In this document: positions 1 through 64,000 of the stretch, piece after piece
Layout of the letters: each line of letters starts with the position of its first letter
Position numbering within the stretch: position 1 is the stretch's first letter
From: a virus
Length of the DNA: 64,000 bases
IMG/VR virus record: IMGVR_UViG_3300045988_103931
Span: 10,801 to 74,800 of that record
Direction: 5' to 3' (one strand)
The notes under the pieces: model-generated
Told to the model about the DNA's origin: nothing
The model's input: only the letters and a program-made list of their open reading frames with translations
The model's database searches: none
Made by a program: the position numbers and the translations under genes

Positions 1-395
1 AGTACATAGTGCTGATTAAAGCCAAAATCATGCGTAACTTAGCGAACGGCAGTTATAAAGGCGTGTGCAATGCCGTGTGCGCCACATTCGGCTGTGAACA
101 AAGCGCGTTAAAGTTTGAAGAATCAACCGACCCATGCACCATTAAAGCCACGGTGTTCCCCGTAAAAGAAATCAATGCGGCGGGATTTACTGCTTCACAG
201 GCACTTGCTATTATCAAGTCACTTTTGCCCGTGTGCGTCACACTGGAAACAATCGTCGTTGACGGCACGTTTGAATTTGCGGACAGTGAGGGAGTTATAG
301 ACAATAACGCAGGATTCGCCGACGTTGAGGGCGGTACGATAGGCGGCACGTTCGGAACGGTATATGGCGGCGAAGGTTCGGAATTACCTATATAA
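1..395 (+). CDS. tail/baseplate-associated protein, 5'-truncated by window edge
   Basis: Frame 3 is open from base 3 with no upstream stop, so the GTG at 9 is probably internal. Directly precedes tail-fibre genes. Gly-rich C-terminus. Function from context only. Confidence 0.45.
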   Translation, partial: YIVLIKAKIMRNLANGSYKGVCNAVCATFGCEQSALKFEESTDPCTIKATVFPVKEINAAGFTASQALAIIKSLLPVCVTLETIVVDGTFEFADSEGVIDNNAGFADVEGGTIGGTFGTVYGGEGSELPI

Positions 396-407
396 GGAGG
401 GCGTATA

Positions 408-1034
408 ATGAGCTTCACAAATATTTTTACTGAGTGGGCAAAAAACGGAACGAAAGTAGCACCCACCTCAACCCTTGAAAGCACTGGCTTTACAGGTGGC
501 ATGAAACCTCCTGCCAGTGTTTTTAACTATATGTGGGATAAGATAGGCAAAGCAATAACGGAGCTACAAACGGCTGTGAGTGGCAAGGTAAGCACAAGCC
601 AAGGCACAACCGAAAAAGGCAAGTTTCTGTCTGTAGGAACGGACGGCAATGTAACAACGGTAGACAGTCCTGCCAACAGTTGTGTATCAAAATGGCAAGG
701 AACGGCGGCAAGCGGTAAAACGCTTACCGTTGGTACTGACGGCTATGTAACGGCGGTGGATAAGTCAAGTACAAAGGCAACCGCAACCATCGGAACAACA
801 TGGACGGGAAGTTCCGCACCGTACACACAGTCTATCAACATTACAGGTGTTACAGCTGATAATGTTGTGGAAATTTCACTACCGACAAACGCAACTGCCG
901 CGCAAGTTTCCGCATATAACGATCTTGTGTTGCAAGACGGCGGTCAAGCGACGGGGAAAATAACTCTCCGTGCGTTCGGTACGAAAAACTCAATAACCAT
1001 ACCGATTAACGTAATCATTAGGGGGGATTTATAA
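408..1034 (+). CDS. tail fibre protein
   Basis: SD AAGGAGGG upstream. N-terminal TGFTGGMKPPASVFNYMWDKIG block resembles conserved phage tail-fibre N-termini. Sits in the fibre gene cluster. Confidence 0.6.
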   Translation: MSFTNIFTEWAKNGTKVAPTSTLESTGFTGGMKPPASVFNYMWDKIGKAITELQTAVSGKVSTSQGTTEKGKFLSVGTDGNVTTVDSPANSCVSKWQGTAASGKTLTVGTDGYVTAVDKSSTKATATIGTTWTGSSAPYTQSINITGVTADNVVEISLPTNATAAQVSAYNDLVLQDGGQATGKITLRAFGTKNSITIPINVIIRGDL

Positions 1035-1726
1035 TGCCTATTCTGATCAAAGGCTCTGGCGGAAAGAAAGCCAAACTGCAACCGAAGTCAACAACGCCGA
1101 CAAAAAGCGAACAGACTATCATGCCCGACAGTGGATTTGACGGACTGAGCCAATGCAAGGTATACCCTATTCCCTCATCTTATGTTTCTCCGTCGTATAC
1201 GCAAAGCTCTAAAACATGGACACCGGGAACAAGCAATCAATATATTTCAAGCGGAACGTACTGTTCGGGACTACAGACAATCGAAGGTGATAGCAATCTC
1301 GTTGCAAGTAATATAAAAAAAGGCGTTAGCATTTTCGGAAAAACTGGGACTTACGCTCCAGAAATAGTCGAGGGCAAAGTGTATGGAAGTGGTGATTCGA
1401 TAACCATTGATATATCTTCCTTAACAAAGACACCTTACTATGTTTTTTTGGTTGCGGTAAATCCACAAAACAATGATTCTTATGTGAGAATGTTAAGCTG
1501 GCACATCGGTGATTATAGCGTCACAGCAGCGAGACTGTATCTTGGCACTTCTTCTTTCAAAGTTAAGTATCCATCTGTAACTGATTTGGATTCAACTTCA
1601 ACTCAGTTGATCTTAGAAGTAAGTAAGTTGTCATCTGCTCCGAGCGGTGACGGCTCTATTCCCGTAGAAGAAATAAAATATTTTTACACCGATACGCAGT
1701 ACGAATATGTAGTCTTTGCGCAATAA
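1034..1726 (+). CDS. hypothetical structural protein (fibre-associated)
   Basis: ATAATG overlap with the upstream fibre gene. Contains NLVASNIKKGVSIFGKTGTY block. Position between two fibre genes. Confidence 0.5.
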   Translation: MPILIKGSGGKKAKLQPKSTTPTKSEQTIMPDSGFDGLSQCKVYPIPSSYVSPSYTQSSKTWTPGTSNQYISSGTYCSGLQTIEGDSNLVASNIKKGVSIFGKTGTYAPEIVEGKVYGSGDSITIDISSLTKTPYYVFLVAVNPQNNDSYVRMLSWHIGDYSVTAARLYLGTSSFKVKYPSVTDLDSTSTQLILEVSKLSSAPSGDGSIPVEEIKYFYTDTQYEYVVFAQ

Positions 1727-1761
1727 TCCCTTAAAATATATTTTTGAAAAGGAGTATTATC

Positions 1762-3969
1762 ATGAACGAGAACGAAACAAAAGTAACTCAATCTTACAAC
1801 GAACAGCCTAACCCTCCAACAGCAGAAACAAATGCAACAAGAGAAGCGTGGGCGTGTACCACTCCCGAAATTGGTTACGGAGATTACGATACCAACGTAT
1901 CGTTGCAAAGCAAGCTCGATGATATTGATAGCACTGTTGCGGGTAAAGCCAATGCAACGCACAATCAGAGCGCAAGCACCATCACAGGACTTGCAACTGT
2001 AGCGACAAGTGGACTGTATGCAGACTTAGAGGGTTCGCCTACCTCACTTCCTGCGAACGGCGGTAATGCCGATACCGTAGACAACAAACACGCAAGTGAT
2101 TTTGCAACGGCAAGCCACACACACACACAATATGCAAGCACAAGTCACAGTCATGCTCAGAGCGACGTAACGGGTCTCACAGACGCATTAAACGGTAAAG
2201 CGAATACTAACCATACCCATAATTACGCCGCTTCTACGCACACTCACACGCTCGACAGCATATCAGAGACAACAAGCAAAAAGGTTATGACAGCAGCAGA
2301 ACGGACAAAGCTGTCAGGCATTGCAGAAAACGCGAACAACTACACACACCCCGCAAGTCATGCGGCAAGCATGATAACAGGACTTGCAACCGTGGCAACG
2401 TCGGGAAAGTACGCTGATTTAAGCGGCAAGCCTACATCAATGACACCGACAGCGCACACGCACGCGCAAAGCGATATAACGGGACTTGCAACCGCTCTGT
2501 CGGGAAAAGCAGATACCGAACATACACATGAACAGTCGGATATAACGGGACTTGCTACCGCTCTTGCAGGAAAAGCCGCTTCAAGTCATACACACAGCGC
2601 AGTTACGGCGGCGGCAAATGGCATGATGATTGCGGCTGATAAACAAAAACTTGATGGCATTGCAACGGGAGCGAACAAAACCGTTGTTGACAGCGCATTA
2701 AGCTCGACAAGCACAAACCCCGTTCAGAATAAAGTTATAAACAATGCACTGTACGGAAAAGCAAACTCAAGTCACACACACGCTCAGAGCGACGTGACAG
2801 GACTTGAGAGCGCATTAAACAACAAGGCTAATACAACACACACCCATGCGCAAACGGCTATTACAGGGCTTTCTGACGCGCTTGCAGGCAAGGCAAACAC
2901 AGACCATACGCACATACTATATCATTCTACACAGACCGTATCGTCTTACAAATTGATATACCTTGCAACTAACGGAAACGACAACAACAATGGATTTTCA
3001 CAGTCAACTCCGATGAAAACGATTAAAGGCACGCTGAAAAAGTACGCAGATAAATACAAGTTCCTTGATCTTCGTCTTGCGGATGGAACTTATACAGAAG
3101 ATATAGGCACTATAGCGTTAGACCAGTGCAATCTTTCGATAAGAAGTATCTCGGAAGACAAAGACAAAGTTACGCTGAATATGCAAACGACGATGGAGTT
3201 GAGCGTGTGTGAAATGAGAATGTACAACATGACGATCAACGTACCAATTACGGGAGTTAGAGCGATAAGTGTAAATGCAGGTGTATTCTATGCGTATGCT
3301 GTAAGGTTTAATGTCCCGATAAACTCTAATTCAAGTTGTATTAACGTATACAATGGAAGTTCCGCATTCCTGATGAACTGCATTCTCAATAGCGGCACTG
3401 GCTCGTCAACAGGCGCGTGCATTTACGGCAATCAAGCAATGATGATTAAAGCTATCAACTGCACAAGCGAAAGAACGGTTGCTACAGCATTCTATGCTCA
3501 TAACGGAACGGAAATCATCTACTCTGACACAATAACAGCAACCACAAAAACTAAGGAGACGTACTACGGCAAATGCACCGTCAGGGCGGCTAATCCAAGT
3601 ACGATTTTGTGGACTGGAGTTCTGTTCATGAACGCAAATCACACTATCACGCCAACAAAGAAGCTTTCAGATTGTCAAAACGGATGGATGTTGCTGTGGT
3701 CTGATTACGATGAGGATGGGAAGGCGGCTCAAGACGCAGACTTCGTTACAACCATGATTCCTAAAAAGAAGCCAAACGGAGGAACATGGGACGGGAAAAC
3801 ATTCCACTGCGATGTTCCGAGGTATTACGGCAGCAACACAAACGATGTAGATACAGAGAGAAGAGTAATAAAAACACTGTATATCTACAACGACAAGATA
3901 GTTGGGCACGTTGTCAACGATAAGGATGAGCGCACGGACGTTGTTCTTCGGGCGGTATATGAATATTAA
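1762..3969 (+). CDS. tail spike/fibre with His-rich fibre repeats and C-terminal beta-helix (pectate-lyase-like) domain
   Basis: ATG at 1762 with AAGGAG 8 nt upstream (the listed TTG at 1744 is less likely). Five to six HTHAQSD(I/V)TGL..AL.GKA repeats. GNDNNNGFSQSTPMKTIKG followed by Asn/Cys-rich repeats typical of right-handed beta-helix depolymerases. Confidence 0.7.
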   Translation: MNENETKVTQSYNEQPNPPTAETNATREAWACTTPEIGYGDYDTNVSLQSKLDDIDSTVAGKANATHNQSASTITGLATVATSGLYADLEGSPTSLPANGGNADTVDNKHASDFATASHTHTQYASTSHSHAQSDVTGLTDALNGKANTNHTHNYAASTHTHTLDSISETTSKKVMTAAERTKLSGIAENANNYTHPASHAASMITGLATVATSGKYADLSGKPTSMTPTAHTHAQSDITGLATALSGKADTEHTHEQSDITGLATALAGKAASSHTHSAVTAAANGMMIAADKQKLDGIATGANKTVVDSALSSTSTNPVQNKVINNALYGKANSSHTHAQSDVTGLESALNNKANTTHTHAQTAITGLSDALAGKANTDHTHILYHSTQTVSSYKLIYLATNGNDNNNGFSQSTPMKTIKGTLKKYADKYKFLDLRLADGTYTEDIGTIALDQCNLSIRSISEDKDKVTLNMQTTMELSVCEMRMYNMTINVPITGVRAISVNAGVFYAYAVRFNVPINSNSSCINVYNGSSAFLMNCILNSGTGSSTGACIYGNQAMMIKAINCTSERTVATAFYAHNGTEIIYSDTITATTKTKETYYGKCTVRAANPSTILWTGVLFMNANHTITPTKKLSDCQNGWMLLWSDYDEDGKAAQDADFVTTMIPKKKPNGGTWDGKTFHCDVPRYYGSNTNDVDTERRVIKTLYIYNDKIVGHVVNDKDERTDVVLRAVYEY

Positions 3970-4243
3970 ACGTCCAAAAAGAATTGAAACAAGCAAGCTA
4001 ATATTGATAGTATCATACGCAATGGCGGTCGCTTTGACCGCCATTGTTGTTTATGGTTCGTTCGCTTATCTTGATATGTCAAGCGTTGTGCAGATAGCAC
4101 TTGCGGCATGGGCAGAGGTTGCCGCAACAAACGTCTGGTATTACAAAAAAGCGGGCAGAGAAAACGCGCTCAAAATCTACAAATCCTTACCACAAGAAAT
4201 TAAGGATCAAGTTGATATAAATCAAATAATTAATCATGAATGA
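3959..4243 (+). CDS. small membrane protein, holin-like
   Basis: ATG 3959 overlaps the tail-spike stop. Two predicted TM helices (LILIVSYAMAVALTAIVVYGSF, VVQIALAAWAEVAATNVWYY). Lies just upstream of holin and lysin. Confidence 0.5.
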   Translation: MNIKRPKRIETSKLILIVSYAMAVALTAIVVYGSFAYLDMSSVVQIALAAWAEVAATNVWYYKKAGRENALKIYKSLPQEIKDQVDINQIINHE

Positions 4244-4253
4244 GGTGTAATAT

Positions 4254-4565
4254 ATGTTTGATGTAACTGAAATTATTTCTGGGGTTATTACAATTATAAC
4301 GGCTCTCATAACCGTATTTCTGATACCTTATCTCAAGGCGAAACTTGATGAAGCAAAAAGAAAGCGTATAAAAGAATACGTTGACGTTGCCGTGAAAGCC
4401 GCAGAACAATTATTCCCGTCTATTGACGGTGAAAAAATGGGCATAGAAAAGCTCAATTATGTAGCCAAACTGCTTGAAGCAAAAGGCATTACATTCAATG
4501 TTGAAGACGTGACTGATGATATACGTGCAATGATTGAATCGTCCGTGAACGAGTTTACAAAATAA
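4254..4565 (+). CDS. holin (LL-H/phage_holin_6-like)
   Basis: N-terminal TM (IISGVITIITALITVFLIPYL) followed by a charged helical tail with VAVKAAEQLF. Immediately upstream of the endolysin. Confidence 0.6.
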   Translation: MFDVTEIISGVITIITALITVFLIPYLKAKLDEAKRKRIKEYVDVAVKAAEQLFPSIDGEKMGIEKLNYVAKLLEAKGITFNVEDVTDDIRAMIESSVNEFTK

Positions 4566-4566
4566 C

Positions 4567-4593
4567 AACGCGCATTTTTTGCGCGTTTTTTTA
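4567..4593 (+). terminator. hairpin plus T-run (leaky terminator or attenuator before lysin)
   Basis: AACGCGCA-ttttt-TGCGCGTT followed by TTTTT. Confidence 0.55.
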
Positions 4594-4608
4594 TTGGAGG
4601 TATAAACT

Positions 4609-5448
4609 ATGGCATACAAAGTTATTGATATATCTCAGTGGAATGGGAATATTGATTGGAATAAGGCGAAAAATGAAATAGATGGGGCTATTATCCGTGC
4701 GGGTTATCGTGGATATGGTGCAGCAGGAACATTAGCAACCGACACCAAATTCAACGAGAACATGAGTAATGCCATTGCGGCGGGTGTGCCTGTCGGGGTT
4801 TACTGGCTTAGTCAGGCATTATCAGAAGCAGAAGCAAAAGCCGAAGCGGTATATCTTGTGAGTCTCATGAAGAAATACAAGGTAGCATATCCTGTTTACC
4901 TTGACAGCGAACACGGAGAAATACACGGCAACGGACGCGCCGATAAGCTCGACAAAGGTACACGAACAAAATACGCAAAAGCGTTTTTAAAAGCACTCAA
5001 AGACGCAGGATACACGGCAGGACTGTATTGCTCTGAATGGTGGTACATGAATGATATTGACGGCAAATCCATCAGTGATGATGGTTATACAGTATGGTGC
5101 GCAAACATTACGAACAAGCCTAAGATAAGCAAATATGACGCATGGCAATACACATGGAAAGGTAAAATCTCTGGTATTAACGGTGATGTAGATGTAAGTT
5201 ATTTTTACAAAAAGTTCGGTGAGAAAACAACTGCCACGGCACAAAAACCTGCCGCGAAATACTTTGTAAAAACTACTTACACGGGTGTGTCATTGGTCGA
5301 GGGATTGCGTTCTATTGGCGCACAAAACACATTCGCTTATCGCAAGCAAATAGCAAAGGCAAACGGCATTTTGAATTACACAGGAACAGCGGTTCAAAAT
5401 ACTAAATTGCTTGATTTGCTCAAAAAAGGCAAATTAATCAAACCATAA
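4609..5448 (+). CDS. endolysin, GH25 muramidase with C-terminal wall-binding domain
   Basis: YKVIDISQWNGNIDWNKAK..GAIIRAGYRG and DSEH motifs are typical of GH25 lysozymes. C-terminal RKQIAKANGILNYTGTAVQNTKLLDLLKKGKL repeat-like binding module. Confidence 0.85.
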   Translation: MAYKVIDISQWNGNIDWNKAKNEIDGAIIRAGYRGYGAAGTLATDTKFNENMSNAIAAGVPVGVYWLSQALSEAEAKAEAVYLVSLMKKYKVAYPVYLDSEHGEIHGNGRADKLDKGTRTKYAKAFLKALKDAGYTAGLYCSEWWYMNDIDGKSISDDGYTVWCANITNKPKISKYDAWQYTWKGKISGINGDVDVSYFYKKFGEKTTATAQKPAAKYFVKTTYTGVSLVEGLRSIGAQNTFAYRKQIAKANGILNYTGTAVQNTKLLDLLKKGKLIKP

Positions 5449-5452
5449 TAAA

Positions 5453-5535
5453 AAATGAAAATGAAAATGATAATGAGAATGAGAATGAAGTATCGTACCA
5501 CGATTCGTGGCACGATTCGTGCAACGATTCGCTCT
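5453..5535 (+). repeat. iteron block, copy 1 (AATGAN hexamer run plus three ~12-bp ACGATTCG-core repeats)
   Basis: aaatgaaaatgaaaatgataatgagaatgagaatgaagtatcgtaccacgat is near-identical to 39917-39975. Followed by ccacgattcgtgg / cacgattcgtg / caacgattcg. Confidence 0.8.
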
Positions 5536-5553
5536 CATACTCATAATCAGAAC

Positions 5554-5590
5554 GAAGCTCATCCGATTATATTTCGGGTGAGCTTTTTTT
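5554..5590 (+). terminator. rho-independent terminator of the lysis operon
   Basis: AAGCTCAtCCGA...TCGGgTGAGCTT long hairpin followed by TTTTTTT. Confidence 0.75.
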
Positions 5591-5630
5591 GTTGATAAAA
5601 ATATCAAAACAAGAAACAAAAAGATAACAA

Positions 5631-5652
5631 CGCGTTCATATCGTGGTAACAT
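5631..5652 (+). promoter_or_regulatory. variant promoter V0 (GCGTTCATAT box plus TGgTAACAT)
   Basis: cgcgttcatatcgTGgTAACAT shares the GCGTTCATAT box and extended -10 with V1, V2 and V3. Confidence 0.4.
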
Positions 5653-5792
5653 ATATGAGTTATACTTATAACATCACAGAGATGTGAAATATTTAAAGAA
5701 AAGAGGTAAAACCTTTCTCTTTGCTTTTAGCGCAGGTGTTTTATTATATTTTATAAGAACAGTCCGCTCATAACAAAAAATCGGCAAAACAA

Positions 5793-5827
5793 AAAATCCG
5801 TAACGAGCAATACGGATTTTTTTGTTT
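5793..5827. terminator. bidirectional hairpin terminator
   Basis: AAAATCCGTA-acgagcaa-TACGGATTTT flanked by an A-run and a T-run. Confidence 0.65.
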
Positions 5828-5837
5828 TCAATATTAA

Positions 5838-5880
5838 TTTACTTTGTGTTCATATTGAGTTCATAGTGGTGTGGTATCAT
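5838..5880 (+). promoter_or_regulatory. variant promoter V1
   Basis: TTTACTTTGTGTTCATATTGAGTTCATA...TGgTATCAT. Paralogous to 6009-6051 and 57299-57341. Confidence 0.5.
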
Positions 5881-5886
5881 ATATGT

Positions 5887-6007
5887 ACAGAGTGATGTTC
5901 CGTTTAAAAATGTCGTAGTTTTTAAAAAAACATTTTAATCTGTCCTTTCTTTCCTATTTCCCCTTGTTTGAAAAACCCACGTCCGCAGCGTGGGTTTTTC
6001 TTATTTT
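5887..6007 (+). ncRNA. candidate short transcript 1 (promoter V1 to terminator)
   Basis: About 115 nt between the -10 at 5875-5880 and terminator AAAAACCCACG-tccgcag-CGTGGGTTTTTC (5971-6003). No plausible ORF or SD. Confidence 0.3.
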
Positions 6008-6008
6008 A

Positions 6009-6051
6009 TTTACTTTGCGTTCATATCAAGTTCATATATGCATGGTATCAT
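6009..6051 (+). promoter_or_regulatory. variant promoter V2
   Basis: TTTACTTTGCGTTCATATCAAGTTCATATA..TGgTATCAT. Confidence 0.5.
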
Positions 6052-6057
6052 ATATAC

Positions 6058-6135
6058 ATGAGATGATTTTAAATCAATCTCAACTCCGATCCGAAAAGTG
6101 CCTTGCTATTGCTCTATGCAAGGTGCTTTTTTTAT
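6058..6135 (+). ncRNA. candidate short transcript 2 (promoter V2 to terminator)
   Basis: About 75 nt ending in hairpin GTGCCTTGC...GCAAGGTGC plus TTTTTTT (6098-6135). No SD or ORF. Confidence 0.3.
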
Positions 6136-6163
6136 TTTCGAAAAGAATAGCGTTTTAATAAAT

Positions 6164-6200
6164 GCCGTCTGATTTTGCAATCGGACGGTTTTATTTTTTT
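6164..6200 (+). terminator. rho-independent terminator
   Basis: GCCGTCTGA-ttttgcaa-TCGGACGG followed by TTTTATTTTTTT. Confidence 0.6.
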
Positions 6201-6206
6201 GGAATT

Positions 6207-6276
6207 GTGAACGATGATTTACAGATTGTTCACAAAATACTGTGGAATACATACCGCGGGAGAGGTATGATATAAT
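6207..6276 (+). promoter_or_regulatory. conserved promoter/operator cassette, copy A
   Basis: GTGAACGAT-GATTTACA-GATTGTTCAC inverted repeat, GGAAT, ATACC-N8-GGTAT, TATAAT. Conserved CACaAGGAA..ACAAAC leader up to ATG 6322. Confidence 0.6.
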
Positions 6277-6321
6277 CACGATAAGGAAAACACAAACACA
6301 AATCCAAAGAAGGGGAAGAAA

Positions 6322-6558
6322 ATGTATATCGGTAATAATTACATGGTAAACACAAAACTTGCAAATGGAATCTATCACAACGAATACTTCATTGACGAAA
6401 AAAGCGCGATTGCATATGCAAACGAATGCTACAAACGCGGAGACATGGAGATTGAGCTACTGCGTCGTGGGAGATGTGGCTACTACAGAATGAAAAAAAT
6501 CGTCAGAAAGTTCGCTGGAAGTCCGTTATATGAAGTTGTATACGACGATTTCCGTTGA
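6322..6558 (+). CDS. hypothetical protein (first gene of cassette-A unit)
   Basis: ATG with AAGGGGAAG SD. 78 aa. No recognisable motif. Confidence 0.6.
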   Translation: MYIGNNYMVNTKLANGIYHNEYFIDEKSAIAYANECYKRGDMEIELLRRGRCGYYRMKKIVRKFAGSPLYEVVYDDFR

Positions 6559-6579
6559 ATTTGAGAATGACGCAGACGC

Positions 6580-6648
6580 AGAGTGACCGCCGAAAGGCGG
6601 GTAATGCGAGTACCGAAAACGGTAGCGGTCACAACTCCGCAAGAAAGG
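6580..6648 (+). promoter_or_regulatory. conserved structured intergenic RNA element, copy S1
   Basis: AGAGTGA-CCGCC-gaaa-GGCGG-GTAATGCG..TACCG-aaaa-CGGTA-GCGG-tcacaact-CCGC-aAGAAAGG. Homologous to 15828-15916 and 31589-31658. Confidence 0.55.
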
Positions 6649-6658
6649 AACAAACAAA

Positions 6659-6925
6659 ATGAAATACGCAAGAAATATATACATACGCAATATATTTAGC
6701 AGTATGTACTCATTCGATTCACGGGATTCTGAATATCGCGAAATCGACCTCAAAGAAGCTACACGAAAGATGAATTCTCTCGAAAATATCTTAACGTGGT
6801 TCACAAAATATGAAACAGGAAGCGCAATAGTCTATTTACACCATAAAATTGAAAAAGAGAAAGACATTCAATATTGGAACACCATGGTTAAGGAAACAAT
6901 CGGAGAATATATTTTCTACAAATAA
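6659..6925 (+). CDS. hypothetical protein
   Basis: ATG preceded by the AGAAAGGA SD of element S1. 88 aa. Confidence 0.6.
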   Translation: MKYARNIYIRNIFSSMYSFDSRDSEYREIDLKEATRKMNSLENILTWFTKYETGSAIVYLHHKIEKEKDIQYWNTMVKETIGEYIFYK

Positions 6926-6978
6926 AGAATAAATTCACCGAACGAGAGCGGTTATTCTCCCGTAGAAAGGACTAAAAT

Positions 6979-7299
6979 ATGAAAACACGCATTATCGAAA
7001 ATATTTCAATAGCATTGTATCTTTCTTTTATAGTCTTGTGTGGAACGGCTGCATACTGGTGGGAGAACCTCACGAGCGCGGAAACATTAATAGGGTGGTG
7101 TATTTGCCTTGCCGTGCTTTTTGCCGCTGTGAGCGGTTGGAGAGCGTTTGTGAGACATGGTCTTGAAGTCATAGAATGGAGAGCAACACATAGAGCAATC
7201 CAGTATGACGCAAGAGGAAGTAGACAGGATGAAAACCACCTTGGTTACGTTTCGTCAGAATCAATACGAGAGATCAGCAAGAGAGGAAGAAATGAATAG
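6979..7299 (+). CDS. small membrane protein
   Basis: Preceded by the hairpin-SD element (6944-6970). Two TM helices (ISIALYLSFIVLCGTAAYWW, LIGWCICLAVLFAAVSGW). Confidence 0.6.
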   Translation: MKTRIIENISIALYLSFIVLCGTAAYWWENLTSAETLIGWCICLAVLFAAVSGWRAFVRHGLEVIEWRATHRAIQYDARGSRQDENHLGYVSSESIREISKRGRNE

Positions 7300-7657
7300 C
7301 TCAATATGGAAAGGAAAAGAAATAAGTGATTCACTTATTTTGAGAACAACGGAACGTTCCGCGCTAATTGCAATGCCACGTTATAGTGAGTATAGCGGAT
7401 ATACTTTTTGGCATCCTCTAAAATTAGTTCGGCGCGAATATGGCATTGTGTCTCTCAGATATACGGATGATTTTCAATTCCGTTTGCAGAAACGTGAGAA
7501 AACAAGAAAAGGGCAATGGGAACTTACGGACGAAGTTACACTAACGGCAGAAGAAATTGAGGATATTCTATCGGAAGAAGAACCACTGATATACACGCCG
7601 AAACCGTTAGAACCAGAACACGCAACAGTTGATGAAAGTTTGGTGGATGATGAGTAA
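7292..7657 (+). CDS. hypothetical protein upstream of SNF2 ATPase
   Basis: ATG 7292 with GAGAGGAAG SD overlaps the upstream stop (ATGAATAG). Earlier in-frame ATGs at 7205 and 7229 would overlap the previous gene by 70-95 nt. Confidence 0.55.
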   Translation: MNSSIWKGKEISDSLILRTTERSALIAMPRYSEYSGYTFWHPLKLVRREYGIVSLRYTDDFQFRLQKREKTRKGQWELTDEVTLTAEEIEDILSEEEPLIYTPKPLEPEHATVDESLVDDE

Positions 7658-8891
7658 TACAAAAACACAAAATCAAGCAATAGAAAAATTAGGACGATTG
7701 AAAGTTGGTGCGCTATTTATGGAGATGGGAACAGGGAAAACGAAAACCGCCCTTGATCTTATCGCGTCCAAACAAAACAAGATAGATTATACGCTTTGGA
7801 TATGCCCTTGCTCATTAAAAACGGAAATCGAATCCGAACGGCAAAAGTGGCATCCAGAATTAGAACTTGACGTTGTAGGCTGTGAGAGTATCGGCAGCAG
7901 TAACAGAATTTATCTTGAACTCATGAAAAAAGTAGAGGGAAAGCGAACATTTATCGTTGTAGATGAAAGTCTTAAAATCAAGAATCGTCACGCAAAAAGA
8001 ACGATGAGGATAACAAAGTTAGGAGAAGAAGCAAAGTATAAATTGATTCTCAACGGAACTCCTATATCGAAAAGTTATTGCGATTTGTGGACACAAATGG
8101 AATTTTTAAGTCCGAAAATACTCTCGATGTCATACAATCAATTCTACAATACATACTGCGAATATTACACGCGCGGAAAATACAAAGGAAGAATAAAGAG
8201 GTTTGTAAATATACCACACCTTATAGATAAGATATCTCCGTATGTATTTGAAGCTGCACTTGATATAAACACTCAGAAAATTTACCATACACGTTGTTAC
8301 TCAACTCCGATGGACAAATACGAAGAATACAAAGAAGAAATATTCGAACAATATTATGATAATAAAGAGGATGACTTAAATTTTAATGCGTTCTCAATGA
8401 AACTCCAAAAATATTATGGCGAACATTCCGACAGAACGGAATGCATAAATAACCTAATAGAAGAAATAGGCGATCAGGTGATTGTCTTTGTTAGATTTAT
8501 AACGAGCATTCCCGAAGGAGCGCGCAAAATCACAGGAGCTGAAAAACAGTGTGAACGCAAGAATATATTGGATTCATTCAAACGAAAAGAATTTAATGTG
8601 TTGTACATTACTTACGGTTGCGGGTCTTTTGGGCTTAACTTACAGTTTTGCAAGAATATGATATTTGCGGAACACACATGGGACTACGCTGTGAGGGAAC
8701 AAGCAGAAGCAAGAATATATAGAATGGGGCAAGGTGAGGAAGTCAATTATTACAACATGATATGTGATGGCGTGGGACTTGAGGAAATGATATTCGATTG
8801 TGTATCAAAGAAAAGCAATATGCTTGATACGGTGAAAAAAGAGATACAGAAGCACAACGGTAGTACAAAAGATTTTATCAAAACCCTATAA
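7647..8891 (+). CDS. SNF2-family ATPase/helicase
   Basis: MGTGKTKTAL (motif I), VVDESLKIKN (II), LILNGTPISKSYCDLW (III), GLNLQ....WDYAVREQAEARIYRMGQ (V/VI). Start is ATG 7647 or 7650, overlapping the upstream stop. Confidence 0.85.
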   Translation: MMSNTKTQNQAIEKLGRLKVGALFMEMGTGKTKTALDLIASKQNKIDYTLWICPCSLKTEIESERQKWHPELELDVVGCESIGSSNRIYLELMKKVEGKRTFIVVDESLKIKNRHAKRTMRITKLGEEAKYKLILNGTPISKSYCDLWTQMEFLSPKILSMSYNQFYNTYCEYYTRGKYKGRIKRFVNIPHLIDKISPYVFEAALDINTQKIYHTRCYSTPMDKYEEYKEEIFEQYYDNKEDDLNFNAFSMKLQKYYGEHSDRTECINNLIEEIGDQVIVFVRFITSIPEGARKITGAEKQCERKNILDSFKRKEFNVLYITYGCGSFGLNLQFCKNMIFAEHTWDYAVREQAEARIYRMGQGEEVNYYNMICDGVGLEEMIFDCVSKKSNMLDTVKKEIQKHNGSTKDFIKTL

Positions 8892-8893
8892 AT

Positions 8894-8959
8894 ATGAACA
8901 ACGATTTACAAATTGTTTATAAAATAATGCAGAATTAAGTGCCGCTTGTGTGGTATAAT
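8894..8959 (+). promoter_or_regulatory. conserved promoter/operator cassette, copy B
   Basis: ATGAACAAC-GATTTACA-AATTGTTTAT, GCAGAAT, GTGCCGC-ttgt-GTGGTATAAT. Confidence 0.6.
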
Positions 8960-9013
8960 ATATACAGAACAAAAGAAAAGCCTACGGGCAAAGCGAGAAA
9001 GAGAGAAAATAAA

Positions 9014-9487
9014 ATGGCAAGAGCGGTAGCAAAGTGTAAATGCGCGACGTGTGGCAAAGAGTTTGAAGTTATCAAGCGTGATATGCGCAACAGTGCAGCG
9101 GCAAGAGACTTTGAAGAATGGGCGGCTAAAAACTGTGATGAATGCTCGGAATGCTATAAAGCGAGAATTGAAACAGAGAAAGCTAAGAAATTCAACGAGA
9201 TTGACGCAGAAGTCAATTTTCCCACACTGACAGCAGTATCTGATAAGCAGTTGGCGTTTGCCAACAAGAGACGTACCGAATATGTTATAGGGCATACAGA
9301 AACAATCAAAGCAATGAGTGAGTTTCTGAAAACACTTGATAGCCGTAAACAAGAGTTGGAACGGATGTGTGCCGAACACGGGACAACATTTGAAGTGGAA
9401 TATAAAAGAACTATCGAACTATATAAGAAAGAATATACAATCCTGACAGAGACAAGCGCAGGAAAGCTCCTTGATGTTATCGCGTAA
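9014..9487 (+). CDS. Zn-ribbon protein, unknown function (first gene of the triad operon)
   Basis: ATG 9014 with GAGAGAAAAT leader, downstream of the cassette-B -10 (the listed start 8939 lies inside the promoter). CKCATCG...CDECSEC cysteine pairs. Confidence 0.6.
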   Translation: MARAVAKCKCATCGKEFEVIKRDMRNSAAARDFEEWAAKNCDECSECYKARIETEKAKKFNEIDAEVNFPTLTAVSDKQLAFANKRRTEYVIGHTETIKAMSEFLKTLDSRKQELERMCAEHGTTFEVEYKRTIELYKKEYTILTETSAGKLLDVIA

Positions 9488-9546
9488 ATAAAACAATCTA
9501 CTTGCAAAGAACTGCGCTAACGGTTTGACGGGCAGAAAGGTTGACG

Positions 9547-10407
9547 GTGTTTTATATAGGAGATTGGGATAAGCAGAAAATCATTTCCCACTACATCGAA
9601 AACAATGATGTAAAAAAAGTCTTGGTGATATACAGCAAGCAACGGAATGAATATGAAACGGGCATAGAAACCCGATATATAGAATTACATCTTGCTAAAG
9701 CACATGAGACGCACTACGAGTTATTACAGTACATAAACAGATACACGCTAATTGTTATGGATGATTTGTTAGTATCACAGCAAAGATACATGAACGAATA
9801 TAACTGTGTTGCTAACTTTGTCAATCAAACCCCGCACAGACTTGTATTTAACTATCTCCCGTTTATTGAGCAAAAAGACGATTTCATGATTCTGCTTGAC
9901 TTTTACAACAGAGTGAAATACAAGGGCGAAAGATTTGATTATGAGCTTTTCAAAGACTTCAAATACTTCATCAAGCCTGTGCATATTAAAGTCAATTTTC
10001 ATGAAGTGGAGGTAATGAATGAAGATGTAAGAAATTACAATCAGCAAAGGGATGAATTGTTCGCCGAAATCGGTCTTGCAAATCCGCAGATAATCCCTAA
10101 TAGATTATCCGCAATGTGTGGAGATGTAAAGTATAAAACCGCTCCATTCGATAAAATGATTGCGAGAAATCGGCGATATAAGAATTTAACCACATTCAAG
10201 GATTCTGCGGTTAATCCGATTCTGGAATTTCCCGTTAAAAGACAAGACTTTGTTGAGTGGATTTCAAGAACGAAACAGACGGAGATTGATGTATTAACAA
10301 GCCAGTTGAGCATGGATGAATGGTATAAACAGGATTATCTGAACTGGATAGAAAGGCTTGAAGAATTTTATGATAAGGCAAACATTTATCGGAATAAACG
10401 TAGTTGA
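9547..10407 (+). CDS. orphan protein X1 (first gene of triad 1)
   Basis: GTG 9547, 6 nt after GAAAGG. Paralogous to 12046-12765 (YIGDWDKQKI / YIGEYDKTKI; HRLVFNYLP..DDFMILLDF / HRLIFNYFP..EDFMILYDM). No motif I recognise. Confidence 0.6.
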   Translation: MFYIGDWDKQKIISHYIENNDVKKVLVIYSKQRNEYETGIETRYIELHLAKAHETHYELLQYINRYTLIVMDDLLVSQQRYMNEYNCVANFVNQTPHRLVFNYLPFIEQKDDFMILLDFYNRVKYKGERFDYELFKDFKYFIKPVHIKVNFHEVEVMNEDVRNYNQQRDELFAEIGLANPQIIPNRLSAMCGDVKYKTAPFDKMIARNRRYKNLTTFKDSAVNPILEFPVKRQDFVEWISRTKQTEIDVLTSQLSMDEWYKQDYLNWIERLEEFYDKANIYRNKRS

Positions 10408-11509
10408 AGCAACAAAGAAAAGAATCGAGTGGATTTTTGATAACTTTGAACACATAGTCGTAAGCATTAGTGGCGGGAAAGATAGCACGGTTCTTGCGTA
10501 CATGACATTGCAAGAAGCGCACAAGAGAAACCGAAAGATAGGCATTTTCTTCCTCGATGAAGAAGTGGTCTATCAAAGCACGGTAGATCAGGTGCGGTAC
10601 TTGATGGAACTTTATCCAGAAAACACGGTGAAGATGTGGTATCAATTGGAGTTTAATCTCACAAATGCCACAAGCCTTGATGAAACACAGTTTAAAGTAT
10701 GGGATAAAGACAAGCAAGATATTTGGATGAGACCGAAAGAACCGGACAGCATTACATATCCAACATGGGACTTGAGCAAAGAAACAATCCGCAACAAAAA
10801 GAAAGGTTTTGGGTTTTTCGACGCTATGGATAACTTTGTAGCCACATACACAAATACGGCATATCTAATCGGATTAAGAGCAGCCGAAAGTTTGAACAGG
10901 TGGAGAGCGGTTACAAAGTACGCAGGAATCCCAAACGTCTATTGGAGTACATACAGAAACAACGGCAATTATAACCTATATCCGCTGTACGATTGGAACT
11001 TTCAAGACATTTGGAAATATCTTTACGAAAACAAAATAAGATACTCCAAAATATACGATTATCAGTATAAAAAAGGACTTGGTATGAAAGACATGAGAGT
11101 GTCGAGTTTGATACACGAAAAGTCATTTCATTCACTTGTCGAACTTCCGGAGTTTGAGCCGGAAACATACGATAAGCTAATAATCAGAACACAGGGGGTG
11201 CAGGTCGGAAATATCTATGGCAAAGACGATTTAATGCTCAGATGTAGGAAATTGCCTAAAAATTTCAAAGATTGGATGGAATACAGAGATTTTCTGTTAT
11301 CGACTGTAAAGGAAGACGATATAAAAGCGATATTTGAAAAGCGTTTCTCGAAACAGCTTAACAACAACTACGTCGCGCGTCAGCAGTGCAAACAGCTAAT
11401 ACTGAATGACTATGAAAACAATCTTGGAATAACGAACGGCGAGGACAAACGAGAAAAAGAACTGAAATACTGGAAAGGAGTTTTATATGGTGAAAGTTAT
11501 ACAGAGTGA
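10370..11509 (+). CDS. PAPS-reductase-family PP-loop enzyme, IbrA-like (triad 1)
   Basis: VSISGGKDSTV PP-loop, IGLRAAESLNRWR, long C-terminal extension (ARQQCKQLILNDYENN). Start uncertain (ATG 10370 or TTG 10358) and overlaps X1. Confidence 0.7.
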   Translation: MIRQTFIGINVVEATKKRIEWIFDNFEHIVVSISGGKDSTVLAYMTLQEAHKRNRKIGIFFLDEEVVYQSTVDQVRYLMELYPENTVKMWYQLEFNLTNATSLDETQFKVWDKDKQDIWMRPKEPDSITYPTWDLSKETIRNKKKGFGFFDAMDNFVATYTNTAYLIGLRAAESLNRWRAVTKYAGIPNVYWSTYRNNGNYNLYPLYDWNFQDIWKYLYENKIRYSKIYDYQYKKGLGMKDMRVSSLIHEKSFHSLVELPEFEPETYDKLIIRTQGVQVGNIYGKDDLMLRCRKLPKNFKDWMEYRDFLLSTVKEDDIKAIFEKRFSKQLNNNYVARQQCKQLILNDYENNLGITNGEDKREKELKYWKGVLYGESYTE

Positions 11510-12044
11510 AAAAGGAGAAATTAAACTACCATGTTTCGATGTGGTGTTGGTTGACATTGATAAGGTTGTGGCGAATGACTACAACCCCAACCATGTCAGC
11601 GTAAAAAATATGCAGTTACTTGAAGAAAGCATTATAAGCAACGGCTTTTGTTTCCCTGTGGTAACCATACATGATGAAAAGAAAGACGAGTACATTATTA
11701 TAGACGGCTTTCACAGATACACGATATTCAAGGACTATCTAAAGGCAAAGCAGCTTCCTGTTGTTGTACTCGACCACGATTTGAGCAAACGTATGATTGC
11801 AACGGTTCAGTTTAACAGAGCAAGAGGAGTTCATCATGTGGAGCTTATGGGGGATCTTGTGAAAGCGTTGGCGGGAGAGGGAATAACAGACGAACAAATA
11901 GCTGTAAGCCTTGGAATGGAAATGGAGGAAGTGTACAGGCTGAAGCAAATCACGGGCGTTGCAGAGCTGTTTAAAAATCAGTTATACAGTCCTGCATGGG
12001 AAATGAAAGACATGGACAAGAACGTGTACTATCAGGGAGATTGA
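11487..12044 (+). CDS. ParB/Srx-fold protein, IbrB-like (triad 1)
   Basis: AAAGGAG SD. ANDYNPNHV...YIIIDGFHRY...QFNRARG, typical ParB N-terminal domain. Overlaps the upstream gene by 23 nt. Confidence 0.7.
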   Translation: MVKVIQSEKGEIKLPCFDVVLVDIDKVVANDYNPNHVSVKNMQLLEESIISNGFCFPVVTIHDEKKDEYIIIDGFHRYTIFKDYLKAKQLPVVVLDHDLSKRMIATVQFNRARGVHHVELMGDLVKALAGEGITDEQIAVSLGMEMEEVYRLKQITGVAELFKNQLYSPAWEMKDMDKNVYYQGD

Positions 12045-12045
12045 T

Positions 12046-12765
12046 ATGAAAAAAATATACATAGGAGAATACGACAAAACAAAAATTGTCAATGAATATA
12101 TCTCCGAAAACAAAATTGATAAGGTATATATTATCGGAGACGATATATCAATTGACTTTGAGAACAAGGAAAACATAAAATTTTCCGATACCATAATGTA
12201 CAAATATTTCTACAGGCTATTGCAGGAAATCAATAAGGATTCGTTAATCGTACTTAATGAGTGCTTAAAAAAGCAGAACAGATACGATTTAACATATAAC
12301 TGTATCAGACGGTATATGTTACAGACAGACCACCGCTTAATCTTCAACTATTTCCCCATCGTCAAAGAACAAGAAGATTTTATGATCTTGTACGATATGC
12401 TTCAAAACAATCCGTTCTTGAAAGAACCCTATAAATATATCACTGAATTTGAAAATGTTGAAGTTAGCAAGGTTGTATTTGATGTCAACAAAACCGACGT
12501 TGTTTTGCCAGATGAGTGTGAAGCAGAGTATGAGCGTGAAAAAGAAAACCTCATCGGCAAGGTGAATAAAGACCCCGATATAATTCCGAGAGGGTTGTTA
12601 AGATTCAGCGAAAAGAAGAAACCAAAGAACTATGACAGTTTGGCGAAAATTAAGCCAGTGATGAACGTGGCAGTAAGTCAGTTAAAGGTTGATACGTATT
12701 ATTACAACGAATTACTAAACTTTAGAAAGGAATTGACCGATGTCTTACAAAAAATACACGGATAA
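12046..12765 (+). CDS. orphan protein X2 (first gene of triad 2)
   Basis: AGGGAGA SD. Paralogue of X1. Confidence 0.6.
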   Translation: MKKIYIGEYDKTKIVNEYISENKIDKVYIIGDDISIDFENKENIKFSDTIMYKYFYRLLQEINKDSLIVLNECLKKQNRYDLTYNCIRRYMLQTDHRLIFNYFPIVKEQEDFMILYDMLQNNPFLKEPYKYITEFENVEVSKVVFDVNKTDVVLPDECEAEYEREKENLIGKVNKDPDIIPRGLLRFSEKKKPKNYDSLAKIKPVMNVAVSQLKVDTYYYNELLNFRKELTDVLQKIHG

Positions 12766-13855
12766 AACCGTGTTAGAAGCAACGAAAGAGAGAATCAGCT
12801 ACATTTTCGATGAGTTTGAAAACATCATTGTTTCTATCAGCGGGGGGAAAGACAGCGAAGTGTTGTGTTATCTTGCACTTCAAGAAGCAAGGAAAAGAGG
12901 CAGAAAGATAGGCATATTCTTTTTGGATGAAGAAGTTGTTTATAAATCCACCATAGAAATGGTGGAGTACCTCATGAGTATGTACCCCGAAAACACAAAC
13001 AGATTTTGGTTGCAAATTCCTTTTAATCTCACAAACTCAACAAGTTTCGCTGACGGGCAGGTGAATTGTTGGGAACAGGCAAAAAAACCTGTATGGATGC
13101 ACAAGAGAAGTGAGAAGAACATACTCAGAAAAACATGGTCGCATGAGACGCATATCGCAGACAAAAACAAAGGTTTTGGCTTCTACGATGTAATGTACAA
13201 CTTTGAATATTCATTTGAAAACACAGCTTTTCTTGTCGGATTAAGAGCGGACGAAAGTTTGAACCGATACAGAACAATGGTAAAGCGCAAAGGCTACAAG
13301 GACATTTACTGGAGTACAAAAAGAGCAGGAACAAATTATTCGTTTTATCCTCTTTATGACTGGGGATTCAATGATGTATGGAAGTTCATCGGAGAAAACA
13401 ATCTGAAATATCATAAGTTTTATGATTTTGCCTACAAAAAAGGAAAGCACATCAATGAGATCAGAGTGTCGAGCTTGACGCACGAAAAAAGTTTCAAGTC
13501 GATTCAAGACTTGCCCGAATTTGAGTTTGATACATACGAAAAACTATTGAAGCGTATAAAAGGCATTTCGTTTGCGCAAGAAACCGCAAAAGACAGGAAA
13601 ATGTTTAAGGTGCAGAAGCTCCCGCAGAACTATAAGTCGTGGAGAGAGTACAGAGATTTTCTACTTGCAACATACCCAGACGAAAGCAAGAAACCTATTT
13701 TTGAAAAACGATTTGCCAAGCATCTTGACAATGAATTTGTTGCAAGACAGCAGTGCAAACAGCTTGTTCTTAACGATTACGAAAATAACTTCCCGGTAAA
13801 AAACACAGAAGACCCGATTATGGAAAGAATCAATTATTGGAGGAAAGTGTTATGA
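12740..13855 (+). CDS. PAPS-reductase-family PP-loop enzyme, IbrA-like (triad 2)
   Basis: VSISGGKDSEV, VGLRADESLNRYR, ARQQCKQLVLNDYENN. Roughly half the residues are identical to 10370-11509 by eye. Confidence 0.7.
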   Translation: MSYKKYTDKTVLEATKERISYIFDEFENIIVSISGGKDSEVLCYLALQEARKRGRKIGIFFLDEEVVYKSTIEMVEYLMSMYPENTNRFWLQIPFNLTNSTSFADGQVNCWEQAKKPVWMHKRSEKNILRKTWSHETHIADKNKGFGFYDVMYNFEYSFENTAFLVGLRADESLNRYRTMVKRKGYKDIYWSTKRAGTNYSFYPLYDWGFNDVWKFIGENNLKYHKFYDFAYKKGKHINEIRVSSLTHEKSFKSIQDLPEFEFDTYEKLLKRIKGISFAQETAKDRKMFKVQKLPQNYKSWREYRDFLLATYPDESKKPIFEKRFAKHLDNEFVARQQCKQLVLNDYENNFPVKNTEDPIMERINYWRKVL

Positions 13856-14385
13856 AGATAGATATTCCGTGCCTTAACATCAAACTTGTTGACAGAGATA
13901 TGTTACAGGCGAATAATTACAACCCGAACAATGTGCCAAAGGATAAGATGGAATTGCTCAAGCAGTCGATTATCGACAATGGTTTTTGCTTTCCTATTGT
14001 AACGATTTGGAGCGAGGAAGATGAGAAGTATATCATCATTGATGGATTCCATAGATATACAATGTGTATGCCGGAGTGGTTGGACATAAAACAAGTGCCT
14101 GTCGTTGTGTTGAAACACGATTTAAGTCAGCGAATGGCAGCAACGATTCAGTTCAACAAGGCAAGGGGAGTTCATGCCGTCGACGGTGACGCAGAAATTG
14201 TTAGAAGTCTAATCGAACAGGGATTGAGCGAGGAAGAAATAAGCAAGCACCTTGGTATCGACATGGAAACCGTACTGAGATATAAGCAACTCACAGGAAT
14301 TGTTGAACTGTTCAAGAACGTTGAATATAGCAAGAGTTGGGAAGTCGGAGAGTTCGACGGAGAGGATGAAAAGGAGGATAGATAA
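13852..14385 (+). CDS. ParB/Srx-fold protein, IbrB-like (triad 2)
   Basis: GGAGGAAAG SD. ATGA overlap with the upstream stop. ANNYNPNNV...YIIIDGFHRY...QFNKARG. Confidence 0.7.
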   Translation: MKIDIPCLNIKLVDRDMLQANNYNPNNVPKDKMELLKQSIIDNGFCFPIVTIWSEEDEKYIIIDGFHRYTMCMPEWLDIKQVPVVVLKHDLSQRMAATIQFNKARGVHAVDGDAEIVRSLIEQGLSEEEISKHLGIDMETVLRYKQLTGIVELFKNVEYSKSWEVGEFDGEDEKEDR

Positions 14386-15017
14386 TGAGCAAATGGGAAT
14401 ACGGCGGCGTATATAAGAATTACGATATGGATGGAGAAATCAATATCGGCGGCGGTATCTTGAAAGTGCATAATATTTTCGATCCGCTCCCTGATTTCAT
14501 GAAAAAAGCGGATTGCATTTTCTGTGACCCGCCTTGCTCACAAGGAAACATAAACAGCTTTTACACAAAAGCCGATAGAACAGATTATCAGACGAGCTAT
14601 GACCCGTTTGAAAATCGTTTCTTTGAGTGTATAGATGAGATAAAGCCTAACACTTTGTTTGTTGAAGTGTTCGCACAAAATGCAGCGAATTTCGCGGACA
14701 GATGCAATGATAGATATGCAAATATCCATGTCTACGAAACTACTTATTATCACAAAAAAGATTGCAAGTGTTTTATCATAGCTTGTTCAAACGTCATCGA
14801 CATACATAATCTGCCGTTTGAGGACATGGACGAAGAGGACGTTATAGCGTGGATAGGAAAGAATATTAATTATGAGTGTATTGGTGATTTATGTATGGGC
14901 AGAGGACTTGTAGGATGGCACTCATATATCAACGGAAAGCCTTTTGTCGGAACGGAAATAAACAAAAAACGGCTTGCTGTGCTTATTGATAAGATAACAA
15001 AACATCCGAAAAATTGA
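14385..15017 (+). CDS. methyltransferase-like protein with DPPC motif (permuted, beta-class order)
   Basis: ATAATG coupling to ParB-2. CIFCDPPCS where amino-MTases carry (D/N/S)PP(Y/F/W). C-terminal GDLCMGRGLVG...FVGTEIN resembles the SAM-binding FxGxG motif followed by G.E motif. Confidence 0.5.
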   Translation: MSKWEYGGVYKNYDMDGEINIGGGILKVHNIFDPLPDFMKKADCIFCDPPCSQGNINSFYTKADRTDYQTSYDPFENRFFECIDEIKPNTLFVEVFAQNAANFADRCNDRYANIHVYETTYYHKKDCKCFIIACSNVIDIHNLPFEDMDEEDVIAWIGKNINYECIGDLCMGRGLVGWHSYINGKPFVGTEINKKRLAVLIDKITKHPKN

Positions 15018-15040
15018 CTATACCGCCAAAATGGTATATT
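15014..15040 (+). promoter_or_regulatory. promoter with ATACC-N8-GGTAT operator
   Basis: TTGACT, then ATACCGCCAAAATGGTAT, with TGgTATATT as an extended -10. Upstream of the XRE regulator gene. Confidence 0.55.
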
Positions 15041-15107
15041 ATGAACTAAACAAAGTAAAGAGTGTTTGCTTATCGTGAACACTCTTTAAGTCTGAAAGGG
15101 TGATACG

Positions 15108-15338
15108 ATGACGTTAAAAGAAAAAAGGATTGAATCAGGATATACACAAAGTGAACTATCAGAAAAAGCAGGAATGAGCCTTAGAACATTACAGCACTTT
15201 GAAAGAAATTATAGACTGCCAGACAAAGCGCAACTTGAAACGCTCTGCAAACTTGCAATCGTGCTTAATTGTCCGATTGACGATTTAATTGTGAACGACG
15301 ATCTGAGAGAGCTATACCGAAAAGCGAAAACACTATAA
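15108..15338 (+). CDS. XRE-family HTH transcriptional regulator
   Basis: GYTQSELSEKAGMSLRTLQHFERN is a classic HTH_3. 76 aa. Confidence 0.8.
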   Translation: MTLKEKRIESGYTQSELSEKAGMSLRTLQHFERNYRLPDKAQLETLCKLAIVLNCPIDDLIVNDDLRELYRKAKTL

Positions 15339-15352
15339 AGGGCATGGAAACA

Positions 15353-15378
15353 AAACCGACATAAACTGTCGGTTTTTG
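15353..15378 (+). terminator. rho-independent terminator
   Basis: AAACCGAC-ataaact-GTCGGTTT followed by TTG. Confidence 0.65.
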
Positions 15379-15412
15379 TGTGAGGTGAAATTTCAGAAAA
15401 TTCTCTCTAATT

Positions 15413-15477
15413 ATGAACAGTGATTTACATTTTGTTTACAAAATAATACAGAATTAATACCGCTAAAGTGGTAAAAT
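15413..15477 (+). promoter_or_regulatory. conserved promoter/operator cassette, copy C
   Basis: ATGAACAGT-GATTTACA-TTTTGTTTA, ACAGAAT, ATACCGCTAAAGTGGTAAAAT. Nearly identical to copy G over about 44 nt. Confidence 0.6.
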
Positions 15478-15532
15478 ATAATCACAAGGAAGAACAAAAC
15501 ACAAACACAAAACAGGAAGAGAGAAAGAAAAA

Positions 15533-15820
15533 ATGAAACGCATTAATTTTGATAAGAACATTAAGGCAAGCACGATTGAGAAAGCATCAAAGAAGTTTGC
15601 TGAATATCTTGCAAAAAATGGTTACGAATGGGCGGCAGAAGAAATTATTGAGAGCGTTGAGAACGGGTATTTCTATTGCTCGAACGCGACAATAGCTAAT
15701 CTTGTCAAAGGCGGCAGACCCGTTCACCCCGAAACAAGCGACTGGACATACTACTGGGGAATTGAAAACGTAGATGGTAATGCCTGGTACGCATGGTTTA
15801 TCGAAAGAGTTGAAGATTAA
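15533..15820 (+). CDS. hypothetical protein (first gene of cassette-C unit)
   Basis: Purine-rich leader/SD. 95 aa. Confidence 0.6.
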   Translation: MKRINFDKNIKASTIEKASKKFAEYLAKNGYEWAAEEIIESVENGYFYCSNATIANLVKGGRPVHPETSDWTYYWGIENVDGNAWYAWFIERVED

Positions 15821-15827
15821 TAATTGT

Positions 15828-15916
15828 AGAGTGGCGGCGGCAACGCCGTTAATGCAGTCTAACGCAGATTCAACGCATTAAAACAGTGTTAGAGCGGTCA
15901 CAACTCCGCAGAAAGG
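15828..15916 (+). promoter_or_regulatory. conserved structured intergenic RNA element, copy S2
   Basis: AGAGTG-GCGG-cggcaa-CGCC-GTTAATGC...GCATTAA...GCGG-tcacaact-CCGC-AGAAAGG. Confidence 0.55.
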
Positions 15917-15924
15917 TAAAAATC

Positions 15925-16401
15925 ATGAAACCCGAAAAAATAGAAATACACGGCAATATTTATGAGGTTTGCGACATTACTGATGGTAAAGTTTACTTGC
16001 AGTCGGTAAATGATGATTATCACATGGATTTATCATCTGAAGAATTTTGCAAATTGATGAAAAACAGAATTAAAGAGATAGACAAGATTCTCGATGATGA
16101 ATCTATCAGTGATGATGAGTTTCAAGATTTGACTGATGAAGCTAAATACTTTACCGCTTTATTAGGTAAGGTCGAAAGAGCAATGGAGTTTAGCAACGTA
16201 AAAGAAATCAAGCCAAATGAATGGACGGCGAATTTTCTGAATTCTTTCGGTGCAGTTCCTACCACTCATAACATATCCGTTAGGCAGTACGAAACGTTTA
16301 GAAAATTTAACAACGGAGATTCATTCAAGTACAACGGGTTGCGATATGATTTCGGAAAAGGGTGCGGCAATTACGCAACTCTTGTTATATCCAAACTTTA
16401 A
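15925..16401 (+). CDS. hypothetical protein
   Basis: ATG 15925, 8 nt after the S2 SD. The listed start 15886 lies inside the RNA element. Confidence 0.6.
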   Translation: MKPEKIEIHGNIYEVCDITDGKVYLQSVNDDYHMDLSSEEFCKLMKNRIKEIDKILDDESISDDEFQDLTDEAKYFTALLGKVERAMEFSNVKEIKPNEWTANFLNSFGAVPTTHNISVRQYETFRKFNNGDSFKYNGLRYDFGKGCGNYATLVISKL

Positions 16402-16453
16402 ATTAAATAAACCAAGCCGGAGTGGTTATTCTCCGCCAGAAAGGAATAAAACA

Positions 16454-16819
16454 ATGGAGTGCAAGTATTTAGATTTTGATAAGAGAGTTTGCAAAATAAC
16501 CGGCAAAGAAACTTTGATTCGTAATTGCGGCGAAAGAAACTACAGATGCCCAAAGTATGAACCAAAGTACGACCTGTTTGACAATCTGAATACAAAAAAT
16601 GAGGATGCGAAACGTGTCACAGCAGAACCACGGAAGAGGGTTCGTCGTAAGGATGTGTTCCTCGAACTGTTCCCGGACGCAAAAGTAGATATGTCCAATA
16701 CACCAACCATGCCCCCATGCTACATAGACAAAAACATACCGATAGACAGGCATATAGCTTGTACGCATGTACCCTGTGAAGAATGCATTAAAAAATATTG
16801 GAACGAAGTGGTTTGCTAA
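16454..16819 (+). CDS. Cys-rich hypothetical protein
   Basis: ATG 16454 after the hairpin-SD element (16418-16444). The listed start 16250 overlaps the previous gene. Confidence 0.55.
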   Translation: MECKYLDFDKRVCKITGKETLIRNCGERNYRCPKYEPKYDLFDNLNTKNEDAKRVTAEPRKRVRRKDVFLELFPDAKVDMSNTPTMPPCYIDKNIPIDRHIACTHVPCEECIKKYWNEVVC

Positions 16820-16871
16820 ATAAGTGTAAAATTAAACCTGTGCTATCGGGTTACGGGCAGAAAGGTATAAA

Positions 16872-17264
16872 GTGAAAAGAGTAAGTAAAATCATGATTGC
16901 GGCGGCATTAATTCTCTCAATGATGGGATGTACGCAAGCTGACATAGTATCAACAAACGTATCAAGAAATGCGGATAACTTCAATGTGTGCCGCAGAATA
17001 ACGGTTATCAATAGCCGCACAGATACGGTTATCTACGAGCTTGAAGGAGTGTTCTCACTGAGTAATGGCTATAATAACGAGCTTGAAGTTATTTGTCAGA
17101 CTGGCGAGAACGAATACAAAAAGCACTTCATTTATCTTACCGATACAGTGTTGTATGTCGTGGAAGATATGAGCGGTGCTGACGTATCTCCATATCATTA
17201 CGAAGTCACATTCTATCCGCAGATGGTTGGTGGTGTTGACGTAGATGTAAAGTGGGAGAATTAA
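16872..17264 (+). CDS. lipoprotein (possible superinfection-exclusion factor)
   Basis: GTG start after ACGGGCAGAAAGG. Signal peptide MKRVSKIMIAAALILSMMGC with a lipobox-like Cys. Confidence 0.6.
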   Translation: MKRVSKIMIAAALILSMMGCTQADIVSTNVSRNADNFNVCRRITVINSRTDTVIYELEGVFSLSNGYNNELEVICQTGENEYKKHFIYLTDTVLYVVEDMSGADVSPYHYEVTFYPQMVGGVDVDVKWEN

Positions 17265-18005
17265 ATGAAATACATATACAAACCGAAAGGCAAGGCAAAA
17301 GAGTACGGAGATTATGCAATTAACATTTACACCGGATGTCCTCACAGGTGCTATTATTGCTTTGCTCCAAGTGTTTTGCGTAAAGACAAAGAAAAGTTTC
17401 ACACTTGCGTTGAACCGCGAGAAAACATTGTAGAGGGCGTAAAAAGACAGGTGGAGCGCGAGAACATTACAGGAAAGTTAATACACCTATGTTTCATTTG
17501 TGATCCGTACCCAAAAGGATATGACAGCACACCAACAAGAGAGATAATCAAAATTCTTAAAGGTGCGGGAAATCATGTGCAGATTCTCACAAAGAATGGA
17601 TTGGACGCTGCACGTGACTTTGATTTGCTTGACGGTGATGATTGGTTCGGAGTGACTTATGCAGGATATGACGAATATGTGCTTGACAGAACATATATCC
17701 CGATTGAAGAACCGGGCGCGGGAAGTCCGCATGATAGGCTTCTTGCTCTTGCGGTAGCACACAATAGAGGAATCAAAACATGGGTATCCGCCGAACCAAT
17801 TATTAACGCTGCCGATGTACTTCAAGTCATGGAATTTGCAGATTATGTTGACCGTTGGAAAGTCGGAAAGATGAATTATCACGAATCTAATATTGACTGG
17901 GCGGCATTCGGCAGACTTGCAGAAGCAACGCTTAATTCGTTACACAAAGAATACTACATAAAAGAAAGTTTAAGAAAGGAAATGGAAAATGGCAACAAAG
18001 ACTGA
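17265..18005 (+). CDS. radical SAM protein (SplB/COG1533-like)
   Basis: TAAATG junction with the lipoprotein gene. IYTGCPHRCYYCFAP CxxxCxxC cluster motif near the N-terminus. About 246 aa. Confidence 0.7.
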   Translation: MKYIYKPKGKAKEYGDYAINIYTGCPHRCYYCFAPSVLRKDKEKFHTCVEPRENIVEGVKRQVERENITGKLIHLCFICDPYPKGYDSTPTREIIKILKGAGNHVQILTKNGLDAARDFDLLDGDDWFGVTYAGYDEYVLDRTYIPIEEPGAGSPHDRLLALAVAHNRGIKTWVSAEPIINAADVLQVMEFADYVDRWKVGKMNYHESNIDWAAFGRLAEATLNSLHKEYYIKESLRKEMENGNKD

Positions 18006-18639
18006 ACAGGTACTTGAAATTAGACTGATTGAGCTTGAAACAGTAACGCTCAAAATTGTAGGAGACACACCGCTTATCATGCACGCATGGAGTGAAAAGG
18101 CAAAGCGTGAAATGCTTGAAAAGCAGATGAAAGCAACAAAGACAAAGAGCCGTGATGCAAAGAATCCTGTAGAGGACTTCATTCGTTCTATGTATTGGCT
18201 GACACCAATGCCAACGGAAATGACAGAGGACGGATTCAATAAAGCTATCGTAGCAGGAGCAAGATTCGGTTTCCCTGTGACAGCATTCAAACAAGCTGCA
18301 ATCTCCGCTTCATATCGACTTGGATGGAGCAAAGACAAAATGTCTCTTAGAGGTGTATTCTTCATTGATGGAGACGAAAATCAGATGCTCGAAATCAAAA
18401 GTGACCCGCCGATTATGCGGGAAGATATGGTAAAGGTTGGTATGGGAACGGCAGATATTCGCTATCGTGGAGAGTTCCGTAATTGGAGCACGGATATGAA
18501 AATCACGTACAACAAAAACGGTCAGTATTCTTTGGAACAGATAATTAACATTATCAATGCGGGTGGTTTTTGCTGCGGCGTAGGCGAGTGGAGACCGGAA
18601 CGAGATGGACAGAATGGCACATTCCACGTAGCGACCTGA
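17989..18639 (+). CDS. hypothetical protein translationally coupled to the radical SAM gene
   Basis: Overlaps the rSAM gene by 17 nt. GGAAATGGAAAATGG SD region. C-terminal Gly-rich GGFCCGVGEWRPERDGQNGTF. Confidence 0.6.
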   Translation: MATKTEQVLEIRLIELETVTLKIVGDTPLIMHAWSEKAKREMLEKQMKATKTKSRDAKNPVEDFIRSMYWLTPMPTEMTEDGFNKAIVAGARFGFPVTAFKQAAISASYRLGWSKDKMSLRGVFFIDGDENQMLEIKSDPPIMREDMVKVGMGTADIRYRGEFRNWSTDMKITYNKNGQYSLEQIINIINAGGFCCGVGEWRPERDGQNGTFHVAT

Positions 18640-18644
18640 TTTTC

Positions 18645-18815
18645 GATAGGTTCGGCAGGTGAGGTGGGGTTAGGTGCGGCGAGTTCCGGTACGGTGCGGT
18701 TTGGCAGGTCTGGTAAGGTGCGGTATCGTGGGGCGCGTCTTGGCAAGGTTAGGCTCGGCAGGTATGGTATGGCGAAGTAAGGCGTGGCGCGGTTTGGCGT
18801 GGCAAGGCAGGTATG
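18645..18815 (+). repeat. G/T-rich strand-asymmetric degenerate repeat island
   Basis: GGCAGGT at 18654, 18703, 18757 and 18806 (about 50-bp period). GGTGCGG x3. My hand count for 18651-18810 is about 75 G, 37 T, 26 C and 22 A. Confidence 0.7.
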
Positions 18816-18842
18816 GATATACCAAATTAGAAAGGAGTAACT

Positions 18843-19304
18843 ATGGTTTACAGTTGGAAAGAAGCGTCGAGAATTAAAGCCGACGCACAAATAGCAGGAG
18901 AAATGTGTGAGGAACTTGAAAGAACAGTAGGACTTACACCAAAGTCATTGGTAGACGCAAACAGAGACAAAACTGCTCCATTGCACGATGAATTTGAATG
19001 GAACAACGACATTGCAGCGGACAAGTACAGAGAGACACAGGCACAGTATATCATCAGAATGCTTTGTGTCGGCACTGAAAACAAAGAAAAGCAACCGTCA
19101 AGAGCATTTTATTCAATCGTGCAAGGCGATCACAAGTACGAAAGTCTTTCGGTTATCGTTGAAAGTGATGACAAGGCAAAGAAATTATTGCAAGCGGCAT
19201 ACAAAGAGTTGATGGCATTCAAACAGAAATATGAATCACTTGCAGAATTGATTCCTGTGTTTGACATTATCGACGAAGTAACGCAAAACATTGGCGAGAG
19301 GTGA
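18843..19304 (+). CDS. conserved phage protein, unknown function
   Basis: AAAGGAG SD. HDEFEWNNDIAADKYRETQAQYIIRML block. Confidence 0.6.
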   Translation: MVYSWKEASRIKADAQIAGEMCEELERTVGLTPKSLVDANRDKTAPLHDEFEWNNDIAADKYRETQAQYIIRMLCVGTENKEKQPSRAFYSIVQGDHKYESLSVIVESDDKAKKLLQAAYKELMAFKQKYESLAELIPVFDIIDEVTQNIGER

Positions 19305-19309
19305 TAAAA

Positions 19310-19513
19310 ATGAGCAACATGGAACACCTTATCGAAAACGGTTTAACTGCCGCTGCCGAAGCGCATAAAAACGGCAAAGACGCAAGAGAAGCGTTTTATC
19401 ATGAAATGTCGTTTCACTATAACGGGAATATGCTTATGAGCACACAAATGAAAAAAGAAGAGCTATGGGAAATAGTTCAGTATGTGTTGTTTACTTGGGA
19501 GAATGGAGAGTGA
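19310..19513 (+). CDS. hypothetical protein
   Basis: ATG 19310 with GAGGTGA SD. Confidence 0.55.
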   Translation: MSNMEHLIENGLTAAAEAHKNGKDAREAFYHEMSFHYNGNMLMSTQMKKEELWEIVQYVLFTWENGE

Positions 19514-19514
19514 A

Positions 19515-19925
19515 ATGAAAACAATCTCATCTGAATTAAAAAATGTATCTGATAATTTCCGTAAACTGCTAAACGATTATGCCTATGCAAGTCAGGAATG
19601 CGCAAAACTCGATAAGAGACAGCAGGACTTACTACACGCTATCGAGTTTGGCGATTATAACGAACGAAGAAAATTAGCAACACAACTTGCGGCAGTTAGA
19701 CGTGAACGAAGAATACATAAAGATACAATGGCAGTGCTTCAACCGATGTATGATTTGCTCGGAACGGACGCAGGAAAGAAGTTTACAAATCAGCTTACAC
19801 AGACGTTAGGCAGTACAAGAAAAGCAGAACAGTATCTCGAAACAAAAAGATATTTTCCGAGAATCATGAAAAATCTTGCATTTCAAAACGGACAGAAAAT
19901 AGGAGGTTCAAATGAGCATAAGTGA
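19515..19925 (+). CDS. hypothetical coiled-coil protein
   Basis: ATG 19515 directly after the upstream TGA. GGAGAG SD. Confidence 0.55.
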   Translation: MKTISSELKNVSDNFRKLLNDYAYASQECAKLDKRQQDLLHAIEFGDYNERRKLATQLAAVRRERRIHKDTMAVLQPMYDLLGTDAGKKFTNQLTQTLGSTRKAEQYLETKRYFPRIMKNLAFQNGQKIGGSNEHK

Positions 19926-20490
19926 AGATTCAATACTCGTGAGAGAAACACTTAATAATATACAAACTCTAAAAAAGAAGTACCCGAAATTTACCTTAGA
20001 GCAGCTACCCGATGCACTTGAGATAAACGAAAAGTATGGAATCCCTATAGATGAAATAAGATACTACGGCGAATATGAATTAGTATGGAAATATAGCAGT
20101 TTTAGATTCCTCGTCTGCCACAAGTATGATCTCACAAATAAAGAGACATTCTATAAATTTGATACATCTAAATGGTATATCCGTCTCACATTCGGCAGAT
20201 GTGGAAGATTTAATTTCGTGACGGATTCAAGATGCTTATCCGATAGTCTTTATTACGAAAAAACAAACGAATTGTATCAGGCATTTCTCGAAAAACTTAT
20301 AAGCTATAGTCCGCTCGATTATGATCGCCTCAACGGAGAGTATCTGTTCACAGTAGAAAACGGCTATAGACTTTATAAGGATTTCAAAGAAATCTACGAA
20401 ACAACAAAGACAGCGATAAATAACGAGCTAAAGAATTTTAAAATAAAACAGCTGAAAGCGGAACTTGAAAAGCTTGAAACAGATAGCTAA
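19912..20490 (+). CDS. hypothetical protein
   Basis: AGGAGG SD. 192 aa. Confidence 0.6.
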   Translation: MSISEDSILVRETLNNIQTLKKKYPKFTLEQLPDALEINEKYGIPIDEIRYYGEYELVWKYSSFRFLVCHKYDLTNKETFYKFDTSKWYIRLTFGRCGRFNFVTDSRCLSDSLYYEKTNELYQAFLEKLISYSPLDYDRLNGEYLFTVENGYRLYKDFKEIYETTKTAINNELKNFKIKQLKAELEKLETDS

Positions 20491-20507
20491 CTTGTAGGAG
20501 AACGAAA

Positions 20508-20723
20508 ATGAAGATTAAATCAGGAACAAAAGTTAGAGTGACACACAAGCGTAAAGGAACCTTTACAGGATATGCGGCAGGAGATTTTGATACGGAAACA
20601 ACTGAATTTTATCCGATAAAGACGGCGCAGTTTGTAAGCGGAATGGCGAACGATTGGGATGAAGGCGAAATTATCCCTTGCAGAAACACACTGTGCAAGA
20701 TTGGAGTCTTGAAGGATGAATGA
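20508..20723 (+). CDS. hypothetical protein
   Basis: AGGAGAA SD. 71 aa. Confidence 0.55.
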   Translation: MKIKSGTKVRVTHKRKGTFTGYAAGDFDTETTEFYPIKTAQFVSGMANDWDEGEIIPCRNTLCKIGVLKDE

Positions 20724-20949
20724 GATGACAGATGACCTCAAAAACATAGAAATACCAGTCGAACAACAGACGATGGTGGAAGTTATGCGTGACTCATATG
20801 AAGATTGCAGTATGATAAAATGTGTCGGCTGTCCAGATGGAAAACGCGCACGATTCGGCATGATGAGTTGTATCCTGTTCAAATACGCACGAAAGCTTTA
20901 CGAAGCAGGATTCAGACAGACAGAGAAAGGAGCAGGCAACAATGAATAA
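20716..20949 (+). CDS. hypothetical protein
   Basis: Overlaps the upstream stop. 77 aa. Confidence 0.5.
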   Translation: MNEMTDDLKNIEIPVEQQTMVEVMRDSYEDCSMIKCVGCPDGKRARFGMMSCILFKYARKLYEAGFRQTEKGAGNNE

Positions 20950-21169
20950 CTTTATCGAACTGCACCTGTGGGATGCGGTCAAAGACAAGGGCAACACTCC
21001 CGTGTTAGTCAACATAGGCACCATAGGACAAGTAATGATAGATTACAAAGCTCCCACCATTATATATTTTGGTACGGACGACTACATCAGAGTATCGGAG
21101 ACCTACGAAGAAGTAAAGCGGCTGCTCGCGACGGTCGAGTATGTGTACAAGGAGGAAGAGAATGACTGA
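20942..21169 (+). CDS. hypothetical protein
   Basis: AGGAGCAGG SD. 75 aa. Confidence 0.55.
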   Translation: MNNFIELHLWDAVKDKGNTPVLVNIGTIGQVMIDYKAPTIIYFGTDDYIRVSETYEEVKRLLATVEYVYKEEEND

Positions 21170-21485
21170 TTGGATTAGCGTAAAAGACAAAATGCCCGAA
21201 GTAGAAGAAAGAGTGCTCTTACTCACAGTAAATGATGTGGGCGACAAAAAGTTTTACCACATTACGATAGGCATGTACGAGGACGGTGCTGTTAACGCGG
21301 AATATAGCAAATATTCGTGGGATGAGAGCGCATATTACAGCATAATTGATTATGACGAGGAAAAAGATGCAGACTTTGTATGTAAAGGATGGTGGGAGAT
21401 GGGCGAGTATTCTGAAAAAGTCGCTTGGATTGATGATGAAGTTATAGGGTGGTTGCCGTTGCCGTCAGATCCACAGGAGGAATAG
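21162..21485 (+). CDS. DUF551-like protein
   Basis: ATG 21162 with GGAGGAAGAG SD. WISVKDKMPE...VIGWLPLP pattern typical of DUF551. Confidence 0.55.
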   Translation: MTDWISVKDKMPEVEERVLLLTVNDVGDKKFYHITIGMYEDGAVNAEYSKYSWDESAYYSIIDYDEEKDADFVCKGWWEMGEYSEKVAWIDDEVIGWLPLPSDPQEE

Positions 21486-21486
21486 A

Positions 21487-21831
21487 ATGGATGAATTTCG
21501 CAAGGAAACAACACCACGCGCAAGGAAAGAGCATAAATGCGACCTGTGTCACGGGACAATACCAAAAGGCGAAAGATATGTGCATATTACACAGTCAGAC
21601 AGCGGAGATATCTTCGACTTCAAATATCATATAGGGTGCAGCAACTTAGTAGAACGATACGTAAGAAACGAAGGCGGCTACGTTGACGATTTTAAAGAGT
21701 ATAACGTAATCGAGGATATATTCGATAGGGTTTGTTTTGATTGTGTCCATAGAACAGGATGTGAAATACCGAACACAAGATATTGCGAAATTGCTACCTG
21801 CCCTCACGTTGTGGAAAGGTATCTGAGATGA
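21487..21831 (+). CDS. Cys/His-rich hypothetical protein
   Basis: AGGAGGAATAG SD. HKCDLCHG...CFDCVH. Confidence 0.55.
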   Translation: MDEFRKETTPRARKEHKCDLCHGTIPKGERYVHITQSDSGDIFDFKYHIGCSNLVERYVRNEGGYVDDFKEYNVIEDIFDRVCFDCVHRTGCEIPNTRYCEIATCPHVVERYLR

Positions 21832-22295
21832 CCTATAAACGCTATTGGGAACGCAACGGAACTCGTCGACCGTTTCCTCCGTTGTATGAAGCTATGAAAG
21901 CATACGGAGACGTAATGTACAAAGTGCCGGAGTACGTCGAGCCGAAACACTGTAAATGGTGCGGACAACCTCTGAGCGGCAGACGGACAAGTTTCTGCTC
22001 AAACGAATGCAGTAAAAAGTTTAATAGACTTACAGTTTGGCAAAGAGGACGTAACGCTTACTCACTAAGGATTCTGTACCGCGATAACTTCACTTGTCAG
22101 GACTGCGGCGAGTTTCACGCTTTCAAAAACGAGTTCGGAATTTTCGTTCCAATAGACGACGGGAAACTAAATGTACATCATATAGTGCCAGTATCAGAAG
22201 GCGGCGGCGACGAGCCGACAAATCTTGTCACGCTCTGCATAAGCTGCCATCTCAAAAGGCACGGAAAGAAAGAGAGAACGAAAAATGGAGATTAA
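21828..22295 (+). CDS. HNH endonuclease
   Basis: ATGA overlap. CQDCGEFH...LNVHHIVPVSEGGGDEPTNLVTLCISCHLKRH. Confidence 0.8.
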   Translation: MTYKRYWERNGTRRPFPPLYEAMKAYGDVMYKVPEYVEPKHCKWCGQPLSGRRTSFCSNECSKKFNRLTVWQRGRNAYSLRILYRDNFTCQDCGEFHAFKNEFGIFVPIDDGKLNVHHIVPVSEGGGDEPTNLVTLCISCHLKRHGKKERTKNGD

Positions 22296-22605
22296 AGAGG
22301 TTATAGAACAGCTCGAAAGTCTGTTACACGAAGCGCAGTATAACGTGGCTTGCAGTCCTGAAGAATATATGTATCAACGAGACGTAGAAGCACTCGAAAG
22401 CGCGATAAATATCCTAAAACACATTCCAATCGCTGACGTTACACCCGTAACTCACGCACGGTGGATTGATAACGGACGCGGCGGGTACGCTCATGCGTAT
22501 TTCTGCGGTAACTGCGGATGGATTGACGGACATCCGATGGAGGATAGACATAAATACTGCCCGAGCTGCGGCGCGATAATGGACGAAAGCGAGGATGAAG
22601 AATGA
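22285..22605 (+). CDS. Zn-ribbon protein
   Basis: CGNCGW...CPSCG. 106 aa. Confidence 0.55.
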   Translation: MEIKEVIEQLESLLHEAQYNVACSPEEYMYQRDVEALESAINILKHIPIADVTPVTHARWIDNGRGGYAHAYFCGNCGWIDGHPMEDRHKYCPSCGAIMDESEDEE

Positions 22606-22621
22606 CAAGAGTGGTGAGAGT

Positions 22622-23041
22622 ATGGGAGTAACAATATACGCAAAGGGTGTTGACCGTTCTTTCGACTGCGGATATATCGGCTTCGCACATCTCCGAAACA
22701 GAATATGCGAAGTGTACGACAAAGACCTGTACAACGTCTATTCCGACATGAAGATGTGCGCATTGTATACATCCGAATGGACAGCGAAAATCAACGCCAT
22801 TTGCAATTTAAAACAGTTTCCAGACGAAGATAAAGACATTCTTGACTTCTTCTTCGAATCCGACTGCGAGGGCAAAATATCCTATAAGACCTGCAAGAAA
22901 ATCTACGACTTAATCAAAGACATTGACTTTGAGGGCAGAATATTTACCTATGCGGCACGTTCGGACAGCAAAGACTACGAACATTTAAAAGAATTTTTGA
23001 ACGAATGCTACCGAAAAAGAGTTAGTATGAGGTGGGGCTAA
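22622..23041 (+). CDS. hypothetical protein
   Basis: ATG 22622 after GGTGAGAG. Confidence 0.5.
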   Translation: MGVTIYAKGVDRSFDCGYIGFAHLRNRICEVYDKDLYNVYSDMKMCALYTSEWTAKINAICNLKQFPDEDKDILDFFFESDCEGKISYKTCKKIYDLIKDIDFEGRIFTYAARSDSKDYEHLKEFLNECYRKRVSMRWG

Positions 23042-23400
23042 TGACGTGCAGAAAAGGCAGATACTGTATAACTTGCCGGAGTGGATTAAGAGGTATATGG
23101 ATTGAAGAAAAGACAGGCTATATCATAGACGATAAATTCGGATTCACAAAAAACGAACAAGGCTTCTATAGACCAACAGAAATAGAAACTGGAGTTTTCA
23201 TAAATGCGCCCGAAGGACTTAAATACAGTCTTGTACAGTCATATCAAAGCGTAAAGCGTTGTTTTGATGAACATCCGGGAGCTTTGGAAGCTTATAAGAG
23301 AAAAAGAGACACTAAGAAAGCCATGAAAATGATAGCAGAATACTGGGAGAAAAGCAATGACACGCAAGAGATACATAAAACTGCTGATGGGACGAGATAG
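23041..23400 (+). CDS. hypothetical protein
   Basis: TAATG overlap with the upstream gene. Confidence 0.5.
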   Translation: MTCRKGRYCITCRSGLRGIWIEEKTGYIIDDKFGFTKNEQGFYRPTEIETGVFINAPEGLKYSLVQSYQSVKRCFDEHPGALEAYKRKRDTKKAMKMIAEYWEKSNDTQEIHKTADGTR

Positions 23401-23794
23401 GTTCAACCGAAATGAAGCGAGATTACTTGCCGAAAGTGTACAAGTAATGCAAAGGTTTGCGGATAGGGTAAACCACATAGCGAAAAGCAGCGGTAAGCAA
23501 TACCGAGAAACATGGAGGGGCTATGCGTGGAACTGGAATCACAGAGATGAAGCTGAAACGGGAATAATAGTCAAATACTATGGCAAGGCTTATTGTCACC
23601 ACTGCCGCAAAGTTGTGCCACACGGATTACAAGACAAAGAACATACTTATTCGACAGGCAGGCTCGAATTTACGTATATCGAACGTGCGATATTTTGTGA
23701 CAAATGCGGAGAGCCGCTTTATGTAAGCGCAATCAATTATGAAAACGCAGAATCAAAACCGACAACATACTTAAAGGAGAAAAGAAAAGCATGA
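23357..23794 (+). CDS. hypothetical protein with MTRKRYIKLLMG N-terminal module and C-terminal Zn-ribbon
   Basis: N-terminus paralogous to 23791-24027 and 42269-42454. CHHC...CDKCG. Confidence 0.55.
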   Translation: MTRKRYIKLLMGRDRFNRNEARLLAESVQVMQRFADRVNHIAKSSGKQYRETWRGYAWNWNHRDEAETGIIVKYYGKAYCHHCRKVVPHGLQDKEHTYSTGRLEFTYIERAIFCDKCGEPLYVSAINYENAESKPTTYLKEKRKA

Positions 23795-24027
23795 CAAAGA
23801 AAAGATTCATTAAACTTTTGATGGGGGAATTACGCTATTCCCGAAACGAAGCGAGATATTATGCAGAGAAAGTACAACTCTGGGATGAAATCGCAAGCAC
23901 AAACAATTCCACATTTAAAAGCATTGGAGACAAAACAAGAGAAATTCCCGTGCCGTATATCGCACTTTACGGATTGTGCAAAAGAGAAAAGGAGATGGAG
24001 AAAGGAGAACAACATGGACGCGATTGA
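23791..24027 (+). CDS. hypothetical protein with MTKKRFIKLLMG N-terminal module
   Basis: ATGA overlap. Paralogous N-terminus. Confidence 0.55.
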   Translation: MTKKRFIKLLMGELRYSRNEARYYAEKVQLWDEIASTNNSTFKSIGDKTREIPVPYIALYGLCKREKEMEKGEQHGRD

Positions 24028-24130
24028 GTTTTTGAAAGAAAAAAAGAGAATGTATAAAACCATTTGCAATTGTGATGAGCGCAATCTTTACAAAGAAAAG
24101 GAAAATTACTGGCTTGCGGAGGTTGACTAA
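24014..24130 (+). CDS. small hypothetical protein (38 aa)
   Basis: AAAGGAGAAC SD, 4 nt before ATG 24014. Confidence 0.4.
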   Translation: MDAIEFLKEKKRMYKTICNCDERNLYKEKENYWLAEVD

Positions 24131-24577
24131 ATGCGATGCAAAATAAGCGATTGCTTCAACTGCCCCTATCCCGACTGCATTAACGACACACCGCCGAAAG
24201 TCAAAAGCAAGAGAGCAAAAGAATATGAAAAAGAGTGGGCGAGAAAGAAACGCAAAGAATGCGCAGAGAAAGGCATATGCACAATATGTTTTAAAAGACC
24301 TGCCACTCAGGGATATAAAACTTGCAATGAATGCAGAACACGTACGAATCGTCAGCGGAAAGAACTTTACCGAGCCGCGACAGGTTGCACCCCGCGTTTT
24401 CTTTACGACGGAATAAACCTATGCTCGAAGTGTGGCAAACGTCCTCCAATGGAAGGTCACAAAATGTGCCAACAGTGCTATTCAAATAATAAATCGCCGT
24501 TTCCACTAAAAAACAATCAAAACAAAGCGTTCCGCGAGGAAATAGATGGATTCTGGAATGGGTACAAAAAGCAATGA
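24131..24577 (+). CDS. multi-Zn-finger protein
   Basis: Repeated C..C pairs (CTICF..CNEC, CSKCG..CQQC). Confidence 0.55.
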   Translation: MRCKISDCFNCPYPDCINDTPPKVKSKRAKEYEKEWARKKRKECAEKGICTICFKRPATQGYKTCNECRTRTNRQRKELYRAATGCTPRFLYDGINLCSKCGKRPPMEGHKMCQQCYSNNKSPFPLKNNQNKAFREEIDGFWNGYKKQ

Positions 24578-24602
24578 ACCCATAAAAAACAGATCACTCA
24601 AT

Positions 24603-24668
24603 TGTGAATTCCTATTTACATTTTGTTTACAAAATATCGTAGAATTAGTGCCGCAAAAGAGGTATAAT
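24603..24668 (+). promoter_or_regulatory. conserved promoter/operator cassette, copy D
   Basis: TGTGAATTCCT-ATTTACA-TTTTGTTTACAAAAT, GTAGAAT, GTGCCGCAAAAGAGGTATAAT. Confidence 0.55.
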
Positions 24669-24712
24669 ATATACATACAAAAAAGAAAACAAAATCGCGG
24701 AGGAAATAAGAC

Positions 24713-24970
24713 ATGAGCGCAATTGAAATGATTAAGGTACAGATTGAGGGGCTGAAATTCGATATCGAGTACGATACAAAGCAACTTGATGAGTTGGTGA
24801 AGCAATTCAAAGAAAGAACGCAGAGACTTGGCGCAGTGGAAATCATAGCATGGGATGTAGCTTTCGATCAGAAGAGAATTTCTGATTTTTACGTCAGGGT
24901 TAAAAACGAGACGGAAATGCTACAGAGGTTGCAGAATATCGTTGATAACGCAAAGGAGGAACAGGCATGA
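24713..24970 (+). CDS. hypothetical coiled-coil protein
   Basis: GGAGGAAATAAG SD. Confidence 0.6.
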   Translation: MSAIEMIKVQIEGLKFDIEYDTKQLDELVKQFKERTQRLGAVEIIAWDVAFDQKRISDFYVRVKNETEMLQRLQNIVDNAKEEQA

Positions 24971-25323
24971 GCTACGATATTGGGTTCAAGGTAAAGGTTG
25001 ATGGGGCGGACATTTACGTCCCCGTTGGGAATTGTGAAGCCAACACCACATGGAACGTCCGAAAAATGATTGTGGAATCGACCGGGCTTGAATGGAAGAA
25101 TGAAGAAAACAACGGTTTGTGCGTTGACGTTATCCCGAAAATCAAGCACGGCTATGAAGAACTTTGCAATCACCCAGAAAAATACAGGCAATACAATTCT
25201 CCGAACGGTTGGGGGACTGTAGAAACAACAAAAGGGTTCTTCAAGTGTATTTTAGACGCATGGGAATATATTGTTCGATGGCATGAGGAATTATTGCCTT
25301 ACGCAACATTCTGGATTGAATAA
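24967..25323 (+). CDS. hypothetical protein
   Basis: ATGA overlap. 118 aa. Confidence 0.6.
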   Translation: MSYDIGFKVKVDGADIYVPVGNCEANTTWNVRKMIVESTGLEWKNEENNGLCVDVIPKIKHGYEELCNHPEKYRQYNSPNGWGTVETTKGFFKCILDAWEYIVRWHEELLPYATFWIE

Positions 25324-25353
25324 ATATTGTGAAGAAACGAAACGGAGCAATTG

Positions 25354-25539
25354 ATGAAAGAAAGAAAACACTATATGTTTTGCTGTGACTGCGGATATGC
25401 GTTTAAGGAAGATGAGATTTTCAAAAAAGTATATACAAATACTGCGATTTGCTTGTGCCGGGAATGTGCGTTGAAATTGGCGCGGGAAATCAAGGATGAA
25501 TACGTGAAAACGACTGCTGAAGTGAGTGAAAAGAGGTAA
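25354..25539 (+). CDS. small Zn-ribbon protein
   Basis: ACGGAG SD. CCDCG...CRECA. Confidence 0.5.
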   Translation: MKERKHYMFCCDCGYAFKEDEIFKKVYTNTAICLCRECALKLAREIKDEYVKTTAEVSEKR

Positions 25540-25544
25540 ACACT

Positions 25545-26108
25545 GTGAAAAAAATTATTGTTCCAATTATCGTTGTTGCAATGCTCATGACCTCTTGTGA
25601 GATCGATACGTCAAGCGTAACTACGACAAGCGAACAGGATATAAATGCAACGATTGGAATCGGCGATAAACTCGCATCGAACCAAGCAACGCCGACAGAT
25701 ATTGATTATTCTTTGGAAAGATACAACCTTATCAAACGTGCATATTGGGTTAATGGTCAGCGTGAAAAGGCTAATACGCTTGTTTGTGAGATTCAAAAGC
25801 CACTTGGGTATATCGTCCTCTTTACCGATTCCGGCGCAGTCGTGGGCAGCTTCATTGTTGACGGAAAGGTTTCAAGCCTAAATAGCTATCTCACGCCAGA
25901 CAGCGAATACTACGAGCAGGAAACATTTTATAATGGAATTACATATGGAAATGAATGGCTTCCTGACGTTGACGGTTCATATGGCGAAAATGATTCCGGT
26001 ATATTCTTCTTTACACCTGACGGGAAATATATCGAATGGACTGGCACATACCTATATTCCGATATTCCGTTTATCGTAGAAGACCCGATTGTGAAGATTG
26101 GAGAATGA
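25545..26108 (+). CDS. lipoprotein
   Basis: GTG start. Signal peptide MKKIIVPIIVVAMLMTSC (lipobox). Confidence 0.6.
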   Translation: MKKIIVPIIVVAMLMTSCEIDTSSVTTTSEQDINATIGIGDKLASNQATPTDIDYSLERYNLIKRAYWVNGQREKANTLVCEIQKPLGYIVLFTDSGAVVGSFIVDGKVSSLNSYLTPDSEYYEQETFYNGITYGNEWLPDVDGSYGENDSGIFFFTPDGKYIEWTGTYLYSDIPFIVEDPIVKIGE

Positions 26109-26109
26109 T

Positions 26110-26523
26110 ATGAAACAAGGGAACATATTAAAGATTTTAGCATATGTGCTATTTGCTCTTGCTGCACTTCAAATGATACTCGCTGTCGTTCTTTTGTTGA
26201 ATAGCTGTTCTCCTGCTGGCGTTGCGATTTGGAATACATATGATTATGCCGTGAAAAAGACTGACGATGCAACAAGCTACAACACAAAAAAGAAAGTAGA
26301 AGATTCATGCCGTTCAATGATCGCGTCATATGAATCTGACAAGCTGACATGGGAGCAATACAAAGATTCAGACAACGAAGAAAAGCAGTCATGGGCAGAA
26401 CAGGCTAAAATGAGAGCAAACAAAACAGCTGCAACCTATAATAATTACATTCTTGAAAATAGTTTCGTGTGGGATGGGAATGTACCGAAAGACATAAACA
26501 AAGAGCTTGAATATTTGGAGTAA
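26110..26523 (+). CDS. membrane-anchored protein or lipoprotein
   Basis: ATG 26110 with GGAGAA SD. Hydrophobic N-terminus ending LLLNSC. Confidence 0.55.
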   Translation: MKQGNILKILAYVLFALAALQMILAVVLLLNSCSPAGVAIWNTYDYAVKKTDDATSYNTKKKVEDSCRSMIASYESDKLTWEQYKDSDNEEKQSWAEQAKMRANKTAATYNNYILENSFVWDGNVPKDINKELEYLE

Positions 26524-26534
26524 GGATAACAACG

Positions 26535-26675
26535 ATGAGCTTTTCAAGAAAACTAAGGCGCAAAGGGAAGCACACACTAAGATGCTGTGGTTCGCAAATG
26601 ACGTATAAAGATGGTTACGGTTATGTGTGTGAAAAGTGCGGGAAATTGAAAAAGGACAAACGCCATGAAGATTGA
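26535..26675 (+). CDS. small Zn-ribbon protein (46 aa)
   Basis: Below the 60-aa track cutoff. ATG 26535. RCCGS...CEKCG. The end overlaps the next start. Confidence 0.4.
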   Translation: MSFSRKLRRKGKHTLRCCGSQMTYKDGYGYVCEKCGKLKKDKRHED

Positions 26676-26928
26676 GAAATGCAAAATCTGTGGATCGATG
26701 GCAATATGGATGAACAGAATAGTGACCGGACACGGATATTTCGCAGAGTGCAGTGAATGCCATTGGTGTGCAAAAAAGAAGTTGACAGAACACGGCGCGT
26801 GGAGAGCGTGGAATAAAGCGATGCGCACTGTGAATTGCAATAATTGCCGGAAGTGGGGGACAGATGAATGCCCAAATTCGGCACTGTGCTATGATTCTGT
26901 CTGTAAACCGTATTTTGAAAGGAAATGA
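26665..26928 (+). CDS. Lar-like restriction-alleviation family protein (tentative)
   Basis: KCKICGS...AECSECHWC....AWRAWNKA matches the CxxCG...C..C...A..AWN pattern of Lar-family proteins. Confidence 0.45.
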   Translation: MKIEKCKICGSMAIWMNRIVTGHGYFAECSECHWCAKKKLTEHGAWRAWNKAMRTVNCNNCRKWGTDECPNSALCYDSVCKPYFERK

Positions 26929-26960
26929 AAAAAGGCGGGGATTATTCCCCGCCTTTGTTG
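26929..26960. terminator. bidirectional terminator between the convergent early operon and the lysogeny module
   Basis: AAAGGCGGGGA-ttatt-CCCCGCCTTT. Confidence 0.75.
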
Positions 26961-27245
26961 TCATTCCGCTGTGACTAATTTCTTTTCAAGTTTATCAAGA
27001 TATATTTTGTAAAATACATAGTCATTGTTGTTGTTGAATACAATGTCCTTACTGTGAATAATCAAAGCGAAAACGTCTTGTTCAACGATAACTTTATTTA
27101 TTGCTTCATGAAATTTCGTTCCGTCAAAATCAAGGACTTTTCCGACGATTGAATAACCATATCGTTTTGCAAGTGTGGCACATTGATTGTATTGTTCGTA
27201 CACGCTTATATCATCATTTTTCTTTGCGTAAATCACACAATTCAT
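26961..27245 (-). CDS. degenerate resolvase-catalytic-domain-like protein (catalytic Ser absent)
   Basis: ATG 27245 has AAAGGAG 8 nt upstream (the listed GTG 27266 is less likely). CVIYAKKNDD....QCATLAKRYGYSIVGKVLDFDG mimics the serine-recombinase N-terminus, but YAKKND replaces YxRxS. Confidence 0.5.
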   Translation of the reverse strand: MNCVIYAKKNDDISVYEQYNQCATLAKRYGYSIVGKVLDFDGTKFHEAINKVIVEQDVFALIIHSKDIVFNNNNDYVFYKIYLDKLEKKLVTAE

Positions 27246-27272
27246 GGTTTTTTCTCCTTTGCTCACGCATTT

Positions 27273-28817
27273 TTATTGCCTGTTTATTTTCGCGTAAAAG
27301 AAAACATTCGGCTGCCGGAATGAATTGTTATACTCCATATCCCCATTAGGGGAGACGATGAGCGTAATATCAATGCTTTCGTCGCTGATAATGATTGATT
27401 CTACAAATTTATCAAAAATCGTTTTTAACACTTCATCGTCTGTATCGTCGGAGATGGATAACATTTTGTTTAGGTAATCGACTATCATTGAATGCGTCAA
27501 GGTTAATTTCGTTTGACGTTCAATATTGTATATTTGTTGTTCTACTTCTTGCAGTTCGTTTTCTTTCTCGCTGATATGCTCCGCAAGAAACGAATCGCTG
27601 ACTATTCTTTTTGCTCTTAGATCGATCAATTCTTTCATTTCGGATTTCAATGCAGATGAACGAGATTTTAACTGTTTGAGTTTGTCCTTTTGTTCGGTCG
27701 GGTTTTCTCCCAATATTTTAAGCATTTCGTTTGCAATGCTGTAAATAGATTTTTCGTTTAATATGTGACGCTTTATTTCTTTCATTGTGATTTCTTCTAA
27801 ATAGTCTTTTCTGATTCTTTTGCAAGAACAAGTGTGATAGTCTTTGCTTTGCGAACAGACATAATATTTATAATCGTATTTTTTCCCGTTCTGCATACTG
27901 CCGGAACGGATACCGAAATAGTGACTTCCGCAGTTGGCACATCTGATCTTTCCTGTCAAAGCATAAAGCTCTTTCCTCTTTCGCGGTCTAACGCCTTTTT
28001 GCGTGCTGTGCCGATATTGTACTCTGTCCCATAGTTCTTTATCTATTATAGGCGGTATTATATCATGCACAATTATTGGCTCATGCCCTTGCGCACTGTA
28101 CCTTAGTACGCCGATATAAAAATCATTTCTAAGCATTCTTGCTATCGTTTGTATGCTAAAATATTTCCCGCGCCTTGTGAATGCTCCATTGTCTTTGAGA
28201 TATGTCTGTAAATATCTAAGAGAATAATTATCGGCATACAACTCAAATATCTTGTTTACGATTTTACTTTCAAATTCATCTGGAACATACTTCTTTCTTG
28301 TTTTCTTGCCGTGTTGTACAACCTCTAATTTGTAACCATATGGAACTGTACCACCCGCGAAAAATCCCTCTGACACCATTTCCCGCATTGCGCTTTTAAC
28401 GTGGTCGCTGATAACGGCACTTTGATATTCGTCTATGTTTGCCATAACACCAATCATTAGTTTGCCTGACGATGTTTCATCGTCTACCATTTGCGTTACG
28501 GATATGAGTTTAACGCCGTGCTTCTTAAACAACTGGCGATATTTGTGACTTTCGTAAGCATTCCGAAAAATACGGCTGAATTTGTAGACTACAACAACGT
28601 CAATCATTCCGTTTTTAACGTCCCGTATCAATTCATGAAACGCTTCACGCCCTGCAACTTTCGTCCCTGTTATAGCTTGATCTATATATGTTTTTGTGAG
28701 TGGCATATCGTTTTTGTCTAAATATGCTTGGCACTCTGTTAGCTGATATTCAATAGAGAAACCATCGTCTTGTTTCGTGTCTGAATATCTTCCATATATC
28801 CCTGTCCTTTTGTTCAT
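27273..28817 (-). CDS. int: large serine recombinase (integrase)
   Basis: GIYGRYSDTKQ (catalytic Ser), VVVYKFSRIFRN, recombinase domain, Zn-ribbon CANCGSHY...YYVCS, C-terminal coiled coil. 514 aa. Confidence 0.9.
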   Translation of the reverse strand: MNKRTGIYGRYSDTKQDDGFSIEYQLTECQAYLDKNDMPLTKTYIDQAITGTKVAGREAFHELIRDVKNGMIDVVVVYKFSRIFRNAYESHKYRQLFKKHGVKLISVTQMVDDETSSGKLMIGVMANIDEYQSAVISDHVKSAMREMVSEGFFAGGTVPYGYKLEVVQHGKKTRKKYVPDEFESKIVNKIFELYADNYSLRYLQTYLKDNGAFTRRGKYFSIQTIARMLRNDFYIGVLRYSAQGHEPIIVHDIIPPIIDKELWDRVQYRHSTQKGVRPRKRKELYALTGKIRCANCGSHYFGIRSGSMQNGKKYDYKYYVCSQSKDYHTCSCKRIRKDYLEEITMKEIKRHILNEKSIYSIANEMLKILGENPTEQKDKLKQLKSRSSALKSEMKELIDLRAKRIVSDSFLAEHISEKENELQEVEQQIYNIERQTKLTLTHSMIVDYLNKMLSISDDTDDEVLKTIFDKFVESIIISDESIDITLIVSPNGDMEYNNSFRQPNVFFYAKINRQ

Positions 28818-28836
28818 TATGTTTCTCCCTTGCTGT

Positions 28837-29160
28837 TTACTCTTCCATCCGCAAATACAAGCGCATTATCTCTTTGTATAACCTCTCTCGCTCTTCTTTT
28901 GGAATGCCTTCATTCAGAAATACACTCTTTGCTCGGCTCAACAGCTCAAATCCCTCATCCTGCGTTTCTACGCCAAAGTAAGAAAGACCGACTTTGTAAA
29001 ACTCCGCAAACCGTTTCAGGTCGGATAAATGTGGTGAGCGCCGACCGCACTCATAATTGCTGATTGTTGCGCGACTTATTCCGAGCTTTTCGGACAATTC
29101 TTGCTGAGTTAATTTTCTCCCCTTTCTCAAAGTTTTTAATTTTTCTCCAATGAAACACAT
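28837..29160 (-). CDS. CI-like XRE-family repressor
   Basis: LTQQELSEKLGISRATISNYECG HTH. GGAGGTGA SD. Upstream of int and divergent from the early genes. Confidence 0.8.
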   Translation of the reverse strand: MCFIGEKLKTLRKGRKLTQQELSEKLGISRATISNYECGRRSPHLSDLKRFAEFYKVGLSYFGVETQDEGFELLSRAKSVFLNEGIPKEERERLYKEIMRLYLRMEE

Positions 29161-29199
29161 TGATTACATCACCTCCCATATGATACATCATAGCACATT

Positions 29200-29292
29200 C
29201 TACAATGTGTTTCAAATTGTAATCATTTTATAAAAAATAATCGAATATATGAAACATTTACCATTGAACGAGAAACAAATATTCGTATAATC
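29200..29292. promoter_or_regulatory. immunity-region divergent promoter/operator region
   Basis: Rightward TTGAAC-16-TATAAT (29264-29291). GAAACA(T/A)(T/A)T half-sites at 29251 and 29272, and inverted at 29208. Confidence 0.55.
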
Positions 29293-29340
29293 ATATTCAT
29301 AGGTCACAAAATACTGAATAATGTAACGAGGTGTAACATT

Positions 29341-29538
29341 TTGAAAAGCGTAAGAAAACACACCATTCATGATAGACTGTCGATTGATATTGCGTTAGCT
29401 GAAAACGCAAAAACCACAGAAGATAGGAAAGCATTAGCTTATCAAGCAATCGGTGCGGCGGAAATTGCCGTTGAATTTGACTTAATTACATACATGGAAT
29501 TTGAGGGTTACATAAATAGCATATTTTCGATTTTATGA
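29341..29538 (+). CDS. hypothetical protein (first rightward gene)
   Basis: TTG start, 8 nt after GAGGTG. 65 aa. No obvious HTH. Confidence 0.45.
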   Translation: MKSVRKHTIHDRLSIDIALAENAKTTEDRKALAYQAIGAAEIAVEFDLITYMEFEGYINSIFSIL

Positions 29539-29589
29539 GGGCGATTGCCCTTTGCTTTAACTCCGCCTTGCGTCGTTTTGTTAGCAAAT

Positions 29590-29655
29590 ATGAACATTGA
29601 TTTACAAAATGTTCACACAAAAACTGTAGAAACAATACCGCTGTTGTGGTATAAT
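29590..29655 (+). promoter_or_regulatory. conserved promoter/operator cassette, copy E
   Basis: ATGAACATT-GATTTACA-AAATGTTCA (perfect inverted repeat), GTAGAAA, ATACCGCTGTTGTGGTATAAT. Confidence 0.6.
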
Positions 29656-29704
29656 ATAGGTACAGTAAAGGAAAGCAAAACGCACGATAGAGAGGAAAAG
29701 AAAA

Positions 29705-29929
29705 ATGAAAAAATTTGAAGTTGGAAAGTCCTACAGCATGAGAAGCGCGTGTGATCATAATTGCGTATGGACGTACACAGTGACCGAAAGAACAGCACAG
29801 ACAATTACAATCAGTGATGGCAAGGTTAGCAAGAAATGCAGAATCTCAAAAGACGTTTCCGAATACAGGAACGCCGAAACCGTTTACCCGTTGGGCAAAT
29901 ATTCAATGTGTCCTTCGTTGACCGCTTGA
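29705..29929 (+). CDS. hypothetical protein
   Basis: Purine-rich SD. 74 aa. Confidence 0.6.
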   Translation: MKKFEVGKSYSMRSACDHNCVWTYTVTERTAQTITISDGKVSKKCRISKDVSEYRNAETVYPLGKYSMCPSLTA

Positions 29930-29968
29930 ATGCGTCACAACGAAACAAATATAAGAAAGGTGATTAAA

Positions 29969-30133
29969 ATGAAAAGCATTTATATCAAGATCGAGAAAGA
30001 CGAAATGTGCGGCTATACGGTGTATGTCAACGGCGAGGTGCTTCTTGAATGCCTTGCGGAAGATGAAGTGGAAGGAATCACCGTAAAAGAGATTGCGGAA
30101 ATGCACGAGAAATACGAAAGCGGTGAACTGTAA
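29969..30133 (+). CDS. hypothetical protein
   Basis: ATG 29969 after AAAGGTGA. The listed start 29930 lies inside the TAATGCGTCAC motif. Confidence 0.5.
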   Translation: MKSIYIKIEKDEMCGYTVYVNGEVLLECLAEDEVEGITVKEIAEMHEKYESGEL

Positions 30134-30360
30134 TGCTTATAAGAGACAAGGACAGTGCAGAGGGATATATTCACCTCTGCGCCGATAGTCACAAATACAC
30201 GAAAAAGGCACTTGCGGAAAGGTTGCAAATTAAGTTGCACGATGTTACAGCTTATACGTTGATAGATGGCAAAAATGGCGTTGATATGGTGCGCATTAAG
30301 TATTGCCCGTATTGCGGAGTAGAGATCGAGAAAGACGAATACGAAAAGGGGAACTTATAA
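30133..30360 (+). CDS. hypothetical protein with C-terminal Zn-ribbon
   Basis: TAATG overlap. CPYCG. Confidence 0.55.
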   Translation: MLIRDKDSAEGYIHLCADSHKYTKKALAERLQIKLHDVTAYTLIDGKNGVDMVRIKYCPYCGVEIEKDEYEKGNL

Positions 30361-31262
30361 TGAGATATTACGAAATTGACGAAACGGCTGCAAGACGTGG
30401 GCGCGAATTGTGGAGCTTTTCCGAATACAAGAACGGCAGCAAAACATCGGAATACAGAGCGCAAGTTGATGAGGTATACAAAATCGTTGATGAACTTCCT
30501 GACGGTCTGAAAGAAAAAGGGGCGGCAATGGCTGAAAGATACGCCCGCCGCCTTGCTGAATGGTATAACAAGCAATTCCGCATTGAAGCGATGTGTCCAT
30601 CGGTTATGATTAGCGGCGGTAGCAACTTCCCCGTGAGAAAGAAAGAAAAACAGAACGCCGCGCAAGATAATCATTATCAGTTATACAATAAAATTCAGCA
30701 GATTCCAGAGAGAATCAAAAGACTTGCGAGAGGTTCAAATATCATTAAATCGGGAGATGCTGACGCATTGGAACAGCTTCAAAAGAAAGTCGAGAAAGCA
30801 GAAGAATTACAGGCAGAAATGAAAGCCGTAAACGCCTATTACAGAAAGAATAAGACGCTTAAAGGGTATAAGGACTATACCGACGAAAAGGCGGCAAAAC
30901 TCGATGAAGCGATCAAGGAGAGCATGTGGGGAGTTCCATTCCCTCCGTATGAGTTGACAAACAACAATGCGAAAATCAGAAACACAAAGGCAAGAATCGC
31001 GGAGCTTGAACGGCTGAAAGAATCCGCAAAAGATACAGAAGAACAGACTGACGAATATAGCACGGATTTGTTTAGAGTGGTGGAGAATACGGAGATCATG
31101 CGCTTGCAGTTGTTCTTTGGCGAAAAGCCAGACGCAGATACAAGAGCCGTGCTAAAGAAGAACGGATTTCGATTCGCGCCGTCACAGAACAATGCTTGGC
31201 AACGTCAGTTGAACGCGAATGGCAAGTACGCATTGAAGCGAGTAATTGAAGAACTCTCTTAA
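30360..31262 (+). CDS. DUF3560-like protein (tentative)
   Basis: TAATG overlap. C-terminal LKKNGFRFAPSQNNAWQRQL resembles the GF.W......W motif of plasmid/phage DUF3560 proteins. Confidence 0.5.
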   Translation: MRYYEIDETAARRGRELWSFSEYKNGSKTSEYRAQVDEVYKIVDELPDGLKEKGAAMAERYARRLAEWYNKQFRIEAMCPSVMISGGSNFPVRKKEKQNAAQDNHYQLYNKIQQIPERIKRLARGSNIIKSGDADALEQLQKKVEKAEELQAEMKAVNAYYRKNKTLKGYKDYTDEKAAKLDEAIKESMWGVPFPPYELTNNNAKIRNTKARIAELERLKESAKDTEEQTDEYSTDLFRVVENTEIMRLQLFFGEKPDADTRAVLKKNGFRFAPSQNNAWQRQLNANGKYALKRVIEELS

Positions 31263-31280
31263 AACAAAATGTATGTAATT

Positions 31281-31345
31281 ATGAACACGGTTTTACAATC
31301 TGTTTACAAAATAATACAGAAACGATACCTCAAATGCGGTATAAT
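31281..31345 (+). promoter_or_regulatory. conserved promoter/operator cassette, copy F
   Basis: ATGAACACG-GTTTTACA-ATCTGTTTA, ACAGAAA, ATACCTCAAATGCGGTATAAT. Confidence 0.6.
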
Positions 31346-31393
31346 ATAGTCACAAGGAAAGAACAAAACAAACCGCAGAAAGAGAGAAAGAAA

Positions 31394-31585
31394 ATGAAAG
31401 AATTTAGAATCAAGGGAACATGGTACACCGTAAAAGCAAATTGCATTAGACAGGCATTGAAGAAACTGGTGGACGAAGATGGAGACTTTACCTACACTCC
31501 ACACTGGTACACAAGAAGCAATCGGAAATCGTGGGCTGAATTTGAAACAAGCTACGGTTATCGCGGAATCGTCGAAGAGGTATAA
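31394..31585 (+). CDS. hypothetical protein (first gene of cassette-F unit)
   Basis: ATG 31394 after the AGAGAGAAAGAAA leader. The listed start 31334 lies in the promoter. Confidence 0.55.
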   Translation: MKEFRIKGTWYTVKANCIRQALKKLVDEDGDFTYTPHWYTRSNRKSWAEFETSYGYRGIVEEV

Positions 31586-31588
31586 AGC

Positions 31589-31658
31589 AGAGTGGCGGCG
31601 GCAACGCCGTTAATGCACACAACGAAAGTTGTACGGTCACAAGTCCGAAATTGGAGGG
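31589..31658 (+). promoter_or_regulatory. conserved structured intergenic RNA element, copy S3
   Basis: AGAGTG-GCGG-cggcaa-CGCC-GTTAATGCAC-ACAAC-gaaa-GTTGT-ACGG-tcacaagt-CCG..GGAGGG. Confidence 0.55.
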
Positions 31659-31665
31659 TAAAACA

Positions 31666-31800
31666 ATGAAATGGAAGATTTTCAAAAGCGCAGATGAATA
31701 TGTGATTATCAGAGCAGACAGCTTTGACGAAGCACTTGCAAAGGCGAGAAAGATCGACAAGTCATATTGCGCAGGATATGTAGTTGATGATGATGAATAA
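31666..31800 (+). CDS. small hypothetical protein (44 aa)
   Basis: Below the track cutoff. ATG 7 nt after GGAGGG. MKWKIFKSADEYVIIRADSFDEALAKARK... Confidence 0.5.
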   Translation: MKWKIFKSADEYVIIRADSFDEALAKARKIDKSYCAGYVVDDDE

Positions 31801-31841
31801 AATGCGTCACAACGAAACATTTAAGTTGGAGGTGATAACAC

Positions 31842-32123
31842 ATGAACAAGATTACAGACGGCAACAGGAAATTCTTATCGGAGTTGGTAGCAAGGCTTGC
31901 ATTCGAAGATTTTTATCAAGCGAACAAAGAGAATGATAAGAAGCCGTTTAGAAAAGACGGCACAAAGCCGTATACACCATATAGCTTGTCAGACGAAACG
32001 AATGAAGCGATAGAAATGCTCCATATCGCGCAGAAACTTGAAAACACGCCGGAAGAAGTGGAAATTGTAAAATCCTATATTCTTAAAGCGCGACTTATTA
32101 GAAACGAATTGAGATACAAATAA
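31842..32123 (+). CDS. hypothetical protein
   Basis: GGAGGTGA SD. Confidence 0.6.
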   Translation: MNKITDGNRKFLSELVARLAFEDFYQANKENDKKPFRKDGTKPYTPYSLSDETNEAIEMLHIAQKLENTPEEVEIVKSYILKARLIRNELRYK

Positions 32124-32201
32124 CAGTCGAAACGGCGTAATGCCGTCTCGCGTGATTAGCTACACGCGACTGATGAGATAGGCTAAAGAAAGGATGATTA
32201 T

Positions 32202-32411
32202 ATGCGTGTAAACCTAAAAGTTTTGCGCGTGAGAATGAATCTAAATCAAGCGGAAATGGCTGAAAAATGCGGCATAGGCAGAGTTGCATACTCCGCAATT
32301 GAGAGAGGGGATCGCGGCGGTTCAATGGAGTTCTGGAAGAGATTGCAGAACGCATTTAGCGTTCCCGATGAAAAAATGTTTTCTCTTATGAGGGATGAAG
32401 AAAGGAATTGA
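32202..32411 (+). CDS. XRE-family HTH protein
   Basis: MNLNQAEMAEKCGIGRVAYSAIERG. Confidence 0.7.
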   Translation: MRVNLKVLRVRMNLNQAEMAEKCGIGRVAYSAIERGDRGGSMEFWKRLQNAFSVPDEKMFSLMRDEERN

Positions 32412-32412
32412 T

Positions 32413-32754
32413 ATGGAACACATAGTACAGTTTGCGGTAGGCATTGATGATGAGGGAATTAGAAAACGCATTATCGAAACATCGGAAAAGCAGATAATTG
32501 ATAGGCTATACGAGGAATGCAAGAGTGCTGTTATCGGGAAATCTCGGCGATATTGGAACTTCGAGAACAAGGACGAAAAAATTAAAATTGTGCTTAATGA
32601 TCTTGTGTTTGAAGCGGTTGACAAAATGGTAACCGAGCACAAGGACGAGATTATTGATAATGCGTCGAAAATACTTGCTGACCGTATCGGTCGGACAAAA
32701 GCGGCGAGGGAAACTTTTAGAAACATAGTGGAGAGTGAAGTGAGTGAGAAATGA
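32413..32754 (+). CDS. hypothetical protein
   Basis: ATG 32413 directly after the upstream TGA. AAAGGAA SD. Confidence 0.55.
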   Translation: MEHIVQFAVGIDDEGIRKRIIETSEKQIIDRLYEECKSAVIGKSRRYWNFENKDEKIKIVLNDLVFEAVDKMVTEHKDEIIDNASKILADRIGRTKAARETFRNIVESEVSEK

Positions 32755-32855
32755 ACGTAAAGTCATAGTTCGATTAGTGGAAAGCGGAGAGGTACATAAC
32801 GGCAGACTGTTGGCAGAGTATTTTGCCCAAAAGATAAAAGGAAGAGGTGTAACAA

Positions 32856-33056
32856 ATGAAGATTTATAAAGACATTTACGGGTTTCAGGCTATGGACGAA
32901 ATCAGGAAAGAAAAGGACGTATATGTAATTGACAAAGAAGACCGCGAGGTTTATTGCATGAACACTATGCGTGTGGCTGATTTTATCAACATTGTAAACA
33001 GTGACAACGATAACGATAGATTTTCGTTTTATATAATCGAAGAAACGAATGAATAA
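32856..33056 (+). CDS. hypothetical protein
   Basis: GGAAGAGGTG SD. Confidence 0.55.
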   Translation: MKIYKDIYGFQAMDEIRKEKDVYVIDKEDREVYCMNTMRVADFINIVNSDNDNDRFSFYIIEETNE

Positions 33057-33071
33057 GAAAGGGATATAAAA

Positions 33072-33695
33072 ATGGATGGTATCAAAAACATTTATGAAAA
33101 AATGTCCGCTATTACAGCAGAATTGCAGACAGTAGCAAAGAATCTCACTGTTCAGCAGACCAAAACATCATCGTACAAGGCGGTGTCTGAACGTGATGTA
33201 TTGGACGCTGTAAAACCTCTTGAAGCAAAATATGGCGTGTACAGCTATCCAGTAAGCCGCAAAATCCTTGAAAGCAATATGCTTGAAAGTGAAAGCACGT
33301 ACAATGGAAATACCACAAAGAAAACAACATTCATGACAAGAATCGAAACAGTGTATCGGTTTGTGAATGTAGATAAGCCCGACGAATACATAGAAACAAC
33401 CACTTTTGCAGAGGGCATTGACACACAGGACAAAGGTAGCGGAAAGGCTATGACGTACTCCGATAAGTACGCCCTTATGAAAGCCTACAAGATTTCTACA
33501 GGTGATGACCCCGATCAGACAGCAAGCGAAGAAACAAAGTACACGCAGAAGCCGAAACAGGCAACGCCACGCGAGAAACTTATTGCCAAGCTGAAAGAAA
33601 AAGGTATCGACGCGACAGCATATGCAAAAGAACACAGCTTAACGACACACACAACGGCAGAAGAGTTTGAAAGACTTCTTGCGGAATTGGGGTGA
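33072..33695 (+). CDS. ERF-family single-strand annealing protein
   Basis: AVKPLEAKYGVYSYPV...GSGKAMTYSDKYALMKAYKISTGDDPD matches the conserved ERF core by eye. Confidence 0.7.
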   Translation: MDGIKNIYEKMSAITAELQTVAKNLTVQQTKTSSYKAVSERDVLDAVKPLEAKYGVYSYPVSRKILESNMLESESTYNGNTTKKTTFMTRIETVYRFVNVDKPDEYIETTTFAEGIDTQDKGSGKAMTYSDKYALMKAYKISTGDDPDQTASEETKYTQKPKQATPREKLIAKLKEKGIDATAYAKEHSLTTHTTAEEFERLLAELG

Positions 33696-33699
33696 TTGA

Positions 33700-34608
33700 A
33701 TGGAATACGACGTAACAATAGACAGAGAATCATGGATCGGCGGCAGCGATGTGGGAGCGATAATGAATTTAAGCCCATTCAAAACAAGATACACGTTGCT
33801 TCTTGAAAAAGCAGGACTTAAAGAAATCGAATCAATTCCAACACGTTACACGGTGTATGGAAACAAAATCGAAAGCAAAATCAGAGATTATATCAACGAG
33901 ACTTATTCAACGAATTTCCAACCGAACCGCAAATATTCTGGTGACTTGCGGCTACACTGCGACGGCGATAACGGAGATGAAATTCTTGAAATCAAGTCAA
34001 CGTCACATATCTATGAAGACGTAAACGACTACAAATTATATCTTGTTCAGTTGCTTCTTTACACCAAAGAATACGGATACTCTCATTGTAAGTTGGCGGT
34101 GTATAACAGACCAGAAGATTTGAACGAAACTTTTGATTCTTCAAGACTGCAAGTGTTTGAGATAGATTTGAACGATTACGCTGACCTAATCGCTGAAATC
34201 TATAGCGCACTGGATTTGTTCAGAAAAGACCTTGCACGGCTTAAAGAAAATCCGCTTTTGTCTGAGGAGGATTTTCAGCCAACAGAAGTTATAACTTTAT
34301 CTAATCAAGTGCTTGCATTCGAAAGAAAGATAGCAGAATACAAGGCACTTGAAGAAGATTACAAACGAGTTAAACAGCAACTTTATGAAGCAATGCAAAA
34401 GCACGATGTAAAGAGTTGGACTACCGTAAACGGCGTTAAAGTTACGAGAGTTGACGGTTCAGAACCGATAACCGAAACGGTAACGGAGTTTGACGAAAAG
34501 CAATTTAAAAAGGATTGCCCAGACGAATACGAAAAGTATTGTGTTACACGAGAAAAGAAAGTTAAGGGTAGAAGTGGCTTTATAAAAATTACACTGCCTA
34601 AAGGCTAA
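33700..34608 (+). CDS. YqaJ-like PD-(D/E)xK recombination exonuclease
   Basis: WIGGSDVGAIMNLSPFKTRYTLLLEKAG and DGD..DEILEIKST. Adjacent to the SSAP. Confidence 0.75.
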   Translation: MEYDVTIDRESWIGGSDVGAIMNLSPFKTRYTLLLEKAGLKEIESIPTRYTVYGNKIESKIRDYINETYSTNFQPNRKYSGDLRLHCDGDNGDEILEIKSTSHIYEDVNDYKLYLVQLLLYTKEYGYSHCKLAVYNRPEDLNETFDSSRLQVFEIDLNDYADLIAEIYSALDLFRKDLARLKENPLLSEEDFQPTEVITLSNQVLAFERKIAEYKALEEDYKRVKQQLYEAMQKHDVKSWTTVNGVKVTRVDGSEPITETVTEFDEKQFKKDCPDEYEKYCVTREKKVKGRSGFIKITLPKG

Positions 34609-34623
34609 AGGAGTAGATGACAA

Positions 34624-34875
34624 ATGTATAAAGGAATTAGCTATAATGTGGAGTTCAAATCACGTCCAAAGAAATCTAAATACAATATGGAGTTTGCTGC
34701 AACGCATGATTTTCTTGCTTCTGATCACAAGAATGTATGCCTTGAATACAACGACCAGAGAGAAGTTAAAAATGCGTATCAAGCGATATATGCTTATATA
34801 CAAAAAGCGCGTCAGCCGTTAAAAGTGGCAACGCGCGGAAAATGCATTATCATCACAAAAGAATCGAAAGAATAA
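34624..34875 (+). CDS. hypothetical protein
   Basis: AAAGGAG SD. Confidence 0.55.
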   Translation: MYKGISYNVEFKSRPKKSKYNMEFAATHDFLASDHKNVCLEYNDQREVKNAYQAIYAYIQKARQPLKVATRGKCIIITKESKE

Positions 34876-35105
34876 TGGATAGAAAAAAATACTTGGATAT
34901 GTGTTGCGAATGCTCAAAGCTGCCGAAAGGCATAATGGGCATTCCAAGGCAAGTTCCGGAACATCTCATAATAAACTACAATGATATATCGTTTTATCCC
35001 TATCAGTATATATTGTCTTATGACAACGGGCAGATCAAACATTATGCAGTATTGCACGATTTACGAGCAAACAGTGTGGTACAAGCCGATTTAACGAGAT
35101 TGTGA
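34875..35105 (+). CDS. hypothetical protein
   Basis: TAATG overlap at 34873-34877. Confidence 0.5.
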   Translation: MDRKKYLDMCCECSKLPKGIMGIPRQVPEHLIINYNDISFYPYQYILSYDNGQIKHYAVLHDLRANSVVQADLTRL

Positions 35106-35117
35106 GGTGAAACGACA

Positions 35118-35312
35118 TTGACACAGTACGAAAAAATAGAACGCTTATACAATGTTAAACTTGAACGCTACATCAAAAACGGAATTGAAATTTCCGATGA
35201 ACTGAATGATGTTTTGTATGAAGAAGCAATTCAGGAAACGCTCGCAAAGTGTTATATCAATGAGAAAGGGCGGATAAATGGAAATAAAGTTAGACGGCAA
35301 AAAGATACTTGA
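35118..35312 (+). CDS. hypothetical protein
   Basis: TTG start after GAGGTGA. Confidence 0.5.
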   Translation: MTQYEKIERLYNVKLERYIKNGIEISDELNDVLYEEAIQETLAKCYINEKGRINGNKVRRQKDT

Positions 35313-35508
35313 AGAAGCTATGGCAAATGTTGAACTTGAAATTGGCATGACGCTGAAAGAAGCGGTGGAGAAGCAGATTCCGAAAGAGCCGCTACCCTAT
35401 AAAGGGTGGGAGGGGAAATGCCCTACTTGTGGAGTGATATTTGTTGATAGGTTGACAAATTATTGTGGTAATTGTGGTCAAAAACTTTTGTGGAAACGAG
35501 GTGATTGA
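35278..35508 (+). CDS. Zn-ribbon protein
   Basis: CPTCG...CGNCG. Start ambiguous (ATG 35278 or 35320). Confidence 0.5.
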   Translation: MEIKLDGKKILEEAMANVELEIGMTLKEAVEKQIPKEPLPYKGWEGKCPTCGVIFVDRLTNYCGNCGQKLLWKRGD

Positions 35509-35790
35509 ATGGGCTGTAACTGCAAGGATATGCAACGGGAAATAACCGATTACAAAAAGCAGATCGATGATTTAAGAGAATGCTTTATCAAAAGAATGAC
35601 CGTTGACAGCGAAACGAACGACCGCCGCCGAGAAGATTATAATGAAGCGATATTTTTTGATAACGGCGCGGGAGAATACAAGCAAGTATTTTGCGATACA
35701 ACAATGGAAATGGTGCTTGATTGTTTTGACAATGCCGTTAAAGATTGGCGAAAACATTTCTGTGATGTAGAAAATTGCAATAGGAAATGA
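35509..35790 (+). CDS. hypothetical protein
   Basis: TGAATG junction. Confidence 0.55.
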   Translation: MGCNCKDMQREITDYKKQIDDLRECFIKRMTVDSETNDRRREDYNEAIFFDNGAGEYKQVFCDTTMEMVLDCFDNAVKDWRKHFCDVENCNRK

Positions 35791-35799
35791 GGTAAGTAA

Positions 35800-35954
35800 A
35801 TGAACTACACGGCGAAAATGTTAAAAGCTCTGTATGATATCATCGAACTGCTGAAAGACATTAAAAGGCAGAACAATACCATCATTCACAGGCTTGAAAG
35901 CATTGACGAAATTAACGCAGAAGCGCATGGATATGTGTTAAAGAAGGATAGCGA

Positions 35955-35958
<4 letters not shown>
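35800..35958 (+). CDS. small hypothetical protein (52 aa)
   Basis: Below the track cutoff. GAGGTAAG SD. ATGA overlap with the next gene. Confidence 0.45.
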
Positions 35959-36953
<995 letters not shown>

Positions 36954-36982
36954 TGCGTCATCATGAAACATTATGGCAATTT

Positions 36983-37047
36983 GTGAACAGTGATTTACAT
37001 TTTGTTTACAAAATAATACAGAATCAATACCTCTCACGCGGTATAAT
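36983..37047 (+). promoter_or_regulatory. conserved promoter/operator cassette, copy G
   Basis: GTGAACAGT-GATTTACA-TTTTGTTTA, ACAGAAT, ATACCTCTCACGCGGTATAAT. Confidence 0.6.
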
Positions 37048-37077
37048 ATAGATACAAAGAAAGAGAGGTAATACAAC

Positions 37078-37380
37078 ATGACAAACGCAGAAATCATCTA
37101 CAGAACAAGCATAGACCTTGTAAAAGCAGGTAAGTTGAACATGGTAACGGTGAACGGAGAAGAAATGCCCGAACCGATACATACATTTCAGGCGTGGAAG
37201 TCAATGGGCTACAGCGTAAAGAAAGGAGAAAAGTCAGATATAAAAATCACGATTTGGAAACACGCAAGCAAGATGGCTGAGAACGAAGAAACGCATGAGG
37301 AAACAGAAAAATCCTCAATGTTTATGAAGACAGCGGCATTCTTCAAATTCTCTCAGGTAGAAAAGATTAAAGCTAATTAA
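37078..37380 (+). CDS. ArdC-N-like ssDNA-binding domain protein (tentative)
   Basis: HTFQAWKSMGYSVKKGEKS resembles the F..W...G..V.KGEK motif of the ArdC/DUF1738 N-terminal domain. Confidence 0.4.
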   Translation: MTNAEIIYRTSIDLVKAGKLNMVTVNGEEMPEPIHTFQAWKSMGYSVKKGEKSDIKITIWKHASKMAENEETHEETEKSSMFMKTAAFFKFSQVEKIKAN

Positions 37381-37420
37381 CCGAGCGGGAGCGGTTATTC
37401 TCCCGTAGAAAGGTTTTAAA

Positions 37421-38047
37421 ATGAGTAAGTTTAAAGTTGGAGACAGAGTTAGGAATATTGGCTATGCATGTGACGGACTGAGCATTGGAGACACGGGGAC
37501 GATTGTAGGGGTTATAAAAGACTCTGTAGCTCATTGGGATTACGCTGTGCAACTTGATAAAGGACGATGGAATTTCCATAATTGCGGCGGCAAGGCGAAA
37601 AACGATCATGGTTTGTATTTCTATGAAAAAGACCTTGCACTGATAGAAGGTGAACAGGAATTCAAGTTAATTATCACGTCAAAGGGTGATGGAACAACGG
37701 CAAAACTTATACACGGCAAAGAAGTTGCACGTGAAGTCGAAGTAAAACGCTACCATAAAGACGAATACAGCGAAAGAGCGGCAATCGCAGCAGTTGTGGA
37801 TAAGATGTTTCCCTCGGTGTTGACAAGTAAACAGCCGAAGATATATTTCACGGGGAAAGTGGTGTGTATTGAGGATAACCCTAATCACGCATGGACATTA
37901 GTGCCGAATTTCCGTAAAGGTTGCATATACGAAATAGACGACGGAATTTTAATGGGCGAAAGGGCAGGCGGGATTCTGTGCATTGTTAATGTAGAGGACT
38001 TAAACACAAGAAGCGAACGTTACAAATTCATTGAGCTAAAGGAGTGA
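37421..38047 (+). CDS. hypothetical protein
   Basis: Preceded by the hairpin-SD element (37387-37413). 208 aa. Confidence 0.6.
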   Translation: MSKFKVGDRVRNIGYACDGLSIGDTGTIVGVIKDSVAHWDYAVQLDKGRWNFHNCGGKAKNDHGLYFYEKDLALIEGEQEFKLIITSKGDGTTAKLIHGKEVAREVEVKRYHKDEYSERAAIAAVVDKMFPSVLTSKQPKIYFTGKVVCIEDNPNHAWTLVPNFRKGCIYEIDDGILMGERAGGILCIVNVEDLNTRSERYKFIELKE

Positions 38048-38050
38048 GCA

Positions 38051-38248
38051 ATGAAAAAAACAGTGAATGAATGCGTGGATTGCGGTTTACCTTGTTTGGG
38101 CAAAAGTTGCCCGAACTACTCCGTAACACGTTATTATTGCGACAAATGCGGAGACGAAGCACCGTTGTATCATTATGACGGAAAAGAATTATGTATCGAA
38201 TGTATCAAAGAATTATTAGAGAAAGTTGAGGGCAGTGAAAATGCTTAA
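38051..38248 (+). CDS. Zn-ribbon protein
   Basis: CVDCG..CLGKSC...CDKCG. Confidence 0.55.
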   Translation: MKKTVNECVDCGLPCLGKSCPNYSVTRYYCDKCGDEAPLYHYDGKELCIECIKELLEKVEGSENA

Positions 38249-38672
38249 CAAATGGATTGGAATGGGAAGACTTACAGCAAAACCGGAGTTAAAAACAACT
38301 CCGAGTGGAACAAGCGTGACATCGTTCACTATCGCCGTTGATCGCGATTATAAGTCTCAGAACGGCGAGAAAGCAACAGATTTTCTGAACATAGTTGCTT
38401 GGAGACAGACAGCGGAATTTATCACCAAATACTTTGACAAGGGAAATCTTATTTTGATTGAGGGGTCAGTCAATGTGCGCTCATACGAAGACCAGAGCGG
38501 TCAAAAACGCTATATAACTGAGATAATGGCAGATAAGGCACAATTCACTGGCGAAAAGAAAGAAACAACACAGAAAGCAGCGTATACGCCTGAATCTTAT
38601 TCGGCAAACACTAAGCAGGAGAGTGCGCCGCAATTTGAAGAGATAAAAGATGACGAGGATTTGCCGTTCTGA
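38241..38672 (+). CDS. ssb: single-stranded DNA-binding protein
   Basis: MLNKWIGMGRLTAKPELKTTPSG.SVTSFTIAV OB-fold N-terminus and acidic tail DDEDLPF. Confidence 0.9.
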   Translation: MLNKWIGMGRLTAKPELKTTPSGTSVTSFTIAVDRDYKSQNGEKATDFLNIVAWRQTAEFITKYFDKGNLILIEGSVNVRSYEDQSGQKRYITEIMADKAQFTGEKKETTQKAAYTPESYSANTKQESAPQFEEIKDDEDLPF

Positions 38673-38803
38673 TACATCAGAACAGCGTGTGGACGTATTT
38701 AATGCGTGACAGGTACAAATAACAGGGCGAAGAGAAATGCGCTTACAAAGCGTTAGAGAAGATTGTAGGCTGTCCTAACAGGCTTAACGGGGAGAAGAGA
38801 AAA

Positions 38804-39253
38804 ATGAAAAAGAATTTCAAAACATTGATTGAGTGCGCACCGTTAATTGCAGCCGCTTGCATAGTGGGAATATTATGGTTTGATGGCGCAGAATCGACAG
38901 TAGCAGAATCAAATATAAGCGAGAGCGTAAAACAGGAAACACACGTTGAACTTTCTGTTAAAGAAACGCTTGCTGAAAAGAACGCACGCAAAAGCGCGGA
39001 AATGTATATTAAGACTGTGCCGCTTTCGTACAGCGGTTTAATATCTCAGTTAGAGTTTGATGGATATTCCAAAGAAGAAGCCACCTACGGAGCGGATCAG
39101 TGCGGCGCTGATTGGTTTGCAGAAGCTACAGAATGCGCACAAAACTATCTTGACACTATGGGAATGTCACGGACGGAGTTGTATAATCAGCTCGAATACG
39201 AGGGGTTCACCGATGAACAAATAGAACACGCGCTCGAAGAAGTTGGTTATTGA
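38804..39253 (+). CDS. Ltp-like surface lipoprotein (superinfection exclusion candidate)
   Basis: Signal peptide/lipobox LIAAAC. Two repeats of the Ltp-type module (SGLISQLEFDGYSKEEATYGADQ / RTELYNQLEYEGFTDEQIEHALEE). Confidence 0.65.
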   Translation: MKKNFKTLIECAPLIAAACIVGILWFDGAESTVAESNISESVKQETHVELSVKETLAEKNARKSAEMYIKTVPLSYSGLISQLEFDGYSKEEATYGADQCGADWFAEATECAQNYLDTMGMSRTELYNQLEYEGFTDEQIEHALEEVGY

Positions 39254-39326
39254 CGTTTAAGGTGATACGAAATGAAACTATTTACAAATAAGTAATAACA
39301 TAACGAAGAAATGTTAATAAAGTGTT

Positions 39327-39455
39327 TGGTATAATTTCATTACAAGGTTGTAGTTAGAAGTTGCGGTCTGGCTACGACTAAGATGAATAACTGCAACCTT
39401 AGCCTTTGGGGTATATCGAGCCGCAACCTTGATATATTCCGAAGGTTTTTATTTT
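39327..39455 (+). promoter_or_regulatory. extended -10 promoter plus structured leader/attenuator upstream of the replication genes
   Basis: TGgTATAAT (39327-39335). Repeated AAGGTTG / GCAACCTT segments allow alternative pairings. AACCTT-N11-AAGGTT plus TTTTTATTTT at 39425-39455. Confidence 0.45.
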
Positions 39456-39471
39456 GAGAGGGTGAATAAGC

Positions 39472-40344
39472 ATGGGAATAAAAAGGGTTGTAGATGTGGA
39501 TTTTTGGAATGACGAAAAAGTCATGGATATGTTTTCGCCAGAAGACAAGCTGTTCATGCTTTATCTTCTCACGAATCCGCATACAACACAGCTTGGTATA
39601 TACGCAATAAATCCCAAACACATGGCATTTGAAATAGGGTATAGCGTAGAGGTTATAAATGTATTGCTTGACAGATTTGAAAGCAAATACGGAATGATAA
39701 AGTATTCGACACAGACAAAAGAAATTGCTATAAAAAACTTTTTGCGTCACAGCATTATCAAAGGTGGCAAACCTGTTGAGGATTGCTTATTAAAAGAGTT
39801 GGCAAAGGTCAAAGATAAGTCATTGCTTCAATTTGTGTACAACGGAATAAGCGGCAAAGAATCATTGAACGTGACCGTAAAGAAAATTCTCGTAATCTTA
39901 AATAATGAAATTCAAAATGAAAATGAAAATGATAATGATAATGAGAATGAGAATGAAGTATCGTACCACGATACGCTAACGAATCGTGCCACGAATCGTG
40001 AAGAACCCAAAAAAGAGGAAAAAGAAGTCCGTCATAAATATGGTGAATACAAAAATGTTTTGCTCTCAGACAATGATATGGAAAAGCTCAAAGCAGAGTT
40101 TCCGCAAGACTATAAGGAACGTATAGAACGGTTGAGCGGATACATAGCACAGTCGGGAAAAACATATAAAAGTCACCTTGCGACAATAAGAAACTGGGCA
40201 AGAAAAGATAAAGAAAAGAACACACAAACCAACACGCAGACAATAAACGGAAAAGAATATGAGTTGAAAAACGGCAAATATTATATTAAAGGCGGTAGCG
40301 GGATAGCGGTTGACCCGTATGCAAAAGACGAATTGCCTTTTTAG
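39472..40344 (+). CDS. replisome organiser (DnaD-like replication initiation protein)
   Basis: N-terminal FWNDEKVMDMFSPEDKLFMLYLLTNPHTTQLGIY phage replisome-organiser block. Low-complexity NENEND linker carrying iterons. C-terminal YKSHLATIRNWARKD DnaD-type motif. Confidence 0.75.
   Translation: MGIKRVVDVDFWNDEKVMDMFSPEDKLFMLYLLTNPHTTQLGIYAINPKHMAFEIGYSVEVINVLLDRFESKYGMIKYSTQTKEIAIKNFLRHSIIKGGKPVEDCLLKELAKVKDKSLLQFVYNGISGKESLNVTVKKILVILNNEIQNENENDNDNENENEVSYHDTLTNRATNREEPKKEEKEVRHKYGEYKNVLLSDNDMEKLKAEFPQDYKERIERLSGYIAQSGKTYKSHLATIRNWARKDKEKNTQTNTQTINGKEYELKNGKYYIKGGSGIAVDPYAKDELPF
39917..40000 (+). repeat. iteron block, copy 2 (putative origin inside the organiser gene)
   Basis: Same AATGAN hexamer run and gaatgagaatgaagtatcgtaccacgat as 5453-5505. 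Followed by three ~12-bp repeats with ACGA(T/A)(A/T)CG core (CACGAATCGTG is the reverse complement of CACGATTCGTG in copy 1). Confidence 0.75.
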
Positions 40345-40357
40345 GAGAGTGTAGACA

Positions 40358-41224
40358 ATGGCTCTTGAAAGCATAATAGAGAACATGATCGAAAGGTCAG
40401 GGCACGTTATACCACGAAACGAGGGTGACTATATCGGAGAAGATGGTCTATTATACTGCGGGAACTGTCACACACGGAAACAAACAGAAATAGAGGTGTT
40501 TGGCAAGAAACGCCGTCCATATTGCCTTTGCAAATGCGAAATGCGGAAAAAGGAGGAACAAGAAAAAGCAGAAAAAGAAGCTATAAAACAAAAAGAGTTT
40601 CAGGAACAAGTCAAAAAAATGCGTAGTGTAGGATTTCCAGAGGGCGACAAAATGGCAAACTGGACGTTTGAAAACGATGATATGGCTAACAAAGTCTTAA
40701 CAGAAGCAATGAAAAACTATGTCGCTAATTTCAAAGAGATGCAAGAACGAGGTAAAGGGTTGCTTTTGTGGGGAGAAAAAGGGACAGGAAAAACATTCGC
40801 CGCTTGCGAAGTAGCAAATGCTTTGATTGATAAAGGCTATCCCGTGTTAGCCACTAACTTTGCAAGGCTTACGAATACGTTACAGGGAATGTATGAGGGG
40901 AAGCAAGATTACATAGATAACCTTAATAAATTTGCACTTTTGGTTATTGACGATCTTGGCGCAGAACGTAAAACCGATTTTATGCAAGAAATGGTTTGGA
41001 ATATCGTTGACAGCCGAAGCAGAGCGGGATTGCCTATGATAATAACCACAAACCTCACAATAGATGAAATAAAAAATCCTGACGGAATAGGGTGCGGCAG
41101 AATATACGACAGAATAATAGAACGCTGCCATCCCATTAATGTGAAAGGAGTGAACAGAAGAAAGAAAAAGGCAGGAGCGGAATATCTTGATATGCAGAAA
41201 TTGCTTGGGCTGACCGACAACTAA
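40358..41224 (+). CDS. DnaC/IstB-like AAA+ helicase loader
   Basis: LLLWGEKGTGKTF (Walker A), LLVIDDLGAE (Walker B), N-terminal CGNC Zn-motif. Confidence 0.85.
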   Translation: MALESIIENMIERSGHVIPRNEGDYIGEDGLLYCGNCHTRKQTEIEVFGKKRRPYCLCKCEMRKKEEQEKAEKEAIKQKEFQEQVKKMRSVGFPEGDKMANWTFENDDMANKVLTEAMKNYVANFKEMQERGKGLLLWGEKGTGKTFAACEVANALIDKGYPVLATNFARLTNTLQGMYEGKQDYIDNLNKFALLVIDDLGAERKTDFMQEMVWNIVDSRSRAGLPMIITTNLTIDEIKNPDGIGCGRIYDRIIERCHPINVKGVNRRKKKAGAEYLDMQKLLGLTDN

Positions 41225-41238
41225 CGAAAGGAATAAAA

Positions 41239-41463
41239 ATGAACGAAAAAATAAAAGAAGAACTGGATGCTGAGGATTTGTACGCATATATGACTGAGAA
41301 CTTCCCTGATTATCCGTGTAAAAAATGCGCAAAAAGCAACAAAATGCAATGTGCAACGGCGGTGAGAAAAACAAATGGATGTTTAGCCTATGAATTGTGG
41401 TTTAAATACACATGGCGAGAAATCCGAAATGCGTTGAAAAGGAGCGGAAATGAGAAAGCATGA
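41239..41463 (+). CDS. hypothetical protein
   Basis: AAAGGAA SD. 74 aa. Confidence 0.55.
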   Translation: MNEKIKEELDAEDLYAYMTENFPDYPCKKCAKSNKMQCATAVRKTNGCLAYELWFKYTWREIRNALKRSGNEKA

Positions 41464-41689
41464 AAAAGAACTTGCTTACATAGAAAAGCAGCTTAAAAAA
41501 GCAAAAATCCATTACAAGACAGCAACAAAGCAAAATGATCATGTGGGAGCGGAGAATCTCAAAAATACTATAGGGATTCTTGAAAACATAAGAATTGCTT
41601 TGGGCGGTGACGTTGGCGTTGAAAATTGCCCGATGTGCGGGAGTATGTATTGTGTTGATAATCCTCACAAATGCGGAAAGGATGTGTAA
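41450..41689 (+). CDS. hypothetical protein with C-terminal Cys motif
   Basis: AAAGGAGCGG SD. CPMCG..C. Confidence 0.55.
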   Translation: MRKHEKELAYIEKQLKKAKIHYKTATKQNDHVGAENLKNTIGILENIRIALGGDVGVENCPMCGSMYCVDNPHKCGKDV

Positions 41690-41795
41690 TAAATGGCTGA
41701 AAGATGTGTTTGCTGTGGTAAAGAAATTCCCGACGAACCGCATGATAGAGTTTTTGTGTGGAATGTTCTTTGCTGTATATGGGAGATAAGACACC

Positions 41796-42101
41796 ATGAA
41801 AGTGAAAATACCTCCGAAGTTAACTAATAAACAAGAAAAAGCAATGACGGTTGAAATTAACCGTCAAATAGTGGAACAACAGAAAGCGTGGGATAGAGCT
41901 TATGAAGCAATGATTGCTTATACGTTGTATGCTCACTATGGCTTCACCTGCAAGAAACTGTTAAACTTCCGAAAATTCTTTAAGCAGGAATATAAAGAAC
42001 TTCAAGAAAAATTTTTGATGGATGATACATACCCCGCAGAGTATGAGCTAAAAAAGATTGGGTATGATGTTGGAAAGATTATGGAGAACGACAATGATTA
42101 A
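41796..42101 (+). CDS. hypothetical protein
   Basis: 101 aa, co-directional. Confidence 0.55.
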   Translation: MKVKIPPKLTNKQEKAMTVEINRQIVEQQKAWDRAYEAMIAYTLYAHYGFTCKKLLNFRKFFKQEYKELQEKFLMDDTYPAEYELKKIGYDVGKIMENDND

Positions 42102-42291
42102 AACACGCAATACATACTATCGCGCAGCAAATCAACCGCAAATATTAAGCAAAGAAAAGAAGCACGCAAAACGCAAAGAAAAAAACTATGAATCGGTGCA
42201 AATATGTTTGGACTGCACCAAAAAGAAATGTTGCGGCACAAAAGAATGCTTTGAGAGGATGAAAAGCAATGACACGAAAGAAAGCGATTAA
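42094..42291 (+). CDS. hypothetical basic protein
   Basis: ATG 42094 with GGAGAA SD. Confidence 0.5.
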   Translation: MIKTRNTYYRAANQPQILSKEKKHAKRKEKNYESVQICLDCTKKKCCGTKECFERMKSNDTKESD

Positions 42292-42454
42292 GCACCTTAT
42301 GAGCATAGGATACTCCATAAATGACGCACGGAGTATTGTCTGTTACGGAAATGCTCACGGAATGACCAATTTTGATGTTGCCGTAAGCTCATATAAAATA
42401 GCAAGAGAACTTGATTTAGACCCCGCAAATTGCAAAAGAGTTTTAAGAGGATAA
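42269..42454 (+). CDS. hypothetical protein with MTRKKAIKHLMS N-terminal module
   Basis: N-terminus paralogous to 23357 and 23791. Confidence 0.5.
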   Translation: MTRKKAIKHLMSIGYSINDARSIVCYGNAHGMTNFDVAVSSYKIARELDLDPANCKRVLRG

Positions 42455-42458
42455 AACA

Positions 42459-43202
42459 ATGATTAAAGTAGAAAACATTGAAGTCTTTGGTTGGGAAGCT
42501 GCTATTCGTGGTATGAGGAATCCAATGAACTCATGGGAGAAAAGTGATAGCAGATGGTACTCGATAGGAACACCGGGGACTAATCCAGCAGCCGACAACG
42601 ATAGATGTTTAAGAGAAAAATATTGTATCGGTGAAAATGATTTGAAGCTCATGAAGAACCTCCGAAAAGCCGGAACAGACCATAGGAAGTACCTTCGCAT
42701 GATTAATGTAACTATGGATATAACAGCACCGCTGTACTGGTGGAAAGAGTACGATACATACAAAATCGGAACAGTTGCGAATTCATGCTCAACTATTCAT
42801 AAGATAGCGGATAAAGAATTTACGTCGGATGATTTTAGTCATGAGCATTTACTAAATATGACTAATAATGACGCAGGAGATGCTATTTTTCTTAATGACG
42901 CACCTAACATCAGAGTAGATGCTGACGATCTTATGGGGTTGATAATCAACGTCCTTAACTACTATCGAAGAAGATACCTCAAAACCAAAGATAAGCGTTA
43001 TTGGTGGCAGCTTATCCAGCTTCTTCCTGCATCCTATAATCAGCGTCGAACGGTTCAGCTCAATTATGAAGTTCTTTTGAATATGTACCATGCACGAAAG
43101 AATCATAAACTTGATGAATGGGTTGAGTTTTGCAAAGTCATAGAAGTACTGCCATATTTTAAAATCATTTGTTTGAACAATGAGGATATTGAGAATGTAT
43201 GA
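42459..43202 (+). CDS. divergent ThyX-like (FAD-dependent thymidylate synthase family) protein
   Basis: GTDHRKYLRMINVTMDITAPLYWWKEYDTYKIG..NSCSTIHK parallels the ThyX core, but the canonical RHR..S motif is not evident. Confidence 0.45.
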   Translation: MIKVENIEVFGWEAAIRGMRNPMNSWEKSDSRWYSIGTPGTNPAADNDRCLREKYCIGENDLKLMKNLRKAGTDHRKYLRMINVTMDITAPLYWWKEYDTYKIGTVANSCSTIHKIADKEFTSDDFSHEHLLNMTNNDAGDAIFLNDAPNIRVDADDLMGLIINVLNYYRRRYLKTKDKRYWWQLIQLLPASYNQRRTVQLNYEVLLNMYHARKNHKLDEWVEFCKVIEVLPYFKIICLNNEDIENV

Positions 43203-43698
43203 CGAAAGTCTTGTTACAGATAATTTAAACCTCGCACGATATGTTGCAAGAAAGTATCTCAACACTGGAATGGAATACGATGATTTAGAATCAATTGCTT
43301 TCATAGGACTTATAAAAGCGGCTAAAAGTTTTGATGAAAGCAAAGGCTATACATTTTCTACATATTCTGTACGTTGTATCGAAAACGAGATAAGATACTG
43401 TCTGAGGAAGAAAAGCATACGCGCCGAATCATTAGAAGAACCGATACAAGACAATCAGATTCTCGCCGACACCGTTAAAGATGAAACTGATACTTTGGAT
43501 GAATTTGTAATAAGAGAAACGTTGAAGTGTGCAATAAATGAATTAAATGATAGAGAAAGATTTATCGTTAATATGCTTTACTTCAAAAATCCACCGTTGA
43601 CGCAACAGGAAGTTGCTCAAAAATTAAACACAAATCAATCTCAAGTGAGTAAAACGCTCAAACGCGCGTTAAATAAGATTAGGGAATATGTGACGTAA
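43195..43698 (+). CDS. sigma-70 family sigma factor (regions 2 and 4)
   Basis: DDLESIAFIGLIKAAKSFDESKGYTFSTYSVRCIENEI (region 2). LTQQEVAQKLNTNQSQVSKTLKRALNKI (region 4 HTH). Confidence 0.85.
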   Translation: MYDESLVTDNLNLARYVARKYLNTGMEYDDLESIAFIGLIKAAKSFDESKGYTFSTYSVRCIENEIRYCLRKKSIRAESLEEPIQDNQILADTVKDETDTLDEFVIRETLKCAINELNDRERFIVNMLYFKNPPLTQQEVAQKLNTNQSQVSKTLKRALNKIREYVT

Positions 43699-43717
43699 TG
43701 AAACATAAAACGATGAG

Positions 43718-44122
43718 GTGATACGATTGCTATATTTTTTCGCCATAAGAAGAAAACTGCCGTCTCTCAATACCGTAATATCCAAAAACAGAACAAATAG
43801 ATATATGGGCGCAAAATTCAAAGCGGATATTGAAGAAGCTATCGGTTGGGATATTAAGCAAGCGTTGACACAACACACGTTAGAGCCTATCACAGAACCG
43901 TGTGATATATTGATAGACTTCTATGAATCCACAATCCGTAGAGACGTAGATAACATACAGAGTGCACAGAAATTCATTCTTGACGCTATGGTAAAAAACG
44001 GAGTGTTGAAAAACGATAATCGAAAATGGGTTAAACAGATATATCACGAAATCCATGATGATTCAGAAGATTGGGTTAACGTGACAATAAAATCAGCAGG
44101 AAAAATGAAAATTGTTATTTAA
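43718..44122 (+). CDS. rusA: RusA-family Holliday-junction resolvase
   Basis: RRDVDNIQSAQKFILDAMVKNGVLKNDNRKWV is typical of RusA. Start is GTG 43718 or TTG 43727 after GAGGTG. Confidence 0.75.
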   Translation: MIRLLYFFAIRRKLPSLNTVISKNRTNRYMGAKFKADIEEAIGWDIKQALTQHTLEPITEPCDILIDFYESTIRRDVDNIQSAQKFILDAMVKNGVLKNDNRKWVKQIYHEIHDDSEDWVNVTIKSAGKMKIVI

Positions 44123-44137
44123 AAGAAAGGGCTAAAC

Positions 44138-44551
44138 ATGAGAATTAAGTTGGACGAATTTGCTTTCATGCCATTAAGAGCTTACAAGAACGACGCGGGG
44201 CTTGACTTGCGTGCGCCTTATGACGTGTGGCTCGATAGAGAATCATACACCACCATAGACACTGGGGTTCATGTAGAACTGCCACAAGGAACGGTAGGGA
44301 TGTTGAAAAGCAAAAGCGGATTGAATGTAAAACATGGAATTGTAAGCGAAGGAGTTATAGATCAAGGGTACACGGGTTCTATCGTTGTGAAGCTGTACAA
44401 TCACGGCAGTTCTGCTTATAGGATTCATGCAGGAGATAAGATAACACAGCTTGTTATAGTGCCTGTTGTTATCCCAGAAGAAATTGAGGTTGTGGACACA
44501 CTCGAAACAACAGAACGAGGTAATGACGGCTTTGGCAGCACAGGAAAATGA
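44138..44551 (+). CDS. dut: dUTP diphosphatase
   Basis: NDAGLDLRA, GMLKSKSGL, IDQGYTGSI, RGNDGFGSTG, the five trimeric dUTPase motifs. Confidence 0.9.
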   Translation: MRIKLDEFAFMPLRAYKNDAGLDLRAPYDVWLDRESYTTIDTGVHVELPQGTVGMLKSKSGLNVKHGIVSEGVIDQGYTGSIVVKLYNHGSSAYRIHAGDKITQLVIVPVVIPEEIEVVDTLETTERGNDGFGSTGK

Positions 44552-44565
44552 AAGAGGTGGCGTAA

Positions 44566-44991
44566 GTGAAACAATTGGATGAAATAATTGAATTGCGGCG
44601 TGATATAAATAGCATTATCGAACGGCTTTCGGAACTAAAACAAATGACGCAACCGAGAGTACAAACAATTACCGATATGCCCCGTGGCGGCGGTGATAGA
44701 AAAAATGTCATAGAAGAATACATAATAAAGTCGGAAAGACTAAGCAAAAAACTTGATGATAAGAAACATGAGCTTGAAAAGAAATGGACGGTTGTCAAAG
44801 ACCTTTCACAAAAAGCACAACTCACAGAAGCGCAACAGGAGATGATAAAAGCGAGGTTCTATAATGCCTTGCCGTGGAAAAAATGCGTAGAAGTCATGAA
44901 AAAATTATATCCTACAACGGTATGGTCTGAGCAAAAATTATTCCGTATGTATTATGGCGTATTATCTAAGTTTAATAAAACAAAAATATGA
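44566..44991 (+). CDS. late-gene transcriptional regulator-like protein (ArpU/RinA/DUF1492-type, tentative)
   Basis: GTG after GAGGTGG. ITDMPRGGGDRKNVIEEYI and LTEAQQEMIKARF resemble Firmicute phage late activators. Confidence 0.4.
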   Translation: MKQLDEIIELRRDINSIIERLSELKQMTQPRVQTITDMPRGGGDRKNVIEEYIIKSERLSKKLDDKKHELEKKWTVVKDLSQKAQLTEAQQEMIKARFYNALPWKKCVEVMKKLYPTTVWSEQKLFRMYYGVLSKFNKTKI

Positions 44992-45011
44992 AATATTGTG
45001 AAAAATAGCAA

Positions 45012-45040
45012 TAGACAAAAAGTTAATAATATGATAAAAT
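45012..45040 (+). promoter_or_regulatory. sigma-A-type promoter
   Basis: TAGACA-17 nt-TAAAAT. Confidence 0.5.
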
Positions 45041-45096
45041 GTTATTGTGGAATAACAATATAAACATAATTTGTTTTTCATATTCTCTCTTTCTTG

Positions 45097-45128
45097 AACC
45101 CTGTCGAAGATATCGGCGGGGTTTTCTT
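45097..45128 (+). terminator. terminator/attenuator about 85 nt downstream of the promoter
   Basis: AACCCTGTCGA-agata-TCGGCGGGGTT (two G.U pairs that work only in the + strand RNA) followed by TTCTT. Confidence 0.5.
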
Positions 45129-45238
45129 ATGATTATTTTTCGGTTTTAAGGGTGTTAACGCTATGAAATGTCAGGGGCGGGAGACGGTAGCGTATATAGG
45201 GGTAAATGTTTGCAACAAAAAACGGCACAGGAGTGATA

Positions 45239-45745
45239 TTGTTGCAAATAGTCAAAATAAAAGTAGAGGATTTAACACCGTATGCAAACAACACAAAAAA
45301 ACATACGGCAGAACAAATTGAGCAAATCAAAAGCAGTATAATGAAGTTCGGGAATAATGACCCGATAGCGATATCAGGGAGTGAAAACCAAATTATAGAG
45401 GGGCATGGACGGTATATCGCATTAAAAGAGTTAGGGCATAGTGAAGCGTTGTGCATTCGGTTAGACCATCTTAACGAAAGTGAACGCAAAGCCTATGCAA
45501 TTGCTCACAACAAAATCAATGCTAACACTGGTTTTGATATGGAACTGCTCAAAGAAGAAATGGAGAGTTTGCAAGACGTTGACTTTGATCTTGAACTTAC
45601 CGCTTTTGCTGATTGGGAACTTGATAACTTATTGAATCCAGTGTCTGATGAAGATTTACAGGATTTTTTTGTTGAAAAAGAACCGAAAGAAAAAGAACCA
45701 AAGAAAACAAAATGCCCATCGTGCGGCTGTGAGTTTGAATTATGA
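45239..45745 (+). CDS. ParB N-terminal-domain protein (DpdB-like candidate) with C-terminal Zn-ribbon
   Basis: IKVEDLTPYANNTKKH...IIEGHGRYIALKELG...AYAIAHNK. CPSCGC at the C-terminus. Start is TTG 45239 or 45242 after AGGAG (the listed ATG 45206 is possible). Confidence 0.7.
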   Translation: MLQIVKIKVEDLTPYANNTKKHTAEQIEQIKSSIMKFGNNDPIAISGSENQIIEGHGRYIALKELGHSEALCIRLDHLNESERKAYAIAHNKINANTGFDMELLKEEMESLQDVDFDLELTAFADWELDNLLNPVSDEDLQDFFVEKEPKEKEPKKTKCPSCGCEFEL

Positions 45746-46479
45746 AACTCTGTCTTGCAGGAACAAGCGGGGTATACGAGAGTACAAGACCGCACTTAAA
45801 ACAAGTCCCGTATTTATTGGAGAGCTTTTATTATTTTTGCCCTTTTCAGAAACCTTTAATTAAAAGTGCTGATTTGTTTTTGCTCGACAGTGGCGCATTT
45901 ACATTCATGAACGGGGCGAAAGGCAAAGTTAATTGGGATGACTACATAAACAAGTATATATCGTTCATAAACGAGAATGACGTTGAACATTATTTTGAGC
46001 TTGATATTGACGTTATTGTTGGGTATGAAGAAGTAAGGCGCATACGAACTAAAATAGAAAGAGAGACGGGGAAGAAAGCCGTTCCGGTGTGGCACAAATC
46101 AAGAGGAATGGATGAATTCAAAAGGCTTGTGAATGATTATGACTATATAGCAATCGGGGGATTTGCTATTAAGCATATCAAACGCAATGAATACCCTATT
46201 ATCAAGAGGATGGTGCAATACGCCTATGATAACGGAGTAAAAGTTCATGGTTTGGGATTCACGCCAAAAGAAGTTACACAATACAAATTTTATTCGGTCG
46301 ATAGCACAACGTGGCTGAGTTGTCGGAGGTTTGGCAGCTTGTTCGTTTATAATAACGGACAAATGAAAATGATAACGCCGAAAAACCATGGAACACGGAA
46401 AGACAAACAAAGAGAGATTGAGCTATTAACTCTCAAAGAGTGGATAAAATATCAAAAATATCTCAGTAGGAGTTGTTGA
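45742..46479 (+). CDS. dpdA: DpdA-like DNA-guanine transglycosylase (TGT superfamily)
   Basis: ATGA overlap with the ParB gene. FLLDSGAFTF (catalytic Asp motif), IAIGG, VHGLGF, YSVDSTTW. Followed by QueF-like and YhhQ-like genes. Confidence 0.6.
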   Translation: MKLCLAGTSGVYESTRPHLKQVPYLLESFYYFCPFQKPLIKSADLFLLDSGAFTFMNGAKGKVNWDDYINKYISFINENDVEHYFELDIDVIVGYEEVRRIRTKIERETGKKAVPVWHKSRGMDEFKRLVNDYDYIAIGGFAIKHIKRNEYPIIKRMVQYAYDNGVKVHGLGFTPKEVTQYKFYSVDSTTWLSCRRFGSLFVYNNGQMKMITPKNHGTRKDKQREIELLTLKEWIKYQKYLSRSC

Positions 46480-46482
46480 CAT

Positions 46483-46794
46483 TTGATAGAGAACACGCAA
46501 CAAGTGAATTTGATTGAAGCAGACAAACAAATCGTTTTATACTGCCCTATCGGAAAAGATTATTATACGGCGATTGTAAACATTGAGTTTATCCCGAATG
46601 AGTATTATATGGACTACATCAAACTCGATCAATTTCTTAATAGATTGAGCGGACTGAGCCTAACAATTGAAGATGCTGCAAGAGATATTTACGATGAATT
46701 GCGGAGTTACAGACCGTCAAAAGCGAAAGTTACGATTGAAGCATTTAGCAACACTCACCTACACGTCAAGGTAACAAAGGGTGATAACATTTGA
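46483..46794 (+). CDS. QueF-like T-fold protein (preQ0 reductase or QueF-L-type amidinotransferase)
   Basis: LYCPIGKDYYTAIVNIEFIPNEYYMDYIKLDQFL parallels QueF CP.TGQPD...Y.P....ESKSLKLYL. The catalytic Cys is kept and the NADPH (QueF) motif is degenerate. Only 103 aa. Confidence 0.5.
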   Translation: MIENTQQVNLIEADKQIVLYCPIGKDYYTAIVNIEFIPNEYYMDYIKLDQFLNRLSGLSLTIEDAARDIYDELRSYRPSKAKVTIEAFSNTHLHVKVTKGDNI

Positions 46795-47429
46795 GGAAGA
46801 CGCAAGAATCTTTAAATATGCTAACAATTGTATTTATCGTATCGCTTGTTATCTCAAACGTAATAACAGGCAAGGTCATTGATACTGGGATAACATTATT
46901 CGGAAATGCAGTGACGATAGCAGGAGCGGTTATCTGCTATCCAGTGTGTTATCTTATCACGGACATTGTTGGCGAGGTATGGGGCAAACGTGAAGCAAAC
47001 AAAATTGTAAGATACGGCTTTATCGGTCAGGTGATAGCAACACTCATTGTTATTATTACAACCTACACGCCGTATATCGATTCTGAAATGCAAGCGGCAT
47101 ATGTAAAGCTATTGGGGCAGAACTGGGTGTTCGTTGTGGGCAGTCTATCGGCTTACCTTGTTAGTCAGTATCTGGATGTTCACATATTCCACAAACTTAA
47201 AAGCAAGAGCAATAAACATAAATGGTTGAGAAACAACGCAAGTACAATGTTATCTCAATTTGTAGATACAGCGATTTTTATTACTATTGCTTTCGGGTTT
47301 GGGTTTGGATGGATATTCGATAATCAAATTGCATTATTTAATATGCTCATTGGGCAATACGTCATTAAGTTATTTATTGCCATTCTGGACACTCCATTCT
47401 TCTATTATTTCACAAGAGAGCGGCGTTAA
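46791..47429 (+). CDS. yhhQ: queuosine-precursor transporter (YhhQ/DUF165 family)
   Basis: Six or more TM segments. YPVCYLITDIVGEVWG, SQYLDVHIFHKLK....WLRNNASTMLSQFVDTAIFITIAF match the YhhQ pattern (Q.LDV.VF, WLR..ST, DT..F..IAF). Confidence 0.75.
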   Translation: MRKTQESLNMLTIVFIVSLVISNVITGKVIDTGITLFGNAVTIAGAVICYPVCYLITDIVGEVWGKREANKIVRYGFIGQVIATLIVIITTYTPYIDSEMQAAYVKLLGQNWVFVVGSLSAYLVSQYLDVHIFHKLKSKSNKHKWLRNNASTMLSQFVDTAIFITIAFGFGFGWIFDNQIALFNMLIGQYVIKLFIAILDTPFFYYFTRERR

Positions 47430-47466
47430 TGCGTCGCTTTGAAACATTTGAACGAGGTATTATTAT

Positions 47467-48261
47467 ATGCTGTCAGATTTTGATATGATAATTCATAATT
47501 ATCAAATGAATAAGGATATGCTTATCATTCCCGTGTCAGATGTTCATTTAGGAAGCAGGGAACATTTACGCGGAGAATGGAAGAAGTTTTGCGCAGATGT
47601 ATTGAAGCAAGACAATGTATTTATCACACTCGGTGGCGATCTGATTAACAACGCTACCCGTTCAAGTGTTTCGAACATATTTGAAGAAACAATGCGTCCC
47701 TCTGAGCAGAAAAAGGAAATGGCAGAAATGCTTAAACCTTTAGCAGAAGCGGGACGCATTCTTTGTGCTGTCAGAGGTAATCACGAAAAGAGAAGTGGCA
47801 AAGACGCGGACGATGACCCTATGTATGATATTATGGCAAAACTTGATCTTGAAGATATATACAGAGAAAACGTAGCGTTTTTAAAAATCTGTATGGGAGA
47901 TAAAAACGGAGACGGCAAAACAAATCCCACATACTGTTTAGCGCTCACTCACGGCGCGGGTGGTGGCATATACACTGGCGCAGCCGTAAACAGAAATGAA
48001 CGCTTCGGAACTATAATAGACGGCATAGACGGACTTATAGTAGGGCATACACACAAGGGAGCTATAACAAAGCCGATGAAGATATTTGTTGATAAATTCA
48101 ATAACAAGATATCATACAAACAATATGTTGTTATATCTTCCGTGCCGTGGTTGCAATATGGCGGTTATGCTCTTGCCAAAATGATGATACCCGCAACGAG
48201 TGGAGAACCGCAGATAATGAAATTACATAGAAACGAGAAAAAGATAGAACTTACTTGGTAA
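47467..48261 (+). CDS. calcineurin-like metallophosphoesterase
   Basis: VSDVHLG, GGDLIN, RGNHE, VGHTH motifs. Confidence 0.75.
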   Translation: MLSDFDMIIHNYQMNKDMLIIPVSDVHLGSREHLRGEWKKFCADVLKQDNVFITLGGDLINNATRSSVSNIFEETMRPSEQKKEMAEMLKPLAEAGRILCAVRGNHEKRSGKDADDDPMYDIMAKLDLEDIYRENVAFLKICMGDKNGDGKTNPTYCLALTHGAGGGIYTGAAVNRNERFGTIIDGIDGLIVGHTHKGAITKPMKIFVDKFNNKISYKQYVVISSVPWLQYGGYALAKMMIPATSGEPQIMKLHRNEKKIELTW

Positions 48262-48280
48262 TAACAAAGGAGGGGAGGGC

Positions 48281-48808
48281 GTGGCAAACGATAAAACTAA
48301 ACTGACTGATAAGCAAAAGCTATTTGTACAGGAACTTATCAAGAATGGATATAATGCCACACAAGCCGCTCTTGCCGCAGGATATAGCAAATCTTCTGCT
48401 TACGCACAAGGTTCAAGGCTGCTGAAAAATGTTGAGGTTTTGAAATATAAAGATGAATTGTTGACAAGTCTACAACAACCCGCAATAGCAACGATAGAGG
48501 AAATATTACAATACTACACAAGGGTAATGCGCCGCGAGGAAAAAGAGAGTGTTGTTGTCACGATAAAAGAAAAAGTATCTGGGATGGTGCTGAACCCAGA
48601 TACGGGCAAGAGAGAACGGAAGACAGTAGAAAAAGAAAAAGCGGAGATTGTTGAAATTCCTACAAAGGTATCGGACGCAAACAAAGCTGCTGAAATGCTC
48701 GGCAAGAACTATGGTATATGGACTGATAAAGTTAATGTTGAGACAGAGGATAAGGAAATCAACATAAACATAAGGGCGGCAACACCGGAAGACATGGAAG
48801 AAGCGTGA
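48281..48808 (+). CDS. terS: terminase small subunit
   Basis: GTG after GGAGGGGAGGG. LTDKQKLFVQELIKNGYNATQAALAAGYSKSSAYAQGSRLLKN (Terminase_2 HTH). Confidence 0.85.
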   Translation: MANDKTKLTDKQKLFVQELIKNGYNATQAALAAGYSKSSAYAQGSRLLKNVEVLKYKDELLTSLQQPAIATIEEILQYYTRVMRREEKESVVVTIKEKVSGMVLNPDTGKRERKTVEKEKAEIVEIPTKVSDANKAAEMLGKNYGIWTDKVNVETEDKEININIRAATPEDMEEA

Positions 48809-48815
48809 TTAAGGT

Positions 48816-50042
48816 ATGAATATATCGGTTGCAATCAATCCGGCATATATGCCGTATCTTGACAAACCGCAGTTTATGCAAATATTCTATGGCGGTTCTT
48901 CATCCGGCAAGAGTTTTTTTATATGTCAGAAAATTGTGTTAGATAACCTTGCGGGAGTTAACTGGCTTGTGTGCCGTAACGTTGGCAGAACGATACGAAA
49001 GAGCGTATACAACGAAATATGCAAAGCCATATCAAGAATGGGACTTAAAGAGTATTTCAAGGTTAATGCGTCTGATATGGTTATCACCAACAAACTGAAT
49101 GGAAAACAGATATTGTTCACTGGATTGGATGACCCCGAAAAGGTAAAGAGTATAACACCCGCTGACGGTGTGCTTGAACGTGTCTTTGTGGAAGAAGCCA
49201 CAGAGGTTAAACGTCAAGCTATTTTGCAATTAAAGAAACGTCTGCGTGGTCGATCGCCAAAAAGCAAATGTATTATTTTAGCCTTTAACCCGATACTCAA
49301 AACACATTTTATATACAAGGATTTTTTTGGCGGTTGGCAGGACGATAAAACAGTCTATGAAGATAGGGATTTGTTAATTGTCAAGACAACATACAAGGAT
49401 AACATATTCCTAACCGAAGACGATAGACGATTACTTGAAGATGAAACAGACCCATATTTCTATAACGTTTATACATTAGGAAATTGGGGCGTGCTTGGAC
49501 ACGTCATTTTCAAGAATTGGCGTGTTGAGAATATACAAGAACAGATTCCGAACTTTGATAGAGTGCATCAAGGCTGCGACTTTGGTTTTTCTGATGACCC
49601 GAACGCATTGATAAAAGTACATCTCGACAAGGCACACAAAAAGATATATGTGTATGACGAATGGTATCGAGCGGGAATGAATGACGATGAATTATTGAGG
49701 GTATGCAGAAACTTCTGTGGAAATCAATATCTCATATGCGATAGTGCAGAACCTAAAACGATAGATTTTCTTGCTGCAAACAATATTAAAGCAGTTGGAG
49801 CGGTAAAGGGAGCAGACAGCATAAACCGTGGCATACGTTGGCTGCAAAGCTATGAAATCGTAATTGATGTACATTGCCAAAATTTCAAAAATGAGATTGA
49901 GCAATACCATTGGAAAGAGGACAAATACGGCAATGCAATGGCAATACCTGTGGATGAGAACAACCACTTGATAGACGCATTAAGATATGCCTTAAATGAC
50001 GAAATACTTGCGGCAGAAGTAAAAGCAGGAAAGAGATTCTAA
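48816..50042 (+). CDS. terL: terminase large subunit (PBSX/Terminase_3-like)
   Basis: IFYGGSSSGKSF Walker A, VFVEEATE Walker B-like, C-terminal nuclease DxD..NHLIDALRY. Confidence 0.9.
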   Translation: MNISVAINPAYMPYLDKPQFMQIFYGGSSSGKSFFICQKIVLDNLAGVNWLVCRNVGRTIRKSVYNEICKAISRMGLKEYFKVNASDMVITNKLNGKQILFTGLDDPEKVKSITPADGVLERVFVEEATEVKRQAILQLKKRLRGRSPKSKCIILAFNPILKTHFIYKDFFGGWQDDKTVYEDRDLLIVKTTYKDNIFLTEDDRRLLEDETDPYFYNVYTLGNWGVLGHVIFKNWRVENIQEQIPNFDRVHQGCDFGFSDDPNALIKVHLDKAHKKIYVYDEWYRAGMNDDELLRVCRNFCGNQYLICDSAEPKTIDFLAANNIKAVGAVKGADSINRGIRWLQSYEIVIDVHCQNFKNEIEQYHWKEDKYGNAMAIPVDENNHLIDALRYALNDEILAAEVKAGKRF

Positions 50043-50044
50043 TT

Positions 50045-50185
50045 ATGTGCAACCATATATGGAAAAAAGCATTCGAGAACTATGTGTGCGTTCGGTGCGG
50101 ACTTACCCGTTTGCCAGACGGACGCATATTTTTTGATAGGGGATTACCGAATTACAAAGCAAGTAAAAAAAGGAGAAAGAAATGA
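50045..50185 (+). CDS. small Cys-containing basic protein (46 aa)
   Basis: Below the track cutoff. Fills the terL-to-next-gene gap exactly. ATGA overlap with 50182. Confidence 0.4.
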   Translation: MCNHIWKKAFENYVCVRCGLTRLPDGRIFFDRGLPNYKASKKRRKK

Positions 50186-50451
50186 ACGAACAAGATTTTT
50201 ACAAGATGGTAAAGAATGCTGTTGTTGAGTATGCTAACAAGCACCTTGACAAAACAGACAAAGCGCAAATTACGCCTGATGATGTGTTTATCGTTTGGAT
50301 GTGTAAAACATTACAAAACAGCAAGGCTCTTGCGTCCACTACATTGTTTGATGGTATGTACTACGAAGTGACATACAACGGGGATAAACATGAATACTAT
50401 TTTGACGCATATAAGAAGTGGGATAATTTTGCGGTTAAAATCGGTGAATGA
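50182..50451 (+). CDS. hypothetical protein
   Basis: AAAGGAGAAAG SD. 89 aa. Confidence 0.6.
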   Translation: MNEQDFYKMVKNAVVEYANKHLDKTDKAQITPDDVFIVWMCKTLQNSKALASTTLFDGMYYEVTYNGDKHEYYFDAYKKWDNFAVKIGE

Positions 50452-50472
50452 AATCGGTAGGGCGGTGAGAAA

Positions 50473-51951
50473 ATGACAAGAAACGAGATGGAGCTATATC
50501 CGAATTTCACAGGTGAGCTTGAAGCCATTCGCGAAACCGGAATAACAAAAGAGATTCTGCAAAAGATTATCCAAAAGCATAGACCGAACTCACTTTACAA
50601 CCGCCGTCTGTATAACAGATACAAGGCGATCTATGGCGGTGTGCCGATATTCGATAGGCAACCGCGCTATGAAGAAGAAAACCCGATCAATAATAGAATA
50701 AACAATGACTTTTTCAGTGAGATAGTAGATTTCAAAACAGGATACTTTGCAGGAGAGCCTATTTCATACAGCTACAGTGAAACGGATGAATCGGAAGAAT
50801 CCACAGGCGGTGTACAAGGTGTGGATAAAGCCGCAGAAGCATTGACCGACTTCACGACACGGAACAATATGTTCGGCATTGATATGGAAATAACAAAGAA
50901 TGCAAGTATCTATGGATACTCTGGCAGACTGTTCTATATCGACAAAGAGGGCATGGAACGGGTAATGCCTGTACCCGGTTATGAAACTATTATTCTCTCT
51001 GATACAAAGATAGCAGAGCCGGAATACGCTGTCAGGTATTATGAGGTCTCTGACATAAACGATACAAAGCAATGGATAGTAGAGTTTTACGATGATAAGA
51101 ACGTAACCACCTACAAGGGCGATTTAGGCTCTCTGGCGGAGATGGAAACACGTCCGCATATGTTTGACTATTGCCCGTTGCAAGGCATAGCAAATAACGC
51201 TGAACGCATGGGAGATGCTGAAAAGGTTCTTGAACTGATAGACGGCTATGACCGCGCTGTGTCTGACTGCTCCAACGAGATTGAAGCATTTGTTCATGCC
51301 TTGATGGTTGTCGGCGTGAATGTTGATGATGAAGTCATAACTAAAGCACAGAAAAGCGGAGTTCTTATTATTCCACAAGTTGGCTCTAATGTAGTGAATG
51401 ACCCTGTAAAGTGGGTGACGAAGAACATAGACGATGCTTTTTCCGAACACCATTTGCAACGGTTAGAGGATAACATATACAGATTCTCAAAAACGCCAAA
51501 CCTTAACAAAGACCTGTTCAGTAGTTCAAGCGGAAAAGCATTGAAATTCCGGTTGCACCAGTTGGAAACGAAAAGCGCAATGTTTGAGAGTTGCATGATG
51601 GATGCTGCTATTCATATGTGGCGTTTGCTTTCGTCCAGTTGGGCGAAAAAAGGAATCAAATTCGACCCGCTTCAAGTGGTTATGGATTTCAAGAGAAATT
51701 TCCCCACAGAGGTTTTGGAGAATGCGCAAGCTGCACAGGCTCTTATTGCCGCAGGACTGTCTAAGAAACAGGCATGGGCGATTGCTATTCCAGAAGTTGA
51801 CGATCCAGACTATGCGGAAGAAATGGCAAACGCTGAAAAGGAAGATAACATGGCGTTGTATGAAGCCGCTCAACAGGGATTTAATGATTCGGGCGATGAA
51901 CAAGATGAGCCAGACGAAAAAGACGAGCAAAAGAAGCAGGAGGGAATATGA
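50473..51951 (+). CDS. portal protein (SPP1 gp6-like)
   Basis: 492 aa. NRRLYNRYKAIYGGVPIFDR....NNRINNDFFSEIVDFKTGYFAGEPISY is typical of SPP1-family portals. Acidic C-terminus. Follows terL. Confidence 0.85.
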   Translation: MTRNEMELYPNFTGELEAIRETGITKEILQKIIQKHRPNSLYNRRLYNRYKAIYGGVPIFDRQPRYEEENPINNRINNDFFSEIVDFKTGYFAGEPISYSYSETDESEESTGGVQGVDKAAEALTDFTTRNNMFGIDMEITKNASIYGYSGRLFYIDKEGMERVMPVPGYETIILSDTKIAEPEYAVRYYEVSDINDTKQWIVEFYDDKNVTTYKGDLGSLAEMETRPHMFDYCPLQGIANNAERMGDAEKVLELIDGYDRAVSDCSNEIEAFVHALMVVGVNVDDEVITKAQKSGVLIIPQVGSNVVNDPVKWVTKNIDDAFSEHHLQRLEDNIYRFSKTPNLNKDLFSSSSGKALKFRLHQLETKSAMFESCMMDAAIHMWRLLSSSWAKKGIKFDPLQVVMDFKRNFPTEVLENAQAAQALIAAGLSKKQAWAIAIPEVDDPDYAEEMANAEKEDNMALYEAAQQGFNDSGDEQDEPDEKDEQKKQEGI

Positions 51952-52169
51952 TTAAACGCACAATTAAAGAAACTATCCGTGAGTATGACAAAGACGGCAA
52001 GGTGATTCGTGAAACAATTACAGAAACGTCGGAGTATGATAACACTGCTTACTGCCTGACTTGTCCTCATGGTCAGCCTGTCACTATAACCAATACGCCT
52101 ATACGCGATACGTCAGATTGGATAAAAGTGACTTGTACAAATTCAGCAACGACAAATTATGAACACTGA
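51948..52169 (+). CDS. hypothetical protein
   Basis: ATGA overlap with the portal gene. Confidence 0.55.
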   Translation: MIKRTIKETIREYDKDGKVIRETITETSEYDNTAYCLTCPHGQPVTITNTPIRDTSDWIKVTCTNSATTNYEH

Positions 52170-52223
52170 TTTACAAAGTGTTCATAAAATAACATAGAAT
52201 CCATACCGCGAAAAAGGTATAAT
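52159..52223 (+). promoter_or_regulatory. conserved promoter/operator cassette, copy H (inside the morphogenesis module)
   Basis: ATGAACACT-GATTTACA-AAGTGTTCAT (perfect 9-bp inverted repeat), ATAGAAT, ATACCGCGAAAAAGGTATAAT. Overlaps the 3' end of 51948-52169. Confidence 0.6.
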
Positions 52224-52448
52224 ATAATCACAAGGAAAAAGAACAACCCCCGAAGAAAGAACCGGGGGCGCGGATACAATCGCTGTCGTGGACGAGTTGA
52301 AAAGCACCGTCCAGCCGAAGCCGCTGAGAAATCGGGTAGGTGAGGTTGATAGTTGCACTGGCTATCACATGATATGCAGGACAACGAAGCGAATTAAAGA
52401 GCCGTAGACGGGTTGTTCTTGAATACTTGCTCATATGGAGGTGATATA

Positions 52449-54059
52449 TTGCCGGAATCGAAAACAAGTCTTGCGAAAATGCTGCATGACATACGCAGGA
52501 TTGAAGAAAATCGGGAAATACTCACTAAAAAGAAAATACAGGAAATATATCACTCTCTTATGGATGATCTTGATGCATTTCTTGCCAAAGAGTATAAGAA
52601 GTACGCCGATGAAGATGGGCGGCTGTACATGACTTATCTTGATAGCAAGAGACAAAGAGCAAAGTTTCTACAAGAGATTGTAGAGAATGTGGACAGCATA
52701 ACGCCTGACCTGAAAAAGACAATGATGAACCTTGTAAACAAGACTTATGAGGAATGCTACAAGGGAATGTCTGAGACGGTCGTACAAGCCACTACAGCGG
52801 AAAACGTTGCGGGGGTGAGTAAAAACCTTGCCGTTCGTCCAGAGGTGTTAAAACAGGCTGTAGACAACAATATAAGCAAGCTGACCTTGCCACAAGTCAT
52901 GCAAAAGCATAGAGCGGAAATAATCTATCAGATTCAGCAGGAATTGAATATCGGTCTGATGAACGGGGATCGATATGAGCGCATGGCTAAACGCATTTCG
53001 GAACGTGTAGGCGTGAGTATGAGCAAAGCAAATAACATTGTCAGAACAGAATCACACCGAAACATAGAAAGCGGAATGATGGATTGCGCCGAACGGCTCG
53101 ACAGTAAATTAAAAGGCAGTGATTTGATTTATGCGGCAACATGGCGAACGATGAAAGATAATCGCGTCCGTCCGCAAGTGCGCAGACGTACAAAACACGG
53201 TTGGAGAACAAGCTATAGCAAAAATGGCGCAAACCACATGAAAATGGAGGGCGTTACTGTCAGAGTTGGTGAACTGTTTGATTTGGGCGACGGTGTGAAA
53301 GCAAAAGCACCAAGTAAAAGCGGTGTAGCTGCTCATGATTGCAATTGCCGTTGTTATTTGGAATATAACCTCATGACTGTTGAAGAATTTGCCAAAGCAA
53401 CAGGACAGAGTGTTGATAAAATCGAATCAAAATACAATATGGTTCAGTCTGCTACGGAAGATAGTTTGCGGGAGCGGATGAACGATAATGGAATAACTGA
53501 TTTAAAACTACAAGACACAATCCGCAAAGGTAAATTTGATGAAGCTATTCAAACGGCAAAGAAAGCAAACAGAAATGGTGCTTGTGTTGATACTCATCCT
53601 ATGAAAGATTTGAGAAAGTACAAAACATTTCTTTCAAAGGACGGAATGGCGGGTGTAGCTGTAAAGCCTGACGGAGATATAACGGCTGTATTCAAGAATA
53701 GCAATTCAAATGCCAAAGGCGCGGTAAACGATCTGATTATAACCGCAAGAGCAAACGGCGGCACGAAAATGGATTGCTACGGTCAATTCCTTGTAAATGC
53801 TTATGAGCAGTGCGGTTATGTGCCTGTTGCAAGAGTGCCGTTTAATGCTGATTATGTAAGTGACCCGTATTTACTGGAAAAGAAATTCGATGTATTTGTC
53901 ATGATGAAGAACAGCGACGATATCGAAACAGTAATCAAAAAGAATGGTGCAAAAGCCTATAAGTTGTCAAGTGCTGAAGACCTTGCTAAAGTGAAAACAA
54001 TTACAGATTATGACGAAGCGCTTGAATATAGGGATAAACTTTTAAGCAAACAGAAATGA
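52449..54059 (+). CDS. head morphogenesis protein (SPP1 gp7/Mu F-like) with extra C-terminal domain
   Basis: TTG 52449 after GGAGGTGA. NIVRTESHRNIESG...ATWRTMKDNRVRP...HMKMEG Mu-F core. About 190-aa C-terminal domain (GVAVKPDGDITAVFKN...GGTKMDCYG) of unknown function. Confidence 0.75.
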   Translation: MPESKTSLAKMLHDIRRIEENREILTKKKIQEIYHSLMDDLDAFLAKEYKKYADEDGRLYMTYLDSKRQRAKFLQEIVENVDSITPDLKKTMMNLVNKTYEECYKGMSETVVQATTAENVAGVSKNLAVRPEVLKQAVDNNISKLTLPQVMQKHRAEIIYQIQQELNIGLMNGDRYERMAKRISERVGVSMSKANNIVRTESHRNIESGMMDCAERLDSKLKGSDLIYAATWRTMKDNRVRPQVRRRTKHGWRTSYSKNGANHMKMEGVTVRVGELFDLGDGVKAKAPSKSGVAAHDCNCRCYLEYNLMTVEEFAKATGQSVDKIESKYNMVQSATEDSLRERMNDNGITDLKLQDTIRKGKFDEAIQTAKKANRNGACVDTHPMKDLRKYKTFLSKDGMAGVAVKPDGDITAVFKNSNSNAKGAVNDLIITARANGGTKMDCYGQFLVNAYEQCGYVPVARVPFNADYVSDPYLLEKKFDVFVMMKNSDDIETVIKKNGAKAYKLSSAEDLAKVKTITDYDEALEYRDKLLSKQK

Positions 54060-54068
54060 GGTGTTTTG

Positions 54069-54263
54069 ATGGCAGAAATTAAAAGTTTGAAAATCAAACA
54101 GAAAATCTCTGAATTGCGGAAGAAATATCACAGCAACAAAGACGCGCAAGAAGAGATAGACAGAGCCGTTGAAACTGCTTTGTATCATGAGAAACATGGA
54201 GAAGATGATAAGGCATTGAATCATATACAGGCTTTAGAAGATTTTCTTTATGATTGGTATTAA
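54069..54263 (+). CDS. hypothetical protein
   Basis: GAGGTG SD. 64 aa. Confidence 0.5.
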   Translation: MAEIKSLKIKQKISELRKKYHSNKDAQEEIDRAVETALYHEKHGEDDKALNHIQALEDFLYDWY

Positions 54264-54347
54264 ATAACTCGACCTGAGCAAGTCGATAAACTACTCCATA
54301 TTTACTTTCCTTTCTTGACGGAACGGTGAAATTAAGACGTTCCGTTT

Positions 54348-54418
54348 AGGGCGTTAGAATAATGGCAATTCACGTGGCTTTGACCCACGTCAAACAAGTT
54401 CGAATCTTGTACGCCCTG
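54348..54418 (+). tRNA. tRNA-Gln (anticodon UUG)
   Basis: Hand-folded cloverleaf. Acceptor AGGGCGT/ACGCCCT, D GAAT/ATTC, anticodon stem CGTGG/CCACG with loop CTTTGAC, T arm ACAAG-TTCGAAT-CTTGT. Confidence 0.8.
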
Positions 54419-54423
54419 TTCAT

Positions 54424-54499
54424 GCTGACGTAGCGCAATTGGTAGCGCACATGACTTTTAATCATGGAGTTGTGGGTTCAAATCCCATCGTCAGTACCA
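54424..54499 (+). tRNA. tRNA-Lys (anticodon UUU), CCA encoded
   Basis: Acceptor GCTGACG/CGTCAGT, D GCGC/GCGC, anticodon stem CATGA/TCATG with loop CTTTTAA, T arm GTGGG-TTCAAAT-CCCAT, then ACCA. Confidence 0.8.
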
Positions 54500-54603
54500 A
54501 ATCCCCGTTTCCGGAGCGGGCACGTGAGTACAGATTAGGTATTCCGACAGAGTACGGAGAGAGCGTGATTCCAATGTCAATCATGCAGAAAGCTCTGTCA
54601 CAC

Positions 54604-54675
54604 GGGATATTAGCTCAGTTGGCAGAGCACATGGCTGTTAACCATGTAGCAGAGGTTCGATTCCTTTATATCCCG
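54604..54675 (+). tRNA. tRNA-Asn (anticodon GUU)
   Basis: Acceptor GGGATAT/ATATCCC, D GCTC-AGTTGGCA-GAGC, anticodon stem CATGG/CCATG with loop CTGTTAA, T arm AGAGG-TTCGATT-CCTTT. Confidence 0.8.
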
Positions 54676-54708
54676 TTGGACTTTTGTCCAGAATATTCCA
54701 GAAAACTC

Positions 54709-54737
54709 TTGACAAGTGAAAGTTATTGTGGTATAAT
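54709..54737 (+). promoter_or_regulatory. consensus sigma-A promoter
   Basis: TTGACA-17 nt-TATAAT with TGg extended -10. Between tRNA-Asn and tRNA-Trp. Confidence 0.7.
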
Positions 54738-54789
54738 GTGTTAGAATGGATAATTATTGAAATTATTACATCTATTCATCGTGACAAAC

Positions 54790-54861
54790 AAGGGCATAGT
54801 TTAACGTAAAACATCGGTCTCCAAAATCGAAAGATGGTGGGTTCAAATCCCTCTGCCTTTG
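54790..54861 (+). tRNA. tRNA-Trp (anticodon CCA), atypical
   Basis: Acceptor AAGGGCA/TGCCTTT (one G.U), short D arm GTTT-AACGTA-AAAC, anticodon stem TCGGT/ATCGA with loop CTCCAAA, T arm GTGGG-TTCAAAT-CCCTC (one U.U mismatch). Confidence 0.55.
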
Positions 54862-54914
54862 TTACGATGATATAAATAATAGCTCGTCTGCCATGAGCAG
54901 AAGGAGTTCCTAAA

Positions 54915-54945
54915 GACGTTTTGCCTTTGCAAAGCGTTTTTTGTT
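54915..54945 (+). terminator. rho-independent terminator after the tRNA cluster
   Basis: GACGTTTTGC-ctt-TGCAAAGCGT followed by TTTTTTG. Confidence 0.65.
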
Positions 54946-54956
54946 TATAAGGTAAA

Positions 54957-54990
54957 GTGAGGACTGATCTATAAGGTTAGTCCTCTTTTG
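54957..54990 (+). terminator. second hairpin terminator
   Basis: GAGGACT-N13-AGTCCTC followed by TTTTG. Confidence 0.55.
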
Positions 54991-55061
54991 CATATATTTT
55001 TACGGTTCATCTATATGGTGAATCCATACTGTTCTATACGGACAAAAACGGAGGTAAAACT

Positions 55062-55763
55062 ATGAATCTTGAAAAAATACAGAAAATGCTTGCTGATGGG
55101 CGCATTACACAGGAAGAATACGATGAATTTGTAAAAACGCTTCCTGTTGATGAAACCACCGAACAAAAGCCGTCAGAAACGGAAGAACAAGAGCCTGAAA
55201 GCAAAGCTGAACCGATTGATTATGACAAACTTGATAAGATTCTCCAAAGCCGTCTCGATAGAGCTATGGCACAGGAGCGCAAGAAAAGCGCAGACTTGCA
55301 GAAACAGCTCGAAAGAATACAGCGAGAAAAGCTGACGGATGAAGAATTGAGAAATGTCGAAATCGAAGAAAAGGAAAAAGCTATCGCCGAGAGAGAAAAG
55401 GCTATTACAGACAAGGAAAACCGTCTGTATGCAGTGAAAGCTATCAAAGAAGCGGGTCTTGATGATGGCAGTGATATGTCATTGGCTCTTGTAGATTTTG
55501 TTATGGGAGCGGATGAAACAGAAATCAACGATAGAGTAAAGAGTTTCAAGAAACTGTTTACTTCCGCAGTAGACAAAGCAGTAAATGCAGAGGTCACAAA
55601 ACGATTTAAAGACGCAGGAAGACAGCCGCAACAGGGCAACACTCTGAACGGTGGCAAAAATCCGTATACGAAAGAACAATTCAATCTTTCGGAACAAATG
55701 CGGATAGAGATTGAGAACCCCGAACTCGCAACACAGCTCAAAGCGGCGGCGGGGGTTAAATGA
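55062..55763 (+). CDS. capsid scaffolding protein (DUF4355-like)
   Basis: GGAGGTAAAAC SD. Acidic, coiled-coil rich. KLDKILQSRLDRAMAQERKK. Upstream of the major capsid gene. Confidence 0.7.
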   Translation: MNLEKIQKMLADGRITQEEYDEFVKTLPVDETTEQKPSETEEQEPESKAEPIDYDKLDKILQSRLDRAMAQERKKSADLQKQLERIQREKLTDEELRNVEIEEKEKAIAEREKAITDKENRLYAVKAIKEAGLDDGSDMSLALVDFVMGADETEINDRVKSFKKLFTSAVDKAVNAEVTKRFKDAGRQPQQGNTLNGGKNPYTKEQFNLSEQMRIEIENPELATQLKAAAGVK

Positions 55764-56125
55764 TGAAAGCGAACATTTTAGGAGCTGAATACGAAATAGT
55801 CTTCAAAGACTATGAAGAGGACACCGAATTTACCAAAAGGGGATTATGCGGATATTGTGATTCAATAGAACATATTATCTGCATTGGAAAATTCCAGTCT
55901 TTTCCCGGTTGGGAGGAAGAAACACAAGAGCGCTGTGAGAAACAGCAAAAGCTCACAATGCGTCATGAAATTATTCATGCGTTTTTCAGTGAAAGCGGAT
56001 TGCAAGACAGCAGTGGCGTGATTGATGATATCGGGTGGTCACAGAACGAAGAAATGGTTGATTACTTTGCTATTCAGTTTCCGAAAATTCAAAAGGTGTT
56101 CAAAGATTTGAATATCGACACATGA
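55760..56125 (+). CDS. HExxH-motif protein between scaffold and capsid genes
   Basis: ATGA overlap. TMRHEIIHAFFSESG (HExxH) and CGYCDS. Confidence 0.55.
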   Translation: MMKANILGAEYEIVFKDYEEDTEFTKRGLCGYCDSIEHIICIGKFQSFPGWEEETQERCEKQQKLTMRHEIIHAFFSESGLQDSSGVIDDIGWSQNEEMVDYFAIQFPKIQKVFKDLNIDT

Positions 56126-56139
56126 GAACAACATTACAT

Positions 56140-56166
56140 AGCACCCGATGAGGTGCTTTATTTATT
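56140..56166 (+). terminator. hairpin plus T-rich tract upstream of the capsid gene
   Basis: AGCACC-cgatga-GGTGCT followed by TTATTTATT. Confidence 0.45.
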
Positions 56167-56178
56167 GGAGGTAAAATA

Positions 56179-57297
56179 ATGGCTGATAATTACACCGTAT
56201 ATGCAAATATGCAAGTAGTACCGAGCAAGTTTTCTCAGTACACAATAGACAGAACAACCGCGCTTTCTATGCTCGTTAGAAGCGGCATTGCCACTTCTGA
56301 CGCAACAGTAGCGCAACTTATTAACGGCACTCCGCAGGGTGGTAGATTTATTACTCTCCCTCACTACAATGCTCTCGGCGGTGACGATGATGTATTCTCC
56401 GAAACCGCTCTTGAAGTAAGCAACGTAACAACTGACGCTGCAAACGCTACTCTGCTTATGAGACAGAAAGCGTGGGGCGCAACAGACCTTGCGCACGTTC
56501 TCGGTGGCTCAGACCCGATGGCTGCTATAGCCAACCTTGTTTCTGACTGGTGGCTTGAAAAGGAACAGGCTATTTATCTGTCTGTTCTCAAAGGTGTTCT
56601 TGACCCGACTTCTGGTGCGCTGAAAGCTCACGTAAACGACATTTCTGGTGGTACTGGTGCTGCTGCAAACATTAGTGTTGGTGCGGCTCTTGATACTAAA
56701 CAGGCTCTGGGCGATCATTACAATTCTCTCGGCGTTGTGTTCATGCATTCTGCAACATATACACAGCTTCAGAAGAATCAGGATATTGCGACCGAATATG
56801 ACGCAACACTCCAGATTAAGATTGAAACATATCTTGGCTATCGCGTTATCGTTGATGACGGTCTGCCTTACTACAGCTGGACAAAGGACAACGCAAACGG
56901 CACTGTAACCATTACAGACGCTAACCTTGCACAGTATCAGGCACACTGCCTTGAAACTCTCGCAAAGGACGATAAGGTAAAGGCGATTGCAAACCCGATT
57001 TACGACACCTATTTCGTCGGTCAGGGTTGCTTCATTCGTCAGGATGGCACTCCGCAGGGCTTCGTCGGCACTGAGACTGACCGTGACAAGCTCGCCGCAA
57101 AGGACGTGCTTATTAACCGTCGTTGCATGGTTATACACCCCAGAGGACTTTCGTGGAACGTAAGCGCAACATATCCGTCTGGTATTTACTATCCGACAAA
57201 TGCAATGCTTGCTACTCCGGGCAACTGGGCACTCAAGACTGATCACAAGAAGTGCGCTATGGCTATGCTCAGACATAAGCTGAATCAGTCCACTTAA
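56179..57297 (+). CDS. major capsid protein (HK97-fold)
   Basis: GGAGGTAAAAT SD. 372 aa. Strongly biased codon use and higher GC than the neighbouring genes. LMRQKAWGATDLAHVLGGSDPMAAIANLVSDWW block. Position after the scaffold gene. Confidence 0.8.
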   Translation: MADNYTVYANMQVVPSKFSQYTIDRTTALSMLVRSGIATSDATVAQLINGTPQGGRFITLPHYNALGGDDDVFSETALEVSNVTTDAANATLLMRQKAWGATDLAHVLGGSDPMAAIANLVSDWWLEKEQAIYLSVLKGVLDPTSGALKAHVNDISGGTGAAANISVGAALDTKQALGDHYNSLGVVFMHSATYTQLQKNQDIATEYDATLQIKIETYLGYRVIVDDGLPYYSWTKDNANGTVTITDANLAQYQAHCLETLAKDDKVKAIANPIYDTYFVGQGCFIRQDGTPQGFVGTETDRDKLAAKDVLINRRCMVIHPRGLSWNVSATYPSGIYYPTNAMLATPGNWALKTDHKKCAMAMLRHKLNQST

Positions 57298-57298
57298 G

Positions 57299-57341
57299 TT
57301 TACATTGCGTTCATATTGAGTTAAAACTCATATAGTATAAT
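57299..57341 (+). promoter_or_regulatory. variant promoter V3
   Basis: TTTACATTGCGTTCATATTGAGTT...TATAAT. Paralogous to V1 and V2 at 5.8-6.05 kb. Confidence 0.5.
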
Positions 57342-57441
57342 AATGATAGCGGATAGTGATAGCTACACGACAAGGGCGGTAATCCCTGCCGCCCTTCCGC
57401 TAACTTTTATTATATTGACAGGGATATGTAATGGGAAACAT

Positions 57442-58068
57442 ATGGGATACATTGACTTGACTGGTAGGAGATTTGGTAAACTTGTTGTTATAGAGAAAAC
57501 GGAATTAAGAGCATCAAACGGCAGTGTAATATGGCGGTGCAAATGCGATTGTGGGAACGAAATGACAACGGCATCCAAAAATCTTTTGAGCGGGAACTCC
57601 AAAAGTTGCGGTTGCCGAAATTACGAAACCAAAAACGCGAAGCACGGCTTATCTGGCAAAAAAATCTATTCCATTTGGGACGCTATGATGTCAAGGTGCT
57701 ATAATATCAACCAAAAGAGCTATAAAGACTACGGCGCAAGAGGGATAAGCGTGTGCGACGAATGGCATGACCCAAAGGCGTTTGTAGAATGGAGCAAGGT
57801 GAGTGGATATAAAGAGGGCTTATCTATCGACAGGATAGACGTAAATGGGAAATACGAGCCGTCAAATTGCCGTTGGGCAACGAGGATAGAACAAGCCAAC
57901 AACAAGCGAAGCAGTCATCTTATAACGTATAACGGCAAAACGCAAACAGTTAAGCAGTGGGCTAACGAAATTGGTATAAAATATCAAACGTTGCTTATGA
58001 GATTAAACGAAAGAGGATGGAGCGTTGAAAAAGCTCTAACAGAACAAGTACACAAAGGGACAAAATAA
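57442..58068 (+). CDS. free-standing DNA-binding/homing-endonuclease-like protein
   Basis: ATG 57442. LTGRRFGKLVV....WRCKCDCGN....SCGC...HGLSGKKIYSIWDAMMSRC...YGARGISVCDEW...SIDRIDVNGKYEPSNCRWAT. Has its own promoter and terminator. Confidence 0.55.
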   Translation: MGYIDLTGRRFGKLVVIEKTELRASNGSVIWRCKCDCGNEMTTASKNLLSGNSKSCGCRNYETKNAKHGLSGKKIYSIWDAMMSRCYNINQKSYKDYGARGISVCDEWHDPKAFVEWSKVSGYKEGLSIDRIDVNGKYEPSNCRWATRIEQANNKRSSHLITYNGKTQTVKQWANEIGIKYQTLLMRLNERGWSVEKALTEQVHKGTK

Positions 58069-58072
58069 AACG

Positions 58073-58096
58073 AAGCACCTTTAAAGGTGCTTTTTG
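58073..58096 (+). terminator. rho-independent terminator
   Basis: AAGCACCTTT/AAAGGTGCTT palindrome followed by TTTGT. Confidence 0.7.
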
Positions 58097-58260
58097 TATT
58101 GGAGGGATTATTATTTCACTCACATTTTGGAATCAGAAAAGGCGTAACGCTGCTGCTATCCTAAGAATGCAGGAAGAAGCGGCGCGAGAAGCAGAAGAAG
58201 TGGCAAAGGAAGAAGCGACAAAGGAAGAAGAAAAACCTCAAACAAAGAGAGGTAGAAAAA

Positions 58261-58602
58261 ATGCTGACAGCGGAACAGATAGCGGCTCTTAATCTTGGCG
58301 TTGACACAGACGCGAAAACCGTTATAACAATCAACGTCGCGCTTGAATGGATTCAAGATCATACAACAATAGATACGTCCGATATTGACAAACTTCCGGC
58401 TTGCGCAAAACTTTTCATGATAAAGTTTGCCGAAATCGGCAGTATACAAAGTGGCGTCGTATCGGAAAGTATCGAGGGACTGTCGCTTAGTTACGGTGAA
58501 AGCAATAAATCTGGCATGATATGGGACGCTGCATATGAACTGCTTGGCGCGTATGTAAAAAGTCCTGTTAGATTTGTTGCAGCACAAGATCGATGGAAAT
58601 AA
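58261..58602 (+). CDS. head-tail connector (gp6-like DNA-packaging/connector protein)
   Basis: MLTAEQIAALNLGVDTDAK..I...LEWIQ pattern of Phage_connect_1 proteins. Lies after the capsid gene. Confidence 0.6.
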   Translation: MLTAEQIAALNLGVDTDAKTVITINVALEWIQDHTTIDTSDIDKLPACAKLFMIKFAEIGSIQSGVVSESIEGLSLSYGESNKSGMIWDAAYELLGAYVKSPVRFVAAQDRWK

Positions 58603-58646
58603 TCATTTTCGTGACCTCACGAAAATGAAACAAGTGAGGTGTATTC

Positions 58647-59147
58647 ATGGGTGTTAAATACAAAGTTGATTCAAACTTCATTCCAGAAATAAAAGCGAAT
58701 ATGAAGTCTATGAAAGCGAGAACGGTAACAATCGGCGCGCTTGAAGGTGAATCTGCTTGGCTTGCAGGAATCCATGAGTATGGCTGTGAAATTCGTGTAA
58801 CGCCGAAAATGCGTGCGTATCTTCATGGTCAAGGTTTGCATCTTAAAGACAGCACGACTGTTATAAAAATTCCCGAAAGATCATTCCTGCGTAGTACGTT
58901 TGATTCGGAGAACGACAGAATCATGAAACAAACTGAACGGGCAATCGGTCAAGTTGCATCTGGTGCTATGTCTGTAGATGATATGCTCGATCTTTGCGGG
59001 CAACAGTTTGCTACCGCAATAAAAGGCAAGATTGTTGAAATATCATCCCCGCCGAACCACCCGTACACTGTTGAACAAAAAGGAAGCAGCAATCCTCTTG
59101 TTGATACTGGTGGTCTTGTAGAATCTATCACATGGAAAGTAGAGTAA
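58647..59147 (+). CDS. head-tail joining protein (HK97 gp10-like)
   Basis: GAGGTG SD. SSNPLVDTGGLVESITWKV C-terminal motif. Confidence 0.55.
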   Translation: MGVKYKVDSNFIPEIKANMKSMKARTVTIGALEGESAWLAGIHEYGCEIRVTPKMRAYLHGQGLHLKDSTTVIKIPERSFLRSTFDSENDRIMKQTERAIGQVASGAMSVDDMLDLCGQQFATAIKGKIVEISSPPNHPYTVEQKGSSNPLVDTGGLVESITWKVE

Positions 59148-59151
59148 ACGT

Positions 59152-59520
59152 ATGCCGAAATATTTTAACTTTGATAATCTCATAAAAAAATATAGCACTA
59201 CCTTTACCGTTATTTTTCCTGCTGATGGATATTATGATGATTCTGGTGACTGGGTAGATGGTGCTGAAACAAAGCAAACTATGACGGGGGCTATAATCTC
59301 TCATAGGGCTTCTAAAGTCTTTCAGAGCGGTGGAACACTTACGCAACAGGATAGGGCATTGTATGTGTTAAACCCGCTCACAGACGCTTTAAAACGTGCG
59401 AGAATCGTTCATGACGGCAAGGAATACCGAATAGGTGATGAGCTTGAAAACAGCGAGTTTACAGGGGTGTATTGCTACACTTTAAAATATGTCAGTGTGT
59501 TTGATGGAGGTGGTGAATAG
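59152..59520 (+). CDS. head closure/neck protein
   Basis: Size and position in the connector block. 122 aa. Confidence 0.45.
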   Translation: MPKYFNFDNLIKKYSTTFTVIFPADGYYDDSGDWVDGAETKQTMTGAIISHRASKVFQSGGTLTQQDRALYVLNPLTDALKRARIVHDGKEYRIGDELENSEFTGVYCYTLKYVSVFDGGGE

Positions 59521-60389
59521 TGGTTGATATTGAAGCATTACGGTCAGTAGTAGCAAAGGGATTAAAGCAATATCTCGGTTGCCCAGTGATAAAGAGCAAT
59601 CAGAACGCGCTGCCGCCTAAATATCCGTACTGCTCGTATACCGTAACAACCGTAGCAACCGAAAACAACGGCACATATGGCGAATGGGAAGACGGAGTGG
59701 CGCGAAAAGGCGTGAACACTGTATGGAGTATAACAGTGAACTCCGATGATAACGCCGAAAGCGCTACATTGGCGAATAAAGCGCGGGAATGGCTCGATTA
59801 TGCGGGAACTGTATATTTGAACGACAAAGGGGTGGTTGTTCAAGCGGTCACTGCCATAACAAACCGTGATAATGTGTTGACAAGTGATTATGAATATCGC
59901 AATGGTTTTGACTGTTTCTTCTGGTGCTATGACACGGTTGAAATGCCTGATGTTGACACAATCGGCACTGTACAGCTTGGCGGAAAAGAAATCAAGCCCG
60001 AAGACTATGAAGATATCATAACCGAATTGAACCGCAAGCTTGATGAAGCTAATGCAGATTTTGAGAATATCAGAAATGCAATAGCGGAAAAAGGAATTAG
60101 CATTGACGAAACTACTCCTACAAGCCTATATGCGGAAAAGATTGGCGAGATTACAGGTGGCGTAACAGATACCGCGCTGTCCGAAACAAGCACTAACCCA
60201 GTGCAAAACAAGGTTATTACGTCGGCATTGAAAAATCTTGATCATAGTAAGCTCAAAAACCTTGACGTGATAGATCAACACCCCATCAAAGCAATAAAAG
60301 GGCTAACAACGGAACTCAACGAAAAAATAGAAGAGATTCCGACGCTTAGCAACCGTGAAATTGAGAATATAATTAACAGTTTCGTATAA
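59520..60389 (+). CDS. neck/terminator-like protein with C-terminal fibre segment
   Basis: GTG after GGAGGTGG. C-terminal LSETSTNPVQNKVITSAL motif shared with the fibres at 1762 and 60402. Confidence 0.5.
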   Translation: MVDIEALRSVVAKGLKQYLGCPVIKSNQNALPPKYPYCSYTVTTVATENNGTYGEWEDGVARKGVNTVWSITVNSDDNAESATLANKAREWLDYAGTVYLNDKGVVVQAVTAITNRDNVLTSDYEYRNGFDCFFWCYDTVEMPDVDTIGTVQLGGKEIKPEDYEDIITELNRKLDEANADFENIRNAIAEKGISIDETTPTSLYAEKIGEITGGVTDTALSETSTNPVQNKVITSALKNLDHSKLKNLDVIDQHPIKAIKGLTTELNEKIEEIPTLSNREIENIINSFV

Positions 60390-60401
60390 GGAGGCTGACT
60401 A

Positions 60402-61238
60402 ATGGCGAAATACTTAGACGATAATGGTCTGCTTTACTTGTGGAGCAAAATCAAGGACGCATTCGTGAAGAAAGAAACAGGCAAGGCACTTTCAACAAAC
60501 GATTACACTACTGCCGAAAAAGAGAAACTTGCGGGGATTGAAGCGGGAGCGAATAAAACAACAATCGTTGACAACTTGACAAGTGAATCCACCACATCGG
60601 CTCTATCTGCGGCGCAAGGCAAGGCATTAAAAGCAAGCATTGATAGTATCACAACCGATATTGGCGCACTGGGTGGCGGTGATATGATGAAAGCCACCTA
60701 TGATACTGACGGTGACGGCATAGTTGATGACGCTGAAAAGTTGGGTGGTCAAGCCCCGTCCTACTATGCCAAAGCAAGTGACGTTCCGACTATTGATAGC
60801 GCACTGTCTGGAACATCAACGAACCCCGTGCAGAATAAAGCCGTTCATGCTGCACTTGCAGGAAAAGCAAATACCGCAACGACACTTGAGGGATATGGCA
60901 TTACTGATGCATACAAAAAGACGGAAGTATATGCAAAAACAGAAGTATACACACAAACTGAAACCGACACCAAAATTTCAACAGCGGTTGCGAACGCAGG
61001 ACACCTGAAACGCACTATCGTTGATGCACTTCCCGCTGTAGGAAACGCAGACGCAAACACCATTTACATGAAAACGGAAGACCCTGACAGTTCGGACAAT
61101 AAATACGTTGAATGGATGGTTATCAACGGCGCATGGGAAAAGGTTGGAACGTCTGACGTTGACTTGAGCGGTTATCTGCAAAAAACAGAAGTAACGGCTA
61201 TCACTAACGGCGAGATTGATATAGTGGTAGCGTCGTAA
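60402..61238 (+). CDS. fibre protein (neck/head or tail fibre)
   Basis: AAGGAGG SD. MAKYLDDNGLLYLWSKIK, LSTNDYTTAEKEKLAGIEAGANKT, LSGTSTNPVQNKAVHAAL. Confidence 0.6.
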   Translation: MAKYLDDNGLLYLWSKIKDAFVKKETGKALSTNDYTTAEKEKLAGIEAGANKTTIVDNLTSESTTSALSAAQGKALKASIDSITTDIGALGGGDMMKATYDTDGDGIVDDAEKLGGQAPSYYAKASDVPTIDSALSGTSTNPVQNKAVHAALAGKANTATTLEGYGITDAYKKTEVYAKTEVYTQTETDTKISTAVANAGHLKRTIVDALPAVGNADANTIYMKTEDPDSSDNKYVEWMVINGAWEKVGTSDVDLSGYLQKTEVTAITNGEIDIVVAS

Positions 61239-61250
61239 GGAGGGAGCTAT

Positions 61251-61985
61251 ATGGCAAAATACCTTGACGATACAGGTCTTTCGCATTTTTGGAGCAAAAT
61301 CAAAGCCTTGTTTGTGCCACAAACGAGAACGGTAAATGGCAAGGCTTTATCCTCTAATATCGCGTTGACAGCTACCGATGTAGGTGCGCTTGATAAAGAT
61401 TATGCGCCGCCAGTCACACTAATTGAGAACACAGATCAAACGAAAAAGAAGCCGCTCCGCTCGTTAGATAGTGGTACATATGTACTCAAAGGTTATTTCA
61501 CCTCTTATGCGGGAGGAACTGAATCATACACATTCAGTACTGGAATGTTAGTGGCAATAGTCAAAACCACAAGTGTGTCATATGTGCAAATTTTCTATGC
61601 AAAAGGCAACACCGTTCAATATCTGGAAATTTCAGATGAAGATGTCATAAGAAATGACGCAAAGCTCACAATCGTGGAATCAACAGCAAACAAGGTAACT
61701 GCCATTGATGGTGATGCAGATGATTATCAATATCCGTCAGCGAAAGCAGTTTACGATATAACAAATGGCAAACTCGACAAGGCGGGTGGCACTATGACGG
61801 GAAGGCTGATTTTGTCGGGAATGCCGACCCGTTTAAATGACGCTGCAAGTAAAGCTTATGTCGACATCAAAACTGGCGGTCTTCCGACAAATTATGTTGA
61901 GGAGACATGGACTTTCGCCCTTGAGGATGGTTCGGAAGTCGCGAAGACGGTTTTAGTGTACGACGCATCGGGAGCGCTTGACTGA
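61251..61985 (+). CDS. fibre protein paralogue
   Basis: AGGAGGGAG SD. N-terminus MAKYLDDTGLSHFWSKIK paralogous to 60402. Confidence 0.55.
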   Translation: MAKYLDDTGLSHFWSKIKALFVPQTRTVNGKALSSNIALTATDVGALDKDYAPPVTLIENTDQTKKKPLRSLDSGTYVLKGYFTSYAGGTESYTFSTGMLVAIVKTTSVSYVQIFYAKGNTVQYLEISDEDVIRNDAKLTIVESTANKVTAIDGDADDYQYPSAKAVYDITNGKLDKAGGTMTGRLILSGMPTRLNDAASKAYVDIKTGGLPTNYVEETWTFALEDGSEVAKTVLVYDASGALD

Positions 61986-61986
61986 T

Positions 61987-62373
61987 ATGGCGGATTTTAA
62001 TTTTAAAGGCGTGACGGCTATTAGGTTGCCGGAGGGACTTGTTACAGAGGTTAAGGACGCAGAAGGAAACTTGCTGTGGCGTTCAAACGCAAACTCATGG
62101 ACGCTTAAAGAAGCCGCGATAGAAACGCTGATTGAAACTATAGCTAACACGCCTCGTATAACGTGCTACTCGACGATAGATGTCAGCAGTAACGGAACAA
62201 TCACGCTATCGGGAAGAGGCTTAGTATTACCAACTACAATGAACGCGACGTATCCCTATTATAAGGGGACAAACGGCATTATTTGCCGTCGCTCGCGTAG
62301 TGTAACAAGCGGAACGGGATTCGAACGCAAAATCGCTATATACGGCTATGTCATCACGGCGGTGCAGGAGTAA
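61987..62373 (+). CDS. hypothetical structural protein
   Basis: ATG 61987 directly after the upstream TGA. Confidence 0.5.
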   Translation: MADFNFKGVTAIRLPEGLVTEVKDAEGNLLWRSNANSWTLKEAAIETLIETIANTPRITCYSTIDVSSNGTITLSGRGLVLPTTMNATYPYYKGTNGIICRRSRSVTSGTGFERKIAIYGYVITAVQE

Positions 62374-62463
62374 AACACATGGAAATTACAATCAACGCGC
62401 AAACGCTTATTACTGTGGCGGCGGTGCTATCAGCGAGGATAAGTTGATTAAAGGGGGAAAAAC

Positions 62464-62643
62464 ATGGACGAAGGAAATGTGGTTGTAATTGATAATCTTG
62501 TTTCCACAAGTAGAACTGACGCGCTTTCGGCACGGCAAGGAAAAATCTTGAATGAAAAGATTGTAAACATTGAATCAATAATCGATGATGTTGCAACCGA
62601 TAACGACATTGACGCAATTTTCACAAATAACGCATCGAACTAA
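62464..62643 (+). CDS. small fibre-related protein (59 aa)
   Basis: Below the track cutoff. AAAGGGGGAAAAAC SD. DNLVSTSRTDALSARQGKIL matches DNLTSESTTSALSAAQGKAL in 60402-61238. Confidence 0.5.
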   Translation: MDEGNVVVIDNLVSTSRTDALSARQGKILNEKIVNIESIIDDVATDNDIDAIFTNNASN

Positions 62644-62668
62644 ATTTATAAATTCGGAGGAACATTTC

Positions 62669-63196
62669 ATGTTTATCAAACTTGCTCAACTCACACGATT
62701 CTGGACTAACGCAAAGAACTACATTGCGGACGGCTATGTGGCGAAGGAAACAGGTAGGGGGCTGTCTACAAACGATTTGACAGCCACACTGAAAACAAAC
62801 TATGACGCAGCTTATACGCATTCTCGGACAAACCACGCACCCGCAGGAGCGCAAGCAAACGTCATTGAAACAATCAAGCTCAATGGAACGGCATTAACGC
62901 CCTCAAGCAAGGCGGTCAATATCACCGTTCCGACAAAAGTTTCTGAACTCTCTGACGCTAACGATTATGCGAAGAAGTCACAACTCGGCAACGTCTATAA
63001 GTATTCTGGTTCTGTTGCGAATTATGCTGCTCTGCCCACACTGGGTGCGCTTGGAGCAAATGACCCCGCTCCCGTATATGACTGCGCCGATACAGGCAAA
63101 AACTACGCATGGAACGGAACTGCATGGGATGATTTGGGCGGTACATTTTCCTTGGATGTTGCTACAGACGCACAGATTGACGCTCTCTTTGAGTGA
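62669..63196 (+). CDS. fibre/structural protein
   Basis: ATG 62669 after GGAGGAAC. GLSTNDLTATLKTNYDAAY fibre motif. Confidence 0.55.
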   Translation: MFIKLAQLTRFWTNAKNYIADGYVAKETGRGLSTNDLTATLKTNYDAAYTHSRTNHAPAGAQANVIETIKLNGTALTPSSKAVNITVPTKVSELSDANDYAKKSQLGNVYKYSGSVANYAALPTLGALGANDPAPVYDCADTGKNYAWNGTAWDDLGGTFSLDVATDAQIDALFE

Positions 63197-63215
63197 GTGA
63201 AAGGGAGGCATGATA

Positions 63216-63842
63216 ATGCCCATTGTCGATTTAAACGGGCTGAATCGCTTTCTGAGCAAGGTAAAAACGCTTATCAATGAAAAGATAGCAAATATCAGCA
63301 CACCGACACCGTGGAAATACTCATACAACACAGCGGGTGATGTTTTGGGATTGGTGCGAGATGTTGAAGCGCACTCCGTAACCAAAAGCGTTTTGCCGTA
63401 TGCGGTTGAAGCTACTGGAGTGACGGATGAAGCAAACGCATATCACGACACCACGAATGAAACGTATGCGTCAATGCCAACAGGAACGGACAGTCGAACA
63501 GCAAAGATATATATCGACACACAGATACCTCAAACGGTATCGAACGCGACTATATTATTTAAAATCGGTACAAGCAACATCTCACAGGCTGTATGGAACG
63601 AGAGGAAGTACACTGTTAAATGTGGCGGCGTAACGCTTGCACATGGTGATTTTCCACTCAAAACAATGGGAACGGTCATAACCGTAACAGGAACGCTCAC
63701 ATCGCCGATTATTGAGATAGATATCACGGCAAAGACAACCGTAGATCAGTATGTCAGAATATTCGGTGCGCAAATGAACGCCACTTATACAGCCACAAAA
63801 GAGTGGATATCGTTAATACGAAATAATCAACTTGCGAAATAA
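63216..63842 (+). CDS. hypothetical structural protein
   Basis: ATG 63216, 8 nt after AAGGGAGG. Confidence 0.5.
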   Translation: MPIVDLNGLNRFLSKVKTLINEKIANISTPTPWKYSYNTAGDVLGLVRDVEAHSVTKSVLPYAVEATGVTDEANAYHDTTNETYASMPTGTDSRTAKIYIDTQIPQTVSNATILFKIGTSNISQAVWNERKYTVKCGGVTLAHGDFPLKTMGTVITVTGTLTSPIIEIDITAKTTVDQYVRIFGAQMNATYTATKEWISLIRNNQLAK

Positions 63843-63863
63843 AAATGAATAGGAGAAATCAAC

Positions 63864-64000
63864 ATGACGTGGGAAATACTTGCGGCACTAATTACAATAG
63901 TCGGCTGCCTTGTTACTCTCGGCACGGTGCTTGTCAAGGTCACAAACAAGCTAACACAAACACTGACTGGACTTGATGATACTCTGAAGAATCTTCAAAG
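63864..64000 (+). CDS. membrane-anchored protein, 3'-truncated by window edge
   Basis: AGGAGA SD. N-terminal TM WEILAALITIVGCLVTLGTVLV. ORF is still open at the window end. Confidence 0.45.
   Translation, partial: MTWEILAALITIVGCLVTLGTVLVKVTNKLTQTLTGLDDTLKNLQ

What the first reader, a model, noticed from the sequence alone, without database searches (positions are those of the whole stretch)
6207..52223. Dispersed ~65-bp promoter/operator cassette (8 copies, plus 4 variant copies) that partitions the genome into transcription units
Seen:
- Copies lie at 6207, 8894, 15413, 24603, 29590, 31281, 36983 and 52159, all on the + strand and all intergenic or at gene ends.
- The shared layout is (A/G)TGAACAnn-GATTTACA-nnnTGTT(T/C)A, then AAAAT, then (T/C)AGAA(T/A), then ATACC-N8-GGTAT overlapping TGgTATAAT, then a conserved leader ATCACAAGGAA.GAACAAAAC.
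- The first inverted repeat is kept by compensatory changes: AACACT/AGTGTT in H, AACATT/AATGTT in E, AACGAT/ATTGTT in A.
- The ATACC-N8-GGTAT palindrome also overlaps the promoter of the XRE gene (15020-15037).
- A related variant (TTTAC(T/A)TTG(C/T)GTTCATAT...TGgTAT(C/A)AT) occurs at 5631, 5838, 6009 and 57299.
- The spacing from TTTACA to the TATAAT is about 31 nt. That is too long for a normal -35/-10 pair, although TTTACA-19 nt-(T/C)AGAAT could be a second promoter.

Inference: a phage-specific regulon with two operator palindromes per promoter. It may be read by the phage sigma factor (43195-43698) and/or by the XRE proteins. Copy H lies inside the morphogenesis module.
Basis: partly seen in the sequence, partly recalled or inferred. 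Interest (0 to 1): 0.65.

Follow-up and report, generated by a model that had tools for sequence, protein, structure and literature searches.

The report
Repeated regulated promoter cassette in gut phage
An uncultured human-gut temperate phage carries eight copies of a roughly 72-bp promoter unit with two built-in protein-binding palindromes; these most likely let phage regulators switch all its gene blocks together, and they also mark where related phages have swapped gene modules.

Summary
Eight co-oriented 72-bp cassettes sit at the stated coordinates; chance expects about 0.05-0.08 matches. All are in short intergenic gaps, 30-55 nt upstream of a start codon (about 190 nt for H).

I collected 41 distinct versions from related human-gut metagenome phages. 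The conserved plan is:
- AAWT-RTGAAC-N5-TTTACA-N5-TTYA-N-AAAAT, a dyad centred near -58;
- yWGAAw at the -35 position (TTGAAw in some relatives);
- RTRCCGC-N4-GYGGTAT (IR2), filling the 17-bp spacer and overlapping TATAAT;
- ATA, then CA at the predicted start.

Best reading: these are host sigma-A-type promoters with a weak -35 and often an extended -10.
- IR2 is most likely the operator of the small XRE protein (15108-15338). Its own canonical promoter carries the same palindrome.
- The upstream dyad is most likely a protein site, more probably for an activator. Sister lineages that lack it have a consensus -35.

Neither palindrome shows convincing RNA or DNA structure covariation. The small phage sigma factor is an unlikely reader. 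Only 3 of 8 cassettes follow a terminator, so "partitioning into units" is overstated. Homology breakpoints between relatives are enriched at cassettes (P = 6e-6), as with T4 PeSLs. This is a new variant of a known kind, of moderate interest.

The parts
6207..6278 (+). Cassette A. It follows a strong terminator (6163-6200) and precedes ORF 6322-6558.
8894..8966 (+). Cassette B. It starts 3 nt after the helicase stop codon. The left arm of IR2 is GTGCC.
15413..15484 (+). Cassette C, used as the reference copy. IR1 arms 15413-15421 and 15431-15439. Invariant TTTACA 15424-15429. The -35-position box CAGAAT 15449-15454. IR2 15457-15474. The -10 hexamer 15472-15477. Predicted start 15484.
24604..24675 (+). 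Cassette D. Its left arm has diverged (GTGAAT) and the IR2 left arm is GTGCC.
29590..29662 (+). Cassette E. It lies downstream of the CI/PR-like switch and orf65. The simple scan flags it as sigma-70-like (TAGAAA-17-TATAAT with TG).
31281..31352 (+). Cassette F. It starts 19 nt after the stop codon of 30303-31262.
36983..37054 (+). Cassette G. It heads the unit with SSB, replication genes, the sigma factor, terminase and portal.
52159..52230 (+). Cassette H. It lies between the portal operon and the MuF-like head gene. It has a perfect 9-bp IR1 and a 190-nt leader with a GC hairpin.
15014..15042 (+). The XRE gene's own promoter, TTGACT-17-TATTAT. The IR2 palindrome ATACCGCCAAAATGGTAT (15020-15037) fills the spacer.
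15108..15338 (+). XRE76, a 76-aa HTH_3 protein and the candidate IR2-binding regulator. It is followed by its own terminator (about 15352-15380).
28837..29160 (-). CI-like 107-aa HTH repressor, next to the serine integrase (27273-28817).
29187..29291 (.). Divergent canonical promoters of the CI switch: TTGAAA-17-TATGAT on the - strand and TTGAAC-16-TATAAT on the + strand. They contain no cassette and no IR2.
29341..29538 (+). orf65, the only gene between the PR-like promoter and cassette E. The model is an acidic three-helix bundle. Function unknown.
39272..39335 (+). Degenerate ninth copy (ATGAAAC-T-ATTTACA...AAGAAA...TGGTATAAT). It has no IR2 and no right arm, and it precedes the replication genes.
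5838..5880 (+). Variant promoter V1: TTTACT-N5-TTCATA-N5-TTCATA-N9-TATCAT, with TGn. It is followed by about 115 nt and a terminator (5977-6003).
6009..6051 (+). Variant promoter V2, with the same plan as V1. It is followed by about 75 nt and a terminator (6097-6130).
57299..57341 (+). Variant promoter V3. It is followed by an int-alpA-like RNA (57346-57417; 35.1 bits against a gathering score of 35.8).

Best explanation
Each cassette is a promoter for the host housekeeping (sigma-A type) RNA polymerase with two regulator-binding dyads built in.

Core promoter (shown from sequence). A near-perfect TATAAT is often preceded by TGn. A degenerate -35 box yWGAAw lies 17 bp upstream. A conserved CA marks the predicted start 7 nt downstream.

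IR2 (inferred). IR2 is RTRCCGC-N4-GYGGTAT. It fills the spacer and overlaps the -10 hexamer. It is the operator of the small XRE protein XRE76. XRE76 is made from its own terminator-bounded gene, whose consensus promoter carries the same palindrome. XRE76 would therefore autoregulate and shut all eight promoters at once.

IR1 (inferred, less certain). IR1 is AAWT-RTGAAC-N15-GTTYAY-AAAAT, with an invariant TTTACA at its centre, about 58 bp upstream of the start. It is a site for a second phage protein. That protein is most likely an activator that compensates for the poor -35. The alternative is a second repressor.

Second role. The same 70-bp sequence is repeated along a genome transcribed in one direction. 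It therefore also serves as a homologous crossover point, through which related phages exchange the gene modules that follow it.
For: Promoter anatomy.
- The promoter anatomy and gene context hold for all 8 copies.
- The scan tool independently scores cassette E as sigma-70-like.
- The information profile over 40 variants peaks at GGTATAATATA, at CA at +1, at GAA of the -35 box, at RTRCCGC and at the two half-sites.
- TGn is present in 21 of 34 variants. TTGAAA/TTGAAT stands at the -35 box in L027, L031 and L042.
- The phage's own tRNA, XRE and PR-like promoters use TTGACA-like -35 boxes with the same -10.

IR2 and the XRE gene.
- IR2 is in the XRE gene's own promoter in the window, in L008 and in L014.
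- Sister lineages L011 and L046 have small XRE genes flanked by dispersed promoters with a related ATACC/GGTAY palindrome over the -10. The inner spacing differs there, and in L011 the XRE recognition helix also differs.

Protein site rather than structure.
- IR2 is 94% self-complementary but shows no compensatory change.
- IR1 hairpin energy ranges from 0 to -9.7 kcal/mol, and 20% of copies do not fold.

IR1 as an activator site.
- Lineages without IR1 have a consensus -35. The lineage with IR1 has lost it.

Crossover role.
- 9 of 58 homology-breakpoint clusters fall in cassette windows that cover 2.3% of the span (P = 6e-6).
- Cassette H with its leader, and cassette D with its first ORF, occupy other positions in L040.
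Against: - There are no transcription or binding data. Every functional step is inferred.
- In this window only 3 of 8 copies have TGn, and the -35 box matches TTGACA at 2-3 of 6 positions. Unaided activity is uncertain.
- XRE76 is assigned to IR2 by adjacency and by the shared palindrome only. IR2 could instead be an activator site, as in P1 late promoters (from memory).
- No binder for IR1 was identified. CI107 is 99% identical in a phage with the other IR1 subtype. orf65 is an acidic helical bundle with no DNA-binding signature.
- The dyad centre (-58) depends on an unverified start site.
- One promoter class placed both before early genes and inside the head module (H) does not fit a simple early/late scheme.
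- Weak covariation at inner IR1 pairs (2 of 500 shuffles reach it) is not fully explained.
Confidence: 0.5

Rival explanations
1. Genome-wide immunity network. Both palindromes are repressor operators. For example, the CI-like repressor or HTH69 binds IR1 and XRE76 binds IR2. The prophage would then silence every promoter directly, as P1 C1 does at its 22 dispersed operators. No activator is involved.
For: - IR1 is a dyad centred exactly on a -35-like TTTACA, a typical operator layout.
- Words resembling the IR1 left half (ATGAAACA, GATTACA) recur three times in the CI switch region.
- The phage is temperate and encodes three small HTH proteins.
- P1 precedent: PMC8546580.
Against: - No usable -10 lies 16-19 bp downstream of the central TTTACA. 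The only fixed bases there are G, A, A, not the A2/T6 of a -10.
- The spacing of the switch-region words differs by 2 nt from the cassette.
- CI identity (99% in L037) does not follow the IR1 subtype.
- A site at -71 to -45 is poorly placed to block polymerase.
Confidence: 0.22
2. The cassettes are promoters for the phage-encoded sigma factor (43180-43698). Conserved boxes such as RTGAAC or TTTACA would serve as its -35 element.
For: - The phage encodes a 172-aa sigma with regions 2 and 4, most similar to sporulation sigmas.
- The canonical -35 is missing, while unusual upstream boxes are strongly conserved.
Against: - The -10 is the housekeeping TATAAT, with a TGn extension in most variants. 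From established knowledge, TGn is read by sigma region 3, which this protein lacks.
- The conserved upstream boxes are mirror images of each other. That pattern fits a dyad-symmetric binder, not a -35/-10 pair.
- The cassettes head every unit, including the one that contains the sigma gene and the early genes next to the CI switch.
- Sister lineages use plain TTGACA-17-TATAAT at the homologous sites.
Confidence: 0.1
3. The inverted repeats act as nucleic-acid structures in read-through transcripts or in single-stranded DNA. Possible roles are processing sites, pause or termination signals, or hairpin promoters. They would not be protein operators.
For: - G.T wobble positions occur on the + strand only: GTGCC/GGTAT in B and D, and G.T pairs in IR1.
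- IR2 folds to -6.6 kcal/mol on average and often has a GAAA loop.
- Five of 8 cassettes lie in read-through territory.
- There is weak IR1 covariation.
Against: - IR2 shows no double compensatory change in 34 sequences.
- The T opposite G in IR2 is explained by the TGn extended -10.
- IR1 stems are absent in 20% of variants and in the whole type II subfamily beyond TGAA/TTCA.
- No U-run follows either hairpin.
- The A/G changes at the IR2 left arm vary between orthologous copies, as simple transitions would.
Confidence: 0.06
4. The repeats are mainly recombination linkers or mobile sequence, spread by copying, with no special regulatory role beyond being ordinary promoters.
For: - Breakpoint enrichment at cassettes.
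- Extra cassette-plus-gene modules in L015 and L018.
- A 10-bp deletion between the two TTTACA boxes in one relative (L015, position 20098).
Against: - Position-specific conservation has dyad symmetry, while the bases between the boxes vary freely. That argues for selection on binding sites, not recent copying.
- IR2 occurs on its own in the XRE promoter.
Confidence: 0.07

Closest known systems
PeSLs (promoter-early stem-loops) of T4-type phages (PMC2839356, PMC4122927)
   Same: - Short conserved cassettes with a sigma-70-like promoter, repeated many times between genes.
- They mark the borders of variable gene modules, and recombination between copies shuffles those modules.
   Different: - PeSLs pair the promoter with a terminator stem-loop. 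Here only 3 of 8 copies follow a terminator, and the terminator is not part of the repeat.
- PeSLs have no operator palindromes.
- PeSLs are found in lytic phages of Gram-negative hosts.
Phage P1 C1 repressor with 22 dispersed operators, plus the small antirepressor Coi (PMC8546580)
   Same: - One repressor site is repeated across the genome, often over promoters, including the repressor's own promoter.
- A small protein made from a repressor-controlled promoter could act as an antirepressor. orf65 is a speculative counterpart.
   Different: - P1 operators are asymmetric 17-mers, whereas IR2 is a palindrome.
- P1 operators are not embedded in one fixed 72-bp promoter unit with a second dyad.
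- No binding has been shown here.
Mycobacteriophage stoperators (cluster A; PMC9283540, PMC6550527)
   Same: Many copies of a repressor site are spread over a largely co-directional genome and oriented with transcription.
   Different: - Stoperators are asymmetric 13-14 bp sites bound by a monomer.
- They lie within transcribed regions without promoters and block elongation.
- Here every site sits in a promoter and is dyad-symmetric.
Activator-dependent phage promoters without a -35: P2 late promoters with TGT-N12-ACA read by Ogr (PMC3931495), and phi29 p4 sites AACTTTTT-15 bp-AAAATGTT (PMC1904284)
   Same: - A few dispersed promoters have a good -10, a poor or absent -35 and a conserved upstream dyad.
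- The IR1 arms are separated by 15 bp, as in the p4 site.
- From memory, the P2 dyad is centred near -55, close to the predicted -58 here.
   Different: - The sequences are unrelated.
- No Ogr-like or p4-like protein was found.
- The cassettes precede early as well as late genes.
- An additional operator lies in the spacer.
Cluster O mycobacteriophage 17-bp palindromes with dispersed SigA promoters (PMC4351075)
   Same: A phage-specific palindrome is repeated tens of times, together with several strongly predicted housekeeping promoters. Its function is unknown.
   Different: There the palindrome and the promoters are separate elements, and many palindromes lie inside genes.

Membership tests
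Sigma-A/sigma-70 type promoter (extended -10 subclass) | -10 hexamer close to TATAAT | tested here: met
   TATAAT in 6 of 8 copies, TATGAT in A and TAAAAT in C. GGTA and AT are invariant in 34 variants.
Sigma-A/sigma-70 type promoter (extended -10 subclass) | TGn immediately upstream of the -10 | tested here: inconclusive
   3 of 8 copies in the window and 21 of 34 distinct family members.
Sigma-A/sigma-70 type promoter (extended -10 subclass) | -35 hexamer TTGACA at 16-18 bp | tested here: not met
   The box 17 bp upstream is yAGAAw (2-3 of 6 matches). It is TTGAAw in three relatives only.
Sigma-A/sigma-70 type promoter (extended -10 subclass) | Transcription start mapped downstream | not testable with these tools
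   No RNA data. The only evidence is a conserved CA 7 nt after the -10.
PeSL-type mobile regulatory cassette | Repeated promoter cassette at borders of variable gene modules | tested here: met
   9 of 58 breakpoint clusters fall in cassette windows (P = 6e-6). Modules are relocated in L040 and L015.
PeSL-type mobile regulatory cassette | Terminator stem-loop as part of the cassette | tested here: not met
   Terminators precede only A, C and weakly E, and lie outside the repeat. Neither IR1 nor IR2 is followed by a U-run.
Dispersed repressor-operator network (P1 C1 type) | Same site in many promoters and in the regulator's own promoter | tested here: met
   IR2 is in all 8 cassettes and in the XRE promoter. 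The same holds in L008 and L014.
Dispersed repressor-operator network (P1 C1 type) | Regulator shown to bind the site | not testable with these tools
   Needs EMSA or footprinting.
Stoperator | Asymmetric site inside transcribed regions without a promoter, oriented with transcription | tested here: not met
   IR2 is a palindrome and always overlaps a -10 hexamer.
Activator-dependent promoter without a -35 (P2 Ogr, Mu C, phi29 p4 type) | Good -10, poor -35 and a conserved dyad upstream of the -35 position | tested here: met
   Lineages without the dyad have a consensus -35.
Activator-dependent promoter without a -35 (P2 Ogr, Mu C, phi29 p4 type) | Cognate activator gene | tested here: inconclusive
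   No candidate was identified. orf65 gives a helical bundle with no informative fold match. HTH69 and XRE76 remain possible.
Promoter of a phage-encoded alternative sigma factor | -10/-35 consensus different from the housekeeping one, and use restricted to genes expressed after the sigma gene | tested here: not met
   The -10 is TATAAT. The cassettes head all units, including unit G, which contains the sigma gene.
LexA (Cheo) box or Rex/CRP-type operator | GAAC-N4-GTTC, or TTGTGAA-N4-6-TTCACAA | tested here: not met
   The half-site words are present (TTGTGAAC...GTTCACAA in copy A). They are 15-17 bp apart rather than 4-6. The consensus sequences are from memory.

The most novel reading that the evidence does not exclude
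The cassette is the head of a portable expression module: a regulated promoter, one short ORF of unknown function and, directly after its stop codon, a twister self-cleaving ribozyme. Such modules move between gut phages by recombination in the cassette. The ribozyme cuts the first cistron away from the rest of the transcript. This would give twister ribozymes a defined, testable biological role.
Probability: 0.2. Interest if true: 0.7.

Novelty: new variant of a known kind. Interest (0 to 1): 0.42.

Why it matters
- If the model holds, one or two small phage proteins control the whole 75-kb genome of a widespread but uncultured human-gut phage group through eight identical switches.
- That gives a compact, testable regulatory map for a phage with no cultured host.
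- It also gives a set of ready-made regulated promoters for Firmicutes-type hosts.
- It would be a Gram-positive, temperate-phage counterpart to T4 PeSLs, in which regulatory repeats double as crossover points that drive mosaicism.
- The association with twister ribozymes could help explain what these ribozymes do in nature.

Tried and rejected
- Close relatives in INPHARED phages by megablast: no match.
- Cassette patterns in IMG/VR and in GTDB genomes: chance hits only. A portal-based search of IMG/VR found nothing.
- Host identification through the lysin: no named relatives. The host stays unknown. A dockerin domain in a relative's lysin only hints at a Ruminococcus-like host.
- RNA or DNA structure for IR1 and IR2: rejected as the main explanation.
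- orf65 as a DNA-binding activator: there are only 5 close homologues and no family hit. The confident model (pLDDT 93) is a three-helix bundle whose fold matches (bS20, YlaN) all have E > 0.1. Uninformative.
- Small RNAs from the variant promoters pairing with the conserved cassette leaders: predicted duplex energies are no better than for other genes' start regions.
- A stop-free-frame test for 'cassette inside a gene': uninformative, because the frames run on into the downstream gene. I replaced it with the collections' own gene calls, which place every cassette between genes.
- The last about 10.8 kb of the phage, outside the window, could not be fetched. The total copy number per genome may therefore exceed eight.


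Full report
**What the window is.**
- The window has 40.6% G+C. It matches human-gut metagenome contigs of about 74.8 kb, for example ENA ERZ28564622 scaffold_178 and ERR321645 k127_165674.
- It is a temperate siphovirus-like phage. It encodes a large serine integrase and a CI-like repressor on the minus strand (27273-29160). It also encodes terminase, an SPP1-type portal, a major capsid protein, a small sigma factor, Erf/YqaJ recombination genes, SSB and a DnaC-like protein.
- Nearly all genes are on the + strand.
- Nothing similar is in INPHARED, IMG/VR or the GTDB genomes. Many relatives exist in gut metagenomes.

- Eight + strand copies lie at 6207, 8894, 15413, 24604, 29590, 31281, 36983 and 52159.
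- Each half of the cassette matches 8 times, against 0.05-0.08 expected by chance. A weight-matrix scan of both strands finds no other full copy.
- Every copy fills a short intergenic gap. The -10 hexamer ends 30-55 nt before a start codon, or about 190 nt for H.
- In relatives with gene calls, every copy also lies between genes.

**Anatomy from 41 distinct variants.** Numbering starts at the A of ATGAAC in copy C.
- AAWT lies at positions -4 to -1, and RTGAAC at 1-6.
- An invariant (A)TTTACA lies at 11-17.
- TTYA lies at 23-26, and AAAAT at 28-32.
- yWGAAw lies at 37-42.
- RTRCCGC-N4-GYGGTAT (IR2) lies at 45-62. TATAAT lies at 60-65, followed by ATA and a conserved CA at about 71-72.
- The left and right outer blocks are mirror images: AAWTRTGAAC and ATTTTRTRAAC on the other strand. 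IR1 is therefore a dyad of two 10-bp half-sites whose TGAA/TTCA cores are 21 bp apart. A non-symmetric TTTACA sits exactly at its centre.
- The three hexamers ATGAAC, TTTACA and TTYAYA start 11 bp apart.
- If transcription starts at the conserved CA, yWGAAw occupies -35 to -30, IR2 occupies -27 to -10, and the IR1 centre is near -58.

**Which polymerase.**
- The -10 is the housekeeping consensus.
- T-G at -15/-14 is present in 21 of 34 variants, but in only 3 of 8 copies in the window.
- The -35 box is a degenerate TTGACA, with G and A fixed. It is TTGAAA/TTGAAT in L027, L031 and L042.
- The tool's own sigma-70 scan picks up cassette E.
- The phage's XRE, PR-like and tRNA promoters use near-consensus -35 boxes with the same kind of -10.
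- The phage sigma is 172 aa with regions 2 and 4 only. It lies inside cassette unit G.
- I therefore assign the cassettes to host sigma-A-type holoenzyme. The phage-sigma idea is unlikely.

**IR2.**
- The same palindrome fills the spacer of the XRE gene's own consensus promoter (15014-15042). The same is true in L008 and L014.
- The XRE gene is a self-contained unit, with its own promoter and a strong terminator.
- Two sister lineages have dispersed, conserved promoters with a consensus -35 and a related palindrome over the -10. In L011 it is GTRCC-N7-GGTAC, and in L046 it is ATACCATATATGGTAT. Both lie next to small XRE genes.
- The L011 XRE differs from the window's in its recognition helix (QH becomes RS).
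- IR2 is 94% self-complementary but has no compensatory double change. The frequent T opposite G is explained by the TGn motif.
- The simplest reading is an operator for XRE76. XRE76 would autoregulate and repress all cassettes. This is inferred, not shown.

**IR1.**
- Only TGAA/TTCA is invariant.
- A 'type II' subfamily (L008, L040, L041 and others) has WWTTCA instead of TGTTYA, and no inner complementarity.
- Hairpin energies range from 0 to -9.7 kcal/mol, and 20% of copies do not fold. Covariation is weak.
- IR1 is therefore a protein site rather than a structure.
- Lineages that lack IR1 keep a consensus -35, while the lineage with IR1 has lost it. This favours an activator, as with P2 Ogr sites (PMC3931495). 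The 15-bp arm spacing equals that of the phi29 p4 site (PMC1904284).
- A repressor role remains possible.
- CI107 is 99% identical in L037, which has the type II arm, so CI does not track the subtype. XRE76 (68%), HTH69 (53%) and orf65 (about 70%) do differ between the two subtypes.
- orf65 is the only gene behind the canonical PR-like promoter next to CI. Its model is an acidic three-helix bundle with no informative match. It could be an antirepressor in the manner of P1 Coi (PMC8546580), but that is speculation.

**Transcription units.**
- Only A and C follow strong terminators, and E follows a weak one.
- B, D, F, G and H start 0-30 nt after a stop codon.
- The cassettes are better described as repeated internal promoters in a co-directional array than as unit boundaries.

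**Mosaic junctions.**
- Alignments of relatives to the window often break just after a cassette and its leader: at 6311, 8964, 15480-15538, 31388 and 37057.
- 9 of 58 breakpoint clusters lie in cassette windows that cover 2.3% of the span (P = 6e-6).
- In L040, cassette H with its leader sits after the helicase, and cassette D with its first ORF sits after the XRE gene.
- L015 and L018 carry extra cassette-plus-gene modules. One copy has a 10-bp deletion between the two TTTACA boxes.
- This parallels PeSL-mediated shuffling in T4-type phages (PMC2839356).

**Verdict.**
- The finding is real and non-random.
- The promoter and operator reading is largely right.
- The sigma-factor idea and the compensatory-change claim are not supported.
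- The kind of system is known: dispersed regulated phage promoters, as in P1 C1 operators, P2 late promoters and PeSLs.
- This two-dyad architecture in an uncultured gut-phage family has not been described, so I rate it a new variant of a known kind.

Noticed in passing
window 6577-6640, 15825-15909, 31586-31648 (+); also L017 1241-1293, L008 6331-6401, L014 9613-9670, 10189-10264 and 12032-12095: Type-P5 twister ribozymes score above the Rfam gathering score. In the window each lies directly after the first short ORF downstream of cassettes A, C and F. The same cassette-ORF-twister order recurs in relatives, with different ORFs.
   Followed up: partly
window 5838-6005 and 6009-6133: Two variant promoters, each with three TTYAYW boxes 11 bp apart and a TGnTATCAT. 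Each is followed by 75-115 nt and an intrinsic terminator, so they are candidate small RNA genes in the 870-bp non-coding gap after the lysin gene. Predicted pairing with the cassette leaders is not enriched.
   Followed up: partly
window 57299-57417: The third variant promoter lies directly after the major capsid gene. It is followed by an int-alpA-like RNA (RF02996, 35.1 bits, just below the gathering score of 35.8).
   Followed up: no
window 1640-1669, 6938-6967, 16412-16441, 37381-37410; similar elements in L046 at 8336, 8539, 9081, 13599 and 13833: A repeated roughly 35-nt element lies just before a ribosome-binding site (ACCR-AGC-SGGAG-YGGT-TATT-CTCCS-GTAGAAAGG). It can form an H-type pseudoknot. 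Both stems change in a compensatory way between copies (ACCG/CGGT against ACCA/TGGT; GGGAG/CTCCC against CGGAG/CTCCG). There is no Rfam match. Homology breakpoints also fall here (6937, 37358).
   Followed up: partly
window 54347-54862: Four tRNA genes (Gln, Lys, Asn, Trp) lie inside the head-gene region. A canonical TTGACA-17-TATAAT promoter lies among them, at about 54700.
   Followed up: no
window 5440-5530 and 39900-39975: An iteron-like run of GAAAAT/GATAAT/GAGAAT hexamers plus TATCGTACCACGAT is present twice. One copy is after the lysin gene and one is inside the putative replication-initiator gene. This is a possible origin of replication.
   Followed up: no
window 39336-39471: The degenerate ninth promoter is followed by a structured leader that ends in a terminator-like hairpin (AACCTT...AAGGTTTTTATTTT), just before the replication gene. 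This is a possible attenuator.
   Followed up: no
window 44985-45215: Between the sigma-factor block and the packaging genes lie a promoter-like site, a perfect palindrome (TGTTATTGTGGAATAACA) and a terminator-like hairpin. This is a candidate control region for late genes and a possible target of the phage sigma factor.
   Followed up: no
window 10358-14385, 17265-18005, 46791-47429: Two tandem pairs of IbrA-like (PAPS reductase plus DUF3440) and ParB-like genes, a radical-SAM gene and a Vut_1 (YhhQ-type) transporter. Relative L008 also carries a dGTP_diPhyd_N gene. Together they suggest that the phage modifies its DNA.
   Followed up: no
L011 18943-19992: A more distant relative carries a reverse transcriptase gene (RVT_1), and its lysin has a dockerin domain. 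The dockerin hints at a Ruminococcus-like host for that lineage.
   Followed up: no

Follow-up and report, generated by a model that had tools for sequence, protein, structure and literature searches.

Type-P5 twister ribozymes between the cistrons of three operons in a temperate, Clostridia-type phage

Three related structured elements lie on the plus strand of the 64-kb stretch of phage DNA analysed here (the window), at positions 6577-6640, 15825-15909 and 31586-31648. Judged from sequence, they are self-cleaving twister ribozymes of type P5 and belong to an already known class, not to a new RNA class. The twister class was reportedly described by Roth et al. in 2014. Both the class membership and a strict placement between cistrons were established in this analysis. 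The phage is temperate and of Clostridia type, and each element is very probably a type-P5 twister on one of its polycistronic mRNAs, where it would cut itself between cistrons. We infer that the three predicted twisters cleave in vivo; most likely, they would cut the operon mRNA in two and part the first cistron from the remainder, presumably for the purpose of uncoupling its stability or expression from the downstream genes. While the twister class as such is ordinary, this intergenic layout lends itself neatly to testing the purpose of such ribozymes.

Each element begins 0-18 nt past the stop codon of a small ORF (6322-6558, 15533-15820, 31394-31585), which is the first ORF after a copy of a repeated promoter-like cassette (6235, 15441, 31309). 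An SD follows 1-4 nt beyond the end of each element, and then an ATG at 6659, 15925 and 31666. The initial annotation had already placed three copies here, each after the stop codon of the first small gene past cassette A, C or F, and the coordinates agree. Its location of the elements thus stands; they really begin, however, with the 5' strand of P2 (CGCA, UGUA and AGCA), 3 nt before the stated position, and the actual end is the P4 stem rather than the SD. The cassette occurs in eight copies with the layout (T/C)AGAA(T/A)-17 nt-TATAAT, and copies A, C and F probably act as promoters. A terminator-like hairpin (6164-6189) is located immediately upstream of cassette A. The operon surroundings, all on the plus strand, are as follows.

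6235..6291: promoter-like cassette A, repeat family D2; presumed transcript start for twister 1
6322..6558: operon A first cistron, 78 aa, ORFan
6659..6925: operon A second cistron, 88 aa, ORFan; SD AGAAAGGA at 6642-6649
15441..15497: promoter-like cassette C, upstream of twister 2
15533..15820: operon C first cistron, 95 aa, ORFan
15925..16401: operon C second cistron, 158 aa, ORFan; SD AGAAAGG at 15910-15916
31309..31365: promoter-like cassette F, upstream of twister 3
31394..31585: operon F first cistron, 63 aa, ORFan; stop codon TAA (31583-31585) abutting twister 3
31666..31800: operon F second cistron, 44 aa; SD GGAGGG at 31653-31658

The proteins flanking the three twisters showed no mutual homology (blastp E > 0.2), in agreement with the earlier view that the three upstream genes are not obviously homologous. 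Downstream of twister 1 lies a helicase gene (7629-8891), whose relatives appear to point to a Clostridia host.

The Rfam model RF02684 (twister type P5; gathering score 37.6 bits) aligned at full length, over model positions 1-58, with all three copies and scored 52.1, 37.8 and 49.9 bits for copies 1, 2 and 3. In ascending order, the E-values of the three copies were 6e-8, 2e-7 and 3e-4 when the whole 64-kb window was compared with 4227 families. The RNA, at first considered unclassifiable, is therefore placed above the gathering score of a known family in all three copies, and the reported lack of a riboswitch match was borne out, as Rfam gave only twister for the three segments. A covariance model search had been named as a test. 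R1, an independent model built from 44 twisters of viral contigs with the window sequences left out, returned with filters off exactly three window matches (59.7, 32.6 and 58.1 bits for copies 1, 2 and 3), the next best reaching only 6.7 bits. The two models confirm the proposed conserved structured RNA module. P1, P2, P3, P4, the conserved core, the U-A cleavage dinucleotide and both pseudoknots are present in all three copies (all parts on the plus strand).

6577..6640: twister 1, type P5, found by RF02684, R1 and minimum-free-energy (MFE) fold
6577-6580 with 6605-6608: twister 1 P2
6581-6585: twister 1 L1/T1 strand GAGUG
6587-6600: twister 1 P1, CCGCC-GAAA-GGCGG
U6602 to A6603: twister 1 predicted scissile bond
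6609-6610: twister 1 T2 strand AG
6611-6624: twister 1 P3, UACCG-AAAA-CGGUA
6625-6628 with 6637-6640: twister 1 P4, GCGG with CCGC
6629-6636: twister 1 L4; CAC 6630-6632 pairs in T1, CU 6635-6636 in T2
15825..15909: twister 2, type P5 with long P3, found by RF02684 and R1 (R1 E 6e-7)
15825-15828 with 15853-15856: twister 2 P2, (U)GUA with UGC(A), containing a U.G wobble
15829-15833: twister 2 GAGUG
15834-15849: twister 2 P1, GCGGCG-GCAA-CGCCGU
U15850 to A15851: twister 2 predicted scissile bond
15856-15857: twister 2 T2 strand AG
15858-15893: twister 2 P3, 36 nt
15894-15897 with 15906-15909: twister 2 P4, GCGG with CCGC
15899-15901 and 15904-15905: twister 2 L4, CAC and CU
31586..31648: twister 3, type P5, found by RF02684 and R1, with matching MFE fold
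31587-31589 with 31614-31616: twister 3 P2, GCA with UGC
31590-31594: twister 3 GAGUG
31595-31610: twister 3 P1, GCGGCG-GCAA-CGCCGU
U31611 to A31612: twister 3 predicted scissile bond
31617-31618: twister 3 T2 strand AC
31619-31632: twister 3 P3, ACAAC-GAAA-GUUGU
31634-31636 with 31645-31647: twister 3 P4, CGG with CCG
31638-31640 and 31643-31644: twister 3 L4, CAC and GU

Thermodynamic folding alone gave P2, P1, P3 and P4 in the copies, with z-scores of -2.6 to -3.2; the MFE fold reproduced these helices in twister 1 (z = -3.2) and the same four in twister 2. The common strings AGAGTG, TAATGC and CGGTCACAA(C/G)TCCG had been reported exactly, while the hairpins drawn around them required revision. 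Hairpin 1, given as GGCG-gcggcaa-CGCC, is in copies 2 and 3 a 6-bp stem with a GNRA loop (GCGGCG-GCAA-CGCCGU). Hairpin 2 of copy 2, given as TTAATGC-N19-GCATTAA, would consume the catalytic core and is really UCUAAC(GC)...(GU)GUUAGA at 15858-15893. The description as three hairpins overlooked the enclosing P2 helix as well as the pseudoknots T1 (GUG:CAC) and T2, which are complementary in all three copies. T2 is AG:CU in copies 1 and 2 and AC:GU in copy 3, a double, compensatory change which accounts for the C/G variable base seen initially.

The copies show no class-level difference from type P5: they share P1, P2, P4 and the optional P3, the core AGAGNG, UAAUGC and GGUCNCAANNCC, the T1 and T2 pseudoknots, the U-A cleavage dinucleotide and the circular permutation that places the RNA termini at P5. 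Compared with the Rfam consensus, the middle pair of T1 is U-A instead of G-C and T2 is AG:CU or AC:GU instead of GC:GC; copy 2 further differs by its 36-nt P3 and the U.G pair in P2. The flanks do not form a P5 stem. To our knowledge, no ligand of twisters has been described.

Pairing was also conserved in IMG/VR viral contigs, where 109 distinct twisters share this permutation. The variable T1 pair was complementary in 109/109, with four pair types, and T2 in 108/109, whereas among 20 pattern matches rejected by the twister filter, which requires GC in front of AGAG and a P1 hairpin with 4 bp or more, T2 was complementary in just 5. In formal pair counts, 87-91% of cells were paired; sliding the partner lowered this to 27-44%, and none of 500 shuffles reached the observed pairing. 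For placement, 117 viral twisters were scored, each on the strand bearing its up- and downstream ORFs. The upstream stop codon is found within about 40 nt in 105 of them, ending -1 to +3 nt from GCAGAG in 69 of these 105, and the distance from P4 to the next start codon has a median of 26 nt. The order stop codon, ribozyme, SD and start is that of the window, and on some viral contigs four to six twisters stand between successive small genes. In relatives of the phage, twisters occupy syntenic positions, about 1 kb ahead of the helicase and 0.2-0.8 kb past the primase, and one of them has compensatory T1 and P4 changes. In the relative L120, a deletion has removed the catalytic core but left the flanking genes in place, and no twister was detected in the fetched flank of at least 9 of 20 primase relatives; the ribozyme may accordingly be dispensable.

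Bacterial twisters and hammerheads were previously found near phage genes, and processing of polycistronic mRNA was proposed (PMC6765202, PMC4604425). Among predicted twisters tested in vitro, about 94% cleaved (PMC11662667). For the window, we envisage that the RNA would fold into P2-P1-P3-P4 after transcription of P4 and its loop. L4 would dock on the GAGUG internal loop, forming T1 (GUG:CAC), and on the two nucleotides past P2, forming T2 (AG:CU or AC:GU). The 2'-OH of the U preceding AAUGC would then attack its own 3' phosphate, leading to co-transcriptional cuts after U6602, U15850 and U31611. The 5' product would consist of the promoter-proximal small cistron with its stop codon, ending in the GNRA-capped P1 hairpin and a 2',3'-cyclic phosphate. 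The 3' product would be the remaining operon. It would begin at a 5'-OH with seven or eight unpaired nucleotides, followed by hairpins P3 and P4 and by an SD left exposed. In operon A, the 78-aa cistron would thus go to the 5' product and the 88-aa cistron would become the first gene on the 3' product. Of the three roles considered initially, an RNase processing or stability signal comes closest; given twister ribozymes, processing would be autocatalytic and an RNase not needed.

The twisters might instead cleave and thereby down-regulate the downstream genes in a glmS-like manner, leaving the first cistron alone strongly expressed. According to work cited in PMC6765202, RNase J1 degrades the 5'-OH product of the glmS ribozyme in Firmicutes, and therefore twister cleavage could lower rather than protect downstream expression; the helicase relatives indicate a Clostridia host, and the 7-8 unpaired nucleotides starting the 3' product are a possible exonuclease entry point. 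We regard this as rather unlikely, as two stable hairpins and an exposed strong SD come right after the free end, the twister 3' fragment is reported to have its 5' end buried in the fold (PMC8782182), and essential replication functions such as the helicase are encoded downstream. With a still lower probability, at least one copy, notably copy 2, is an inactive relic kept as intergenic filler or as stabilising hairpins. Twister 2 is marginal (37.8 bits against the 37.6-bit cut-off) and the sole one of 67 distinct cores with U.G for C-G in P2, which is effectively 3 bp; its P3 loop holds GCAUUAA, which might pair with the catalytic UUAAUGC and trap an inactive fold. The lineage does contain relics, as the core deletion of L120 illustrates, and the D16 repeat resembles debris of a twister. 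Against this, none of the three copies has lost an invariant core position, a pseudoknot or the U-A site, and imperfections of P1, P2 and P4 were tolerated in vitro, though in type-P1 permutations only (PMC11662667). Moreover, T2 of copy 2 is matched (AG:CU), even though copies 2 and 3 do not differ in their 5' halves and copy 3 uses AC:GU; this speaks for selection acting on the pairing.

Riboswitch-like or protein-operated translational control of the downstream gene without self-cleavage would suit the typical operator position of the elements next to the SD, but is very improbable. No riboswitch family was found by Rfam in the three segments, conservation falls on precisely the nucleotides of the twister catalytic core, and twisters of unrelated phages have the same ribozyme-SD spacing. 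Folding predictions leave the SD accessible whether or not the upstream sequence is included: on average it is unpaired with a probability of 0.75-0.97 in copies 1 and 2, in both the uncleaved transcript and the 3' cleavage product, and of 0.38-0.56 in copy 3, whether cleaved or not. Control of translation by masking of the SD is thus unsupported, and nothing pointed to the proposed protein-binding role. Finally, the 29-nt 5' half is the same in copies 2 and 3, as is an 18-nt 3' end in copies 1 and 2, so that recent duplication or recombination accounts in part for the copies. A similarity by chance, or a plain mobile or recombination repeat with incidental hairpins, is nevertheless effectively refuted by the E-values against a curated model, the compensatory changes in the window and in more than 100 viral homologues, and the strict placement between ORFs.

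Self-cleaving twisters that would divide the operon mRNAs have counterparts among known systems. The glmS ribozyme cleaves itself within a bacterial mRNA, whose fate depends on the 5'-OH product (PMC6765202); in contrast to the window twisters, which stand between cistrons, it is a feedback sensor in the 5' UTR that requires GlcN6P as cofactor. Selective RNA processing and stabilisation in Clostridium also involves an intercistronic cut, a stem-loop at the new 3' end and decoupled expression of neighbouring cistrons (PMC4423207). There, host RNases cut, whereas the cut in the window would be autocatalytic and phage-encoded. Cleavage, if true, would represent such processing and stabilisation or an insulator similar to RiboJ, an engineered ribozyme which decouples neighbouring expression.

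The window contains one further ribozyme-like element of a known family:

32125..32187, plus strand: type II hammerhead RF02276, 38.7 bits (gathering score 37), predicted cut after C32147

Missed by whole-window scans, it was detected in a 151-nt scan (E 6e-7) in the operon of twister 3, two genes downstream and again between stop codon and SD. Type II hammerheads, like twisters, are self-cleaving and occur near phage genes, often close to twisters (PMC4604425, PMC8782182, PMC6765202), but have another fold and catalytic core. Operon F thus shows a second class of self-cleaving ribozyme, a predicted hammerhead, and a homologue in L167 has a compensatory stem I. D8, a small pseudoknot element that is unclassified, is present in three copies, and the D16 repeat resembling twister debris lies at 29929-29964 and 31801-31836.

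Comparison of the whole window with Rfam at the gathering threshold returned four tRNAs and three matches to Twister-P5 (RF02684), the latter coinciding with the elements for which the initial annotation had proposed an unmatched structured RNA module. Reading of the three stretches confirmed the strings and positions reported there, and the failure to find a fitting riboswitch class was borne out by the absence of any Rfam aptamer family match for these segments at E values up to 1; the view of an RNA without a match had to be abandoned. For class assignment we required a full-length match at the RF02684 gathering score of 37.6 bits. All three alignments span model positions 1-58 of 58, with copy 2, which is marginal as a twister, lying above the gathering score by 0.2 bits only. 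The three elements are new members of a known ribozyme class, twister type P5, and each is found between the stop codon of one small open reading frame (ORF) and the Shine-Dalgarno sequence (SD) of the next:

6577-6640 (+), twister copy 1, RF02684 52.1 bits, E 6e-8; upstream ORF 6322-6558, next ATG at 6659
15825-15909 (+), twister copy 2, RF02684 37.8 bits, E 3e-4; upstream ORF 15533-15820, next ATG at 15925
31586-31648 (+), twister copy 3, RF02684 49.9 bits, E 2e-7; upstream ORF 31394-31585, next ATG at 31666

In the RF02684 alignments, the 5' strand of P2 (CGCA, UGUA or AGCA) and the L1 strand GAGUG are followed by a GNRA-capped P1 hairpin, the sequence U|AA, the 3' strand of P2 (UGC(G)) and an inserted P3 hairpin, and the P4 loop reads UCACAA(C/G)U. 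Helices P1, P2 and P4, with P3 as an optional element, are present in twister order in all three copies, and the unconstrained minimum-energy fold of each copy is P2/P1/P3/P4 with z-scores of -2.6 to -3.2. A P2 of 3 bp is found in copy 3, and effectively also in copy 2, versus one of 4 bp in copy 1. The core strings AGAGNG, UAAUGC and GGUCNCAA, which represent L1, the cleavage site and L4, are found in every copy; their sole deviation is a C to U change in P2 of copy 2 (GUAGAG), which retains a wobble pair. The scissile phosphate of twisters is located between U and A of the P1/P2 internal loop, a site defined as N-A (U-A) (PMC6154101), and the dinucleotides U6602-A6603, U15850-A15851 and U31611-A31612 align with the UAA of RF02684. 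All copies show the type-P5 permutation P2(5')-P1 hairpin-P2(3')-P3 hairpin-P4 hairpin, in which P1 and P3 are loop-closed and the RNA enters and exits between P4 and P2. Inspection of the flanks of the copies by eye revealed no obvious complementarity for a P5 stem. The three hairpins drawn in the initial annotation correspond to P1, P3 and P4, although two of them were placed in the wrong register and P2 as well as both pseudoknots were missed. The TTAATGC/GCATTAA helix proposed initially was dropped as P3 of copy 2 in favour of UCUAAC/GUUAGA, which is found in both the Rfam alignment and the minimum-energy fold; it possibly represents a competing fold.

A covariance model, recommended initially as a check, was built from 44 viral twister sequences with the window copies left out (model R1). 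Applied to the window without filters, this model recovered exactly the three elements, scoring 59.7, 58.1 and 32.6 bits, whereas the next best hit reached 6.7 bits; pattern search and R1 revealed no further twisters in the window. The stretch 30133-30196 (+), a spacer between the gene ending at 30133 and the primase gene, holds TAATGC, GCAGAGGG and GTCACAA in the order of the twister core. It was rejected as a twister with 5.8 bits only and with its GCAGAGG taken up by a plain hairpin, and its strings are either due to chance or heavily decayed twister remains.

Docking of L4 on L1 and L2 forms the twister pseudoknots T1 and T2 (PMC6154101). In all three copies, T1 joins L1 with L4 through GUG (in GAGUG) and CAC (in UCACAA), which already differs by a double change from the Rfam consensus, GgG with CcC. 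T2, formed by nucleotides 3' of P2 with L4, reads AG:CU in the first two copies and AC:GU in the third. The C/G alternative noted initially in CGGTCACAA(C/G)TCCG therefore constitutes the 3' half of a compensatory pair.

Scanning IMG/VR with the pattern AGAGNG-N8-30-TAATGC-N10-40-CGGTCNCAA, in which the middle pair of T1 and all of T2 were left free, yielded at least 119 stretches (L001-L119). Twisters were selected by GC before AGAG and by a P1 hairpin with 4 bp or more, a filter that was waived for the three window copies since copy 2 has GU in place of GC. This gave 117 twisters with 109 distinct sequences among the matches listed and the window. The middle pair of T1 is a Watson-Crick pair in 109/109 distinct sequences among the matches listed (U-A in 91, G-C in 11, C-G in 6, A-U in 1). 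For T2, 108 of these 109 show complementarity in either of two registers, and the 20 pattern matches outside the twister filter are mostly non-complementary. Both registers were counted because choosing the register from P2 pairing alone failed for 25 of the 109 sequences. When 67 distinct cores were aligned over 34 columns, 87-91% of the cells were paired versus 27-44% with partners slid, and none of 500 shuffles reached the observed pairing or covariation score; as the search pattern itself dictates most columns, the information resides in T1, T2 and the outer pair of each of the helices P2 and P4.

P5-permutation twisters are abundant in viral contigs (at least 119 IMG/VR loci) and often occur in runs between successive small genes, with six in 2.9 kb in locus L046 and four each in L048 and L093. 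Among the matches listed, the 117 viral twisters lie on the same strand as the flanking ORFs. The stop codon of an upstream ORF is present within about 40 nt for 105 of them, and in 69 of these 105 it abuts P2, ending -1 to +3 nt before GCAGAG. Measured from the 3' end of P4, the next start codon (ORFs of at least 40 aa) is a median of 26 nt away among the same 117, usually with an SD in between. The layout in the window is the norm for phage twisters. This placement rule makes the hypothesis of operon processing directly testable. Each upstream ORF in the window is the first one behind a repeated cassette; such a position behind the first gene is regular locally but no general rule. Comparison by blastp upheld the initial statement that the upstream genes are not homologous and did not relate any of the six flanking proteins to another.

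The window is that of a temperate tailed phage or prophage, which also encodes a RecE-like exonuclease, a large terminase subunit, a portal and a major head protein besides the following genes:

27273-28817 (minus), serine integrase
7629-8891, helicase
30303-31262, primase

The nearest genome matches of the helicase are Clostridia MAGs with about 60% identity. A megablast search of 50,697 phage records with positions 5000-20000 gave no match and hence no cultured relative, and blastn of twister 1 against phages gave only chance matches to its A-rich ribosome binding part. PHROG and Pfam scans of ten flanking proteins identified ORFans except for an ArdC-N-like domain in 37078-37380; the content of the flanking genes provides no functional clue.

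The repeated cassette occurs in eight copies:

6235, 8923, 15441, 24632, 29619, 31309, 37011 and 52187 (starts; +), promoter-like cassette

The cores of 57 nt, with conservation extending up to 115 nt, follow the consensus AAUUAUGAACA..GAUUUACA..UGUUUACAAAAUAAU.CAGAAU..AUACCGC-N4-5-GGUAUAAUAUA. In these cores a TATAAT box, often with TG before it, has (T/C)AGAA(T/A) 17 nt upstream, and an ATACCGC/GNGGTAT inverted repeat overlaps the -10 box. Judged by these motifs, the eight cassettes are plausibly promoters. The first of those followed by a twister, cassette A, is preceded by a terminator-like hairpin, and the same cassette is also present in the relatives L120-L122. In five of the eight cases the spacer after the first ORF holds a conserved RNA element, namely a twister three times and the modules D16 and D8, described below, once each. 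Another promoter-like repeat (D6) has copies at 5825, 5996 and 57286. The third adjoins a near-threshold Rfam match to int-alpA RNA at 57346-57417 (+), with 35.1 bits versus a gathering score of 35.8, directly 3' of the major head protein gene.

A fourth ribozyme and two further modules occupy intergenic positions of the same kind:

32125-32187 (+), type II hammerhead (RF02276), 38.7 bits versus a gathering score of 37, E 6e-7
6932-6977, 16406-16451 and 37375-37420 (+), D8, an approximately 32-nt module AACCGAGCNGGAGCGGUUAUUCUCCNNNAGAAAGG between stop codon and SD
29929-29964 and 31801-31836 (+), D16, AAUGCGUCACAACGAAAC, directly after a stop codon and followed by an SD

The hammerhead is located two genes downstream of twister 3 in the same operon, where it is found between the stop codon of gene 31842-32123 and the SD and ATG (32202) of the next gene. 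Its core consists of CUGAUGA (32170-32176), GAAAC (32129-32133) and GUC (32145-32147), stems I and III are loop-closed, and cleavage is predicted after C32147. Stem I is UCGCGUG/CACGCGA, and its loop UUAGCU can pair by eye with GGCUAA of the 3' tail. In L167 (about position 5543), a homologue shows a compensatory stem I, UAUAAG/CUUAUA. The hammerhead surfaced only in an Rfam scan of 151 nt. Both whole-window scans missed it, including the one at E values up to 5, which revealed no further ribozymes, so that the Rfam filters cannot be regarded as exhaustive. The three twisters and the hammerhead share the slot between stop codon and SD, and three of the four ribozymes directly follow the first small cistron behind repeated promoter-like cassettes, which makes the locus an unusually clean natural design for testing the role of twisters in phage operons.

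D8, which ends in the SD, is predicted to fold into a compact H-type pseudoknot. Its stem S1 is ACCG:CGGU, replaced by ACCA:UGGU in copy 2, and S2 is GCNGGAG:CUCCN'GC, in which N:N' covaries as C:G, G:C and U.G. The module had no Rfam match at E values up to 10 and is absent from the 119 listed twister loci. Besides the window, it is present in L120, L122, L130, L149, L154, L157, L160, L161 and L163. Its occurrence is limited to close relatives and a few Clostridia/Eubacteriales MAGs, with too little variation for a covariation test. In the window, D8 lies one gene after twisters 1 and 2, and behind cassette G it holds the slot which twisters hold behind cassettes A, C and F. With low probability, D8 represents a novel type of element for RNA processing or for blocking exonucleases, or conceivably a new small ribozyme. 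As an unclassified element it adds to the value of the locus. D16 holds the twister strings AAUGCG and UCACAAC without any twister helix, was not found in any fetched locus and may be the debris of a deleted twister. We likewise consider it improbable that twister, hammerhead, D8 and D16 are interchangeable modules at first cistron boundaries in this phage lineage, forming a programmed layer of operon cutting and end protection behind early-type promoters.

Bacterial twisters and hammerheads, which are found near phage genes, were proposed to process polycistronic mRNAs (PMC6765202, PMC4604425), and the role of bacterial and phage twisters is considered largely elusive (PMC6765202). About 94% of predicted twisters were active in a high-throughput assay, and imperfections in P1, P2 and P4 as well as pseudoknot wobbles were tolerated, both for type-P1 permutations only (PMC11662667). 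Twister cleavage leaves 2',3'-cyclic phosphate and 5'-OH ends (PMC6154101). In the window, cuts are predicted after U6602, U15850 and U31611. The 5' product would comprise the stop codon of the first cistron plus 26-44 nt and end 1-2 nt past the P1 hairpin, and the 3' product is modelled to start with 7-8 free nucleotides followed by P3, P4 and the SD. As the P5 permutation would be cut in the middle of the fold, hairpins would flank both new RNA ends, and this may be why it is common or favoured in phages.

Presumably, cleavage would allow the promoter-proximal cistron and the downstream operon to follow separate fates, similar to the action of synthetic ribozyme insulators and to the selective RNA processing and stabilisation known from Clostridium (PMC4423207). 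The effect may go in either direction, because a 5'-OH end can serve RNase J1 as an entry point in Firmicutes, as shown for glmS (cited in PMC6765202). An SD-masking switch or translational operator was rejected because the SD is predicted to be accessible both before and after cleavage. An intrinsic terminator or attenuator was likewise rejected, as no terminator-like site was found on the + strand at 6577-6660, 15825-15925 and 31586-31666. The initial interpretation, which had named translational control, an RNase processing or stability signal and protein binding as options, was partly right in spirit, but the object is a known ribozyme class. Both the twister class and, in general terms, its association with phage genes were already known, and the identification mainly clears a false lead, as the elements are not a new riboswitch-like RNA.

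Relatives of the window supply natural variants for testing the role of twisters, including compensatory changes, extra copies and a core-deleted twister. L121 and L122, whose helicases share 73-80% identity with that of the window, have, like the window, a twister some 1 kb ahead of the helicase gene; L122 has two more, so that three twisters follow three successive small genes. Its homologue of twister 1, L122:4363-4427, changed T1 to GCG:CGC and P4 to GCGAG:CUCGC, both compensatory. As this variant misses the Rfam gathering score (37.3 bits with R1), real twister variants escape curated thresholds. The syntenic twister at L120:5026-5070 lacks UAAUGC, T2 and P3 with the neighbouring genes intact, apparently owing to a deletion between two CCGGU repeats. 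L120 represents a natural catalytic knock-out, suggesting that the ribozyme may be dispensable. Of the 20 loci with primase relatives (69-79% identity), at least 8 resemble the window in that one twister or two lie 0.2-0.8 kb downstream of the primase gene.

Several other features of the window were recorded. The four tRNA genes (Gln-UUG, Lys-UUU, Asn-GUU and Trp-CCA) lie at 54347-54862 (+) between head-morphogenesis genes. In the distant stretches 5432-5519 and 39900-39975, which are 86% identical, short AATGA(A/T/G)AATGA-type repeats precede tandem GTATCGTACCACGATTCG-like units. ORF 1744-3969 (741 aa) harbours several families of direct repeats of 56-87 nt at 1972-2913 (+) and therefore encodes a repetitive protein sequence, possibly that of a fibre. 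Finally, two paralogous PAPS reductase-like genes about 2.4 kb apart were identified at 10358-11509 and 12740-13855 (+), both matching PHROG 2302 (E 1e-87 and 2e-77).
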